Part shown: piece after piece, positions 1 to 64,000 of the stretch
How the letters are laid out: each line of letters starts with the position of its first letter
Numbering within the stretch: position 1 is the stretch's first letter
NCBI RefSeq assembly: GCF_006345805.1
Contig: NC_043005.1
Span: 100,564,001-100,628,000, forward strand
From: Octopus sinensis
Lineage: Eukaryota
Direction: 5' to 3'
Length of the DNA stretch: 64,000 bases
Translations under genes and position numbers: made by a program
Notes under the pieces: model-generated
Database searches by the model: none
Seen by the model: only the letters and a program-made list of their open reading frames with translations
What the model was told of the DNA's origin: nothing

Positions 1-225
1 TGTGTGTATGTTTGTGTGTCTGTGTTTGTCCCCCCAGCATCGCTTGATAACCGATGCTGGTGTGTTTACGTTCCCATAACTTAGCAGTTCAGCAAAAGAG
101 ACCAATAGAATAAGTACTGGCCTTACAAAGAATAAGTCAAGGGATCGATTTGCTCGACTAAAGACAGTGCTCCAGCATGGCCGCAGACAAATGACTGAAA
201 CAAGTAAAAGAAAGTAAAAGAGAAT
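1..225 (+). mobile_element. 3' half of tRNA-derived SINE family A (CORE-like, with internal TA/TG microsatellite)
   Basis: Same sequence (gtttgtcccc...gctccagcatggccgcag...gaaacaagtaaaaga) recurs at 6900-7095, 32930-33125 and, reversed, at 44818-45000. Confidence 0.8.
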
Positions 226-454
226 AGTGTATCTAGGATTACCTCAACTAATCTGCAAATAATATAAGTTTGTGGGTTAGTAAAAGAAATTTGGATTGGA
301 GAATTTACAAAGTCATAAGATTAAATGTAGTAATATTATGTGAAGGTATTTGTTTGTGTGTGGTTTGGTGATGAGGGTTTGTATTTCCAACCTTAGAATA
401 TTTTAAGGCCATATCTCCTTCTATAATGAAGGATAAGAATTGTAGGCCCCACAT

Positions 455-716
455 CAGCGTGCCGGTGGCACGTAAAAAGCTCCAACCGATCGTGGGCGTT
501 GCCAGCCTCTCCTGGCACCTGTGCCGGTGGCAAGTAAAAAGCACCCACTACACTCTAGGAGTGGGTGATGGTAGGAAGGGCATCCAGCTATAGAAACACT
601 GCCAGACCAGACTGGAGCCTTGTGCAGCCTTCTGGCTTCCCAGACCCCAGTTGAACCATCCAACCCATGCTAGCATGGAAAGCGGACGTTAAACGATGAT
701 GATGATGATGATGATT
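455..716 (+). mobile_element. RTE LINE 3' tail copy ending in (GAT)n
   Basis: Matches the 3' end of the LINE at 10970-11146 (gcacccactacactc...catgctagcatggaaagcggacgttaaacgatgatg). Confidence 0.85.
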
Positions 717-962
717 ATTACAACACGATAGTACTTTGTTACATTGTAGAGATTAAATCAATGTATAAGTTTGGAGAATCCAACAAGTGTCTCAAATAAG
801 AAACTGAAGACTAGAATATGCAATTATTTCAGTTGTCTACCTTGGAGTATGTATAGTTTGGGCAGGTGGAACAATTTATACCATTTCAAATTCATTGTAC
901 TCAACTATCTGATATTCCCTGACAGGTAGATATTATGCTCGTTAATATCAGGGATTTCATAC

Positions 963-994
<32 letters not shown>

Positions 995-2459
995 CTGTTG
1001 GTTTATCTGTCTCTTTCTCTCTCACTCTTTCACACACCATAAAAGATTATTGGAGATTGTGAAGTAAAACAGTTGTGAAGAATATGAAAGTTTTAACTGT
1101 TGTTCATGGTTAAGGGGGAAGGTGAGGTTTTATGCAGTCGTTGAGGTAATATTAAATTTATGAATCAGCCTAGATTAAGAAAGAACATTTTTAATGGCTA
1201 ATATTATCCAACACACCTATCTCTCATTGAAAGAAACAACAATAGCAAACGATTTAACATTATTTAATTAATCTAGTGTTGCATTAATTATAATTTTTAT
1301 TATTAACATTCAGAATTTAATTTAAGCTCTCAAAGAATAAGAATAAAAATAAAAGTTATAAGGAAGAGAAAAAGAGCAGATTTCAGGTGAACTCTCTATC
1401 ATGTTGATTGTATTTAGAACAGCTTACAATAAATTTCATACAAGATTATGAGGTTAAGGGTTACCATTTGAATTCAGGATGAAGAATTCATAATATCATG
1501 TATGAAATAATTACAGTGTGAAAGAGAAGGTTGAGAAGAAGGAGTCTGCTATATATGTTTCATGGCTGATTACTGTTGTGATGGCACCTGAGTTATATAC
1601 TGCAACAGGGTTAAAGAGCAGAAGATTAGTAGCAAATCTTAACTAAAATAAAGGGGAAATACTTGTCTGAAATTAATCAATATTTATGGTGAAGATTGTT
1701 ATACTAATTAAAAGACAACTAAAAGTAGAGTTCAGTAATAGGTTTAGATGTGCCATCAATGACAGATGATGACAATCAACTGGAACGAAGTGAGTTAATT
1801 AATTACCTATCCGTAAAAAGAGGCTTGCAAATTTACAGGAACATCCAACAATGTTATCGTCTTAGAGAATTATAATTAGAAGGAAAAGGAAAACTGCTGA
1901 TTCAGGTGACAAGGTAACGTAAGTAGTAGAAGAAAAGAAACGATCTTTGCCTAAGGAAATATTTAACAGCCTTCTTCAACTAATGTAGCTGTAGGAACAA
2001 CAGAGATAAATTGGAGAAAGTTTTAATGAAAACAAAAAATAATAACTTTATTTTGTTAATAATAAAGACGCAATAAGGAGTCAATAAGTTGAATGTGTGA
2101 AATTGTTTGTCTGTTGTAACCATGTTATTGAAAGATCGCTCTACAAGATGACAGTGAATAGGAAAGTGAAAGTAAAGGGGAGAGGAGGAAGGGGTAGGGC
2201 ACAGAATATGGAAAAATTATTATTATTATTAGACCAGTAATGATGTCTATTTCATCAGGGAAGCAATTGTTTTCTCAGTGGTAAACAACATTGTTTCCCC
2301 TTGACTGGATTTCTTATAATAAACACCTGCTGTTCTATGCTACATGCATTTAACAGCAAATTAAGGTGTAGAGAAACAACAAAATAATTGAATCAGTCTT
2401 TTTGCAAGCAATCTTATATGACATTATAAACTGGATACATACATACATACATACATACT

Positions 2460-2493
<34 letters not shown>

Positions 2494-2559
2494 CTACTCT
2501 ACACTTTAGAGTGTACTTCTCCTTTTGGAGTGATGTCTTCTGCAAACAATATATATATA

Positions 2560-3097
2560 TAATCAAAATCAAAATCAAATCAAAATCATTTCGATGACTG
2601 GCATCTGTGCTAGCGGGATGCAAAGAGCACCATACGAGTGTGATCGTTGACAGAGAGGCTATTCGAGTACGATCGTTACCAGCATCGCCTTGCTGGCACT
2701 TATGCCTGTGCTTGTAGGGTGCCAAGAACACCATCCGAGCATGATCGTTGCCAGAGTAGCCAACTGGCTTCCATACCCGTGGCACATAAAAGGGCACCAT
2801 TTCGAGCGTGATCGTTACCAACGTCGCTTCACTGGCACCTGTGTTGGTGGCACGTGTAAAAAGATTTGAGTGAGGTCATTGCCAGTACTGCCTGACTGGT
2901 CCCCGTGCAGGTGGCACGTAAAAAGCACCCACTACACTCTTGGAGTGGTTGGCGTTAGAAAGGGCATCCAGCTGTAGAAACTCTGCCAGATCAAGACTGG
3001 AGCCTGGTGCAGCCATCTGGTTCGTCAGTCCTCAGTCAAATCATCCAACCCATGCTAGCATGGAAAGCGGGCGGTAAACGATGATGATGATGATGAT
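2560..3097 (+). mobile_element. RTE-type 3' UTR copy, variant subfamily with ~60-bp internal repeats and (GAT)n tail
   Basis: Repeated caccatccgagcgtgatcgttaccag units, then the shared tail; similar copy at 16860-17242. Confidence 0.8.
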
Positions 3098-3821
3098 ATA
3101 TATATATATATAAACACATATACATGCAAACCTTTATATCATACAAATTCATACATACTTAAATACACACACACACACACACATATATATATTAAGTTCA
3201 ACTGGCGTTGAAAGTCAACAAACAAAGTTTACTTTAGAAGTGTTGAGATGTATTGAAAGATACAGATTAGGAAATAATTTTATTCTCAAACACAGGATAA
3301 TACTAATAATATAACATGGATAGGATAAACTATGCATGTAATCACACGAATGTGAGTTCAAGTCCCATGCTTGGCTGCTGACAGATTTTTCAGCAAAATA
3401 TGTATGGTTTATCCTGTTCATGCTATATTATTAGTATTATCCTGCATTTGAGAATAAAATTATTTCCTTATCTGTATCTTTCAATATATATATATATATA
3501 TATATATGTATCTATGTGTGTGTATATATTTATTTATCATCATCATCATCATCATTTAACATTCATTTTCTATGATGGCATGGGTTGGATGGTTTGACAG
3601 GAACTGGTCAAGTCAGAAGACAGCACCAAGGTCTGCTGGCTGTTCTAAATACCTGACACACCTCCCGACCAGAGAAATTGGACCACTGCTCTTTGTTCTA
3701 CTTTGGTGCACATTCCTTGTGGAGTGGCCATGCTTACACTGTAAAGCCAGAAAGAAAAGTGGTGTAATCAGGCTCGAATTTCAATCACATGACCACAATA
3801 GTACCAAATGTAAGCACTAAT

Positions 3822-4290
3822 ATCATCATCATCATCATCATTTAATGTCCGCTTTCCATGCTAGCATGGGTTGGACGGTTCAACTGGTGTCTGGGGAGCC
3901 CGAAGGCTGCACCAGGCCAGTCAGATCTGGCAGTGTTTCTACAGCTGGATGCCCTTCCTAACGCCAACCACTCCGAGAGTGTAGTGGGTGATTTTATGTG
4001 CCACCGACACAGGTGCCAGACGAGGCTGGCGAACGGCCACGCTCGGATGGTGTTTTTATGTGCCACCGACACAGGTGCCAGACAAGGCTGGCAGACGACC
4101 ACGCTCGGTGATTGTTATGTGCCCACAGCACGGAGGCCAGTCGATGCAGTACTGGCTACGGCCACGTTCGGATGGTTTTCTTGTGTGCCACCAGCACTGG
4201 TACCACAAAGATACAAATTCCATTGATGTTCATCTATTTTGATTTTGTTTGATTTTCACTTGCCTCAACAGGTCTTCACAAGTGTACATA
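3822..4290 (-). mobile_element. RTE LINE 3' UTR copy
   Basis: Reverse complement matches 10470-11146, including acacttgtgaagacctgttgaggcaagtg and two ~60-bp units. Confidence 0.85.
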
Positions 4291-4330
4291 TATATATATT
4301 AGTGACAGAGGCAGTATTAAGTGGGGATAG

Positions 4331-4379
<49 letters not shown>

Positions 4380-4386
<7 letters not shown>

Positions 4387-4902
4387 GTATATACATAGGA
4401 AATTTGAATGGCAACTGTTGGTGCTGTCACTTACAGTTGCTTTTGAAGTATGAGAGGGAGAGAAAGAGAATTTACCAAAAATTAAAAGGTGTGTGTGTGT
4501 GTGTCTGTATGTTTCTACATATATATTAGGCTTCCTGCCAATTTTGACATATAAACTACCCAGTTGTTTGAGCAATTGCACAAATTCTAATTTGGGCAAT
4601 GTCACTGAATTAGCATGCAAAGTGGCGGAGAATTCCAGACACACAAACTCTATCTAAATGAATTCTCAAATAAATTCACCAAGACATGGAAAATGGACAT
4701 TAAATTATGAACATGAGGATGATGATGATGATGATGATATATGACAGGCTTCTTTCAGTTTCTATCCACCAATTCAACTCACAAGGCCTTGGTCATCTCG
4801 AGGTTATAGTAGGAGGCACTTGCCCAACGTGCCACGCAGTGGGACTGAGCCTAGAACCATGTTGTTGTGAAGCAAACTTAAACACACACCCATGCCTGCA
4901 CC

Positions 4903-4937
<35 letters not shown>

Positions 4938-5459
4938 TATATATATGTATATACATAGGAAATTTGAATGGCAACTGTTGGTGCTGTCACTTACAGTTGC
5001 TTTTGAAGTATGAGAGGGAGAGAAAGAGAATTTACCAAAAATTAAAAGGTGTGTGTGTGTGTCTGTATGTTTCTACATATATATTAGGCTTCCTGCCAAT
5101 TTTGACATATAAACTACCCAGTTGTTTGAGCAATTGCACAAATTCTAATTTGGGCAATGTCACTGAATTAGCATGCAAAGTGGCGGAGAATTCCAGACAC
5201 ACAAACTCTATCTAAATGAATTCTCAAATAAATTCACCAAGACATGGAAAATGGACATCAAATTATGAACATGAGGATGATGATGATGATGATGATATAT
5301 GACAGGCTTCTTTCAGTTTCTATCCACCAATTCAACTCACAAGGCCTTGGTCATCTCGAGGTTATAGTAGGAGGCACTTGCCCAACGTGCCACGCAGTGG
5401 GACTGAGCCTAGAACCATGTTGTTGTGAAGCAAACTTAAACCACACACCCATGCCTGCA

Positions 5460-5470
<11 letters not shown>
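4380..5470. repeat. ~560-bp tandem duplication bounded by (TA)n
   Basis: ggaaatttgaatggc at 4398 and 4958; copies differ by one GT unit, one T/C change and a 1-bp indel. Confidence 0.9.
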
Positions 5471-5492
<22 letters not shown>

Positions 5493-5580
5493 CATATATA
5501 TATATATATATATATATTCCATATATATAGCCCATGTGTGTGTATATATATATATATACACACACAACGAATATATATAT

Positions 5581-5908
5581 TCAGTCACGACACAGATCAT
5601 GAGATTGCACCTAGAAAGTTACCCTCCCAGGCACATGTCCAGGCAAGGTTGTTTATGGAAGACCAGCAGTCGCCCATGCATACCAGCCTCCCCTCTCCGT
5701 GCCACCAGCCTTATCCAAGGGAAAGGCAAAGGGGCCGATACAGCTTGGCACCTGTGGTGTCACAATTCGTTTTTACAGCTGAGTGAACTGGAGCAACATG
5801 AAATAAAGTGTCTTGCTCAAGAACACAACTCGTAGCCCAGTCCGGGATTCGAGCTCACAACCTCATGATTGTAAGCTCGACGCTCTAACCAGTGAGCCAT
5901 GCATCTTC
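5581..5908 (-). mobile_element. tRNA-derived SINE family B (CORE-like)
   Basis: Minus strand has box A (tggctcactggttagagc), box B (gagctcgaatccc) and ttgagcaagacacttt core; copies at 19208-19540, 21818-22138, 39218-39553. Confidence 0.8.
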
Positions 5909-5937
5909 ACACACACACACACACATATATATATATG

Positions 5938-5984
<47 letters not shown>

Positions 5985-6010
5985 CATGTATATAGTCCAT
6001 GTATTATATA

Positions 6011-6053
<43 letters not shown>

Positions 6054-6696
6054 GTGTATGTGTATATATATATATAATATATATATATATATATGTATGT
6101 ATGTGTGTGTGTATGTATGTATGAATGTATATGTGCGTACTTTAGTGCTGTGGCATTTCTTGATAACCAGAAATAGTAGAAGTAGGCAACAGTCATGTTT
6201 ACCAGTCTTCAATAAGCTGTTATCTCATCTACACACACTGCAACACTAGCTTCACTTATACAAGAAATGGTATTAAATATAATCAAAGCCGGTTCGCCAG
6301 CACCGAAACATAAAACTCAATGAAGAAGACATAATTTTAATTACTTGGCCAAGAAAATGACATGATACAATGAAGGTTATGACTATTTCATCATTACTGT
6401 TCTCTTTGTTCAGGGACAATCTCCAGCTTTAATTCTTCCGATCTACTTGTCCAAGAACCAATAGATTATCCATAAATTTCTTGGAATAACCAGTTACTCT
6501 TCCACCACTGTACAGCTTCCTACATATTCATTGTTAACGCAAATGCTTCTTGCTTACTGCTAGTGTTCAAGCAGTAAGAAAACCCTGTCAAAAGGCCCAG
6601 GTTTTCAAGTTCAAATCGTTGTTCAGCATTTCTTTATATTTCTTCTTTTTGCTGTTTTTCACTCTTTGAAAAAAAGAAAATGTTTGTCCACAGAAT

Positions 6697-7095
6697 AGGC
6701 ACATGAGTGGCTGTGTCGTAAGTAGATTGCTTACCAACCACACAGTTCCGGGTTCAGTCCCACTGCGTGGCACCTTGGGCAAGTGTCTTCTACTATAGCC
6801 TCGGGCCGACCAAAGCCGTGTGAGTGGATTTGGTAGACGGAAACTGAAAGAAGCCCGTCGTATATATATGTATATGTATATATATGTGTTTGCGTGTCTG
6901 TGTTTGTCCCCCCAACATCGCTTGACAGCTGATGTTTACGTCCCCGTAACTTAGCGGTTCGACAAAAAGGACTGATAGAATAAGTACTAGGCTTACAAAG
7001 AATAAGTCCAGGGGTCGATTTGCTCGACTAACGATGGTGCTCCAGCATGGCCGCAGTCAAATGACTGAAACAAGTAAAAGAGTACAAGAGTAAAG
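6697..7095 (+). mobile_element. Full-length SINE family A
   Basis: gtggctgtgtcgtaag (box A), ggttcagtccc (box B), caccttgggcaagtgtc core, internal microsatellite, A-rich gtaaaagag tail. Confidence 0.8.
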
Positions 7096-7376
7096 AGAAG
7101 ACAAAAGAAGAACATGCCTCAAAGCAATTCTCTCCCCCTGAGCAGGAACTCTCTTTTGTTCTCTGTCTCAGCTTCCATTAAGACCACTATGTCGTATCTA
7201 AATATGTTCTAGAGAAAATATGTCTCTCTCATCCTTGAACTCATAGGGCTGACTTCTCAGTTTCCATAAGACCAAGGCCACAACTTACCCCACTGAAAGG
7301 GATATCAATTAGTCACAAGATTACTCATTTACAGCTGAGTGGGATGGAACAAGGGTTAATGAAGTGTTTTGCTTAA

Positions 7377-7586
7377 TCCTTTCATTACTGTATTTATTTT
7401 GAGATGCTTCGTGTTTCTTTCAATTATTTTAAATATAACAAAGAATTTAGAAAAAATAACTTAGTTATGATTCAGCCAGTGTTAGGAACATAAATTTGGT
7501 GGAAGATTTTAATTCAGAACTTATGAAGACAAGATATTTGTACTACAGAGCCAGAGCCGGTTTCAGCCGGGTTAGTTATGAAAGGG
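7377..7586. mobile_element. piggyBac-like MITE inserted into an old SINE
   Basis: ttaa|tcctttc...gaaaggg|ttac ends (degenerate CCCTTTC TIR and TTAA target); the flanks rejoin as the SINE motif aagtgttttgct..gaacacaa. Confidence 0.55.
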
Positions 7587-7854
7587 TTACGAACACAATA
7601 CAACACCCAGTCAGAGAAGTGAAACCCCGATCTTGTGATCACGAGTGAAACATCTGAATCACCAGGCCCTGTATTGTCACTTAAAGAAAATATAGCAATA
7701 ACAAGTTAGTGATGACACAGCAGTGATGACAAGTCTAGAGAAAGCATAATGGTAAGTTCCGGTTACAGTGTGTTGGACAACCTAAAATGTGTTTATGGAG
7801 GAATCATTGAAAGATCAATGAAATGAAATGTGGATTTATGCTTGGAAGAGAGAG

Positions 7855-8110
7855 AGACAACTAATACTGTTTTTACTGTTGGGCAGTTACAGCAGAAGCA
7901 TGAGATATGAAGAAGTTACTCGTTAGGTTTGTTGAGCTGGAGAAAGCTTTTGAGAGGGTTCCATGTGCAGAGGTGAGAAGATTAATAGTGGAGTAATGGT
8001 TGGTCAGAGTAGCATTCTTGCAGAAAAGGGGGAAAGAGGAACATGTGCAGTGACAAGGATGAAGGGAAGGTTGGAGTGCATCAGTGTGGTACTAAGGCTG
8101 CTGGTATTTA
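7855..8110 (+). pseudogene. Highly decayed RTE reverse-transcriptase fragment
   Basis: Translates to TVFTVGQLQQKH...FVELEKAFERVP, matching AIFLVRQLQEKY...FVDMEKAFDRVP of the LINE at 9110-9210; contains stops. Confidence 0.7.
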
Positions 8111-8430
8111 TAGTTGTGATGGAGATAGTGGCTCCATCACAAGTGTAAATGAGGGTTTCTATAGCTGGATGGCCGTACTAATACCATTCACTACGTAGAT
8201 TGAACTGGGTGCATTTATACAGTACCAGAATGAATACATTTTGCATGGCATTGGCACTTATAAAGGACTGAGCACCTGTAAAAGGATCACAAATATATAT
8301 ATATATAATTTTTCTGATGTCTTAATGGCAATACTTCATTCAAAATATCACTTTCTTGTCTGTGTCACATGATACACATTCAATGGTTCTTAAAAACAAA
8401 TGTAAGTTTGTTCATATACATAAGTGGTTG

Positions 8431-8467
<37 letters not shown>

Positions 8468-8484
8468 TATAAATATATATATAT

Positions 8485-8637
8485 TCTCTTGTGTCCGGGA
8501 AGATAATTTTCTTTTTGTGCCTTATAATTTAACATACTCACCGGTAAAATTTCCCCTATTTTCCTTAAATTTTCATTGCGTCTTGCAACTTTTTCAATAG
8601 TCTTGACTCTTGCAAACTAAATCCCAAAACGAAATAA
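8485..8637. mobile_element. Deleted copy of inverted-repeat element family E (putative PLE-derived)
   Basis: Colinear with 18095-18310 apart from an internal deletion after gactc. Confidence 0.65.
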
Positions 8638-8646
8638 TATATGTTG

Positions 8647-8689
<43 letters not shown>

Positions 8690-8690
<1 letters not shown>

Positions 8691-11146
8691 ATGAATGGGA
8701 TAAAGAGAGTCTGCCAAATGTTGACCCAACAGAGGGACCAGCTATCCGAGTTGATAGTTCCGTAGTAGCTAAGGCGTTTAGGAGCATGAAGACAGGGAAA
8801 GCCCCAGGCCCATCAGGAATTACTGCAGAGATGCTCAAAATATCTGGCAGTGTCGGCTATAACCTAGTCACCCGTATAGTCAACCAGGTGATACACGAAG
8901 GAGTCATACCCATGACTGGTGTAGCAGCATACTAGTCAACTGCTACAAAGGTAAAGGTGATGCCCTGGATACAAATAATTACAGAGGTATCAAGCTGTTG
9001 GATCAGGTAATGAAGGTTACGGAGAGGGTCTTAGCCCAACTAATTAGAGAGAGAGTTAGTTTAGATGAGATGCAGTTTGGGTTTGTCCCAGGGAAAAGCA
9101 CCACTGATGCTATATTCCTGGTAAGGCAGCTGCAGGAGAAATACCTAGCCAAGGATAAGCCCCTGTACCTGGCTTTTGTTGACATGGAGAAAGCCTTTGA
9201 TAGGGTCCCCCGATCCCTCATCTGGTGGTCAATGAGGAAACTAGGGATAGATGAATGGCTGGTGAGGGCTGTGCAAGCCATGTACAGAGATGCCGTAAGT
9301 AAGGTTAGAGTTGGCAACATGTACACAGAAGAATTCAAAGTAGAGGTTGGGGTCCACCAGGGTTCAGTACTCAGCCCCCTCCTATTTATCATAGTCCTCC
9401 AGGCAATAACGGAGGAATTCAAGACCGGTTGCCCCTGGGAGCTCCTCTATGCTGACGACCTCGCTCTAATCGCTGAGTCACTATCAGAACTGGAGGAGAA
9501 GTTCCAGGTGTGGAAGGAGGGTTTAGAATCGAGGGGCCTTAGAGTCAACCTAGCTAAAACCAAAGTACTAATAAGTAGAAAGGTAGAAAACCCACAAATA
9601 TCATCAGGAAGATGGCCCTGTTCGATCTGTAGAAAAGGTGTAGGTAGAAACTCTATAAGATGTACCCAGTGTAAGCTATGGACACATAAGAGGTGCAGCA
9701 ATGTCAAAGGTAGGCTAACTGGGAAGATAGTTTTTGTATGTGGCAGGTGCTCTGGAGCACTGACCTCCGAAAATCTGCAGAAAACAACTTCTGTCACTTT
9801 CCGGGGGGAAAACTAGAAGTAGTTGATAGTTTCCGCTATCTAGGTGACCAAGTCAGTAGTGGGGGTGGGTGCGCTGAAAGTGTAACTGCTAGAATAAGAA
9901 TAGCCTGGGCAAAGTTTAGGGAGCTCTTACCTCTGCTGGTGACTAAAGGCCTCTCGCTCAGAGTAAAAGGCAGACTGTATGATGCATGTGTACGAACAGC
10001 TATGCTACATGGCAGTGAAACATGGGCCGTGACTGCTGAGGACATGCGTAAGCTCGTGAGGAACGAAGCCAGTATGCTCCGATGGATGTGTAATGTCAGT
10101 GTACTTACTCGACAGAGCGTTAGTACCTTGAGAGAAATGTTGTACCTAAGAAGCATCAGTTGTTGTGTGTGCAAGAGAGACGATTGCGCTGGTATGGTCA
10201 TGTGGCGAGAATGGATGAAGAGAGGTGTGTGAGAAAGTGCCAATCCCTAGCAGTTGAGGGAACCGTGGAAGAGGTAGACCCAGGAAAACCTGGGACGAGG
10301 TGGTGAAGCACGACCTTCGGACGTTAGGTCTCACCATGGAAATGACTAGAGACCGAGACCTATGGAAGTATGCTGTGCGTGAGAAGACCCGGCAAGACTA
10401 GTGAAGCCATAATCCGTGGCCCCTACCTGGGACGTAGTCAGTCCACCTGTGCATACCTTCCTTCTTGTGACACTTGTGAAGACCTGTTGAGGCAAGTGAG
10501 AATCGAATCGAATCGTATCAAATCAAATCGAACCAAATCAAAATAGATGAACATCAATGGAATTTGTATCCTTGTGGTACCAGTGCCGGTGGCACATAAG
10601 AAAACCATCCGAACGTGACCGTAGCCAGTACCGCAATGACTGGCCTCCGTGCTGAGGGCACGTAACAAACACCATCCGAGCGTGGCCGTCCGCCAGCCTC
10701 GTCTAGCACCTAAGAAAACACCATCCGAGCGTGGCCGTCTGCCAGCCTCGTCTGGCACCTGTGTCGGTGGCACATAAAAAACACCATCCGAGCGTGGCCG
10801 TCTGCCAGCCTCGTCTGGCACCTGTGTCGGTGGCACATAAAAAAAAACACCATCCGAGCGTGGCCGTCTGCCAGCCTCGTCTGGCACCTGTGTCGGTGGC
10901 ACATAAAAAACACCATCCGAGCGTGGCCGTCTGCCAGCCTCGTCTGGCACCTGTGTCGGTGGCACATAAAATCACCCACTACACTCTCGAGTGGTTGGCG
11001 TTAGGAAGGGCATCCAGCTGTAGAAACACTGCCACATCTGACTGGCCTGGTGCAGCCTTCGGGCTTCCCAGACCCCAGTTGAACCGTCCAACCCATGCTA
11101 GCATGGAAAGCGGACGTTAAACGATGATGATGATGATGATGATGAT
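8690..11146 (+). mobile_element. 5'-truncated RTE-clade non-LTR retrotransposon inserted in (TA)n
   Basis: RT motifs KAPGPSG, NNYRGIKLL, QFGF, FVDMEKAFDRVP, GVHQGSVLSPLLF, LLYADD; C-terminal GRPRKTW; ~740-bp 3' UTR ending in (GAT)n. No APE endonuclease region. Confidence 0.95.
8692..10401 (+). pseudogene. RTE ORF remnant (RT, Cys/His PHD-like insert, C-terminus) broken by small frameshifts
   Basis: Supplied ORFs 8998-9816 and 9738-10232 join across a frameshift near 9810; further shifts near 8911, 10170 and 10265; stop TAG at 10399-10401. Confidence 0.9.
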
Positions 11147-12274
11147 ATATATATATATACATATATATAAATTTATATAAATAAGGGTAAGAATGTTATT
11201 TAAATATTGAACTTATCAAGTGGCCAGCATGGGAATATAAACCTTCAAAGGTAATTATTATTAAAATTATAATTTAGGGTATCTAAGAGATACCCTAGAT
11301 TATAATTTTAATAATATGTACAGATATATACATATATATATGTATGCATGTACATATATATATATATGTATATATCAGTGGGTGCCTGTTTAGTCTCTTT
11401 CCTTCATGACTACTTTCCTTTATCTACATCAGTTTTGTGGAGCTTCTGTATGATGGGTTAGAGTTAGCCAGCTTCTTCAGCTCGGTTGTGTAGAATTTGT
11501 CATGATACATGTGCCATGAAATTTGATCGAGGACATCACTGTCAGCGTTTGCACATTCATTCATTACATTATCAATTTGACAGTAGATGGGCACACCTTT
11601 GAGCATAAATGACAGGAGTATTCAACAGGGGTTTATAGAACTTTTGTGCACATGAGCATCATTTTATAGCAAATAATACTGGCTTTTGTAAGCATAATAT
11701 GACCACAAATGGTACGAGTGAGAGCACTTCTGGATGGATTTTTGCTCTGTACAAACCCCACAATTCTCAAGAATTTTGTTGCCATTTCATTTCACTATTT
11801 TGTATTCAATTCAGCTTATCTCAAATTGCAAGCAATATCCACTGGCTAGAGGCCTTAGTTATGTTTTGATGACAAGATGTTCCCTATCATCAGTTAAATA
11901 TTTTAAAGATTTCTTTTTGTGACATCACGAAACCTCATTCTTGCTTGTACTAGGGATGCTTATGGAGAAATAATTCACGATAAGATAATCGCTTTGATCA
12001 CTTAAAACTCAAGAAAGATATTTCGTAAAAATTTGATGATGACCGGACTTGCTGTGTGCAATTAGGGCAGCAAAGGGAACACCAAGAGTTGCAGCTTTGA
12101 GTTTTCCTCTCATTTGCCTTTGTATCTCACACAGAAACACATAATTGCATATCATCATTTTTTATTTAAGTACTGTGTTAACCCTTCGTCATTCTACACC
12201 ATCACACCACACACACACACACACTCTCTCTCTCTCATCACTCCACCTTGTCATATTTAACTTAATTTAATTAG

Positions 12275-12423
12275 TCTATTCAACTGATCTACAAAGTCAG
12301 TAGTTCAGAGATGTTTATACATGTTGGAGACGTTCAGCTGAAATTGAATCAGTGCTGCAAACCGAGGTGGGACACGACTCCCCAGGGAGCGATTCATTAC
12401 CAAAATAAATATTTCCCAATAAG
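12275..12423 (+). CDS. Candidate internal coding exon of an unidentified host gene (SIQLIYKVSSSEMFIHVGDVQLKLNQCCKPRWDTTPQGAIHYQNKYFPI)
   Basis: tttaattag acceptor, 149-nt open frame, AAG|GTAAAC donor; its phase-2 end fits the next candidate exon. No homolog recognised. Confidence 0.5.
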
Positions 12424-13339
12424 GTAAACAGATAATAACTTTCAAAAAATGGCGAGGGAAAAGGAATGAATATATAAAAAAATAAATAAGTGAAAATAAA
12501 AGAAGATAAAAGTTTAATGATCAATGAAAGCATCAGAGAACAAAGTCTGATGGCAAATACGTTCTGTTTGACTTCAATAGACTCAGTCGAGAGAGACAAA
12601 TAATAATACATTGAGCTGAGTCAGTGGAAGGGCGGGGCTGTGGTAATTATAATAGACTTCGTTAAACAGAAAGCAACACATATATAGGCAAATAAAGACA
12701 TGTGTGTAAAGGTGTACACATGTGTGTACATATTGGTGTTCATAGATACCCCCCCCACACACACACACACAAACACACAGATGTGTGCATGTAGGTGATC
12801 ATACACACAATGTGTACACATAGACACAGATATATTTTCTTGAATTCCTTTATGTACACACACACACACACACACACATAAATATATATGAAGCATAAGT
12901 ATACTCATTATATTAACAGTTATATGTACAAACACACACACACACACATATACAAATATATATGAAACACAAGTATACTCATAATATTAACAGTTATATG
13001 TATATACACACATACTAACACACACACACACACACACACACAATTCCAATGATCAATTAACAATTCATTGTGAAAATTAACAGCAGATAGTATTTGAGAA
13101 CAATAAAAATTGACAGAAATCATGAAACACTTCTCACTCAAACATTTTATTAGACAAGTTTGCAACAGATATATCGTATTCCAATAAAATGACAAAAAGA
13201 AAAAAGAAAAAGAAAAGAAAAGAAAAGAAAGAAATAAAAAAGAAAAGGACGAGAAAACAGATTGTCATTTGGAAGAATTTAGTTGGTCAGTGCTTTAACA
13301 TTCAGAAAAATATCCTTTGTGCCTGATTTTATTGCACAG

Positions 13340-13415
13340 ATCAGTGACAGACTCATTTGAAGAACTGGAATCTGCTGTGGACAGTCATGTCACACAAATA
13401 AAGAAGAAGCATTAA
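13340..13415 (+). CDS. Candidate terminal coding exon (R)SVTDSFEELESAVDSHVTQIKKKH*
   Basis: ttttattgcacag acceptor; phase-2 start completes an AGA codon with 12275-12423; TAA at 13413-13415; repeat-poor sequence follows. Confidence 0.5.
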
Positions 13416-14704
13416 AAATGGACTTAACCAAGTCTGGAAAGTTTGATAGAGACATGAATGATGCCAGTGAATTTGGAACTTGTTCTGTATCGCAGATTTA
13501 AAATATGTTTAATTTCAATACTGTTGTTTTGAGGAATCTCAGATTATTTGGGATTCTTTTTTTTTGGGACTCTTTTGAAATGGAAGTAGTTTATAGCAGA
13601 AGGCCAAAAATGGAAGCATCACAACAATATTGGTGAGAAGATAGAGAGGTGCCATATCATTGATTTGTAGAATTCCTGTATCCATAATGGAAGTTTCCTT
13701 CATCAATTCATCTTTGGGTTGTCAGTACCAAATGTAGTCTAATTTTTTTTCCATTTTTTAAAATCAAATCCAGACATAGCCCGCAGCAAACTACACAAAA
13801 CTAAAACAGAGTAAAAAAAGGAAAATATTGAAACAAGAACAACAAATTCTTGACACTTTAATGGATGCAATACAGAGCAAAAACTCAAATTCAATTCTTT
13901 CCTTTGTTGATAACCCTAGACGAATTTTAACCAAACACATTGAACATGTGGCAATATGTTTGGATCAACAAGTTCTCACTGTTGCATGCTGGGTTAGCTG
14001 TTCTATGAAATGGTTTTGCAGCTCATTCTACATTTCGTGTTTCAATTTCAATTAACAAAGAGTATTGGCACTATTGATTTCTGTTGCTGGAAGGTAAAGA
14101 GAATTACTACCGTTGTCACATTTTTCAGGCATGTTTGTTTTGTTGCTATTTTTCCAAAACCAGAAAACAGGAAAGGAAAAAAGGTGGGTACCATAAGTAT
14201 GCTCATGATACCAAGTCTGTCAGATTCCTTAAAAAACTTGCACAAAAATGTAATTTTTTTAAAAAAGATCACAAAACGTTTCATCAACAGCTCCATACAC
14301 ATTACATGACCTTTTGTGAAATGCTTTACCCTCAGGTGACAAGATCTTAAAAACAAATCTGGTAGAGTTGTTATCATAAACATAAGTATATGACTAATTT
14401 TCTTCTCTTCCTTTTTTTAATTTTGGAAGTGAGTGATGAATTAAAACATACCATAAATATGGAACTGGCTTGATTTCCTGCTTTGTGTTGATGAAGTGAG
14501 GGAACAATTGAGATAATCTTTTTTACATCAACTCCTGATTGATGAAGACATTGTTACAGAATGTGACCACTGTGGAAAATATGTCACTGCGGCAAGAATT
14601 TCAGTGAAATCTTTAGACACCATTCTGCTATTTACCCTTCATGGTTAATGCTTCTTATTGGAGTAGCTTTGCAATGATTGTAAATGAATTTCAGTGACAA
14701 TCAT

Positions 14705-14942
14705 CATCATATCATCATCATCGTTGAACGTCCACTTTCCATGCTAGCATGGGTTGAACGATTTTGACTGAGGTCTGGCGAACCAGATGGCTGCACCAGG
14801 CTCCAGTCTTGATCTAGTAAAGTTTCTATATAGCTGGATGCCCTTCCTAATGCCAACCACTCTGAGAGTGTAGTGGGTGCTTTTTACGTGCCACCGGCAC
14901 GGGGGCCAGTCAGGCGGTACTGGCAACGACCTCACTCGAATC
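14705..14942 (-). mobile_element. RTE 3' tail copy
   Basis: catcatcatcgttgaacgtccactttccatgctagcatggg... is the reverse of the shared tail. Confidence 0.85.
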
Positions 14943-16859
14943 TTTTGATAAAAATAGGACGGTTTTCTCCGAACTGAGGTATTTGAGTATGATACCCTGT
15001 TAAAAAAATAAAAGGGTGCTGCAAGTATAGTAACAATGTTGGAAAATTAACCAACATTGTTGCATGGAAAGTTTTCCAGTGTTAAGATTTTACTTTTAAC
15101 TTTTATATCATCCAGATCTTAATTCAGGCACATTGACATTATATATGTATGCATGTGTGTGTCTTTTAGAATTTATTTTTTAACCATCATCATCATCAGT
15201 TTAATCAGCATCATTCATCACCATTGACAGTGATGACAGCTACTGCTGAGCAAAGCGTGAGCAAGCATACACTTTCAAACATATGTGTTTGTGTATGGTG
15301 AGGGATGTATTTATGATACTTCATTAAAAATAAATTGTTCACTTTTAGTTAATGTCCTGCTGATGAGGTTGTAATGTATGCCTTCCATTAGACAAATGAT
15401 GTCAAAAATCAGGACATTTTGTAAAGTTTTCCAACAACAGATACTTCCAAATATAGAGAGAAGCTTCAATATATGTCACTCAAAGACTGATTGCTTGCAA
15501 AATAATGATAGAAAGGAAAGTCTCTTTCTTCAATCAGGAAATGAAGACAGAAAAAAAACATTTCTACTTAACAGAAAATATATCTTCATTTCTGGAAAAG
15601 ATACAATATATAATTTTGTGATTGATCTGTTAAATGTTTGCAGAGATGTCACACCACCAAGGAATTAAGTTTTCCTTTATTCGCTTCCTTAGAATTCTTA
15701 TCCATTTAACACTGCTTATTTCACTGCTTTCTTAATATCTAAGGGACTAATACAAGAAAAGCTAAATAGACATATATATCATAATCTCTCATAAGACACT
15801 CCATAAATAAATTTTTAAAAATCTTCCCTAAAAATGCACATTATTAGTTCAGTTTTACATTATTTAATGCTTACATTTATTGTTCTGTATCTGAAGAAGG
15901 GTTATAATTTAATTTCTACAGAAATTATATTTGCAGTTGTATATTTTTCGTGCAATCAGCCACCCCAGGTGAAGTAAGGAGTAGAATCAGGTCTTGGTGA
16001 CTTTGAAGCAAAATTATATCTAAAATTATGTAAATTAACTATATCCAATTAATAGAAAAAATTAAGAGACTTAACATCAGAAACCTACTGTGTGTGTGTG
16101 TGTATACTCACACACACACACACAACACCAGTGCCACTGCTGCCATCATCATCATCATCATCATTATCGTCATCATCATCATCCACTATGAATTTTTCTG
16201 ACCTTCTCATTATACCTGCAGCACTTTTAAGTGCAATGAAATAATTTTAAGTTTGAAACTACGACAATGTGGTTAGTAGTTGAGTAGTTATTAACCTTAC
16301 AGTTATCATGCCATACCTGTAATCACATCAGGGCACCATGTAATTCAGTGATGTGGAATAGGGCAAAACCTGTTCATTTATCCACCATATAATCATTACT
16401 TCTCAAAAATGACACCCTACACTGTAATAATCAATCAATCAACATCAATGTCCGTCTTAAGTTGGTGAGCCAAAAGAATTACTGGTATGCTTGGTGAAAT
16501 GCTTAGCGGCATTTTGTCCATCTTTATGTTCTGGGTTAAAATTCTGCCACGGTTGACTTTCAGGTTTGATAGAATAAGTACCAGTTGAGTACTGGGGTTG
16601 ATGTAATAGACATGCCCTCTCTCCCGAAATTGCTGGTCTTGTGCCAAAATTTGAAATCAAAATCTGTCTTTCTTAGGGAAAGGAATTATTTTTTACACAC
16701 CCAGGCCTATTCTCCATTTTTTTAGAAAGAAGAAACCAAATCAAGACACACATTGGGTATTCCATTCATTTCTTAGCTCACAGAGGCAAGCCCCGTTCTA
16801 TGCTCGGGTCAAGGCATAGAACGCAACCCCCAATATCAGAAAGAAATAAAACCAAAAAT

Positions 16860-17242
16860 TGGCACATAAAAGGCACCATTCGAGTGTGATCATCACCAGC
16901 GTTGCCTTACTGGCACTTGTGCCCATGCTAGTAGGGTACCAAGAGCACCATCTGAGCGTGATCGTTAACCGTGTCACCTTACTGGCACCTGTGCTGGTGG
17001 CATGTGTAAAAAGATTCGAGCAAGGTCATTGCCAGTACCGCCTGACTGGCCCCCGTGCTGGTGGCACATAAAAAGCACCCACTACACTCTCGGAGTGGTT
17101 GGTGTTAGGAAGGGCATCCAGCTGTCGAAACTCTACCAGATCAGATTGGGGCCTGGTGTGGCGATCTGGTTCGCCAGCCTTCAGTCAAATCGTCCAACCC
17201 ATGCCAGCATGGAAAGTGGATGTTAAACGATGATGATGATGA
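16860..17242 (+). mobile_element. RTE-type 3' UTR copy, variant subfamily
   Basis: Same ~60-bp units and (GAT)n tail as 2560-3097. Confidence 0.8.
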
Positions 17243-18094
17243 AAACATTATCAGCATGTAGACTATATAATGCAGAAAATAAGTTTAATGCTGACAACTA
17301 AAGACACCAGAAAGTTCATAAGAAAATAAAAGCAATACTTTTGACATAAAACTTGTTTGGTATCCTCTCATAATATATAAAATATCTTATTACCTTATCA
17401 CATAAAATACATTTATTTTGTATTTGGGGATAATAACTTCGACTAAATATAATAAATGAAGTTCCACTGAACTTTGCTTTACTTCTACTCAAGCCCCACC
17501 CCATTGACCTGTATGTCATCCAATCATCCTTGATGTGTTATTACCTATAAACATCTTGCTCAAGATTTAAGCCAATCCTTTCATCTCAGAACTCATCTGC
17601 CTCCCCCACTACTCTTCTTTCAGGTAGTGACCAACGAAGGTTCAAACTGAGCAGCAATCAAACTGAACGAAGTCAAGGGGTTCCATCCTTCTTTCATTCC
17701 ATTTATCCCTAGATATTAGGTTAAATAAATTCCCATTAACATATAACAACACTGAAGACTAAAATTACCTTATCCCCAAGGGACAGAATCACTGTATCAG
17801 TTCCTATGAGATGGTGATGAGCTTTCATCCTTGACCTATGTTGGCCCTGCTAGAAATGTCAGATGATGCATATATCAACTTCTCCATCATGAGTATGTCA
17901 ATATCTTTTTAATGTAGGCACCATGCTCTCTGGCTGTATTCTCAGTAAATGTTCTAAGATGAAGGATTTCCAGGTTGTCATGTGAGATCTAAGGTTTTGG
18001 TATGCTCTTTAAAGTTATGCCCTAGATGTTTTGAATAGCCCCCTTTTCTAACATGCAACTGGCAAGTGATTAATGTATAACTGGAAGGGGTTTT

Positions 18095-18310
18095 ATTGTG
18101 TCTGGGGAGAGTAATTTTCTTTTTGTGCCCTATTATGTAACACACTCACTGGTAAAATTTCCATGATTTTCTTATTTCTATTGTCCTAAAATTTTTGTTG
18201 TGTCTTGCAACGTTTTCAATAGTTTTGACTCTCCCCAGACACAATAGAATATGCTTCAACACATGAACTCATAAAAAGAATCTTGCAAACCAAATCTGAA
18301 AACCAAATGG
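18095..18310. mobile_element. Inverted-repeat element family E (putative PLE-derived)
   Basis: attgtgtctggggagagt...actctccccagacacaat inverted repeats, followed by gaatatgcttcaacac...cttgcaaaccaaatc shared with 39825-40060. Confidence 0.7.
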
Positions 18311-18504
18311 AAGGTGTTTATAAGAGACAAACTAACAATGACAGATTACTGATGCAAATAAGAGAATATCTGAACGTTTATAAGAGACAATGGAAAGAAA
18401 ACCAGTTGTGGTTCCCTGAAAGTGTAACTAAAACAATGTAGAAGAGATATATAGGCATTAGCTTAAAGAGAAATAAGAAGGAAAGATCTTTATAGATAGG
18501 GATA

Positions 18505-18880
18505 GGTGTGACTGTGTGGTTTAGAAGATTGCTTCCCAACCATATGGTCTTGGGTTCAATCCCATTGCATGGTACCTTGGGTAAGTGTTTTCTACTTGTA
18601 GATGGATTTGAAACACAGAAACTGAAAGAGGTCTGTTGTACATATTCATATATCTGTGTGTGTGTATGTCTGTTATGCTTGTTGTTGTTATGTTTGTTCC
18701 TGCTCGCCACTTGACCATAGGTGTTGGTTTGTTTACACCGGTATAACTTATGCGACTGACATAATAAGTGCCAGGCTTAAAAAATAATTTCTGGGGTTGA
18801 TCTGTTCAAATAAACCCTTCACTACAGTGCCCCAGCATGGCCACTGTCACATAACTGAAACAAGGAAAAGATAAAAGATA
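18505..18880 (+). mobile_element. Diverged SINE family A copy
   Basis: gtgactgtgtggtttagaag head, ggtaccttgggtaagtg core, gaaacaaggaaaaga tail. Confidence 0.7.
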
Positions 18881-19207
18881 GAGTGGTTTCTGTTAGGGAA
18901 GAGTGTCTCGGCACAGGAGTGGCTGTGTGGTAAGAAGCTTGCTTCCCAACCACATGATTCCAGGTTCAGTTCCACTGTATGGCACCTCAGGCCTTGTGAG
19001 TGATTTGATAGACAGAAACTGAAAGAAGTCCGTTGTATATATGCCAAGGTTGGTGTTAGGAATGGCATCCAGCTATAAAAAATATTTCCAAAACAGTCAC
19101 AAAAGTCTGGTGCAGGCTTCTGCCTGGCCAGTTCCTGTCAAACCATCCCATCCATGCCAGCAGGGAAGGTAGACATTAAACGATGATGATGATGATGATG
19201 ATATACT

Positions 19208-19540
19208 GAGACCCCCTTCAGTCATGACTGGCCATGGGATTGCACCTAGAAAGTTACTCTCCCAGGCACAAGACTGGGCAATGATGTTTATGGAAGACCA
19301 GCAGTCGCCCATGCATACCAGCGTCCCCTCTCCACACCAGTGTTATCCAAGGGAAAGGCAAAGGCTGATATGGCTTGGCACATGTGATGTCGCAACTCAT
19401 TTCCACAGCTGAGTGAACTGCAGCAACGTGAAATAAAGTCTCTTGCTCAAGAACACAACACGCAGCCCGGTCCAGGATTCGAACTCACAACCTCACAATC
19501 CTAAGCTCGGCACTCTAATCACTGAGCCATGCACCTTCAT
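19208..19540 (-). mobile_element. SINE family B
   Basis: Colinear with 5581-5908. Confidence 0.8.
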
Positions 19541-20427
19541 GATGATGATGATGATGATGATATATATATATACACATATGTGTGTGTGTTTATCCCCCCT
19601 CTCACCATTGCTTGACAACTGATGTTAGAATAAGTACCAGGCTTACAAAGAATAAGTCCAAGAGTCGATTTCTTGGCAGTGCTCCAGCATGGCCACAGTC
19701 ACATGACTGAAAGAAGTAAGAGAATAAAAGAATGATGGCATCAACAGGTTTCCCCCTCCTGGATGAGTGAATTTGGTGCAGCCAATGTTTAGTTCAGGTG
19801 CAAAGCTGAAATGTTGGCATAATGACCCTCCCTAAACACCAGAAGTATCAAGCTTGGAAAAGAAGAAGAAGTATTCAAGGGGAACATATTTCAATCCTCA
19901 GTTTTTATGTTATTTGGTAAAATATTCCAAAATAATAACAGTGGAACTGAAACTATCATTAAACTTTTCTTCACTTTGGTCAATTCTAGTTTGTTTTATT
20001 TTATTCTACAATATTTTATTTATATAGAATTAAATAAATATTTTATGCATCAGAATGTCTTCAGAAAATTAACGTATATGATAAAATATCTACACACACA
20101 CACATATACATACATGCAAGCACACACAGATACAGAGTTATTACTCTCTTAGTATGCAAGGAACAATTTCCTTGAACCAAATAAAATAAAAGAAAGTTGT
20201 CTAAATGTGAAATGATGTGATGTATAATTTATAGAAATATATATTTTTAAAAATAAACAAACAAATTAACAGATAAACAAGGAAATAAACAATAGTTTTG
20301 GACAACAACATGTTGCCAATAACAATCTGTGTGTGGCAGACAGGAAAACAGGTGGAAGTTTTATAGGAGGAATATCTTTAATCTAATGAAACAACAGAGT
20401 GGCAGAGATAATGGCGAAATAGAGAGA

Positions 20428-20436
20428 GTGAAAGCC

Positions 20437-20472
<36 letters not shown>

Positions 20473-20513
20473 GTATGTACGTGTATATATATATATATAT
20501 GTATGTATATATG

Positions 20514-20612
<99 letters not shown>

Positions 20613-20647
20613 GTTATATATATGTATGTATATATATATATGTTATA

Positions 20648-20697
<50 letters not shown>

Positions 20698-20755
20698 CAT
20701 ATATATATATATACATACATACATATATATAAATATATATACCTACACATATATA

Positions 20756-20786
<31 letters not shown>

Positions 20787-20908
20787 GTGTATGTATATAT
20801 ATATATATGTATGTATGTATATATATATATATATACATATGTATATATATGAATGTATGTATGTATGTATATATATATATGTATGTATCTATATATATAT
20901 ATATATAT
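20428..20908. repeat. ~480-bp compound (TA)n/(TATG)n microsatellite
   Basis: Directly visible; accounts for the YIYI ORFs here. Confidence 0.95.
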
Positions 20909-21429
20909 GGAGAGAGAGGGGAGAGAGGGGGCGGGGTAATATAAATATAGAAAGGCAGGGGATAGAATTGATACAGATATACTGGAGTGGTCGAGTTAAT
21001 ATACTCATAAAAGTGAAGGGGGAGCAGAGTTTACAGAGACATAGGAAGAGGAGGAGGCAGGGCTAATATCAGCATATAGAGAGGAGAAGAGTTAATATGG
21101 ATAGATACATTGATAGAAAGAGTGTGGGGGTCAGAGGCAATAGAGACATAGACACCGTGAACAAGCACCGTGAACTCTGTATGTGTTCAGTATGGATAAA
21201 TAGATAACAACAGTTCCAACTGATTGGTTTTAGTTCCACTAAAACAAATCTAGATAAGATAAATCAATAATATCATTCAGACAGATATATATTAGTGAGG
21301 TATATCTATTATAGTATTTCATTTCAAACCCTGTATTACTGAGTTCAAATCTTACAATGGTTACCTCTTTTTATTTTTACATTATCCAACTCCATTAGAG
21401 TTGATTCAATAATTACCAGCAATATATAT

Positions 21430-21660
21430 TTCTTTACTACCCACAAGGGGCTAAACATAGAGGGGACAAACAAGGACAGACAAATGGATGAAGTCAATTA
21501 TATCGACCCCCAGTGCGTAACTGGTACTTATTTAATCGATCCCAAAAGGATGAAAGGCAAAGTCAACCTTGGCGGAATTTGAACTCAGAACATGACGACA
21601 GACAAAATACGGTTACGTATTTCACCTGGTGTGCTAATGTTTCTGCCAGCTCGCTGCCTT
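21430..21660 (-). mobile_element. tRNA-derived SINE family C
   Basis: Minus strand reads gagctggcagaaac...gagttcaaattccgcc...gactttgcctttcatcctttt...ccccttgtgggtagtaaagaaa. Confidence 0.8.
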
Positions 21661-21817
21661 ACCAGTAATACACTTGGGTTAATTCAATCAGTTGCAACTT
21701 TTAAATCTAACATAATTGTTACTAATAATCATACTGATGTGAAACACAGTATATTTTAACTGGGGCTTCTGTGCATGGACCACTATGAATTAGTCCACTA
21801 CCACTAAGTAAAGTAAA

Positions 21818-22138
21818 GACCCCCTTTGGTCAGGATTGACCATGAGATTGCACCTTGAAAGTTACTCTCCAAGGCAGAAGTCCAGGCAAGGTTGTTTATG
21901 GGAGACCAGAGTCACCCATACATACCAGCCTCCTGTCTCTATGTCACTGATATTATCCAAAGGAAAGGCTGATACAGCTTGGCATCAGTGATGTCACAAC
22001 TCATTTCTACAGCTGTGTGAACTGGAGCAACGTGGAATAAAGTGTCTTGCTCAAGAACACAACACACAGACCAGTCCAGGAATTGAACTCACTACCTCAT
22101 GATTGTGAGCCCAATGCTTTAACTACTGAGCCATGTGG
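21818..22138 (-). mobile_element. SINE family B (diverged)
   Basis: Colinear with 5581-5908. Confidence 0.75.
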
Positions 22139-22784
22139 GCCACTACCATTACAGCTACAGTAAAACCAATACAAGATTATACTGATGTGATAAACAGTAT
22201 ATTTTAGCTGAGGCTTCTGTGCACGAAACCCTCTTAATTAATCAACCAACCATAAATACAGTAAGGCTGGGCACCATCTCCTGAAAAACTCAGAACCCAT
22301 CTGTCACACTAATAACTCCTTCAAAGTCAGACTTAGGAATCATTAACAAGAAAATGATCCACACAGTCATATCAAAAACCCCTCTGGAATAACATTAAAG
22401 CAGTATTCAAGGGTTTAAAAAGATCTCAGGCAAAAGTAAGCATCAGATCTTCTGGTTTGGCATCAAAGATTATTATGCTACAGTCTCAAAACCAATACTT
22501 ATGGCTGTTTTGAATTCCTCCAAACTGATAACAGCAATTAAAGACTCCAAAATAGAAATAATACTACAAAGCAGGGAATCCCTTCTATTTCATGGTAAGA
22601 AAAACACTAAGGAACCATTTGATGCTAGCATGAGATGAAAGGGTTTGGAGTGGCTAGTAACTTCAAAGGTCGACAGATACTACCGGCACTAAACTCCAAA
22701 ACCCCCAATTTGTATGGAGACGATTGTCCACCCTGCTTTAAACTGCAACACACAAAAGACAAATGAGTTTAGAAATAAATAACT

Positions 22785-23010
22785 CCACCTCCTCCTCCTC
22801 CCTTTTCTTCTCCTTCGTCTTCTCTTCCTCTTCCTCCACCTCCTCCTCCCTTTTCTTCTTCTTTGTCTTCTCCTCTTCCTCCTCCTTTTTCTTCTTCGTC
22901 TTCTCCTCTTCTTCTTCTTCCTCCTCCTCCTCCCCTCCTTTACTTCTCCCCCCTTCTTTTCTCCTCCTCCTCCTCCTTTTCTTCTCCTTCTCCCCCTCTC
23001 CTTCTTCTTC
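22785..23010. repeat. (CCT)/(CTT) low-complexity tract
   Basis: Directly visible; accounts for the poly-R/K and poly-S ORFs. Confidence 0.9.
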
Positions 23011-23740
23011 AAAACAATAGTCTTAAGATACCCCAATCTGATTACCATAGATCTCAACCAGGTGACTTTTCCGACATCCACTCACTTAGACTTACATATA
23101 TCCTTCTACTATCAACCTTTTCTCAGTAAAAATTTATACGTACTCTACCAAAGTTGAATTTTCTACTGTAATGTTTTACCTGTAGAGAAACTGCTTTTGA
23201 TATTAACGACATTCAAACTGCCGACTATGTACTCTGGTTGTCATCTCTCGTTTAGCACCATGTATAAAATCATTAACGTTGTTCAATGAGCTTTTCAGTT
23301 GTGCACTTCCAGTGATGTCATGAACGAGTATAATTTCCCGAGGTTAAGAAGCTCACTTACCAACCACATTGCCTTAGGTTCAGTCCTGCTGCACAGCAAT
23401 TGGACAAGTGTATACTACTATAGCTCCAGGCTGACCAAAGTACTGAGAATGGATTTGGTAGACCAAAAATGAAAGAAGAGCATCATATGTGTGTGTATCT
23501 ATGTGTGTGTATCTATGTGTGTGTATCTATGTGTGTGTACCTTTGCCTAAGATGATTGGAAGTGTGTGTCACTGTCACACAGGTGACATTGTTCGTTTCT
23601 AGTCTTCCATAAGAAACAAGCTATGGGGGAAATACTACCTTACTTGGAAACAAGGGTTGCTGACAGGAAGGGCATTCAGCTGTAGAAAATCTGTCTAACC
23701 CATGCAAGCATGGAAAGATGTATGTTGACCAATGATGATG

Positions 23741-23801
<61 letters not shown>

Positions 23802-23883
23802 TAGGCACAGTAAATTTAGAGTGAATACTTGATAAGTGTAGGCACCTGTATATGCCAGATAGTGGCAGAGGTGATATCAAATA

Positions 23884-24151
23884 AAATCAAAAACAGAACA
23901 CAAAGGATATCACGGTACACGTGTTTCAAGCTTTATAAACAATCTGTTATTACATCAGTGTATTATTGATATAAAAGATGGTTTAAAGCTCACTTCAGCC
24001 ACAAACATTGTTGGTCCAAAGATTACATCGCAATATAAAAAAATATAAAAAGTACATGTAGTATTACCTCAATAATACACTGATGTAATAACGGATTGTT
24101 TATAAAGCTTGAAACACGTGCACCGCGATATCCTTTGTGTTCTGTTTTTAA

Positions 24152-24154
<3 letters not shown>
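23884..24154. repeat. Long palindrome: ~86-bp arms (23884-23969, 24069-24154), ~99-bp spacer
   Basis: aaaaacagaacacaaaggatatc...cagtgtattattga is the reverse complement of tcaataatacactg...gatatcctttgtgttctgttttt with few mismatches. Confidence 0.9.
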
Positions 24155-24204
<50 letters not shown>

Positions 24205-24853
24205 ATTCAATAAACAATATAAATAAGAAGATTAGATTTGTCAAATGTACACAAATAAGGTATTAACTTAATGCTTTAATGGAAGGAGAAAGTGTTGTTT
24301 TGGATGTTAGTCTTTCATCAGAAGAAAGGGAGCTGAGAAGGAATGAGAAATAGAAATTGATAGTAAAAAAAGGGATCATTGGAGTACATTTATGAAGTTG
24401 TTGCAAGTACATCAGAAAGGGTCCTTAATGTGGAAGGTGTGGTGGTTGGGTCCAGAAGTTGTGCTGAAATGGAAAAGGTAAGAATAGCAAGAGGAATGGG
24501 AGGAGAGAAGGGACTTAGGGAAGAAGATGGGGTGTGGGGAAGGAGGAACTATGGACGAGGAAGTAGCGTATGTATGTAATACTTTTAAATGGAGTATATC
24601 TGTAGATTTTTAGCCAGCGCTGTGTGTATAGAAAGATGTTAACAACCTGTCCTTATATGTAAAATCCACAAAGATATCTAAAGATATATTTCGTAGTATT
24701 GAAACAAAACACTCAACAGAACAGCAATTTGTATGCACAAATATATGCACACATACACACACACATATATATACACACATACACACACATATATATACAC
24801 ACACACATACACACACATGTATACAGAAATATAGTGTGCATGCATATGTAGAA

Positions 24854-24885
<32 letters not shown>

Positions 24886-25567
24886 TTATATATACACACA
24901 CACACACACACACACATGCATATACAAAATAATGTAAATGCATCAACTTGTATGTGTGCATGCACACATACACCCACATTAATATTTCAAGTAGAAATTT
25001 TAATATTATCACTTCAAATATTTAAACTATTTTCAAGAGCCATCTTAAAAAATTAAATTTCATTTATTCCCCTTACTTTATTTGTGTCTAAAGTATCACT
25101 GACACTTCCATTTCTACACTTCTTCCATTTTGGCTATTAATCATTGTCAAGTCTTGCAGTTAAAATCACATTCATTTTTCCAACTCTTTAATTATTTGCA
25201 TAACTCAAATGTTATATGCTCTGAGTGTAACCACAAGCCATTCTTCACGTCACACAATCCATCATGTGATAGCTAGAATTCAATTGTAAGAAATAATCAA
25301 ATAAAATACTAAATTTCCACCTCTCAACCTCAAATCTCTGGTATCTTAAGCCCACCCATCCTCTATCCTTTTCTCTCTCTTTCTCTCTCTCTCTCTCTCT
25401 TCCCTCTCTCTTTCTCTTTCTCTCTCTCTTACTCACTCTTGCCATTATGAACCATTAAACCAATACCAAATACAATTTTTTAATTACTAATTTTTTCAAG
25501 ACAAATATAAGAAATGTTATTTGTTGGGCACTAAGACAAAGTTTATCTTAAAATTTGTTTCATTACA

Positions 25568-25615
<48 letters not shown>

Positions 25616-25714
25616 CATTGTTATATTCTTAAAATTATCATCAATAAAAGACATCATTTAAAATAAAGATAAAAGAAATCATCATCATCATCATGATTAC
25701 CACCACCACTGCTG

Positions 25715-25951
25715 TACTAAGGTGGCAAGCTGGCAGAAATGAAAATGTTGGAAAATGTGTTCAGTCTCTTCCTACTTTGAATTCAAACCCTCCTCAAGTT
25801 CACGTTGCTTTCATCCTTCTGAGGTCAGTTATATAAAGTATCAGTCAAATAACTCCCCTCGCACAAACTGTTGGCTTTGTGCTTAAATTAGAAACAATTA
25901 TTATTATTATTGTTATTGTTATTATTAATAAGAATAATAATAATAATAATA

Positions 25952-25998
<47 letters not shown>

Positions 25999-26454
25999 AA
26001 TGTGATCTGGCAGAATCGTTAGCATGCTGGGCGAAATGCTTAGCTGTATTTTATCTGCCACTATATTCCGAGTTCAAATTCCTCCGAGGTCGACTTTGCC
26101 TTTCATCCTTTTGGAGTCGATGAAATAAGTACCAGTTATGCATTGGGTTGATATAATCGAGTAAGACCTTTCCCAGAAAATTTCAAGGGCCTTGTGCCTA
26201 GAGTAGAAATAATAATGGTAATAATAATAATAATAATAAGGTGGTGAGCTGGCAGAACTGTTAGCATACTGGGCAAAATGCTGAGTGGTATTTTGTTTGC
26301 CGCTACATTTTGAGTTCAAATACCGCCGAGGTCGACTTCGCCTTTCATCCTTTGTGGGTCGATTAATTAAATACCAGTGAAACACTGGAGTCAATGTAAG
26401 CAACTAGTCCCCTCTCCAAAAATTTCAGGCTTTGTGCCTTGAGTAGAAATAATA

Positions 26455-26485
<31 letters not shown>

Positions 26486-26930
26486 GGTGGTGAGCTGGCA
26501 GAACTGTTAGCATACTGGGCAAAATGCTGAGTGGTATTTTGTTTGCCGTTACATTTTGAGTTCAAATACCGCCGAGGTCGACTTCGCCTTTCATCCTTTG
26601 TGGGTCGATTAATTAAGTACCAGTGAAACACTGGAGTCAATGTAAGCAACTAGTCCCCTCTCCAAAAATTTCAGGCTTTTTGCCTTGAGTAAAAAGGATT
26701 GTTATCATTATTAAGGTGGCTAGCTGGCAGAATCATAAGTATGCTAGGCAAAGTGTTTAATAACATTTTGTCCAACTTTACATTCTAAATTCAAATTCCA
26801 CTGAAGTTGACATTGCCTTTCACCCTTTCAAGGTCGATAAGTTAAGTTCAAGTGAAACACTGGGGTCGATGTAATCGACTCGTCCCCTCCCCTGAAACTT
26901 CAGGCCTTGTGCCTGTAGTAGAAAGGATTG
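25715..26930 (+). mobile_element. Head-to-tail cluster of five SINE family C copies separated by (TAA)n/(TGA)n
   Basis: gctggcagaa heads near 25727, 26006, 26248, 26494, 26722; copies 3 and 4 are near-identical with a 246-bp period. Confidence 0.85.
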
Positions 26931-27079
26931 TTATTATAAAAAAGAAAATCATTTTCCAATTGAATTGCATTTTATTTCATCGAAGACATTTTTACATTAA
27001 ATGGAGAGAAAATTCCTGAGGATGAGGGTGGTTGATGTCAACACAATCTTTTGAGTCTCCAATATTATTGTTATTAGTA

Positions 27080-27648
27080 TTATTATTATTATTATTGAGT
27101 GAGGGAGCAGTTCATGCCATCAAAGTGACACTGGGGTAAAATATACGAAGCCCAGTATACCCATCATGACTACCCGTCTGATAAGGGTACACTAGGCACA
27201 TGCATCACAACCATATGTGCGCGACATGGTGATCTCATATCAAGATAAACAGCACATGACCTTGCAGGTGGGGCCCAGTTAGAATTTTCTTCAGGTTGAG
27301 TAGCCCATCCCGCTCAAAAGGTCTCTGATTTGTTTAAGGACGTTGAACGAAACACCCATGTTTCCAGAGGTGAATTATTCAAACCCCAAAGAATCCCTCT
27401 CAACACATGGCTATGATGCTCCCCTACTACTTTTGCTCGTGATCAGAGATGCACATATCGTCAGCCACTAAGGGACATGCTCAACTGGTTAAGGTCAAAC
27501 AACTGACAAGCAAATCTGTGGTATTGAGCAGAATATTTGCTGTAGCCCATCTTTTATACCAAGACAAAACAATGTACATGATAACACTTCCAATCAGTTA
27601 AGATCAGAAGCCATGAGAGCCACTGCCTGGTACTGCATCAGGGCATTT
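27080..27648 (-). mobile_element. Unclassified ~570-bp interspersed repeat (family D) with (AAT)n tail
   Basis: Near-identical sequence at 51180-51535 (truncated) and 57595-58103; no pol III boxes seen. Confidence 0.75.
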
Positions 27649-28524
27649 ATTTTTACTATTGTCATCGTCGTCATCATCATTAGGGTAGCAAGCTGACAGA
27701 ATCATTATCATGGCAGACAAAATGCTCACTGGCATTTCTTCCAGCTCTGAGTGCAAATGTTGCCGAGGTTGACTTTGCCTTTTCATTCTTTTAGGGTTGA
27801 TAAAATAAGTACCAGTCATACACTAGAGGTCAGTTTAATCAAATTACCCCACTACCCCACTACCACACACACACACACACACACACTAAAACTGCTGGGC
27901 TTGTGCCAAAATTAGATATAATAGTTATTATTACTGTTGTTGTTGTTGTTGTTGTTGTTGATACTGTTGCTACTACAACAGTATCATTTTATTAAGTTTA
28001 AATAATTAACATATTTAATGGATATACACCTAAGACTTTACACAAATTATATACATTATTTATTTCCATAACTGCATAAATTATGTTAATGAAAAGCAAC
28101 AGCCTAGACTTCGTATTTTAAGTGTGCTGGAAGCCACTTGCTGCATCATGGCCGTTGGTGTGGTTCTGGTGAGTGCTGTCATCGTTGTTATGGCACTGCA
28201 AGTTTGTTTCTAATTTTATCCATTTACTGCGGGGCCTTTTTTTTTGTTTGCTTGTTTGTTTAGAATCAAAAAGTAATGACCGCAGAAGTGACATGGAATA
28301 TGAATTGTGGGAAAGGAAATTGGAAATTTATTTTATTAATAAATAAATGTATAATTATTGAATTAAAAATAGACTTTTCGAAAAGCTGACATTTAAAAAG
28401 GAAACCAAACGAAATAAATAGCAGTGTTAAACATTCTATTTTATTTTATATTCTTTTAATAGCTTTAGTCCTGATATGATTTCAGTCCACTAAATATTGT
28501 AGCTAGTAATTCACTATGTATTAC

Positions 28525-28870
28525 AAGGCAGCAAACTGGCAGAATACTTAGCGGTGTTTCGTCTGCAGTTATGTTCTGAGTTCAAATTCTGCCAAGGTCG
28601 ACTTTGCCTTTCATCCTTTTGGGGTCGATTAAATAAGTACCAGTTATGCACTGGTTTCGATATAATCGACTTAATCCGTTTGTCTGTCCTTGTTTGTCCT
28701 CTCTGTGTTTAGCCCCTTGTGGGTAGTAAAGAAATAGGTATTTTGTCCCTGTTTACAATCTGAGTTCAAATTCTGTTCAGGTTGACTTTGCCTTCCATCC
28801 TCTCAGGCTGGATAAAAATAAGCATCAGATGTGTTCTGCGGTTGATGGCCTTGTGTCAAAATTTGAAATC
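28525..28870 (+). mobile_element. Dimeric SINE family C
   Basis: Full monomer ending gtaaagaaatag continues directly into gtatttt...gagttcaaatt of a second monomer. Confidence 0.75.
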
Positions 28871-29639
28871 AGTTTACAATATATTACAATTGATTATCTT
28901 CTTATTATAGAGTTTGTTGGAAAATTGTCCTTGATATGAGAAGTTCAAACACACACGATGGACGTGTGAACAGTTTTCATCCAACAAATTCCATTCACAA
29001 GATACTAGTAAACCGAAGGGATTTAGGAAAAGACACTTGCACAAGTTGTAGCAGAGTAAACTTCTTATATAGACGTGTGAGCATGTGTGTTTGTATATGT
29101 AAATGCATACATACATATATGCATGTGTGTGTGCATAAGTACATATGCATAAATATATATATGTGAGTATACATATGCATAAATATATATATGTGAGTAT
29201 ATATATATATGCTTTTTTGTTTTTGTTTGTTCCTTCTCGAGCCATGTCTGGCTCAACAGGTCTTCACAAGCAGAGTTTTGTGTCCCAAGGAGGAAAGGTA
29301 TGCATAAGTGGGCTGGCTACATCCCAAATAGAGGCCACGAGTTCAAACTAAGTAATACTCCAGTGAACAAATAGTAAAAATGCATTGTCCCTTGTTGTTA
29401 TTTATAGACATTTCTGAGTTGATATTGTCTGTTTATCAGATCACAACAGAGAAATTATGAGGTTTCTCAAGAAATGGAAAAATCTTTGTTCGAGTAAATC
29501 GTTGGTAATTGTGTCTGCAGACACAATTGTTGTTGCTGCTGTTTAACGTCAAGTTGGCATGAATAAAGTGACTCTATGTTTAAAAGTGTTCCAGGCAAAA
29601 TTATACCATCCTTTTATTTCTTTATATATATATTTTATA

Positions 29640-29830
29640 GCAGTGGAGGCACATGGCCAAGTGGTTAGAGTGTCAGCATCAGAATCGTAAGATTGTAGTT
29701 TTGATTCCTGGACCGGGGGACGTGTTGTGTCCTTGAGCAAAACACTTCATTTCACGTTGCTCCAGTCCACTCAGCTGGGGAACACATACGCCATAGAAAC
29801 CGGGAAACCGGGCCCATGAGCCTGGCTAGG
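29640..29830 (+). mobile_element. tRNA-derived SINE (family B head and CORE-like part)
   Basis: ggcacatggccaagtggttagag (box A), gtttgattcc (box B), ccttgagcaaaacacttcatttc core. Confidence 0.75.
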
Positions 29831-30839
29831 CTTTAAAAGGGCGCATTTATTATTTTGAATAGTTTATCTAGAACTACATTATCCAAATGAGTGCTTAGTT
29901 TTCTTTGATGAGAAGATGTGACTGAAGAGAGATTTGCCTGCCATTTTTAGCATGTTAAGTGACGACATAGCAGGTTAAGTGACCTCATTTACTCAGATAG
30001 ATTTTACACTGGTTTGATATTAGTTTCTTCCAAGTTATTAGCATCAATAGTACTGAAACTATAAACTTTCTTGTTAATATTACAGATGCATCAGTAAAGA
30101 ATACAGGCTGGCTTCATTACATGTTAATAACAATAGAGGAGAGATAAACTGGAACTATAGAAGTCTGGAACATAGCAGTTCTTTGGAACATTTCACATGG
30201 AACAGCAATATTTTATCAACTTGGCGTATTTCACAAGCATTATGAACATTTCTTCAACAATGCTCAAAACATTAATATATATTACACTTTTTTCTAATAT
30301 CCTGTGCCTTTCTCTCTCTCTCTCCTCCTACTTTCACATACACACCAACTATTTCTGTATCGTTCAGCTAGGAAAACATTAAAATTAAGGACATTCGTTC
30401 CAGAATCCTAATGGTTATTTTTCATTTTTCTTTTTCTTCTTGTGATATTATTTTATCAATATTCAATAATTTATCTGAAGTTCCCAGCTAATCAATAAGG
30501 CCATTAGTTCCATCAAAGAATTGCAATGTTTGGCTATTCTTTATGATTGCTTTAGATGTGTGCTTTAGTATTGCAATAATAGAATCTTATCACAGCTCAG
30601 AACTAAACTCCCTGGCACTTGCCAGTCTTAGAGATGTAACAACTGAACAAGCAAACAAAGGAAGCATTTCACTGAATAAAATATATTATTGTTTTAACTA
30701 GCAATTATACAGAAATTGATATACAAAAGTGGGACTACTTTATATATTTCACACAAATGCACTCTAAAATACAAAAAAATTCTTAATTTATAAACAAACG
30801 CACTAAATGAAGTATTAAAAATATGAATATCTATTTTCT

Positions 30840-31216
30840 TATTTCTTTATTGCCCACAAGGGGCTAAACATAGAGAGGACAAACAAGGACAGACAAGAGA
30901 TTAAGTCGATTATATCGACCCCAGTGCGTAACTGATACTTATTTAATCGACCCCGAAAGGATGAAAGGCAAAGTCGACCACGGAGGAATTTGAACTCAGA
31001 ATGTAGCGGTAGACGAAATACCGCTAAGCATTTCGCCCGGCGTGCTAACGTTTCTGCCAGCTCACCGCAAAGGTCAACTTTGCAGATGAAATACCGCTAA
31101 GCATTTCGCCCGGCGTGCTAACGTTTCTGCCAGCTCACCGCAAAGGTCAACTTTGCAGATGAAATACCGCTAAGCATTTCGCCCAGCGTGCTAACGTTTC
31201 TGCCAGCTCGCCACCT
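30840..31216 (-). mobile_element. SINE family C with a triplicated 73-bp head
   Basis: gaaataccgctaagcatttcgccc at 31015, 31088 and 31161. Confidence 0.85.
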
Positions 31217-31306
31217 TGATGAATGTCTATTTTTTATCTATCAAGCTACCGACCTGTATGTGTGTGTGTGTGTGTGTGTGTGATGAGCTAAGGGAAATAA
31301 CTGAAA

Positions 31307-32771
31307 TCTGTATATATAAAAGGCAGGGTGTGTGTGTGTACATTGAGTAATTTATGCACATCCACAAATTAGCATGCATATCGCTCCAATTTTAGGAGGA
31401 CATTCAGCACGACCCTAGCTGTATTTTCGTCAAATTATTTTTCCTGGGTCACCTATGAGTAGTGGTAAAAATCGATTTTCAACCTTAACTTTTACCAGGT
31501 TTGAAGTTTGCTAACATGAGTTAAATCACTTCTTGCTATAGCGAAGTGAAAATGTGTGTGTGTGAGGGTGAGAGAGAGAGAAGTTGTATTGATGTATGTC
31601 TGTGTGTGTGAGGGGGAGAGAGAGAGAGAAGTTGTGTGTTGATGTATGTGTGTAAGAGAGAGAGAGAGAGTGTGTGTATGTGACAGCGTTCACCAAAAAT
31701 AATAAATGTATGTTTTTTTTTTTAAACATGAGATATAGTATTCAAATTTTGGATGTTTTTGACACTATATTTTATAATCAGATTATATATACTTTATATA
31801 TACTTTCTCACACAACAATTAAAATATATTTATTTTAAATTTATTTATTTTAAATCGTTAATCTTTCTCCCCCCCCCCATCTCACACACATTACTTTGGG
31901 CACGAAAGGGTTTTGCTTTTATTTTACGCCAAGGAAAAAAGTGTTTTGTTGAGAATCCATTTATTTAATAACATAGAAACAAAGAGATAGGTAACAATTT
32001 GTCAGTGAATTACACAATATAAATGGGTAAAATTTCCGAGGCTCCACCACACCCCACCCCGTTTTCCGGACCACATAAAGGGTTTTGTAGCATATTAGGA
32101 GGCCAGGGTAGTTGATTCCATGCAAAAAATTCCATTTTTTTTTCTTAGTGAAAATCGTGCAAGTGTTATTTAAAAATTTGCCTGGAGTTGTTCATGGTAA
32201 ATTTGAGATTAAAATCAAATGTTTTCCATATTCTTAATCTCCATATTTTTCTACGTACATTGAAAAATAGATGGTGGAAAGATCAATGGGTATGGATGGG
32301 GTTGAAATTTCCGAGGCTTCCACCACACCAACACCCCATTTTTCGGACCACAAAAAGGGTTTTGTAACATATTAGGAGGCCAGGGTAGTTGACTCCGTGC
32401 AAAAAATCTGATTATTTTTTCATAGTGAAAATTGTGTGAGCGTTAATCTAAAAATTTACCAACCTGTTTTCCATTCATTTCTGTTTATGAAATTCTCTGT
32501 ACGTCTCGGTGGTCAAGGCAAATGATAACTGGCAAAGCAACAGTGCCCCAATGCTGACATTGGATACAGTGACCTGATCTACAATAATGCGCTGAATGAA
32601 ATCGAGGATGCCCTGCTAGAAATGGATGGGGCGGTGTTGAACACATTCGGTTTGCCATCCTCATTGCGAAAGGACGTTAACACACTCCAACCAAAATTAC
32701 TTCTGTCGTATGATGCTGATGGACTTGCGGAATACCTGAGAGACTTGCTCCCTGATCAGAGGCTGGTATTC
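31307..32771 (+). mobile_element. Helitron remnant: 5' TC end, microsatellites, direct repeats, RepHel fragment
   Basis: a|TCTGTATATATAAAAGGCAGGGTGTGTG 5' end similar to the complete element at 34685; ~130-bp repeats at 32030 and 32305; coding fragment at 32529. Confidence 0.65.
32529..32771 (+). pseudogene. Helitron RepHel fragment just upstream of the PIF1 helicase domain
   Basis: LAKQQCPNADIGYSDLIYNNALNEIEDALLEMDGAVLNTFGLPSSLRK...SYD...LLPDQRLVF fits the IYN.AL..IED.......L..FGLP...YD......L..EQ pattern of Helitron helicases; cut off by a SINE. Confidence 0.7.
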
Positions 32772-33125
32772 AGTCCCACTGTGTGGCACCTTGGGCAAGT
32801 GTCTTCCACTATAGCCTTGAGCCGACTAAAGCCTTGTGAGTGGATTTGGTAAACAGAAACTGAAAGAAGCCTGTCGTATATATGTATATGTATATATATA
32901 TGTGTGTGTGTGTGTTTGTGTGTCTGTGTTTGTTTCCCACAACATCGCTTGACAAATGATTCTGGTGCGTTTATGTCCCCGTAACTTAGCAGTTCAGCAA
33001 AAGAGACTGATAGAATAAGTACTAGACTTACAAAGAATAAGTCCTGGGCTCGATTTGCTCGACTAAAGATGGTGCTCCAGCATGGCCACAGTCAACTGAC
33101 TGAAACAAGTAAAAGAGTAAAAGAG
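32770..33125 (+). mobile_element. SINE family A lacking its 5' end
   Basis: Colinear with 6755-7095. Confidence 0.85.
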
Positions 33126-33449
33126 ACAACATAAATCTTTCCGAGTAGCAAACTAGTGGCAGTAGTAAAGTTTGAACACATAATTATGTGTTAGTAGTCT
33201 AACAGTTTAGCTTCACAACTATTCTGTTCCGATTTTTTAATTATTCTGTCCAGGAACATTTATACTTTATAGATAGTATGTGATTATATCTAACGGTGAA
33301 AAATGTCCATCATCTAGATAATACTGGACAAACAGTCATGATTTGATGTATCATTGAATATTATTAATAGGATAAGATAAAATATGTTTCTGAAAATGCA
33401 GATATTTCAACAAACCTATAATTCCTCATAATTACCACATTGCTCTACA

Positions 33450-36000
33450 CATTTATATGCAAATGCAAGAGGATTGCATATCTTGATAAGAACTTTCTAC
33501 AGACCCCTTTGAATAACACTATCAAAAGCCTTGGTAACATCATTAGTAACTATGAAGCGTTGAAGGATTTGCTCCCTAGTCTTTTCCTGAAGGTTACTGA
33601 AAATCATGTCAGTCATTCCTTGTTTGGCATATAAACCACATTGATTTTTCTCATTGTAAAAGATATTGAATGATTCACTCCAAAAGCAGCATGACAGTAA
33701 TTTTCTCAGTAATTACAAGTAAAGACACATTACGGTTGTCAAAGATCATATAATCACCTTTTCTTTTGTGGAGGCAAGGTATATTTGTGATAAAACAGAC
33801 AAATTCTTCTACTAATGACCTTTGCTCCCAAATAAGAAATGCAATGAATCATTGTACTTCTTTGAAATTCAGCAAAGATTGGTTTGATGAAAATAATCCC
33901 CAAATTAACGTTGCCAAATGATTTGAGTGGAGTTCAGAGGCACCGTAAAATTTGATTTATTTCCCTCTCATTGACAAATAATTATGTGATCAAGTTGATG
34001 CTGGTGTGGATGTTCCCAGATAAATTTCTACGTATTTTTCTGCTGAATAATATTAGAGCAAAGACAGAATCTTGTTTGAAATGATTTGTCACGGGAAAAG
34101 GGGTCCAGAAGATAATATGTTAACTAGAATCTGGTAAATCTCATTATAAAAGCTCCCTTTCACTGCCTTATTTGCTACAAGTGTTGGTGCATATGCGCTA
34201 ATTAATGTCACATAGGTCACTCCTCCAAGATCGGTATATTACCACAAGATTCATGAGCTTAAGCTATGGAGTTTTGTGGATATCACCACATAATTTCACA
34301 ATGGGATGCAAGGAACTATAATTCCAAATGGAACCATGACTGAATGTTTTACTGTGACATATGGTGTCAAACAAGGCTATGGCATTACTCTAATATTAAT
34401 TGAGTATCTATTTCTCAGTTATGCTCATGTCAGCTTTCAGAGAAATACCAACTGCCTTCAAGATGCAATTTCAAATTGATGGCAATATTTTCAACCTGGA
34501 ATGACATCAAGCTAAAAAGATATCACACTCACAGCATATCAGAAATGTTTGTGTCTGAGCTGCTTTTTATAAATGATTGCACCCATGTTGCCCATTCTCT
34601 TGAAGATATTCTAAGAATCCCAGAATTCTTTTTGGTTGTTACAAAAGAACTTTGGTCTCACAATAAGCATGAAGAAAACTGAAATCTCTATATATAAAGC
34701 TGATGTTGTTTGTGTGTGGCAGGTTTGGTAGCCTTCAACTAACACTATCTCCTCCAAGACCCTGCGATGCAAGTTGACCAAAATTAAGAGTATGATAGAA
34801 GAAGGCTTGCTCTTCATTCTGTAGGAGATAAAATTCAAATCGGACCATGTTAACACCAAAAATTATTTACATAAAAAAGGTGCTTTTTTTTCTATGAAAA
34901 TCCCTATTTTTTACGATTTTTTTGACTACTGTCACCATTTTTCGGTGTATTTCAACCAGAAAAATGTTCACTTAAAGAGAATAACAAGCTATATCATGCA
35001 AAATGTTTACTTTTCAAAAATTCCAGTTCTAAAGGGTAGAAACAAACCCAAGCAACACCGGGTGATACTGCTAGTACTTTATAAACACACATCGAGCATA
35101 TATCCTTCATTATGGATGGAAATAGGCTAAAAGTGGTGGAAGATTTTACTTGCATGAGGAGTGTTGAGTCTAGTAAACTAATTATGGATCTTAATGTATT
35201 CTCCAGAATTGACAAATCAAATATTGCTTTCAGTAGGCCAGCAAATTATTTTTGAAATGATTCAGAGATACTACTGCAGATAAAGATTTGAAGCATTAAC
35301 TGCATTCATGTTTGGTACAGAATCTTGTGCCCTGCACTGCAGTTCCTATCTTCACTATCTTCACAAAATCTGTAGCATACTACTGGGATTGATCTAATTG
35401 ACTGGCCTCCTCCCCCAAAATTTCGGGTCTCAAGTGACAGGACATAATAACAAATACAGAGGCTTTATCACACTATTATTCAGACATTTTCAAGGCAGTG
35501 AGCTGGCAGAAACGTTTGCATACCAGGCAAAATGCTTAGTAGTGTTTCCCCTGTTCTGAGTTCAAATTACACTGAGGTCAACTTTGTCTTTCATCTTTTC
35601 GGGGTTGATAAATCAAGTAGCATACTGGGATCGATCTAATTGACTGGCCCCCTCCGCCAAAATTCTGGGTCTTGTGCCTAGAGTAGAAAAGATTATTCAG
35701 ACATTTTCCAAGAGATATCAATTTTGATGGTGTGGCTATGTGGCTCTCATGCAGAATAATTGCATTCCCAAAATAGTAATTTAAGGCCAACATGATTCTG
35801 GAAGACATTCTGTGGGAACCTCACAGAAATGAAATAAAGTCTTTGTGAAGTAAATCTGAAAATATGTTACATGAAGTAAAACTTACTAATCATGATGGCT
35901 GAAGAACTCACAACATAAAGGGTACTAAACATTGTGAACAGGCTTTCTTGAAGATCCTTTAGAGAACAGAAGGAAGAAGGGATGTATAAAGAGAACCAAA
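33450..36000 (+). mobile_element. Old, decayed RTE/BovB-like LINE interrupted by a Helitron and SINEs
   Basis: Recognisable pieces: DWFDENNPQI (33880), FHNGMQG..TYGVKQG (34300-34380), ELLFINDCTHVAHSLEDI (34555), GNRLKVVEDF..SRIDKSNIAF (35120-35230), WCGYVALMQNNCIPKI (35730). Many stops and frameshifts. Confidence 0.75.
34685..35074 (+). mobile_element. Complete 390-bp non-autonomous Helitron
   Basis: A|TCTCTATATATAAAGCTG 5' end; 3' cccaagcaacaccggg hairpin then CTAG|T; inserted between A and T with no TSD; removal restores the RTE frame KKTEILYK. Confidence 0.85.
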
Positions 36001-36111
36001 CTGAATACAACCCCTTATAAAATTTTTTGTGCCCTTTGATGTCTGTTTGTATTTATACTATACATAACTTCTATAATGTTGATGGCAATTTATCCAAAGC
36101 TATGTATTATA

Positions 36112-37398
36112 TTGGGTTGTCCAGAAAGTTTGTGCAGATTTTTAAAGGAAAGAAAACAGTCAATAAATACTTGCCATTACATTTTTAATCAACCAAAGAT
36201 GAACTATTTTGTTGCACAATGCGTCTCCATCTTTCCTTTAACTTGAAAATACCCTCTTCCAAGAATCGAGGTGGTTTCATGGCAAAGAATTCATCAAGGT
36301 ATCTATTTACGTCATCCAAGGAATTGAAATTTTTACCATTAAGACTATTCTGCAGAGACCAGAATAAGTGGAAATGCAAAGGAGCAATATCTGGTGAATA
36401 TGGAGGGTGGGGTAACACATCCCAGCTGAGCTGCAGCAATTTTTGTCTGGTTCCCAAAGAAATGTGTGGTCTTGCATTATCATGTTGGAAAATAACACCC
36501 TTCTTGTTGGCCAATTCTGGACGTTTCTCTTGAGTAGCTGCTTTTAACTCATCCAGTTGTGTGCAGTATTTCTCAGAGCTAATTGTCTGGTTACTTGGGA
36601 AAAGCTCATAGTACAGAATTCCTTTCCAATCTCTACACAAAGCAAAATTTTTTAGGGTGAAGACCCGCTTTTGGGGTGGCTAAGGGTGCCTCATGTCGCT
36701 TACTCCAGGATTGCTTTCTCTCAACATTTCGGTAGATAATCCATTTCTCATCACCTGTCACAATTTGCTTTAAAAAAGGTGCGTTTTCATTCCAGTTATA
36801 AAGTGAATCACAGATGAAAATACGATCCAAAAGGTTCTTCTCACTCAACTCATCTAGTACCCAAACATCGTAGTGATTTGTGTACCCAAGCTTTCAAGCT
36901 TTACCAGGTGCTCACAAATGATGGATTTTGGTATGTTGAGGCTTTCTGCCAATTGTTAGGTCGTGCAATGTGGGTTATTCTCAATTAATGACTTGATTTG
37001 GTCATCATCTGTAGTGGATGGTCTACCTGATCGCTCTTTATCAATAAGGCTACAATCTCCAGCTCAGAACCTTCTGAACCACTTCTGTACAGTTCTTTTG
37101 AATAAAGAAACATCACCATAAACTGCGCATATTTCTTTGGTTACTTGTGAGGCATTTTTCCCTTTATGGAAAAAGAAAAGCATCAAGTGCTGAAAATGAA
37201 CTTTCTTATCTTCCATTTTAAAGGGTTACAGAATTAACACAGGTTATAGGAACACAAACCTTCTTCCACGAAAGGATTGCTTAAACTGTACTCTAAATGG
37301 AGGTGTAGTCAAATCCTGTTTTATGGACTCAACCATCTTCTAAAATAAGTCGAAAGGTAAGCTACTATAAATCGGCATGAACTTTCCGGACAACCCAA
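36112..37398 (-). mobile_element. Full-length (1287 bp) decayed mariner transposon, DD34D type
   Basis: TA|TTGGGTTGTCC[A/G]GAAAGTT TIRs at both ends with TA TSDs; IVTGDEKW, FQHDNARPH and HPPYSPDIAP motifs in ORFs 36633-36848 and 36185-36640; frameshifts and stops. Confidence 0.95.
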
Positions 37399-37884
37399 TA
37401 CATTCACGCATTTCTTAATGCATACTGATGTGCACCCACACATGTGCATATGTGTGCAGCTGCATGTGAATGCAATTGTTTTTAAACCAAAGAAAGTTAA
37501 AATTCAAAAGGTTATTTCCAATAAAATGAATATAAATTGGCAACAAAATATATTTGTGGAAATAAATTGAAAATATTTCTTTCTATGTATGTATGTATGT
37601 ATGTATGTATGTATGTATGTATGTATGTATGTGTGTATGTATGTGTGTATGTATGTATGTATGTATGTATGTGTGTGTGTGTGAGCAGGTATGCACAGAG
37701 GGAGAAAGGGAAAGAGAAGGAGGGAGATTTATATGTTCTCACATACACAAATATATAAATATACAGATATGTGAAGCTCAGAGTCATGAAATTTGAAGTT
37801 TCATACCAGCTTTAACATAAACATACATACAGACGTACATATATATCACCATATCTGCACACACAAACACAGAGAAATATACAC

Positions 37885-37944
<60 letters not shown>

Positions 37945-39217
37945 ATGTCTGTATGTATGATAGTAACGTTTCCACAATGTCCTTAAAGCATCAAAACAAA
38001 CGCTGGTTTTTCAGTATTTCATTTTCACATTCTCCATTGTTTCTGAATAACTTTGTAAAATTGTTGTCAAACAATCTACTTTTCTGTTATTCACTTTTTA
38101 TCCAAATCCTTTTCGATGATGATGATGATGATAACAACAACAATTGTGTAAATTCAAACATCTTACAAATTGTGTAAATTCAAACATCTTACAAAAATCT
38201 GTTTGTGTGTGTGTGTATACATACACACACATATATGTGTGTGTAGATTTACAGGCACTTATATACACATGCACACATACACATGCACACACGCATGCAC
38301 ACACACACACACACATGAGGAAAGCATTGAGTTTTAAAGTTCACATGCCATTAAGCGGAATGTTTCCACCATTTCATACCAAGTCTTTTTTTGGTAAATT
38401 AAAAACGAGTCTTTTTTCCCCATCCTTACATCATGAGAGTTTTGGAAAAATGTCTTTGCACACTATCATGGATAACGGACAGAGAAAACAGTTTTCATAA
38501 AGAAGGAGAGAAGAGTTTTGTAAAAAAAATTCTTTCCTCAGTGCCACGTGAACTTAACAAGATTTACACATTTATCAATAGTTTTAGCTGATATAGAGCA
38601 TCACTTGTTTTCCCTGTGGCTCAAGAATGGCCGTGTGGTGAAAAGTTTGGTTCTCAACTACATGTGTTTAAGTTCAACCCCACAGCATGTAACATTGGGC
38701 AAGTTTCTGCTACTGTAGCACACCAAATTTGGTAGATGGAAACTGAAAGAAGCCCATCAAACACACACACACACACACACGATAAAATAAGTGCCAGATT
38801 TTTAAAAGTAATGGGATCGATTTATTTGACTAAACCCTTGAAGGCAGTGCCAAAGCAGGGTTGCAGTCCAATGACTGAAACAAGTAAAGAATAATGCGTT
38901 TGGTGAATTCCTTTATTTTCTATAGAACACCAACACATGCATGTGCCTATAAGTTTGTTTGGAAAATATTTTCTCATTCCAAAAGTTATCATTTAACAAT
39001 TTAAAAAGATTGTATCTATTTTCAGGGCTGTCTTAGCTTAATGGTACAGAGCATGCAGTCAGAATCTGAGGGGAGCCGTGTTTGATTCCCTGTCGAGGCT
39101 TACTGGTCACTTTTCTTTTCTTTCTGTTTTAGTATTACTTTTGTAGTAGACTAGCGAGGTTAGCTGAATTATGTCCTTTCACTGGTAAACACCACCAGGT
39201 AGCATCACAGCTTGAGT

Positions 39218-39553
39218 CGAGACCCCCTTTGGTCATGACTGACCGTCGGATTGCACCTAGAAAGTTACCCTCCCAGGCACAAGTCCGGGCAAGGTTGTTT
39301 ATGGAAGACCAGCAGTCGCCCATGCATACCGGCCTCCCCTCTCTGTGCTACAGATGTTATCCAAGGGAAAGGCAACGGCCGATACAGCTTGGCATCTGTG
39401 ACATCGCAACTCATTTCTACAGCTGAGTGAACTGGAGCAACATGAAATAAAGTGTCTTGCTCAAGAACACAACACGCAGCCCAGTCCGGGATTCAAGCTC
39501 ACAATTTCCTGATGGTAAGCTCGATGCTCTAACCACTGAGCCATGCACCTTCA
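39218..39553 (-). mobile_element. SINE family B
   Basis: Colinear with 5581-5908. Confidence 0.8.
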
Positions 39554-39824
39554 TGAGCATTGCAGCTAACACCTATATATTCTGATGGTTGTGAATCTCT
39601 CTCCCGCTGCTTGGATGCCAAGAAGCACGAATTTCCCTCTCTCTGTTTGCCCAAACAAGGACAGCATCCAAGAGCTACACTGACATGTTTTGACTACTGC
39701 TATTTTTCTCTCACCACATGTTCAGCAAAGTATACTAAACCCTTCATGAACTCTCCATGTGAGTGTTGTATATATCTTGACTGAGACACTGTAGCTCATT
39801 GCTTTCAATCACAACAATAAAAAA

Positions 39825-40060
39825 TTTTCTGTTGTGTCTAGGGAGAGTCATTTTCTTTTTGAAAAGGTTGCAAGACACAACGGAAGTTTTAGGAAAATAA
39901 AAATAAGAAAAAAAAGTGGAAATTTGACCGGTGAGTGTGTTCCATTATAAGGCACAAAAAGAAAATGACTCTCCCCAGACACAACAGAATATGCTTCAAC
40001 ACACGAACTCATATAAAGAATCTTGCAAACCAAATCCAAAAACGAAATAAAAAATGTGTT
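39825..40060. mobile_element. Inverted-repeat element family E with its interior inverted
   Basis: 32-bp IRs tgttgtgtctagggagagtcattttctttttg / caaaaagaaaatgactctccccagacacaaca; interior is the reverse complement of 18125-18222. Confidence 0.75.
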
Positions 40061-40169
40061 AATGTTAAAACGTTGTCTCATTTCCTTATTTCATTCTTCA
40101 TACAAAAAATTAGTGGTAACATCTTTATTTACACTGAACCACTAAACTTTTGTTAAAGCAAAGGGCAAA

Positions 40170-40915
40170 TAAACACAAATGTGCCCCACTGGTTTTGTTT
40201 TCTCATAACTTTGAGAAAAACAGATATTTTTTATTGAGATTTTCTACATTTATACTCCAGATAATGTAGATTCCAGTTATAGCAGAATTTGCATTGAAAA
40301 AAAAATTCTTTGAGAGGAGTGGGGAAAATAGTTTCAGAAAATTAACATGCATTAGGTTTGATTCCTCATAATTTTTGTGAAAACGGGGTATTTTCTCAAT
40401 GAAAACTTTTGCAAATATTTTTCAGAATATGTAAATTATGATTAAATCAGGATTTGATGTTGAAAGAAGAATGGAGAGCACTCACACATGCTTACTGACA
40501 CTCACCAAGAATTTTTTCAAAATTTCAAGTTTCATTTCATAGATATGTGTGATGTGTGTCAGTATGTCTGTGTGCTATCTCACCAATTCTTTTTCCATAT
40601 TAAATTCCAATATAATCGTAATCCGGACACTGTGAAAAGTATTTGAAGAAAATTTCATGAAAATTTTCCATTTTTCTGAAACTTATGATGAAAGAAACAT
40701 CCCTCGTGTGAATTTTCTGAAACTTCTCTCCCCACCTATGGAAAAAAAGAGTTTCACAGCAAATTTTAGCATGAGATTATTTGAAAGGATTAGCTAACTC
40801 ATAAGCAATGTTGATCTACACCATCTGAAGGATATATGTGGAAAATTTCATTAAAAAATGTCTAATTTTGTGAAAGTTATAAGGAAACCAAGTTGAGGTG
40901 GGGAGCACACATCAC
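40170..40915. mobile_element. Old non-autonomous DNA element with ~100-bp imperfect terminal inverted repeats
   Basis: atgtgcccca...cataactttgagaaaa...gattttctacat...tgtagat at the left mirrors atctaca...gtggaaaatttc...tgaaagttataag...gggagcacacat at the right. Confidence 0.5.
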
Positions 40916-41210
40916 ATATATCATCATCATTGTTTAACGTCCGCTTTCCATGCTAGCATGGGTTAGAAGATTTTGACTGAGGGCTGGTGGACCAGATGGC
41001 TGCACCAGGCTCCAATCTTGATTTGGCAGAGTTTCTACAGCTGGATGCCCTTCCTAATGCCAACCACTCCGAGAGTGTAGTGGGTGCTTTTTATGTGCCA
41101 CCGGTACAGGGGCCAGTCAGGTAGTACTGGCAATGACCTCACTCAAATCTTTTTACACATGCCACCAGCACAGGTGCTAGTAAGGCTACGTTGGCAATGA
41201 TCACACTCGA
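40915..41210 (-). mobile_element. RTE 3' tail copy
   Basis: Reverse of the shared tail. Confidence 0.85.
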
Positions 41211-41689
41211 ATATATATATCTACAAAATGAAACTTGAAATTTCAACAAATTTTGATGTGTATCAGTATATATCTGTGCACGACCACTAAGTTATTAATA
41301 TTTTTTTTTTCCATATTAAATTCCAATGATATTGTAATTTACACATGCTGAAAGATATAAGTACTTCACTTTGGCTGGGTACTACTGTATATCATTGCAC
41401 ATGAGTTGCAGGAAGTCCATAATAAACATGCATTTTTTAGAATTATATCAAATATATATATATATATGGAAGTATTGAGCAAAAGATTATGACTTAAAGT
41501 TGATATTCATTGTTAGCAAATAGTCCAGTAGCTTTACACTTGAAAATGAAACTCTCTTACTTGAAAAACAATGCGGGCATTTGCCTGTAAGACAAAAACA
41601 ATATATATATGTGTGTGTATATGATTGATTGATTGATTGATTCTAGTTTCAGCTTATGAGCTGTGGCCATGCTGGGGCACCGCCATTTG

Positions 41690-41725
<36 letters not shown>

Positions 41726-41855
41726 TATGTATGTATGTATATATATGTGTGTGTGTGTGTGTATGTATATATATATATATATATATATATAGATATGTAT
41801 GTATGTATATATATGTGTGTGTGTGTGTATGTATATATATGTATGTATGTATGTA

Positions 41856-42225
41856 TCATCATCATCATCGTTTAACATCTGTTTTCCATGCTGGCGTGGG
41901 TGGACAGTTTGACTGGGGACTGGCAAGCCAGGGGGCTGCACCAAGTTCCAATCTGATTTGGCAATGTTTCTACAGCTGAATGCCCTTACTAATGCCAACC
42001 ACTCCAAGAGTGTAGCGGGTGCTATTTATGTGCCTCCAGCACGGGAGCCAGTCAGGGGGCACTGGCATTGGCCACATTTGGATGGTGCTTTTTATGTGCT
42101 AGCAGCACAGGAGCCAGTCAGGGTAGGTGGCATCGACTTCATTCAGATGGTGCTTTTTACATGCCACTGGCATGGGAAGCCAGTCAGGTGGCACTGGCAG
42201 TGACCCACGCATTAATGGTGCTTAT
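41856..42225 (-). mobile_element. RTE 3' UTR copy with three diverged ~60-bp units
   Basis: Shared tail plus repeated ggagccagtcagg..ggca..gatggtgcttt units. Confidence 0.75.
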
Positions 42226-42487
42226 ATATATATTTGTTCATTAGTTTTGAAACTGTTTTCCCATGCTAACATGAGTTGGACCAATAGCTTATTAAGGCTT
42301 TGTGTATGTCTTACAGGCATAGGGTCTCATTGTCTTTCAAGTAAGAGAGTTTCATCTTCAAGTATCAAGGGCTCCTGATATTCATTGCTGACAATGAATA
42401 TCAACTTAAAGTCATCATTTGTTTTTTTGCTCAATGCTTTCATGTGAGAACACAAAGTATGCACCTGACACACAAAGGTACACATTT

Positions 42488-42534
<47 letters not shown>

Positions 42535-44064
42535 CACATGGAACAATGGATTAGCTGTACATAGTGCTACTACATATAAAAAAGGGAGAGAAATTAAAAT
42601 AGCTTTCTTTTGTTTTTCAGAGTGAAATCTTTTGTTTGTGAAGGCAGAATATTTCAGAGTGGCTGATATTTTCATCCTTGTCTAGGAACTTTCAGACAGA
42701 TAAGCTGTAAGAGAATGGAGAAATAACAAAAAAGCAAACCTAAAGCCCCTCAAGCTGTATCTGGTCTGTGGCAATATTCAATCTGGTTAAGGCGGTGAGC
42801 TGGCGGAAATGTTAGCATGTTGGGTGAGATGCTTAGCAGTATTACGTCTGTCTTTACGTTCTGAGTTCAAATTCCACCAAGGTCGATTTTGCCTTTCATC
42901 TTTTCAGGGTCGATAAATTAAGTACCAGTTGCATACTGGGGTCGATCTAAACGACTGGCCCCATCCCCCAAAATTTCGGGCCTTGTTCCCTTGAGTAGAA
43001 AAGAATATTTAGTCTGGTTCCTAGATGAATTTTATAAAATATGTTTTATTATTATTCATTAATTTTAAAAGATTCTGTAAAATACATACCACTAGCATGA
43101 GTTGGGAGTCAGAGCCCAACTAAAGCCATGATTAAAACTGGCTCCATATAGTCAAATCAATGCACCTAACTAAATATTTTAGTTATTTCAGCAATTACAA
43201 CAAAAGAAACTTGTGAATACATATACTAAAAGATGTGACCTATTTCCCTTTCACTTTGTCTATTCATGCTGAACCAAATCAAACTTATTTTGTTTATATA
43301 TTTTTTCAAACTTGCATATGTGTTCGTTTGAATGGATTATAGTGATATGAATGACATTGGGAGGTTTTGCAGCTGAAGCAATGCAAAATTTCTATCAAAC
43401 GTTAATCTTTTTAAGGACTGTATGCATTCAGCTGAATGATTTCTATCTCTGTTTGTACACTAAGCATGCTTACTTAATAGCAATGTATGTATACCCTGTG
43501 GATGAGTATTTCTCAGATCACTGCACACCATTGTCATTCTTTTCTTTATTGTTAATAAAGTTGTTATGAATCTATATTAATTCCTTCATCCATTTGTTTT
43601 GGCTTTTAGGAGGAACTGCCTTTCTCTAGCGTGAAATGCAGTTTGAATTTAACAGTGTATCAGTTGTGTGTTGGACAATATTAGCAAGGCAGATTTTGGG
43701 GCTAGGGTATGTGGTTTACATGTTTGTACATGTATGATGGTGTGATGGGGAGATGGGGAGATGGGGTAGTTGTTTGGTGCATGTATTAGTGTATCAGAAT
43801 AATCATATCATCTTGAGTATAATTACACTCCAATCATTGCAGAGGGTTAACGAATGACCTGTGTCACTCAAACATTTGGTTGATTTGGTGGATGCGGTTT
43901 ATGAAGCTTTTATGAAATATTAGAAGCTGTACTATTGCTAATATCTTTTATTGATTACTTGTGTTGGTCAGTGAGCTGTGGCCCTGCTGAGGTACCACTG
44001 TCAAGGGTTCTGGTCAATCTCAGCAGTTATTTATGTTTTTTGAGTTCAGAAAGTGATTTCATCG

Positions 44065-44396
44065 CAAAAGGCCAGGACAATGCACCAGTCGGCAATCCCC
44101 CACTGGGAACCAACAACTTAGCTGAGATGGGCATTAAAATTGTCCCTTGCCCTCCCTACAGTTCAGACCATGCTCCCTTTGGCTTTTGGTAGTTCCCCAA
44201 GTCAAAGAAGAAAATGAAGAGACAAGGGTTCTGGATACCTTTCCTTTAGAGAACTTCCACAGAGCCTTCATGAATTGGCTGGACTGTTACAACAAGTGCA
44301 GTGAAGTCATAGGTTCTTACGTTGAAGAAGATCAGAGTCTTGTACTCCTTTGAAATCAATAAATACAGCCTCAAAACTTCTGGAGTACTCCTTGTA
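44065..44396 (+). mobile_element. Mariner 3' fragment (irritans-like)
   Basis: QDNAP..LAEMGIKIVPCPPYSSDHAPFGFW*FPK..LENFHRAFMNWLDCYNKCSEVIGSY, ending at a TA dinucleotide. Confidence 0.75.
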
Positions 44397-44817
44397 CACT
44401 GGGTTCTTTTTACTACACTAATGCAGGCCTCTAGATTCTTAAATTACTCTTAACTCAGATTACACTGGATCTATAAACATTACTTTAAAACAGTCAAGAA
44501 TTATGACTCACTATAAAGTCACTTAAAAGAGAGTTTAGTCATGACTATCTCTCTCTAGTAAAACCAAGTTCCACTTAATAGAACAGCTACATGATATCAC
44601 ATACATAACATGTCAATCCAGCGAGATATATTATGTATGCAATATCTATTTTCTCTGTTTATTTGTTGATACTTCATCATATTCCATTCTGTACAACTTC
44701 TCTTTCTTTCATTTACACAATCACTTTTTGCTTTAATGCCAGTTTTGTTGTTTAGCCCTGGGTTAGTCATGATCAAGCAGACCTATGATAAAGACATTCT
44801 GGCTATGACATATACTT

Positions 44818-45218
44818 TTACTCTTTACTCTTTTACTTGTTCCAGTCATTTGACCGCAGCCATGCTGGGGCACCGCCTTTAGTCGAGCAAATCAAACCCA
44901 GGACTTAAACTTTGTAAGCCTAGTACTCATTCTATCAGTCTCTTTTGCTGAACCGCTAAGTTACAGGGACATAAACACACCAGCATCGGTATTCAAGCGA
45001 TGTTGGGGGGACAAACACACACACACACACACATATATATACATATACATAAATACGACAAGCTTCTTTCAGTTTCCGTCTACCAAATCCACTCACAAGG
45101 CTTTGGTCAGCCCAAGGCTATAGTGGAAGACACTTGTCCAAGGTGCCATGCAGTGGGACTGAACCCGGAACCATGTGGTTGGTAAACCAGCTACTTACCG
45201 CACAGCCACACCTTGGCC
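44818..45218 (-). mobile_element. Full-length SINE family A
   Basis: Reverse complement of 6697-7095. Confidence 0.8.
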
Positions 45219-47454
45219 TATATCTTTTTGTTTATTTAGTATATGATATATCTCTTTTTTAAGATGGTAGGATGTAATTTGAAGGAGATTTGGCATCTCT
45301 TTCTAGCAACTACACAAAGCTCCCTTATTGACAGTTCTGATTTTATTCAGACAGTAACAATTTAATAAATTTATCAGAGAAGGAACATGGAAAGACTATT
45401 AGATTAGTTTGACAGGGGCATGTAATGGCTCTGTCATTCTTTATGCCTGCATATATAAATAAATGTATATACATTCATATATTGTTAGACGTATTGTGTG
45501 TCCGCTGTGTTCTACAAGCTGTATGTGTTTATGTAATATTCCTATGAAATCAGACTTCAAAAATGATATTTAATATTTAGTGGTGTAGGAACAGCAATGG
45601 GTTATACAGCAATTGTGTAGTTTATATGTTGTAGGGGGTTAAAGTTGTGACAGTGATGTGAATATACGTTTGTGTATGTGTATATATACTCACACACACA
45701 CACATTCATACATATAAATGTGTGTGTGAATGCATGTGTGGGCATATGTCTGTGTGTATGCGTGTGTATGTGTGTAAGATTTTTAGAGTGATGGTAGTAG
45801 TGTTTGTGTGTATGTGCATCTATAAGTATCAGAAATGGCTTTATAAGTAGAGAAATGCATATTTTATGAGTTAAAGAAGTCTGAAAAAGTTTTGACAAGT
45901 TGAGAATAAATTTGTTTCTCTAGAAAATGAAAAGACATACAGAAACCTTACACATACAGACAGACGTGCATGCCACACAAAGCCATACATTTAAGCATAA
46001 TACACATACACAGACCCACATACATAAACACACTGTGGCATATACTGAGAAGGCCAACATTCACATAAAGACCAAGTTTTCTTGTTATCGGGAACAAGGA
46101 GAGCTGGGATGAATTAATCTCCTGAAAGAAATGCTTTATAAATCAGGCTTTACAAATTAGGAAATGATTGATGAATAGCAATCAAATATTTGAAAGGCAA
46201 ATATTTAACAGGAATACACGACAATGTACACTATTTATTTTCTTCTTCAATATCAGGAAGATATTTGCAAGGATTGACTAACTCTTAAGCAACGATGATT
46301 TAGAACAAACAGGGAAATAATGAAAAGACATGATAAAGACCGAAAGAAGAAAAAGTTATACTTTATCTTGACGCGTGAAGATGTAAAATTTGTTGCATAT
46401 CAAACCTAAGCAATGATGGAATATATGAGAAGAATATTTGACTGAAATGGCAGTTGTGTTGATAAGATATGTGGATATACAGTTCATAATTTGATTTTGT
46501 AATGGATACATCAAGGAAACTATGGCTTTAAAGCAAAATGAATAAAAAGGAAATTATAGATGATCTTGAGAAAAGTGTTGTGTAGATATGATAGGAAAAA
46601 CCAAGGAAATTATAGTTCAGAGAAGATGACTCAAGGAAAGCACACTTCATTTCAATAGCTTGGTGCTGTCGTTTTATTCTATAGCTTAGTCTAGAAGACA
46701 TGGCCTGACTAGAATAATAGCTTAACAATTAGCAAATTGGCAGAATCATTGATGTGTAGGCGTAAATACTTTGTGGTACAAGTGCCAGTTCTGTTTTTTT
46801 CTGAGCTCAAATACCCACAAGGCTAACCTTACATTTCATCCTTGTTAGGTCAATATAATAGAGTGCCAGTCTAGGACAATACAAAGGCAGAACTTTTAGA
46901 ATAATAGAGGACTTGCCATGTATTACTTCCTCTAGCTCTTTGTACCCTATTTTTTAGGAGATAGACTCAAATCTATGGTCTGGTTTAACAACACCAACTT
47001 GCCTTTGGATGCCATTAGTAGAGTTCCCTTTGTTGCAAGCATTTAGTGGGGCCAGGTCTCTGGTTTGGGAATAACTTCTTCCTTTGCTTCTTCTTGGAGA
47101 CCCTGTAAAGGATCACAGGTATTGCTTTTCCCTCCTAATATTAGGTAAAACAAAAAAATAATTAAAACTGAAGAAAACAATAAAAAAATATATGAAGAAA
47201 TACACTTAACATCAGAAACAAGGGCAGGAACTTTGAGAAAACTTCAGTTAGTAACCAGAATTGCTAGAAATAGAAGTGAAACCTCTTTTAACTCATGCCT
47301 TATCACAACAAAAGGTAGGACAATATAATGTAAGATTTTTAAAAGTTTTTAGTTAGGGAGGAAAAGGCAGTGGACTGGACCCTTTACAAGCCCACCAAAA
47401 CTTGTGGGTGGCCTGTCTGAGCACATCTGTCTCTCTACTGAGGAGTGGTCATAT

Positions 47455-47775
47455 GTGAATGGTTGTACCATTCCTTGATCTTAGTTTTCCCCTTGGCATT
47501 ATCGCCAAAGGCTTGGAGAATTTCCTGGATGGTTTGAGCTTGAGTATCACAAAGCTTTTGGCAACATGTGATGCAATATCTTTGCTCAACGCATTCAGTG
47601 AAAACAAAAATCCAGTGAGCAATGTCTCTACTGAAGGTATAACAGCCAGGAATTGACGTGGCCTATCGGTGCAAAAATTTTCAATGCATGTACATGAAGC
47701 ATCACCTCCCACCCAAATGATTTTTACATTAGCTTTGGTGGGAAAAATTAAAGTTGGATACTTTTTGAACACATT
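47455..47775 (-). mobile_element. Mariner 5' fragment (irritans-like HTH N-terminus)
   Basis: tgtgttcaaaaagtatcc TIR-like start; EQRYCITCCQKLCDTQAQTIQEILQAFGDNAKGKTKIKEWYN. Confidence 0.75.
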
Positions 47776-48999
47776 TCATAAAAACTGATGATGCAATAGA
47801 ATTTTCTAACTGAATACATCACACACTAAAAAAATATTTAAGTTAATTTTTACTGTACTTAATGCAGTTATTGTCAACAAGTTAGAAAGAAAATAAATGA
47901 GATAGTGAAGAAAGTAATATTCATGAATGACTAAATTTATTCTGAGTCTTTTAGCAAAAACAGAGGCAATTCTAAACATCATTTTGCATAATTAAATCTT
48001 CTCAGACTTCACTGTACTATTGAGTTGCTTTTACATAACTGAATTCTACCTCTCTGTTCCATGGTTTGAGTCAAGAGAAGTAAAACAGTTAATATATTTG
48101 GATGTTCTTCATCTTTTGCAAAGAGATGTTGCATACAACAAATCAACATCATTATATGGTAGGTACTTCATTTACAAAGGTTTGATGGATAAAACACAAA
48201 AATATACTTGCAATTTTCTCTTTTGGAACTGACAGAGTGACACGGAACTACATATACAGAGTTATAGAGTAATGACATTCTTGAGGATCTTGAACGAAAA
48301 TTCATTTGGATAGCTATTTTATTTAGCTGAGTTTAAAGAAAAGTCTATTCTCAAATCATTATGCTCACATGATCTGGAAAAGCATGAAAAGAAAATCCAG
48401 AACTTTGCTTGCTTTGACAAATTCTAATAGCTCAACCACCAAACAAAAAGATTATAGTTCCACAAACACTAATCTACTTTTAAACATTAAAATCCACAAA
48501 CTGATACTAAATTCGCCTCCATATCCATAGACTGTATTTTATAGTTCATTAACTGTAACCTGATTTTTTATTTACACTTCATTAACTTATACCTGACATT
48601 TTTCATTCATGACTCAGAGCCAGAGTTCACTACAATTTTGTTGTTTTTATTTTATACTTTACGAATCATAACACAATTTTTTAGTTCGCTGCCAATGTTC
48701 CGGAATATTAATTTACAACGAAAGCTTAAATTTTAGAACCTACAAAGAGGAAAAAAAAAACAAAACTTCTGAGCTCAGTGAAGTAGATATTTAAATACTT
48801 TTAGACATTTTTATTTTTGTTTATTTCTTTGAAATGATTTTTACAGCAAATTTCTCCCGACTGGCAGAGATTGGTTGCTTCTCAAACATAAACACTGTTT
48901 TTAAGCAGATATTTTCATGTCAACTATGCGATAGTAAATGATATATAATCACCTACAATTTTATGAGATAAAACATGCTTATGGTTTCAAAAGGTAAAG

Positions 49000-49225
49000 C
49001 ATACAATTACCTACAGTTTCACCAGGTAAATTACAACTACCTGCAGAACAGTTTCATCAGGTAAATTATTTAATTAACACAGGTTTTACTTGGTAAAGTA
49101 CATGGGTTAGCTACAGTTTTATCACCTGAAGTATAAAGTCACCTACAGTTTTACAAGGTAAAATATATTTACTTCCAGTTTCACCAACCTAATAAGTTAT
49201 AGTTTCCTACAATTCCATCAGGTAA
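49000..49225. repeat. Degenerate minisatellite, ~30-40-bp unit with core ctacagtttcaccaggtaaa
   Basis: About six to seven diverged copies visible. Confidence 0.6.
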
Positions 49226-49496
49226 AAAGGATTAATTGCAAAATATTTGGCAGGGTGTGACTGCATTTGAGTATGACATTTTTTGTCTGTATTAAACTCT
49301 GTACTAAAACCTGTCTTAGAATACATTTCACCGTTTAACTATAAATTACCTTAAATCAGCACAATTGGAGTGAGAGGGTATATTTAACTGCCCAAATTAG
49401 AAGTAAAGAACATGTTAAAATGGCCTGTCTGGCAGTGATCTCTTTGTTTCTCTTGTCATTCATGCACACATCTTACCAAACCAAGGACAGCTTCAG

Positions 49497-49915
49497 GGCA
49501 AGCTGGCAGAAACGTTAGCATGCCAGGTGAAATGCTTAGCGGTATTTCATCTGCAGTCACGTTCTGAGTTCAAATTCCACTGAGGTCGACTTTGCCTTTC
49601 ATCCTTTCGGGGTCGATAAATAAAGTACCAGTTATGCACTGGGGGTTGATATAATCAACTTAATCCGTTTGTCTGTCCTTGTTTGTCCTCTCTATGTTTA
49701 GCCCCTTGTGGGTAGTAAAGAAATAGGTATTTCGTCTGCTGCTACGTTCTGAGTTCAAATTCCCCTGAGATTGACTTTGCCTTTCATCCTTTTGGGGTCG
49801 ATTAAATAAGTACCAGTTATGCACTGAGGGTCGATATAATTGACTTAATCCGTTTGTCTGTCCTTGATTGACCCCTCTGTGTGTAACCTCTTGTGGGAAA
49901 TAAAGAAATAAGAAA
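49497..49915 (+). mobile_element. Dimeric SINE family C
   Basis: Same gtaaagaaatag|gtattt junction as 28525-28870. Confidence 0.8.
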
Positions 49916-50795
49916 TAAGGACAACTTCAACACCCAACAATAACTTTGTTCTAATACTTGAAGGGGTCTTTTGTTTTTGCTCTCAGCTTCAATATTCTCT
50001 GCCATTCACAAATCACTACTCAGTTATTCTTTCCAAATCCAAAGTCAGCCAGATAGTATATTGTGATTCTAACTCCAAATACACAATATTCCACCTTCAC
50101 TGGATATACTATTCATTGCCAACTTTGTGCCCTCATATAATTCCCAAAGTTCTTCATATTTTAGGCCCTTCCATTTTATGTACTCACTGACTGCATTATC
50201 ACTTTCCCAAGCCACCATTAACTTTAAAAACAATAACTATTTTAGTGAACTCAGTTTATTCCATGGGATCAGAACATTTTTTGATTATTGCAACAAAAAA
50301 TGTACATTAAATCTAAATTTAATTTACAAAACACCTGTGTCTCTCCTTCTCAGAATGCATCAGTGGAATTTTATATGTATTCATATACAAATATACATAT
50401 ATACATACATACATACATACACATATATATACATGTATATACGCACACATATTTATTAACTAATACCCCACCCACACACACACAGACTCACACAAACATA
50501 AAATCACCATTTATGGAGCTAATTTTGACCATATATGGAACAGAAATTCTATTTAACTAAAACAAGCTAACTGGATGGAAACAATTTAACTGTAGTTTTA
50601 CAAGTAAATCTAAGTAGATTTAGTTGTTATCAAATAACTGGAATGTTTATGTCAGTTTTACTGTTATTGTTTATTGGTCGGCAAATACTCAGTCAGAATC
50701 TGCCATGAAACATGTCTCATACTTTATGGTAATAGAGACATGCCAGATAAAACCCCAATGTAATTTCATTTTCATGTATTACACCAAATATAGAC

Positions 50796-50854
<59 letters not shown>

Positions 50855-51179
50855 CACACACATACATATACACCCTCATACATAGAGTTTTACTCAGTAA
50901 TAATTAAATAAGCATAAGATGTATGCAAAACTGAAGGAAAGTTTCATGTACATAGAGAAAAGTAATGTTTTCTTGACATAAGCAATAAAATAACTTTGAT
51001 CATCATCATGGTCATCATCATTGAGACACTATATATTCACAATAAATCTAACAATTTAAAGGGGTTTAAGTTTGTATCCTGATAAATTCATGCTATACAT
51101 CATACTAATATTGCATGTGTGTTTTTATGTGCAGCAACTGGATAGTGTGACATATCATCATCATCATCATCATCATCAT

Positions 51180-51535
51180 CATTATTATTATTATTGAGTG
51201 AGAGAGCAGTGCATACCATCAAAGTGACACTGGGGTAAAATATACAAAGCCCAGTATACCCATCATGACTACCCATCTGATAAGGGTACACCAGGCACAT
51301 GCATCACAACCATATGTGCGCGACATGGTGATCTCATATCAAGATAAACAGTGCATGACCTCGCAGGTGGGGCCCAGTTAGAATTTTCTTCAGGTAGAGT
51401 AGCCCATTTTGCTCAAAAGGTCCCTGAATAAGGATTGCTTAAGGATGTTGAGCAAAACACCCATGTTTCCAAAGGTGAATTATTCAAACACCAAAGAATT
51501 CCTCTCAACACATAACTATGATGCTCCCCCACTTA
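51180..51535 (-). mobile_element. Family D repeat, 5'-truncated
   Basis: Matches 27080-27430. Confidence 0.75.
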
Positions 51536-51570
<35 letters not shown>

Positions 51571-51975
51571 TTAGTTTTGTCTTGTTGAGAACATGGTAAC
51601 CTCTCCAGTGTTGGTGCCATCATGAAATACACCCATCACACTCTATAAAGTTGTTGTTGGCATTATTATGAAGAGCATTCAGCTGTTAGAAGCAAAATCA
51701 AAAACTAAATGTATGATCCACCTAGGAGGGTAGAAACTCTGAATAAGAGTTGAGTAAGACTATGTTGATGATGATGATGAGGATAAGGATGATGGTGATG
51801 GTGATGTCCAATATTACTGTTTGTGATTGTGATTGTTGAAATGTCAGATTATATTTCATTGCAAGTTGTAAATACACAATTAAAATAAAATGAGTCGAGC
51901 CAAATATTATCGAATTCTCAGAACAAACTAAGTTGTTACCTTAGTTTGTCCTGAATATATATATATATATATATC

Positions 51976-52218
51976 ACAATTGCAGCGTGGAAGGTGTTTA
52001 TAAGCCATTTAAGAAACACACAAAAGCCGTTCGATTCACTTCAACATTTAAGTTTAATTTGTCAAAATATTTTCGTCGCTTTAAGACCGCGACCTGTTCA
52101 CTGACAAAAAATCCGTGCAGCACGGATTTTGACAAATTAAACTTAAATGTGGAAGTGAATCGAACGGCTTTTGTGTGTTTCTTAAATGGCTTATAAACAC
52201 CTTCCATGCTGCAATTGT
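51976..52218. repeat. Palindrome: 93-bp arms (51976-52068, 52126-52218), about two mismatches
   Basis: acaattgcagcgtggaagg...tttgtcaaaat versus attttgacaaa...ccttccatgctgcaattgt; the two near-identical antiparallel ORFs at 51987 and 51998 arise from it. Confidence 0.95.
52058..52108 (-). ncRNA. Putative minimal type I hammerhead ribozyme, G3:C8 core variant
   Basis: Minus strand: UUUGUCA-GUGAACA-G-GUCGC-GGUCUUAAA-GCGAC-GAAA-AUAU-UU-UGACAAA. 7-bp helix I, 5-bp helix II, palindromic helix III loop. Confidence 0.65.
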
Positions 52219-52397
52219 TTTCGTTTCAGCACACGATCTCAGATCAAATTACTTGCTATGCGAGTACATCTCCGTAATATATATATATATATAAGAAAAT
52301 GTAAATATAATACAAATATGGCTGTTAAGTTGATGCACTTTTTAAATAACATGGAGCACACTGACACTCTACTTTCAGTTCAGCAGTCATTGTATTG

Positions 52398-52660
52398 TGA
52401 TCATCATCATCATCGTTTAACGTCTGCTTTCCATGCTAGCATGGGTTGGATGATTTGACTGAGAACTGGCGAACCAGATGGCTGCACCAGGCTCTAATCT
52501 TGATCTGGCAGAGTTTCTACAGTTAGATGCCCTTCCTAATGCCAACCACTCCGAGAGTGTAGTGTGTGCTTTTACGTGCCAGTGGCACAAAGACTGGTCA
52601 GGTGGTACTGGCAATGGCCACAATCGAAATGGCATTTTCTTACGTGCCACCTGCAAAGGA
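52398..52660 (-). mobile_element. RTE 3' tail copy between the PLE ORF and the palindrome
   Basis: Reverse of the shared tail. Confidence 0.85.
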
Positions 52661-52712
52661 GTCAGTCCAGTAATTATTGTACAGAGTAGTAGTAGTAGTA
52701 GTAGTAGTAGTA

Positions 52713-53111
52713 GAGGCCTTTCACATAGGGTAGATAGACTGTGGATAGTTTATCGGTTTCGTCCTCTCTTTTCTTCATAATTAGAGTGGAGAGTATGCTT
52801 TTGGGGTAGTTATTGTTAAATAGATTGTTACTGAGCTTAATCATTTCTTCGTGGTGGGTATCAAGGTCGCTACTTATATTCATTGCTCGATGTTTTAGGC
52901 ACTGAGCAATCCCTCTCTTTACACTGTGTGGATGGTGGGAACTGAAGCTGAGGTATCGTCTCATGAAGGTCGTCTTGCGGTATATGGATGTCCTGAATCC
53001 ATACTTAGTGTGTGTTATTAATACATCCAGGAATGCTAGCTGATAGTCTTTTTCTTTTTCCATTGTGAACTGTATGGATGGCTTCATTGAGTTCACATGA
53101 TCTAACAGCAC
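52713..53111 (-). mobile_element. Penelope-like element fragment (RT C-terminus, thumb and linker)
   Basis: LLDHVNSMKPSIQFTMEKE..LAFLDVLI..SIYRKTTFMRRYLSFSSHHP..KRGIAQCL..RA..YPKSI..VYLPYVKG is the typical PLE pattern; open for ~133 codons, ends in (CTA)n before any GIY-YIG motif. Confidence 0.85.
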
Positions 53112-53123
53112 TTGGACTTAAAC

Positions 53124-53340
53124 AACTTAAACAAGCGGACTGTCCAGAAGATTTGCAGGAGATTCCAAAGTCGTCCGGAGGCTGTGGTCGAAGCCAATGG
53201 CGATTTTGTTAAATAAATTTACTCTTTAGTATTTCAAGATATTTTTTTGTAACTTTGGCAAACATATCAGTTAAAACGAGATGTCAGTGTTAATTTCCTT
53301 TTTGTATAATTTGGAAGACAATTTATTCATTGCACCGTGT
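53124..53340 (+). mobile_element. Tc1-like transposon 3' end
   Basis: NLNKRTVQKICRRFQSRPEAVVEANGDFVK* followed by a caccgtg|TA terminus. Confidence 0.7.
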
Positions 53341-53370
53341 ATATATATATATGTGTGTGTTATATGCATG

Positions 53371-53427
<57 letters not shown>

Positions 53428-53587
53428 TATATATAAATGGATGAATGAATTATCCTTTGTTTACCATTAACATGGAAAATTCAATAAACAGTTACCACGG
53501 TAGCAAAATTCACACAAGTAACAAGGATGTAGCGACCTATTCAAAGGTAGAAACTTCGGGTTAATGTGCGGTAATTTGTGTAGTATA

Positions 53588-53876
53588 AATAAATAAATGG
53601 AGTTGAATGCAGATGTTATTGAAATTCCTTTACTTTTGACATATGTTTCGAAGACAACATTGGTTTTATTCCAAAGGAATAAACTGTGTAAAACAATGCA
53701 ATCTTCTCATCAGGAGAGAAAGAGAATCTATCTCAACAAGACATTATTTCCTGATGAGAAGATTGCATTATTTTACACAGTTTATTCCTTTGGAATAAAA
53801 CCAATGTTGTCTTCGAAACATATGTCCAAAGTAAAAGAATTTGAATAATATCTGCATTCAACTCCATTTATTTATT
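53588..53876. repeat. Palindrome: 128-bp arms (53588-53715, 53749-53876), 33-bp spacer
   Basis: aataaataaatggagttg...cttctcatcagga versus tcctgatgagaag...caactccatttatttatt with few mismatches. Confidence 0.95.
53747..53830 (+). ncRNA. Putative type I hammerhead ribozyme with canonical core (mirror copy on minus strand, 53634-53715)
   Basis: UUUC-CUGAUGA-GAAGA...UCUUC-GAAA-C-AUAU-G-UC^-CAAA. Extended helix II, palindromic ACAUAUGU helix III, GUC cleavage triplet; helix I weak (C.C plus 3 A-U). Confidence 0.7.
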
Positions 53877-54499
53877 CATATATATATATATATATATATG
53901 TGTGTGTATATATATATATATACATGTATGTATATATATATCTGTGTACATGTGTGTGTCTGTATTTGTCTCCACGAAAACCACCACCACCACCACCACC
54001 ACCACCACCACCACCACCACCACCACCACCACTTGACTATTTGTTTGTTTACATCTCCATAACTCAGATCTTAGCAATTTGGCAAAACAGACTAAAAATA
54101 TCAGACTTAAAAAAAAACATAAATACTGCAGTCTGTTCCACTAAAACGCACCAAGGTGATAGCCCAGCATGGTCACACTCTAATGAGTGAATCAAGTAAA
54201 AGAAAGAAAAAAAGATTAGAGATATGCACTGAGTGACATTTTACACAAATTCACTAATACTGCTTCTTTGGAATTTCATTTATTCACAGAGATTAAATGA
54301 ACGGAATGAGAAAATAACACATAAATTTAGGCGCATCAGTTGACAAGTCAGCCATTTGTGGAGTCCAACTGTGCTGGTAAGAACAACTATGATGCAGCAA
54401 TATAATATGGCCAATGCATGTACACTTTTTCTGAATTCCTAAGTCTGAAAGCAATTCTTTGACAAGAAATAACCAGCTGAGCTTCATATATAAACTCGT

Positions 54500-54775
54500 T
54501 GCCAGTCTTGCCTGGCCTCCGTGCCAGTGGCACGTAAAAAGCACCATCCGATCGTGGCCGTTTGCCGGCCTCGTCTGGCACCTGTGCCGGTGGCACATAA
54601 AAGCACTCCCTACACTCACGGAGTGGTTGGCGTTAGGAAAGGCGTCCAGCCGTAGAAACATTGCCAGATCAGACTGGGCCTGGTGCAGCCTTCTGGCTTC
54701 CCAGACCCCAGTTGAACCGTCCAACCCATGCTAGCATCGAAAGCAGACGCTAAACGATGATGATGATGATGATGA
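54500..54775 (+). mobile_element. RTE 3' tail copy
   Basis: One ~60-bp unit plus the shared tail and (GAT)n. Confidence 0.85.
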
Positions 54776-55209
54776 CTAGGAGCAAGACATTTTAAGCTAC
54801 GTTCTTGAATTTTGCTGATCAACAAACAACCTATATTTTTCCAACCACTGCTCTAGTTTGCTAGAAATGGTAAAGGTAACAATTTCAATGTTGGACACAA
54901 CATTCAAATAAAACATCTCATTAGATATGACAGTTGTCTATATTTTCTATGGTATCCCATGTTGGTATAAACGCCTCTTATCTCAATGTCATCACTGGCC
55001 TCTCAATAGACTGAAATATCTGGATATGTGTCAATCTTAGATATCTTAAATCAATGAGACCAGATCAAATGTCACTGGTGAGAGATATTATATATATTAA
55101 TTAATATTTCATGTTGCAAAATTTAAGGATAAAAACTAGCAGAATAATCTATTGAAATATGAATTATTAAAGTTTATTAATCTGTTAGAGGAGAAAATAA
55201 TAAAGTAGA

Positions 55210-55790
55210 TTAATATACTGTAACATGAGATATCATAGTATATTAACCTATTATAACATGAGATGTAGTAAATTTATTTATTATAACATGAAAATGTTAA
55301 AGTAGATTAATCTAGTATAACATGAGATATTTTAGTATTTTTATTATAATATGAGATATTAGGTGGAGAGCTGGCAGAATCATTAGCAAGCCGGACAAAA
55401 TGCTTAGCGGTATTTCGTCTGTTATTACGTTCTGAGCTCAAATTGCGCCGAGGTCGACTTTGCCTTTCATCCTTTCGAGGTCAATAAATTAAGTACCTGT
55501 TTCGCACTGGGGTCGATGTAATCGACTTAATCCCTTTGTCTGCCCTTGATTGTTCCCTCTATGTTTAGCCCCTTGTGGGCAGTAAAGAAATATATAATAT
55601 GAGATACTAAAATATATTTATTTAAGAATGACATATATTAATCTCGTACAACATGAGGTTTAATGCATATTAATCTAGAACAACATGAGATATTATAATA
55701 TATTTATTTATTATATGAGATATTATGATATGATATTTATTTACCATAACATGAGATATATTTCAATCTATTACAACATGAGTTTATTAT
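55210..55790. repeat. Degenerate ~33-bp minisatellite (core ataacatgagatat) interrupted by a SINE C copy at 55362-55590
   Basis: More than ten aacatgag/aatatgag cores either side of the SINE. Confidence 0.7.
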
Positions 55791-57497
55791 ACAAAAGGAG
55801 TGTTTCTCAAAGCAGGTGTCTAGGAACTTCAGGTAAAGAATTTTTTGTAATCAGCAAGATAATCTATCAGTTAATAAAATATAATTTAAAAAATCATTTT
55901 AATAAGCAAGTATGTTTCACCATTTTCCAAATAAGCTAGATATTGTTGTTGGAATAAATTTTCTCTGAAACAATTTTTGTTCCATTTAATGTCTAAAATT
56001 AAGGTGGCAGGTCTTGTTCGTAAAATATAAGTATGGATTCTGCAACATTAGGAAAATAGTATAATGGGTTCAATATGAAAATAAGTTTTGAAATTGCTGT
56101 ACTAGAGTAAGTACAATAATGTATTTCATATAAGTTACATTATTGAAATTTATCTTACCATAAAATTTTACATAAATAAGTACAGATTATTTATGATAAT
56201 AACATCACCCCCTTTTGGAAATGTATTTTGTGAATTAGTTATGCAGAAGATAGGAACATTATTAGACTTGAAAAATAATGAACTTATGTTGTATAACAGA
56301 TTCATGAATTGATGATCAAGTTAAAGAATTTAGAGAGCAGAGGAAATAAAGGAGAGAAAGAGAGAGAGAGAGATAGATTTGGAGATAACGTTAGATTACA
56401 ATGATTTAAAAGTTGTATAAATAACAACATCAAAGACAACGATTATAGTTTAAATAACCTTTACTATTTTAAGTACCATTCTAATGGTCCGTTTCTGTTT
56501 GTCTTTCAACCATTAGTCTATTTATATAGGGAAAAAGACAACTTTGTAAACTATTAGAATATTTTGAGTTTGACATTAATGATTAAAACCATGAAAGAAA
56601 AATGTTAAAACAATAGCAGAAAACCATTAAGAAAATAACAGAAGTTTGAACTAACGACTGTGTTTATCACAGGTGCCAGTTAAGAGATAAGGAATCGGTA
56701 AATATCTAATTCTGTCTGTTTGAAACTATCTATCAGGAGGCTGGTACAATTTATTAATTACTCTTGAGGTGAAAGGTTGAAATTAACGAGGCAGAATCAG
56801 TGAAAAAATAGGAAATGAAGCAAAAGCAAATTACAACAATTGGTAAAAGGAATAAGAATGACTGCAATTGTCCTGAAGTTGGCTGGAAACTATATTAATA
56901 ATGATTGATAATAATAATAATAATAATGATGATAATGATAATAATAATAATGATGATAATGATAATAATAATAATGATGATGATGATAATAATAATGGAG
57001 GTAGTGATATGATAGAGAAGTAGTGTGGAGTGATGAACATGTTGATTAGAAAGATGGAGGAGGCGATAGCTATATTATAATACGAGTGAATATAATAGTG
57101 ATGGTCATGTTTATGATGGCCACAGTAATGACAATAATACAATGGTCATTATATTAATAATGATGATGATGATGACGGTGATAAAGTTAATGAAAAATGA
57201 TGATTATGATATCTTGATCCTAATGAAGACGTTGGTAACAGTAGTGCTGTTGTTGATAGAGGTGGCTGGGGGGGAGGGGGAGACTTCAGTATCATGAATA
57301 TCATCAATATCATTAATGATATCGTATAATGTTGATGATGACAATGATTAGAAATCAATTAATGAATTAACGATCTATGGTTGAATTATCGACTATTGAT
57401 TTCATTTTAATAACTTGTATGAATAAAATTACAATTCTAGAGGAAGTGAAATATAAATCACCTCCAAGAAGTCTATAGTTCAGTGAAGATGTACCAT

Positions 57498-57556
<59 letters not shown>

Positions 57557-57594
57557 TTTTTTCTTCTTCTTCTTCTTATTATTATTAATATTAT

Positions 57595-58103
57595 TATTAT
57601 TATTACTATTGAGTGAGAGAGCAGTGCATGCCATCAAAGTGACACTGGGGTAAAATATATGAAGCCCAGTATACCCCTCATGACTACATATGTGCGTGAC
57701 ATGGTGATCTCATATCAAGACAAACAGCGCATGACCTTGCAGGTGGGGCCCAGTTAGATTTTCCTTCAGGTCAAGTAGCCCATTCTACTCAAAAGGTTCC
57801 TGGATAAGGGTTGTTTAAGGGTCTTGAATGAAACATCAATGTTTTGAGTGGTGAATTATCCAAACTCCAAAGAATCCCTCTCAACACATGGCTATGATGC
57901 TCCCCCACTACTTCTGCTCGTGAACACAGATGCACATATCATCGACCACTAAGGACATGTGCAGTCAAACAATTGACAAGCAAATCTGTGGTATTGAACA
58001 GAATATTTGCTGTAGCCCATCTTTTATACCAAGACAAAACAATGTACATGATAACACTTCCAATCAGTGAAGATCAGCAGCCACAAGAGCCACTGCCTGG
58101 TAC
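57595..58103 (-). mobile_element. Family D repeat
   Basis: Matches 27080-27640 with small deletions. Confidence 0.75.
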
Positions 58104-58105
58104 TA

Positions 58106-58500
58106 TTAGGTTGTTGCGAAAATAACGGCCGATTTCAGAAACATAATTTTATTCTGGAAAAATTCACAATAGAAATGTTTTGATTTTTCCAAGTACGAGC
58201 TGTGAACATCTATGCATCCTTGCCATTGATTAACAAGATTATTTATACCCTATTGATAAAAAATTATTGGCTTTGATGCTAAGAATTCTTTGAAAGCTGA
58301 TTCCACCTCTAGTTTGGACCTGAAAGTTTTATCGCTTAAAAACGTGTTTGAATGTAAAGTATTCAAAAATGGCAGTCAATGGGTGAAAGATCAGAAGAAT
58401 ATGGGGGATGTGGTAAAGTCTCATATCCCAAGTCTGTGAGTTTCTGCAGCATCCTTCTTGCAACATTTGGCTTTGTATTATCGTGGAGTTTTCTTTTGCT
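58106..58500 (-). mobile_element. Mariner 3' fragment (cecropia/Hsmar1-like)
   Basis: TA|TTAGGTTGTTGCGAAAATAA TIR; minus strand GYETLPHPPYSSDLSPID..EVESAFKEFL..INNLVNQWQGCIDVHSSY. Confidence 0.75.
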
Positions 58501-58659
58501 TACACAGTGACTTCATATCTAGACTGTTCTAGTGAAGACCTTCATCAATATTTTTTCTTTAGGGCACATTCCTGTGAAGCTATCATCTTGCTTCTATCTA
58601 CTCATGTGCAATAATTCTGAGTTAGTATCAGCAAGTTAACTAACCACAGAAAATAATCC

Positions 58660-58850
58660 TCATCATCATAATCATTTAACGTCCGCTTTCCATGCTAGCA
58701 TGGGTTGGACGATTTGACTGAGGTCTGGTGAACCAGATGGCTGCACCAGACTCCAATCTGATCTGGCAGAGTTTCTACAGTTAGATGCCCTTCCTAACGC
58801 CAACCACTCCGAGAGTGTAGAGGGTGCTTTGACATGCCACTGGCACGAGG
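58660..58850 (-). mobile_element. RTE 3' tail copy
   Basis: Reverse of the shared tail. Confidence 0.85.
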
Positions 58851-61294
58851 GCGAGTCAGGTGCAATATTCACCATAACAGAACAGGTTATTTGTATTGCT
58901 ATTGTTTTTAACAAAATAAACACAGAAAACCTCAACAAAGAAAGTAATAGAACCAGAGCCCTTTTTCTGTCTCATCAAACTAATGAAACAAAGCACCACA
59001 CATGCCATACTGCTATGAATATGGGTAAAGTGAGGAGAGGAGGATTAGGGTTTTTGTTTTATGAACACAACTAATAGAACCAACAAGAAGTTACATTCAT
59101 AAAGGAAAAGAGAAGATCTGTTAATTACCTTCAGTAATTATTCTGACTCAGTGCGTCAGTAGCAATGACCATCCTTGCTGTATTAGCACAGCCAACAATG
59201 GAAATGAATTGGCCAGTGAAAAGAATAGGTAGAATGCAACTGAAAAGGAATGTAAATTCTTCAATATCACCCACAGAATGTGGCACTTCAGTAGAACCAA
59301 AAGCTCAATTCAAATAAAGATATTCATAAACTTTACCCCATGTAACGAGCTATATTTTCCTCTTTCATCTACAAACTGTGTGTGTATGTGAGTGAGTGTG
59401 TGTATGTGAGTGAGTATGTTTATGTGTGTGTGTGTGCAAGTGCGTATGCGTGCACACACACACGATTCCTTTCCACAAATAATATTTTGGACAACTAGTT
59501 TACCAGAATTGTAATTCCAAGTTTCTATCTTAGATGAACAATTACATTTTATCAAAAATGTAGTCATGTTTTAGCCTTCTCCAGACTTTGCAATTAAATT
59601 AGAGGTAAGTGGTTATTATAATCATTTATCGTAAGGAAATGGACAATTTTGGAAGGATGATAGTTTAATAGTCTTCTCTCTGACTGGTCATTATTTTAAT
59701 ATACTGAAGGATGAAACTTAAAGACATAAAACAATAAGAGTGGTGGTGACGGGTGACGGTGATGGTGCTGGTGGTATATACTTTGGTTATTACTTGATAA
59801 GTGAGATGAAAAGTCAGTTTGGTGAGGAGAGCAGTGATAATGAAATGTTTCCACACAACTGTATTACCGATTCCAATGTTATTTATACTGGATGGGTGAA
59901 GAGCACAACTGGCATCAGTAAAATTTGATCGGAGAAACATGGTAACAACTTAAATATTGTGGAACATTGGGGATCTTCAGTCTCAGTTATCTAAATTATG
60001 GATAATATTAAATGATTATAAGATTAACTAAACAAAAAATAATAATAATAATATTGAAGATAATGGTAAAAACAAGTTTGAAAATAGCTTTGACCAGAAA
60101 AAAGAAAACAGTTAAGTTTACAAGACAAGACTGTTAAAAGACTGGACGGCAATCATTGCTGATTTGATGGTAGATTCTATGACACTCAGTGTGGGATTAC
60201 AATTCTAAACTCAAATTATGCTGATATCCACCGATTTTAACTTCTGTAGCCGATAATAAGAAAATATTTATTTTTTGCGGAGACTTAATCTTCTGCTATA
60301 TCAGGCAGATTAACTTGATGTCTGGACAATTTAAATCCGTTTCTGCCAAACTTTCTGAAAGTGTCTTCTCTCTAATAATTTGAATCAAACTCTATCTTCA
60401 AGAGAATCTGACCTCAGAATTTTGGCCGAATATTCATTACTCTATTTTCATGTTTTGCTTCTTTACAGTTCATTATTTCTTTATATCATTATGTGAAAAT
60501 AAAATAAATTTCTCAAGATACCTAGAAGATAAGAAGATATAATATGATGCCATTAAGGATTATTTTGATTATTCTATCCAGACATTTAATCCTATGCCTT
60601 CAGTATTTTTTTCCTTTCTTTAACTTCACAAAGTTTGCTAAACTCAAGATTATGACTGAGAAATCCTTGCTCAAGTAGTACAGAAGCAATAATTCTAATA
60701 ATAAAAACCATACAAGTATATAGGTTTCACTTCTTTATATCAATTAAATTTTTCTATCTTTTATTTACTGTAGATCTGATATTTATTGTTCTTTTATTGT
60801 TCTTAGCCAAAAATGTTATACAACATAAAGTTGCAGTAGAATATTGCTCTATTTGATAGAAAGAAAAATATGATTTTTAAAATCAGATTAATTTAAAATC
60901 ACTATTGTTTATTATTTTCTAATGGAATTTGAAGTTTTAGACTCGCTATAGTTTATAAAAATATAGTTCAATGACATTTACAGCAAACAAACACTGACAT
61001 TGCATTAGTAGGGGGCTAAAAGGTGAGATAAGGGTTCATTTAAGAATTAAGAATTCCAGGTGAAAATAAATCTGGTATCTATTTTCTATTAATTATTCCA
61101 GGTAAAAATCAATCTGGTACCTATTTTCTATCCTGTGCAGAATAAATTATCTCAACAATGTCTGTGATAACACCAAAAAGGGGATTCTTAACGATCTCCC
61201 AACTGGTGTACTTCGATATAACTACATTAGTAAAATGACGACAATTACTATAATAGAATCTAAAATATATAAACATATAAAGTAAAAAGTGAAG

Positions 61295-61550
61295 GCATGT
61301 GACCTAGGAGATAGGTTGTTGTACTCGTGTTCACTAGATCATGGGTTCCATTCCCTGACTGGGTGGTATGTTTTGTTCTGGAGCAAAGCATTTCATTATG
61401 CATTGCTCCAGTTCCCCTTTCGATCAGTGGGGAGTGTTGGCCTGCTTGCCTTGCCAGTGGAGTGGTGTCATTTGAAGGTTAAAACAATGCAAAACATATT
61501 GTGACCAGCGATGTGTAACAATATCTGATAGCCTGGTCACTCACATGATT
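61295..61550 (+). mobile_element. Diverged tRNA-derived CORE-like SINE
   Basis: gggttccattccc (box B) and ctggagcaaagcatttcattatgcattgctccagtt core. Confidence 0.6.
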
Positions 61551-61609
61551 ATGTAATAAAGTAAAACATACAGGATTTATTGAAAGCTTAAGTTCTTTAA
61601 ATGTAGTCT

Positions 61610-61907
61610 ATCCATTTCTATTCACCAGATATTGCTCCTTCGGATTTCCACTTATTCTGGTCTCTGCAGAATAGTCTTAATGGTAAAAATTTCAGTTCCT
61701 TGGATGATGTAAAAAGATACCTTGATGAATTCTTTGCCATGAAACCACCTCAATTCTTGGAAGAAGGTATTTTCAAGTTAAAGGAAAGATGGAGACGTAT
61801 TGTGCAACAAAATGGTTCATATTTGGCTGATTAAAAATGTAATGGCAAGTATTTATTGACTGTTTTCTTTCCTTTAAGAATTGGCATGAACTTTCTGGAC
61901 AACCCAA
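61610..61907 (+). mobile_element. 3' fragment of the same mariner family as 36112-37398
   Basis: Near-identical to the reverse of 36112-36410; ends gaactttctggacaacccaa|TA. Confidence 0.9.
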
Positions 61908-63888
61908 TAGATTTGTATGAACAAAGTTTAGCCTGAAATTCAAAAATAGTAGCTCTAACCTCAATAATTCTGATGGCTTTCTTTGTAATCTCTTTTTTAT
62001 TTCTTTAAATTTCATATAAAAATCTTCTGGTGTAACTGATTGTGTCTTCTTCTGTGAAAGACATTAAAAAGACATTAAAAAGACATTAAAAAGATCTGGA
62101 CCTTTTCAATCAGCCAGATAATTCATTCATTTCAATGGATTGTATGTGAATGACACAACACTAGTGGTCATCACATCCAATCAGACATTTTGCAAGTTGT
62201 ACAATATCTTGCGAGTAATCTCCGTGATCCAGAGATTTCTGTCCTCGTGTTATGAAGGGATTCATGAATACAAACTTGTAAATTTATCTTTTGTAGGTCC
62301 CTAAACTTTTGTGGGTCCCTAAACTTTTACTTACCCAGGTAGCATTTTATTCACTCCCAGGGCCCTATATGAAGCACCTTAAAAACCCTGCTCTACCTGA
62401 TGTAATTAAACAGATTGTATATAATGAGTAGCCAGATACTGCTTACATTGTTATATTCATCATTGTTTTCAGTGTCCTAATATCTCTATGTCCATGGTTC
62501 TGAGTCAATTAGACAGGCCAAAAGTACAGTCGATCACCTTTCCGTAATAGGCCTCCATTATTGTGTAAGATAGGTTCACAGTACAATCCTGCTTCCTGCT
62601 TCCCTCTCTGTGTATTACCACTTTTTATGATTTTGTGTCTGAACTACATCACAAACCATCACGGGATCTGACCACACCACTTTTATCTTCCTCTGCCACA
62701 ACTTTATTCCAAAGGTGACACATTATGGTATCACCCCCATGCAACACTCACCATTCACTTTCCTTATCAATCATCTCTGTTGTTCACTTCACCGAGGCCT
62801 TTCAGGTAACTTTCTTAGGTTAGTTGTTCTTGATATTTCATATATACATACTTAATCTTAAACATATACCTTCACTCATTTCTTTTCATCTTTCATAGAT
62901 CTTCAACGCAGTTCAATATTCCTGCAACAGTACCATGCAGTTAATCTTTACTTATTGCAACTTCACCTTTGTACAAAAATAGACTTCTTTGATAAGATTT
63001 TCTGGAATTTTTTAAGCAAAAGTTTCCTGTACTCTAAATCTCTTCCGAAAAGATTATCCATTCATTGTGTGTCTATTACTGTCATATTTCTCTGGCTAGG
63101 TGGAGCAACAATAGCCATGTAAAACATGTTAATATAAGAATGATGACAACAATGGTGGTGATGGCAACGATGATATAAAGTTGAGCAGAAATATTACTTT
63201 CCTTTAAGACTATAAAACACTTTTAGAAAAAAAAAAGAAATCTAGCATAGTCAGCAGTAAGTCTCTTTTAGCCACCTCACAGCTGGCCGTCTCTGAAATG
63301 TTGTGATTCTCCTTATAAGATGACCTTTCACAGACATAATGGTGTGGCTACAAAGTGAAATATCTTTCCGAGGCTGCCAATATACAGAATCCAATAAAAT
63401 GCCAGGAAATGTTTGCTTCCATTCTAGTTTAGCTGTATTTTAGTTTGCCAATGGAATGCATTTCTATAGATTATGCTACTTTTGGATTCATCCCTACCCA
63501 ACTACTGAGCTTTCAATGGCATGCAGGTTAAAGTACCCTCACAAGTATTGATGGGTATCTATCCATTTTTCTACCATCGTTAAATTTATTTCTCAATGTT
63601 GCTATACATTAACTATCTTATTCTTCAGACATTTATATTAAATGTGGTCAGTGCATTTTTCACAAATGGCCAAAAGGAGGTCCTTTGTTCAGCTCTATTT
63701 TAAAGTCCAGAAGAAACCAAGAAAGCTGAGATGTGAACCTGTCTTAAAATACACAAGTTAAATATCCTAAACTTTCAATGTGACAAAATAAACGGTTTAT
63801 GGTAGGAGTAGCAGAATAAATAAATGTTAATTAAAGGAGTGGCAGAGTTAGATATATCTAAGAATGAAGACCACACACACACACACAT

Positions 63889-63930
<42 letters not shown>

Positions 63931-64000
63931 CAAAACCATTACATTAAAAGATTATTCAAAAATTCACATTTGTTACTCAAAATCATTACTCTCTTTTACT

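What the first reader, a model, noticed from the sequence alone, without database searches (positions are those of the whole stretch)
8563..53876. Penelope-type hammerhead motifs with three different 3:8 core pairs, each in a palindrome or inverted-repeat element
Seen: four kinds of palindrome or IR element in the window. Three carry a hammerhead-shaped core with palindromic helix III: CUGAUGA (C3:G8, 53751), GUGAACA (G3:C8, 52095-52101) and UUGAAAA (U3:A8, family E). The two variant types also share an extra nucleotide after A9 and a covarying helix II (GUCGC/GCGAC versus GUUGC/GCAAC). Known: PLE pseudo-LTRs carry minimal type I hammerheads thought to act as dimers; C3-G8 is a tertiary Watson-Crick pair that tolerates compensatory swaps; PLEs often leave inverted terminal copies. 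Inference: cephalopod PLEs, or non-autonomous retrozyme-like derivatives, use non-canonical-core hammerheads that CUGANGA-based searches would miss. I cannot tell whether this is already described.
Basis: partly seen in the sequence, partly recalled or inferred. Interest (0 to 1): 0.88.

Follow-up and report, generated by a model that had tools for sequence, protein, structure and literature searches.

The report
Hammerhead-ribozyme relics in octopus inverted repeats
Two short inverted-repeat elements in this octopus-like DNA window carry sequences shaped like the small self-cutting "hammerhead" RNAs of Penelope-type jumping genes, and one has a swapped core base pair that I did not find described in nature, but it is a single untested copy and the third claimed family is at background level.

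Summary
Only element G (minus strand, 52058-52108) meets a full type-I minimal-hammerhead descriptor. It has a 7-bp helix I, core GUGAACA (G3:C8), one bulged G, helix II GUCGC/GCGAC, GAA, the palindrome AAUAUU and U17. It is the only hit in the window. In 360 kb of comparison DNA the same descriptor finds only four canonical hammerheads, each 150-250 nt downstream of a Penelope-like element (PLE) ORF.

Element C (53751, mirror copy 53713) has canonical boxes, a 57-nt helix II, the palindrome ACAUAUGU and a GUC triplet, but no helix I.

Family E (three copies) is marginal. Helix I is at most 3 bp, and G12 is lost in one copy and A13 in another.

Hammerhead letters are enriched over permuted-letter decoys: 5 hits against a mean of 0.1.

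C and G are symmetric head-to-head inverted pairs that abut (TA)n, like PLE pairs seen in other genomes. They flank a truncated PLE ORF fragment.

Best reading: these are remnants of PLE-type insertions that keep minimal hammerheads. U3:A8 covariation, the extra nucleotide after A9 and dimeric helix III are already published. I did not find a natural G3:C8 core described. There is one locus, no family alignment and no activity data.

The parts
51977..52217 (.). Element G: inverted repeat. Arms are 51977-52068 and 52126-52217 (about 98% identical) with a 57-nt centre. It can also be read as a palindrome centred on 52119 with a 44-nt extra segment (52069-52112) in one arm, flanked by AAAAT direct repeats. 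The left end abuts (TA)n.
52058..52108 (-). G hammerhead-shaped motif, read on the minus strand: helix I 5' strand UUUGUCA (52108-52102); core GUGAACA with G3:C8 (52101-52095); bulged G (52094); helix II GUCGC-GGUCUUAAA-GCGAC (52093-52075); G12A13A14 (52074-52072); palindromic helix III AAUAUU (52071-52066); U17 (52065); helix I 3' strand UGACAAA (52064-52058). The predicted cleavage site is between 52065 and 52064.
53584..53880 (.). Element C: inverted repeat. The arms start 2-3 nt 5' of each CUGAUGA and run about 128 nt outward (about 95% identical). The spacer is 35 nt between the two core words (53714-53750) and is not palindromic. The right end abuts (TA)n.
53751..53826 (+). C motif, right arm: CUGAUGA (53751-53757); 57-nt three-segment helix II closed by G10.1-C11.1 (53758-53814); GAA (53815-53817); palindrome ACAUAUGU (53818-53825); C17 forming a GUC triplet (53826). 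Helix I is absent. A 50-nt tail runs to the arm end.
53638..53713 (-). C motif, left arm: mirror copy on the minus strand with the same boxes. It is not an independent observation.
39827..39989 (+). Family E copy 1: 35-nt terminal inverted repeats. The sequence runs UUGAAAA (39859-39865), G, GUUG-CAAGACA-CAAC, then GGAAG. The position aligned to A13 is G, which can also be read as one extra G before the GAA. A further 59-nt segment X (to 40048) follows the right end.
18096..18249 (-). Family E copy 2: UUGAAAA at 18219-18213. G12 is replaced by A (CAAC AAAAA). Segment X lies on the opposite side (18250-18308).
8481..8625 (-). Family E copy 3: UUGAAAA (8597-8591), A, GUUGC-AAGAC-GCAAU, GAA, AAUU, U (to 8567). 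No helix I. It has an internal deletion relative to copy 2 and lies between (TA)n tracts.
52690..53116 (-). 5'-truncated fragment of a Penelope-like element ORF (RT thumb and linker, HTH_animal region). It is 86% identical in DNA to an Octopus sinensis copy and is cut at its 3' side by (TAC)n and a SINE. It lies between G and C, on the same strand as the G motif.

Best explanation
**What C and G are**
- C and G are remnants of Penelope-type retroelement insertions, either autonomous PLEs of unidentified families or short non-autonomous elements mobilised by PLE enzymes.
- Each is a symmetric head-to-head pair of extremely 5'-truncated copies with the 3' ends pointing outward, inserted at a (TA)n microsatellite.
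- Each copy keeps the minimal type-I hammerhead that PLEs carry 50-90 nt from their 3' end.

**How the parent element would work (inferred)**
- The hammerhead of a multimeric or read-through transcript pairs with a second copy through its palindromic helix III.
- It then cleaves after position 17, which trims the RNA before reverse transcription.

**State of each motif**
- C keeps a canonical core but lost its helix I 5' strand to truncation.
- G keeps all three helices and every invariant residue, but has G3:C8 in place of C3:G8. This swap keeps the tertiary Watson-Crick pair and is known to retain partial activity when engineered.
- In their present context both are most likely inert. A transcript of all of G folds into a long hairpin that captures the helix I 3' strand.
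- Family E is a separate repeat with terminal inverted repeats. Its UUGAAAA...GAA resemblance is probably fortuitous.

**Shown versus inferred**
- Shown: the sequences, their folds, their rarity by chance, and the architectural parallel to real PLE pairs.
- Inferred: PLE origin, dimer cleavage, and that G3:C8 was a feature of the source element.
For: 1. G is the only window match to a full descriptor that allows any Watson-Crick 3:8 pair. Its minimum-free-energy fold shows helix I (8 pairs in that fold) and helix II.
2. Chance expectation for a match of G's quality is 4e-4 to 5e-3 per window.
3. In 360 kb of other DNA the same descriptor hits only four canonical hammerheads, each 150-250 nt 3' of a PLE ORF stop. 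That set includes 207 kb of unrelated metagenome contigs, which gave no hit.
4. G has the hallmarks listed for PLE minimal hammerheads and seen in those four: one bulged nucleotide after A9, G10.1-C11.1 and a palindromic helix III.
5. C has CUGAUGA, G10.1-C11.1, GAA, an 8-nt palindrome and GUC. Ignoring helix I, about 0.01 matches with a palindrome of 8 nt or more are expected per window for any Watson-Crick 3:8 pair, and fewer for C:G alone. The true letters give 5 hits against a decoy mean of 0.11.
6. Real PLEs form the same symmetric head-to-head pairs. L003 has 1746-nt arms that are 100% identical with a 178-nt spacer. L034 has two ORFs head to head with a hammerhead in each arm on opposite strands.
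7. In L003 the copy ends about 48 nt after the hammerhead cleavage site, compared with 50 nt in C.
8. G, C and the fourth palindrome each have one end abutting (TA)n, although only 2.8% of window positions lie that close to such a tract. Microsatellite and AT-rich target bias, inverted 5'-truncated copies and clustering of PLE insertions are all published.
9. A PLE ORF fragment lies between C and G.
10. The C3G/G8C double mutant of an Anolis PLE hammerhead partly restores cleavage.
Against: - G and C are each single-copy in the window. No other copy could be retrieved, so there is no family consensus and no covariation test.
- Neither shows sequence homology to the neighbouring PLE family's hammerhead and tail. 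That family uses a canonical core.
- C lacks helix I. Its two arms are truncated at the same nucleotide, which a foldback DNA element would also explain.
- No Rfam hammerhead model matches. This is weak evidence, because a genuine PLE hammerhead scores only 12.3 bits against a threshold of 34.
- The G helix III is six A-U pairs and the cleavage triplet is UUU, both expected to be weak.
- The whole-element hairpin (-161 kcal/mol) out-competes the ribozyme fold.
Confidence: 0.5

Rival explanations
1. Chance resemblance. G, C and E are ordinary foldback or MITE-like DNA elements of an AT-rich, repeat-rich genome. Their internal hairpins and palindromes happen to sit next to short words (NUGANNA, GAA) that mimic a hammerhead.
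For: - A hammerhead needs only 11 fixed letters. Published work warns that consensus matches arise by chance in large data sets.
- With loose settings, weak hits of E3 quality appear in comparison DNA: two in L032 among about 150 kb of PLE-bearing loci.
- C and E lack helix I.
- There is no homology to known PLE ends and no Rfam match.
Against: - Two independent strong matches (G and C) lie within 1.7 kb. About 0.03 are expected per window from base composition for palindromes of 6 nt or more, or about 0.04 after a word-frequency correction of about 1.5-fold.
- The true letters rank first of 105 permutations.
- G also has G10.1-C11.1, which the descriptor did not require, and the one-nucleotide bulge, which it allowed but did not require.
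- No target-site duplications were seen at either element.
- The architecture and (TA)n association match PLE insertions.
Confidence: 0.27
2. Cephalopod PLEs or retrozyme-like derivatives use three active hammerhead families with C3:G8, G3:C8 and U3:A8 cores, including family E.
For: - All three motifs keep U4, G5, A6 and A9 with a Watson-Crick 3:8 pair.
- The E consensus can be drawn as CUA|UUGAAAA|N|GUUG..CAAC|GAA|AAUU|U|UAG.
- U3:A8 hammerheads are real in PLEs of Schistosoma.
- E shows an extension on alternate sides that loosely recalls the PLE 'tail'.
Against: - E loses G12 in copy E2 and A13 in copy E1. Its helix I is at most 3 bp, and helix II is 4 bp plus a mismatch in two copies.
- E copies share identical outer boundaries and so behave as a unit with terminal inverted repeats.
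- E-quality hits occur at background rate.
- No E copy was found in 20.7 kb of O. sinensis DNA.
- There are no tandem arrays as in retrozymes.
Confidence: 0.1
3. G is a mutated, dead copy of a canonical CUGAUGA hammerhead. The G3:C8 state arose after insertion by neutral decay rather than being a property of the source element.
For: - Other PLE copies do carry inactivating core changes, for example G12 to A in L003.
- Only one arm of G carries the motif, so the state cannot be cross-checked against the other arm.
Against: - The arms are about 98% identical, so the element is young.
- Two specific complementary substitutions at positions 3 and 8, with every other invariant residue and all helices intact, are very unlikely under random decay (inference).
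Confidence: 0.08

Closest known systems
Minimal type-I hammerheads of Penelope-like elements (Cervera & de la Pena 2014, PMC4209133)
   Same: - Open helix I, followed by the core, then one unpaired nucleotide between A9 and 10.1 (G and E).
- G10.1-C11.1 pair.
- No helix III hairpin; instead a palindromic 15.x-16.x stretch suited to dimer formation.
- Occurrence as dispersed single motifs and as pairs on opposite strands 100-700 bp apart.
- A published core covariation, U3-A8.
   Different: - G has G3:C8, which I did not find reported as a natural variant.
- C has a 57-nt helix II where 4-8 bp is usual, and it has no helix I.
- Neither sits in a demonstrable pLTR next to its own ORF.
- No multi-copy family is available.
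Canonical PLE hammerheads of the neighbouring PLE family
   Same: - The same layout, with a 1-nt bulge, a G-C-closed helix II and a palindromic helix III.
- On the sense strand near the 3' end of the element.
- Head-to-head symmetric copies with one hammerhead per arm (L034).
   Different: - Those have CUGA(U/A)GA, helix III ACGU and helix I (G)ACAC/GUGU(U) or GCAA/UUGC.
- They lie 150-250 nt after an ORF stop.
- G and C share no alignable sequence with them.
Natural U3:A8 hammerheads (Perreault et al. 2011, PMC3088659) and the engineered C3G/G8C double mutant (Martick & Scott 2006, as cited in PMC11167929; Anolis PLE hammerhead)
   Same: The 3:8 tertiary pair is kept as a Watson-Crick pair while its identity changes. 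The engineered G3:C8 form is partly active, including in a PLE hammerhead.
   Different: G would be a naturally occurring G3:C8 example. Its activity is untested.
Metazoan non-LTR retrozymes (Cervera & de la Pena 2020, PMC7229834; Li et al. 2026 preprint)
   Same: Short non-coding elements that carry type-I hammerheads and are thought to derive from PLE pLTRs.
   Different: Retrozymes are tandem direct repeats that yield circular RNAs. G, C and E are inverted repeats with no tandem array.
MITE or foldback DNA transposons
   Same: Short, non-coding, with inverted arms. The E copies share fixed terminal inverted repeats.
   Different: No target-site duplication was seen at G or C. The arms are inverted over their whole length. 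The hammerhead letters are not expected in such elements.

Membership tests
Hammerhead ribozyme (type I) | Core box C3-U4-G5-A6-N7-G8-A9 | tested here: inconclusive
   C matches fully, CUGAUGA. G has GUGAACA, so U4, G5, A6 and A9 are kept and 3:8 is swapped to G:C. E has UUGAAAA with U:A. The swap keeps the pair but departs from the consensus.
Hammerhead ribozyme (type I) | G12-A13-A14 directly after helix II, A15.1-U16.1, and H17 not G | tested here: met
   Met for G, for both C arms and for E3. Not met in E2 (G12 is A) or in E1 (A13 is G, or one extra G before the GAA).
Hammerhead ribozyme (type I) | Three helices around the core (I, II, III) | tested here: inconclusive
   G has helix I of 7 bp, helix II of 5 bp and helix III only as an intermolecular palindrome. 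C has no helix I. The E consensus has a helix I of at most 3 bp.
Hammerhead ribozyme (type I) | Score at or above the Rfam gathering threshold (RF00163 and clan CL00010) | tested here: not met
   No hammerhead match at gathering threshold or at E<=10. A genuine PLE hammerhead (L004) also fails, with 12.3 bits against 34, so this test has little power for this subclass.
Hammerhead ribozyme (type I) | Site-specific self-cleavage after position 17 | not testable with these tools
   This needs in vitro transcription of monomer and dimer constructs.
PLE minimal hammerhead (Cervera & de la Pena 2014) | One unpaired nucleotide between A9 and 10.1, a G10.1-C11.1 pair, and palindromic 15.2-16.2 | tested here: met
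   G has all three. C lacks the bulge but has the other two. E has the bulge and the palindrome AAUU.
PLE minimal hammerhead (Cervera & de la Pena 2014) | Located in the pLTR or 3' region of an element with an RT/GIY-YIG ORF on the same strand | tested here: inconclusive
   A PLE ORF fragment lies on the same strand as G, about 580 nt upstream of the G motif. It belongs to a family whose own hammerhead is canonical and unrelated in sequence. No ORF belongs demonstrably to G or C.
PLE minimal hammerhead (Cervera & de la Pena 2014) | Many genomic copies forming consensus families with compensatory changes | not testable with these tools
   The source genome cannot be searched as DNA. The pseudo-ORF search and the metagenome scans found no copies. 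Only E has three copies, and they show no compensatory change.
PLE insertion architecture | Adjacent inverted 5'-truncated copy (head to head, 3' ends outward), with microsatellite or AT-rich targets | tested here: met
   G and C are symmetric inverted pairs with unique spacers and one end on (TA)n. The same geometry is seen for ORF-bearing PLEs in L003 and L034.
MITE / DNA-transposon derivative | Terminal inverted repeats plus a target-site duplication of fixed length | tested here: not met
   Inverted termini are present, but no matching duplication flanks G (…TATATATC | …| TTTCGTTT) or C. This rests on inspection of single copies only.
Metazoan retrozyme | Tandem direct repeats, each unit carrying a hammerhead | tested here: not met
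   There are no direct tandem copies of G, C or E in the window.

The most novel reading that the evidence does not exclude
Octopus genomes hold a young family of PLE-dependent, non-coding retroelements whose minimal hammerhead uses a G3:C8 core pair. It is active as a dimer and invisible to CUGANGA-based searches. If so, the 3:8 pair of natural hammerheads is free to take several Watson-Crick identities, and current censuses of PLE and retrozyme ribozymes under-count them.
Probability: 0.15. Interest if true: 0.55.

Novelty: new variant of a known kind. Interest (0 to 1): 0.36.

Why it matters
A confirmed natural G3:C8 hammerhead would extend the known natural covariation at the 3:8 tertiary pair, for which only U3:A8 is published. 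It would show in nature what so far rests on engineered double mutants. It would also argue for descriptor searches that allow any Watson-Crick 3:8 pair when counting ribozymes in PLE-rich invertebrate genomes.

The finding also gives a compact picture of how PLE insertions decay into small palindromes at (TA)n tracts. Such palindromes can be mistaken for MITEs during repeat annotation. The larger ideas are already in the literature: hammerheads in PLEs, dimer action, an extra nucleotide after A9 and core covariation. The gain is therefore incremental.

Tried and rejected
- **Rfam scans.** I scanned the whole window at gathering threshold and the candidate regions at E<=10. There was no hammerhead match. 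I set this aside as uninformative after the positive control (L004) also failed.
- **Search for other G copies through its pseudo-ORF.** The 69-aa reading frame that spans the palindrome gave no protein match.
- **Metagenome DNA scans.** A G-arm 21-mer gave nothing. An E-terminus 17-mer gave 27 matches, all by chance, with no octopus DNA.
- **Sequence homology of G and C to PLE 3' ends.** A MAFFT alignment hinted at 67% identity over 33 nt between the G tail and the L003 tail. An nhmmer profile of three PLE hammerhead-plus-tail sequences did not hit G or C, so I dropped the idea.
- **Homology among C, G and the fourth palindrome.** None was alignable.
- **The fourth palindrome (23874-24165) as a fourth hammerhead.** It has CUGAUGU…GAA-ACACGUGU-A, but A9 is U and helix II does not close.
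- **The nhmmer top hit at 49484.** It is the tRNA-like head of the common SINE, not a hammerhead.
- **Supplementary files of the 2014 paper.** None are held. Lunse et al. 2017 is not held either.

Full report
**Setting.** The window is AT-rich eukaryotic DNA (about 36% G+C), full of microsatellites, SINE copies and transposon fragments.
- Its repeats match a 20.7-kb stretch of the Octopus sinensis chromosome CM016859.1 many times (locus L001), so it comes from an octopus or a close relative.
- ORFs include a LINE reverse transcriptase (8998-9816), a mariner transposase fragment (36185-36640) and, on the minus strand at 52690-53116, part of a Penelope-like element (PLE) ORF.
- The PLE fragment has 72% amino-acid and 86% DNA identity to an O. 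sinensis copy. It is truncated at its 5' end relative to that copy and cut at its 3' side by (TAC)n and a SINE.

**Checking the observation.** Self-comparison confirms four kinds of inverted-repeat element: G (51976-52218), C (53584-53880), family E (three copies) and a fourth at 23874-24165. I wrote a descriptor for a Penelope-type minimal type-I hammerhead with these parts:
- helix I;
- N3-UGA-N7-N8-A with 3:8 Watson-Crick;
- 0-2 extra nucleotides;
- a helix II hairpin;
- GAA;
- a self-complementary stretch from A15.1 to U16.1;
- a non-G nucleotide at position 17;
- helix I return strand.

Even with 3-bp helices allowed, the only window match is G, with a 7-bp helix I, a 5-bp helix II and a 6-nt palindrome. 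The minimum-free-energy fold of the 96-nt region gives the same two helices.

C matches only if helix I is ignored and a 57-nt helix II is allowed. It then reads CUGAUGA, a G-C-closed helix II, GAA, ACAUAUGU and a GUC triplet, in both arms.

E matches only in copy E3 and without helix I. In E1 and E2 the fifth helix II pair is a C-A mismatch. G12 is A in E2, and A13 is G in E1. Its 'covariation' with G's helix II compares elements that share no alignable sequence.

**Chance.**
- I counted places in the real window that have the required pairings whatever the letters, then multiplied by the letter probabilities. This predicts 4e-4 to 5e-3 matches of G's quality per window.
- Without helix I it predicts 0.08, 0.03 and 0.01 matches for palindromes of at least 4, 6 and 8 nt. 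Word-frequency corrections are only about 1.5-fold.
- With the structure rules held fixed and the seven invariant letters permuted, 104 decoys give a mean of 0.11 hits (maximum 2). The true letters give 5 hits, which is 4 independent loci (the same ranking holds with a looser helix II).
- In 360 kb of other DNA the full descriptor hits four times. All four are canonical hammerheads 150-250 nt downstream of PLE ORF stops. That DNA includes 207 kb of unrelated metagenome contigs, which gave no hit.
- Loose settings produce two weak A/U-rich hits, both in L032, among about 150 kb of PLE-bearing comparison loci. That is the quality of E3 and of an unlisted hit at 47877.
- G and C are therefore unlikely to be accidents, while E is at background.

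**What the elements are.**
- G has 92-nt arms with two mismatches and a 57-nt centre. It can equally be read as a perfect palindrome centred on 52119 with a 44-nt extra segment (52069-52112) in one arm, bounded by AAAAT direct repeats.
- That segment supplies the helix I 5' strand, the core, helix II and GAA. The inner end of the arm supplies helix III, U17 and the helix I 3' strand. Either the segment was inserted, or the other arm lost it by a microhomology deletion.
- C has about 128-nt arms (about 95% identical) that begin 2-3 nt before each CUGAUGA, and a 35-nt unique spacer. Both copies therefore lack the helix I 5' strand.
- In both elements the hammerhead sense strands run outward. The predicted cleavage site lies 90 nt (G) or 50 nt (C) from the outer end.

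**Parallels in real PLEs.** PLE-bearing loci from other genomes show the same geometry at full size.
- L003 has two PLE copies head to head, with 1746-nt arms that are 100% identical and a 178-nt spacer. Each copy ends about 48 nt after its (G12-mutated) hammerhead.
- L034 has two ORFs head to head with a canonical hammerhead in each arm on opposite strands.
- The literature describes these features: adjacent inverted 5'-truncated copies, microsatellite or AT-rich targets, and a tendency of PLEs to insert next to each other.
- In line with this, G, C and the fourth palindrome each have one end abutting a (TA)n tract, although only 2.8% of positions lie that close to one. A PLE ORF fragment also lies between G and C.

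**Limits of the PLE link.**
- The neighbouring PLE family carries a canonical hammerhead, gacac-CUGAUGA-aa-helix II-GAA-ACGU-u-GUGUU in O. sinensis, with close relatives in L004 and L034.
- A profile of that hammerhead plus its tail does not detect G or C. G and C would therefore belong to other, unidentified PLE families or to non-autonomous elements.
- No further copy of G or C could be found. The window has none, L001 has none, the pseudo-ORF search was empty, and the metagenome scans held no octopus DNA.
- Family-level covariation, which is the decisive test, could not be run.

**Mechanism.** By analogy with published PLE hammerheads, the parent RNA would form an intermolecular helix III through the palindrome, AAUAUU in G and ACAUAUGU in C, and cleave after position 17.
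- G keeps U4, G5, A6, A9, G12-A14, A15.1-U16.1 and H17, and replaces C3:G8 by G3:C8.
- The engineered C3G/G8C double mutant regains part of the activity lost in either single mutant, including in an Anolis PLE hammerhead. A slow but competent ribozyme is therefore plausible.
- In place, however, a transcript across the whole G palindrome folds into a -161 kcal/mol hairpin that captures the helix I 3' strand.
- C has no helix I, and its GAA pairs with upstream U's in the predicted fold.
- I therefore regard both as relics. The sequences, folds, statistics and architecture are shown. The PLE origin, dimer cleavage and ancestry of the G:C pair are inferred.

**Comparison with what is known.**
- Hammerheads in PLE terminal repeats, their minimal helix III and dimer action, the conserved extra nucleotide between 9 and 10.1, G10.1-C11.1, pairs of motifs on opposite strands, and a U3:A8 core covariation with about 1,300 hits in Schistosoma were all reported in 2014.
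- Natural U3:A8 was first noted in 2011.
- I found no paper on octopus hammerheads or on a natural G3:C8 core. The library lacks Lunse et al. 2017 and the 2014 supplements, so this absence is provisional.
- Rfam models are blind to this subclass, because a genuine PLE hammerhead scores 12.3 bits against a threshold of 34.

**Verdict.**
- The one possibly new point is a natural G3:C8 hammerhead core. It rests on a single well-formed locus.
- I put 0.5 on the PLE-relic reading, about 0.27 on coincidence in foldback elements, and about 0.15 on an active G3:C8 family.

Noticed in passing
window 23874-24165: A fourth inverted-repeat element, with about 96-nt arms and a 99-nt spacer; its right end abuts (TA)n. 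Each arm carries CUGAUGU, then 24 nt, then GAA and an 8-nt stretch (ACACGUGU followed by A in one arm, ACACGUGC in the other). This is a near-hammerhead with A9 replaced by U and no closable helix II.
   Followed up: partly
window 51977, 53880, 24165, 8481: One end of each of G, C, the fourth palindrome and E3 lies within 3 bp of a (TA)n tract of at least 10 bp, although only 2.8% of window positions lie within 5 bp of one. On the other side the next (TA)n lies 23-149 nt away. This looks like insertion into (TA)n with an extension on one side.
   Followed up: partly
window 39990-40048 and 18250-18308: A 59-nt segment X follows the right terminal repeat of E1 and, inverted, precedes the left terminal repeat of E2. 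The family therefore has a short and a long end on alternate sides. E3 has a 51-nt internal deletion between AGA repeats.
   Followed up: partly
It is judged to be background.
   Followed up: no
window 53100-53220 (+): This stretch reads as the C-terminal end of a Tc1/mariner-type transposase (…RFQSRPEAVVEANGDFVK*), judged by eye only. It directly abuts the 5'-truncation point of the PLE fragment, so the PLE copy may have inserted into or next to a DNA transposon remnant.
   Followed up: no
L003 8045-11714 and L034 7955-11771: Two independent examples from other genomes (ENA assemblies ERZ21867824 and ERZ25068511) of PLE copies in symmetric head-to-head pairs. The L034 pair carries identical canonical hammerheads (gcaa CUGAAGA a GGCCC-UUUUA-GGGCC GAA ACGU u UUGC) on opposite strands. 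The L003 hammerhead has G12 mutated to A.
   Followed up: yes
L001 10937-10985 (Octopus sinensis CM016859.1): A canonical PLE minimal hammerhead (gacac CUGAUGA aa GCUG…CAGC c GAA ACGU u GUGUU) lies about 250 nt downstream of the PLE ORF stop, with a tRNA-like SINE fragment in between. It shows that octopus PLEs of this family carry ordinary C3:G8 cores.
   Followed up: yes
window 8998-9816 (+): A LINE-type reverse transcriptase ORF (RVT_1, E=3e-29) followed by a PHD or C1-like zinc finger. This is an ordinary retrotransposon remnant next to E3.
   Followed up: no
window 10438-11120: Long ORFs on both strands made of a tandemly repeated unit of about 20 aa (…PPTQVPDEAGRRPRSDGVF…). This is probably a tandem array of part of the common SINE, and a 61-bp palindrome lies at 11256-11316.
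   Followed up: no

What the first reader, a model, noticed from the sequence alone, without database searches (positions are those of the whole stretch)
52058..52108. Hammerhead-like motif with G3:C8 swapped core and a perfect 7-bp helix I
Minus strand folds as UUUGUCA/UGACAAA (helix I), GUGAACA core, GUCGC/GCGAC (helix II), GAAA, then A-U closing a palindromic AUAU loop. The only two changes within the CUGANGA segment are the two that preserve the 3:8 pair, which argues against random decay. It lies 3' of, and on the same strand as, the PLE RT fragment. The predicted triplet is UUU (cut between 52065 and 52064), a weak NUH type, so activity may be low.
Basis: partly seen in the sequence, partly recalled or inferred. 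Interest (0 to 1): 0.8.

Follow-up and report, generated by a model that had tools for sequence, protein, structure and literature searches.

The report
Hammerhead-like motif in octopus foldback repeat
A 51-base stretch that looks like a minimal hammerhead ribozyme with two paired core bases swapped is really there and is the consensus of a small octopus repeat family. It is not the neighbouring retrotransposon's ribozyme, it is locked inside a long hairpin in this copy, and whether it cuts RNA is untested.

Summary

[quoted passage not shown] It gave 0 hits in 1846 shuffles and 0 hits with 47 decoy cores on 130 kb of cephalopod DNA.

Two further loci of the same repeat were found (Octopus sinensis L001, and Logan contigs L009-L012). 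The majority consensus of four motif copies is UUUGUCA GUGAACA G GUCGC ... GCGAC GAAA AUAUUU UGACAAA. So GUGAACA is the family state, not a private double mutant.

Evidence against an active ribozyme here:
- The neighbouring PLE piece is an internal fragment cut by a SINE. Its relatives carry a different, canonical hammerhead (CUGAWGA ... GAAACGUU).
- The other copies of the motif have decayed at the neutral rate.
- Helix I's 3' strand lies in a 93-nt, 98% complementary arm, so helix I has pair probability of at most 2e-4.
- No second same-strand copy exists in the window for dimer formation.

Verdict: a hammerhead-type motif, about even odds of true hammerhead descent, and probably inactive in this copy.

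The parts
52058..52108 (-). Hammerhead-like motif. Helix I 5' strand 52102-52108; G3 U4 G5 A6 A7 C8 A9 = 52101-52095; extra G 52094; helix II 52089-52093 with 52075-52079 and loop 52080-52088; G12 A13 A14 A15.1 = 52074-52071; AUAU 52070-52067; U16.1 52066; U17 52065; helix I 3' strand 52064-52058.
   Evidence: Read directly. It is the only hit of the strict PLE-type descriptor in the window. It is identical to the 4-copy consensus except in loop 2.
51976..52068 (.). Left arm of the 93-nt inverted repeat. On the minus strand this is the 3' 'tail' of the repeat. It contains helix I's 3' strand.
   Evidence: 98% complementary, 57 nt between the arms. (whole foldback -163 kcal/mol, z = -24).
52126..52218 (.). 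Right arm of the inverted repeat, an inverted copy of the tail. It carries the competing UUUGUCAAAAU at 52126-52136.
52108..52130 (-). Small central hairpin AAAAUCCGUG-CUG-CACGGAUUUU followed by a U run. It stands where the L009 copy has an inverted second copy of the core.
   Evidence: Comparison with L009.
52219..52277 (-). 'Head' of the repeat (UUACGGAGAUGUAC...GCAAGU...CUGAAACGAAAA). It is conserved in L001 and L009.
51967..52277 (-). Whole host repeat as delimited by homology to L009 551-903: head + inverted tail + centre + core + tail.
   Evidence: 69% over 355 columns. The head-arm junction is shared with L009.
51955..51975 (.). (TA)n tract at the 3' side of the repeat. It corresponds to CATAAATATCATTG in L009.
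52277..52293 (.). (TA)n tract at the 5' side of the repeat.
52395..52700 (+). Octopod SINE copy with a (GTA)n tail. It separates the repeat from the PLE fragment. It is context, not part of the motif.
   Evidence: about 12 copies in the window, 77-90% identical..
52715..53116 (-). Internal fragment of a Penelope-like element ORF, running from just after the YVDD motif to before the GIY-YIG domain. It is context, not connected to the motif.
   Evidence: 72% aa identity to O. sinensis LOC118763458. (85.5% nt identity to L001 5948-6349). (no other PLE coding remnant in the window).

Best explanation
The motif is the ancestral, consensus-level feature of a small interspersed octopod repeat of about 310-350 nt. 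The repeat consists of a head followed by a long palindrome, whose half-unit holds a three-way-junction-like core and an approximately 90-nt tail.

The core has the architecture of the minimal type-I hammerheads of Penelope-like elements: helix I, a 7-nt core strand, one unpaired nucleotide, helix II opening with G10.1:C11.1, GAAA, a self-complementary A-AUAU-U instead of a real helix III, then U17 and helix I. The one difference is that the C3:G8 pair is swapped to G3:C8.

I think it most likely descends from such a hammerhead, that is, from a PLE-derived or retrozyme-like non-autonomous element. If it works, it would work as those motifs do: two copies pair through the palindrome to build helix III, probably helped by protein, and the RNA is cut after U17 (between 52065 and 52064).

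In this genomic copy the 3' strand of helix I is captured by the 93-bp foldback and there is no second same-strand copy. I therefore expect this copy to be inactive or nearly so.

Shown: the sequence, its rarity, its family consensus, the competing fold, and its independence from the neighbouring PLE. Inferred: hammerhead descent and the cleavage mechanism.
For: 1. Eleven of 13 invariant hammerhead positions are present, and the two that differ are the mutually pairing 3 and 8.
2. Three non-descriptor hallmarks of metazoan PLE minimal hammerheads are met: a nucleotide between 9 and 10.1, G10.1-C11.1, and palindromic 15.x-16.x (PMC4209133). A natural U3-A8 covariant is already known there.
3. 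The strict descriptor gives 1 hit in the window, 0 hits in 1846 dinucleotide shuffles and 0 hits for 47 permuted-core decoys on 130 kb of real cephalopod DNA.
4. Three loci (four motif copies) have the intact motif with GUGAACA, GAAA and UGACAAA as their majority consensus. No copy has CUGANGA.
5. Helix II pairs in 20 of 20 cells, with CG, UG and UA at one pair.
6. [quoted passage not shown]
7. Genuine PLE hammerheads in L001 and L002 also use U17, and their palindrome is barely stronger (-5.7 versus -4.6 kcal/mol).
8. The motif lies about 90 nt from the repeat's 3' end. The genuine ones lie about 55-65 nt from theirs.
Against: - No copy with a canonical core links the family to known hammerheads.
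- The repeat shows no homology to any PLE, and no RT gene lies next to it in L001/L008.
- The three other motif copies each carry 3-5 changes at critical positions, which is the neutral rate. L009 direct has C8A9 changed to AC and G12 to A. L001 has lost U4G5, has A13 changed to G, and has CC inserted in helix I. L009 inverted has U8 and AAGU for GAAA.
- Covariation is not significant (77 of 500 shuffles), and the one compensatory change is two CpG transitions.
- Helix II is 5 bp, against 6-8 bp in PLE motifs.
- No tandem or nearby same-strand partner exists in the window.
- Helix I pair probability is at most 1.7e-4 once the upstream arm is transcribed.
- In the isolated 51-mer the best fold shifts register and pairs G3 with U17.
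- The strict descriptor was written after seeing the candidate.
- Rfam gives no hit. This carries little weight, because Rfam also misses the genuine PLE hammerheads.
Confidence: 0.45

Rival explanations
1. The resemblance is coincidental. The repeat is a palindromic (foldback) element whose relevant property is its long hairpin, at the DNA or RNA level. The local hairpin and flanking complementary 7-mers merely happen to frame sequences that look like a hammerhead core. Nothing is cleaved.
For: - A loose descriptor hits 4 sites in the window and 0.8 per shuffle, so hammerhead look-alikes are common.
- The dominant structure is the 93-bp stem. The palindrome is ancestral to the window and L009 copies. 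It is kept at 98% in the window against 77% in L009.
- Critical positions decay at the neutral rate in the other copies.
- There is no PLE homology and no tandem partner.
- No natural G3:C8 hammerhead turned up in the few papers read; that none has been described rests on my own knowledge.
Against: - The combination of a Watson-Crick 3:8 pair, an extra nucleotide, G10.1:C11.1, GAAA, a palindrome, U16.1 and H17 with 7-bp and 5-bp helices gave 0 hits in 1846 shuffles and with 47 decoys. My estimate is about 3e-4 per window at the descriptor's thresholds.
- These features were defined in the literature, not by this sequence.
- The motif is ancestral to the family.
Confidence: 0.4
2. It is the hammerhead of the adjacent Penelope-like element, meaning the pLTR ribozyme belonging to the RT fragment at 52715-53116.
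For: It lies on the same strand, about 600 nt 3' of the RT fragment. PLE hammerheads lie 3' of the ORF. In L002 a deleted PLE copy has its hammerhead only 80 nt after an RT fragment.
Against: - The window's PLE piece ends at 52715, before the endonuclease domain. Nothing further in the window matches the PLE protein or its 3' region.
- A SINE and unrelated sequence intervene.
- The same PLE lineage in L001 and L002 has a conserved canonical hammerhead, CUGAWGA-A-GGCYGG...CC-GAAACGUU-GUG. It has no similarity to the motif's surroundings.
- The host repeat occurs without an adjacent same-strand PLE in L001 and with no PLE in L009.
Confidence: 0.03
3. The host repeat is a tRNA-derived SINE or other retroposon whose sense strand is the plus strand, or a hairpin locus that yields small RNAs. 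On this reading the minus-strand motif is antisense and irrelevant.
For: - The plus strand has an A-box-like TTGCAGCGTGG (51979-51989) and a B-box-like CGTTCGATTCA (52027-52037) about 40 nt apart. Simple-repeat tracts follow the plus-strand 3' end in the window and L001.
- Weak Rfam similarity to MITE-type miRNA hairpins reflects the stem.
Against: - The box matches are imperfect and the B-box is not conserved in L001 or L009.
- No tRNA or SINE model hit was found.
- The (TA)n tract corresponds to ordinary sequence in L009, so it is not a tail.
- No expression data are available.
Confidence: 0.1

Closest known systems
Minimal type-I hammerheads of metazoan Penelope-like elements (min-HHR; Cervera & de la Pena 2014, PMC4209133)
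   Same: - Open helix I.
- One unpaired nucleotide between A9 and 10.1.
- G10.1:C11.1.
- No real helix III, only a self-complementary 15.x-16.x segment suited to dimer formation.
- Position near the 3' end of a repeat.
- A 3:8 covariant (U3-A8) exists in this class.
- U17 is used by the cephalopod examples found here.
   Different: - The core pair is G3:C8, which to my knowledge is not reported in nature.
- Helix II is 5 bp, not 6-8.
- Helix I is 7 bp, not 2-5.
- The host repeat has no PLE homology and is a palindrome.
- No second same-strand copy is nearby.
C3G/G8C double-mutant hammerheads made in the laboratory (Martick & Scott 2006 as cited in, and repeated on an Anolis Poseidon PLE hammerhead by, PMC11167929)
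   Same: The same swapped pair. Either single change kills cleavage and the double change partly restores it. The PLE hammerhead needs protein to cleave.
   Different: Those are engineered changes in an otherwise canonical, proven ribozyme. Here the swap is the natural consensus of a family whose activity is unknown.
Metazoan non-LTR retrozymes (Cervera & de la Pena 2020, PMC7229834)
   Same: Small (170-400 nt), AT-rich, highly self-paired units that carry a type-I hammerhead with a weak palindromic helix III. They are thought to be non-autonomous PLE derivatives.
   Different: Retrozymes occur as tandem arrays with canonical cores and loop-loop contacts. All three loci here are single units, and the suspected terminal redundancy was not significant.
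Genuine PLE hammerhead of the neighbouring PLE lineage (L001 6937-6992; L002 6524-6575 and 4986-5010)
   Same: The same overall layout, and U17.
   Different: Canonical CUGAWGA, an ACGU palindrome, and unrelated flanks. It is absent from the window because the PLE copy there is truncated.

Membership tests
Hammerhead ribozyme (any type) | Invariant core C3 U4 G5 A6 N7 G8 A9 / G12 A13 A14 / A15.1-U16.1 / H17 | tested here: not met
   U4 G5 A6 A9 G12 A13 A14 A15.1 U16.1 U17 are present. C3 and G8 are replaced by G3 and C8, so the pair is kept but the identities are not.
Hammerhead ribozyme (any type) | Three helices around the core | tested here: inconclusive
   Helix I is 7 bp and helix II is 5 bp. 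Helix III is only A15.1-U16.1 as a monomer, and a 6-bp AAUAUU duplex is possible only in a dimer.
Hammerhead ribozyme (any type) | Match to the Rfam hammerhead covariance models | tested here: inconclusive
   No hit at the gathering score or at E<=10. Rfam also misses the genuine PLE hammerheads in L001 and L002, so the negative result says little.
Hammerhead ribozyme (any type) | Site-specific self-cleavage 3' of position 17 | not testable with these tools
   This needs in vitro transcription or mapping of RNA ends.
PLE-type minimal hammerhead | Unpaired nucleotide between A9 and 10.1 | tested here: met
   G at 52094. The other copies have G, U and C there.
PLE-type minimal hammerhead | G10.1-C11.1 closing pair | tested here: met
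   52093 G pairs with 52075 C. The pair is GC in 4 of 4 copies.
PLE-type minimal hammerhead | Palindromic 15.x-16.x segment or loop 3 | tested here: met
   A-AUAU-U (52071-52066) is self-complementary. It is kept in L009 direct and L001.
PLE-type minimal hammerhead | Lies in the flanking repeat (pLTR) of a Penelope-like element | tested here: not met
   The host repeat has no homology to the PLE 3' regions or proteins. The adjacent PLE fragment is truncated, and its relatives carry a different hammerhead.
PLE-type minimal hammerhead | Forms a consensus family with compensatory changes in the genome | tested here: inconclusive
   Only 3 loci (4 copies) could be reached. The consensus keeps the motif, but covariation is not significant.
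PLE-type minimal hammerhead | A second copy in tandem or nearby to allow the dimeric fold | tested here: not met
   No other copy of the motif or repeat exists in the 64-kb window. L009 has a second copy, but on the opposite strand.
Non-LTR retrozyme | Tandem repeats of 150-450 bp, each with a canonical type-I hammerhead | tested here: not met
   All loci hold single units. The apparent terminal redundancy was no better than shuffled sequence, or was driven by (TA)n. The core is not canonical.
MITE / foldback DNA transposon | Terminal inverted repeats at the element ends, flanked by a target-site duplication | tested here: not met
   The conserved 'head' lies outside the arms, so the arms are not terminal. 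No duplication flanks the arms.

The most novel reading that the evidence does not exclude
Octopods harbour a previously undescribed family of small palindromic, PLE- or retrozyme-like elements. Its master copy encodes a working hammerhead with a natural G3:C8 core pair. In the older, fuller palindrome (L009) the hammerhead domain is present on both strands facing each other, as in the hammerhead arm of viroid-like circular RNAs. To my knowledge this would be the first natural hammerhead with the swapped 3:8 pair. It would also mean that searches fixed on C3/G8 have been missing whole families.
Probability: 0.15. Interest if true: 0.7.

Novelty: new variant of a known kind. Interest (0 to 1): 0.45.

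Why it matters
Searches for hammerheads fix C3 and G8, so families with another Watson-Crick pair at 3:8 go unseen. Only a U3-A8 family in Schistosoma PLEs was found, and that by homology.

A natural G3:C8 family would have three consequences:
- It would show that the pair, not the identity of the bases, is what evolution keeps. This agrees with the crystal-structure-based double-mutant rescue.
- It would widen the catalogue of ribozyme-bearing retroelements to cephalopods.
- It would offer a natural test case for protein-assisted or dimer-dependent cleavage.

If the motif is only a look-alike, the case is still useful. It shows how close a non-ribozyme repeat can come to the minimal descriptor.

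Tried and rejected
- **Rfam.** I ran it at the gathering score on the window and at E<=10 on 1.2 kb and on 111 nt, and found no hammerhead. I rejected this as evidence after it also missed the true PLE hammerheads.
- **Loose descriptor as proof of chance.** Rejected, because the two mismatches here are the 3:8 pair and the PLE-specific features are rare.
- **Other copies in the window.** None were found.
- **Metagenome scan with a 19-mer of the arm.** It gave three chance hits in GC-rich (50-68% G+C) contigs, two of them at 68% and evidently bacterial.
- **Word-indexed protein search with the 69-aa ORF across the foldback.** Nothing was found. The exhaustive HMMER search did find one translated copy.
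- **Extra octopus DNA.** L007 (O. vulgaris, 21 kb) and the wider L008 held no further copies.
- **The repeat as a more-than-unit tandem, retrozyme-like.** The repeated starts are not better than shuffles, or are driven by (TA)n. L009 has no second unit.
- **Homology beyond the repeat's ends between the window and L001.** None was found.
- **An RT gene upstream of the L001 copy.** None was found.
- **The foldback as private to this window.** Rejected, because L009 shares the head-arm junction.
- **A palindrome-preserving covariation in the L009 inverted copy (ACAUGU versus AAUAUU).** Rejected, because the two palindromes are in different registers.

Full report
**What is there**

On the minus strand, 52108..52058 reads UUUGUCA GUGAACA G GUCGC GGUCUUAAA GCGAC GAA-A AUAU U U UGACAAA. 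On its own the 66-nt stretch 52115-52050 around the motif folds into helices I and II (-14.7 kcal/mol, z = -2.1). The exact reader structure for the 51-mer scores -12.4 kcal/mol. The optimum for the 51-mer, at -13.8 kcal/mol, shifts helix I by one position and pairs G3 with U17.

**Surroundings**

The motif sits in the centre and left arm of a large foldback. The arms are 51976-52068 and 52126-52218, 93 nt each, 98% complementary and 57 nt apart. Helix I's 3' strand, U17 and U16.1 lie inside the left arm. The true partner of that arm (52126-52136) contains a second UUUGUCA.

- A transcript covering the foldback folds at -163 kcal/mol (z = -24) using the arms.
- Helix I then has a pair probability of at most 1.7e-4.
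- It forms (0.95) only if the RNA starts downstream of 52126.

The window comes from an octopus. The PLE-like ORF at 52674-53111 is 72% identical to Octopus sinensis LOC118763458. A LINE RT in the window is 81% identical to an O. vulgaris protein.

The PLE piece is an internal fragment. Nucleotide homology to the O. sinensis copy L001 runs only from 53116 to 52715 (85.5%). No other PLE coding remnant exists in the window. At about 52700 the fragment runs into a (TAC)n tract and a plus-strand SINE (52395-52700, about 12 copies in the window).

**What the neighbouring PLE's real hammerhead looks like**

In L001 the same PLE continues through its GIY-YIG domain to about 6770. About 170 nt further on it carries GACAC CUGAUGA A AGCUGG..UCAGCC GAAACGUU GUGUU. 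Two related copies in L002 have CUGAAGA A GGCCGG..CC GAAACGUU GUG, one on each strand. The three 3' regions align, and homology ends about 55-65 nt after the hammerhead.

These are textbook PLE 'minimal' hammerheads with a canonical core, and they are unrelated in sequence to the candidate. So the candidate is not this PLE's ribozyme. Rfam detects none of these genuine motifs. Its silence on the candidate therefore carries little weight.

**Why the motif cannot simply be dismissed**

Cervera & de la Pena (PMC4209133) list features of metazoan PLE minimal hammerheads that were not in their search descriptor:
- a G10.1-C11.1 pair;
- palindromic 15.x-16.x positions, suited to dimer formation.

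They also report a natural U3-A8 covariant. The candidate has all three listed features, and the 'extra G' is one of them.

A loose descriptor (up to 2 core mismatches anywhere) is uninformative: 4 hits in the window against 0.8 +/- 0.85 per shuffle. I then wrote a descriptor with these requirements: U4 G5 A6 and A9 fixed, any Watson-Crick pair at 3:8, 0-1 extra nucleotide, G10.1:C11.1, helix II of at least 4 bp, GAAA, a palindromic insert, U16.1, H17, and helix I of at least 5 bp. The results were:
- it hits only the candidate in the window;
- it gives 0 hits in 1846 dinucleotide shuffles;
- with 47 decoy cores made by permuting the fixed bases, it gives 0 hits on 130 kb of real cephalopod DNA.

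My back-of-envelope estimate is about 3e-4 per window at the thresholds, and lower at the candidate's helix lengths. The descriptor was written after seeing the candidate, so these numbers overstate the case. Its components do come from the literature, however.

Biochemically, C3G or G8C alone abolish cleavage and the double change partly restores it. This includes an Anolis PLE hammerhead that needs its protein to cleave (PMC11167929).

**The host repeat and its other copies**

A diverged copy lies in L001 at 11237-11420 on the minus strand (69% identity). It is about 4 kb from the PLE there and on the opposite strand.

An exhaustive protein search with the 69-aa ORF that spans the foldback found one translated copy, P0137. 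Its DNA is one locus recovered from four Logan runs (L009-L012, 99.7-99.9% identical). The contig is AT-rich, has no ORFs, and ends in simple repeats. It is probably genomic.

L009 551-903 aligns with window 52277-51967 across the whole structure, including the junction between the 'head' and the inverted arm. The palindrome is therefore ancestral to both copies. L001 is a derivative that lost the upstream arm.

In L009 the palindrome is longer (131-nt arms, 77% complementary). It includes a second, inverted copy of the core, so the motif occurs on both strands there. The window has a small hairpin (52108-52130) in its place.

The four motif copies read:
- Window: UUUGUCA GUGAACA G GUCGC..GCGAC GAAA AUAUUU UGACAAA
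- L009 direct: UUUGUCA GUGAAAC G GUUGC..GCGAC AAAA AUAUUU UGACAAU
- L009 inverted: UUUCUAA GUGAAUA U GUCGC..GCGAC AAGU ACAUGU UGACAAA
- L001: UUUGUCA --GAACA C GUUGC..GCAAC GGAA AUAUUA UGCCACAAA

Their majority consensus is the intact motif, identical to the window copy except in loop 2. No copy shows CUGANGA.

**What the copies do not show**

Each non-window copy has 3-5 changes at the 14 critical positions, about 26%. That equals the overall divergence, as expected for dead copies. Helix II pairs in 20 of 20 cells and helix I in 89%. The only double change (C-G to U-A) is two CpG transitions. The covariation score is reached by 77 of 500 shuffles. The 3:8 position reads G:C, G:U, G-A and a gap. 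This gives no evidence of selection for a ribozyme, and none against it.

The window copy's three lineage-specific changes within the motif all fall in loop 2. That is suggestive, but they may be a single event. I found no homology of the repeat to any PLE, no adjacent RT gene, no tandem arrangement and no further copies in another 40 kb of octopus DNA.

**Conclusion**

The motif has the architecture of a PLE-type minimal hammerhead with a swapped 3:8 pair. It is improbable by composition alone, and it is the consensus of a small palindromic octopod repeat.

It is not the hammerhead of the adjacent PLE. The foldback should keep this particular copy from folding that way, and it has no partner for the dimeric form. 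I put about 45% on true hammerhead descent, about 40% on coincidence within a hairpin repeat, and well under 10% on this copy cleaving by itself. If the family is real, it would be a new variant of a known kind.

Noticed in passing
window 52395-52700 (+); also 2831-3094, 14711-14940, 16981-17242, 40920-41174, 54583-54770, 58660-58862 and others: An abundant SINE of about 270 nt with a (GTA)n tail, about 12 copies in 64 kb at 77-90% identity. One copy cuts the PLE fragment next to the finding.
   Followed up: partly
window 10438-10965 (-): A 175-aa ORF made of four tandem copies of PPTQVPDEAGRRPRSDGVF(Y)V. By eye it resembles an internal segment of the same SINE amplified in tandem; this was not checked.
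   Followed up: no
window 8998-10232 (+): LINE reverse transcriptase with a PHD-type zinc finger, 81% identical to an O. vulgaris protein. Its best database hit (79%) is filed under a 'Herbaspirillum sp.' metagenome-assembled genome on a 1.5-kb contig. That is probably animal DNA mis-binned as bacterial.
   Followed up: partly
window 36185-36640 (-): C-terminal fragment of what looks, by eye, like a mariner-type transposase (an unconfirmed reading of the DDE region; no domain or homology search was run).
   Followed up: no
L001 6937-6992; L002 6524-6575 (+) and 4986-5010 (-): Genuine PLE minimal hammerheads (CUGAWGA-A-GGCYGG..CC-GAAACGUU-GUG) with a U17 cleavage triplet GUU. In L002 they form an opposite-strand pair about 1.5 kb apart. 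Rfam models do not detect them.
   Followed up: yes
L001 2411-2450 (+): Another CUGAUGA...GAAA arrangement with only 3-bp helices. It was picked up only at the loosest thresholds.
   Followed up: no
window 52103-52130 (-): Hairpin AAAAUCCGUG-CUG-CACGGAUUUU followed by a U run. It looks like a terminator (a weak Rfam match to a leader terminator). It occupies the place of the inverted core copy seen in L009.
   Followed up: partly
window 51979-51989 and 52027-52037 (+): A-box-like TTGCAGCGTGG and B-box-like CGTTCGATTCA on the plus strand of the host repeat. A plus-strand Pol III retroposon is not excluded, although the B-box is not kept in the other copies.
   Followed up: partly
window 51976-52218 versus L009 621-883: The window's palindrome arms are 98% complementary, while the homologous, commonly inherited palindrome in L009 is only 77%. 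This suggests recent homogenisation of the stem in the window's lineage, or selection for it.
   Followed up: no
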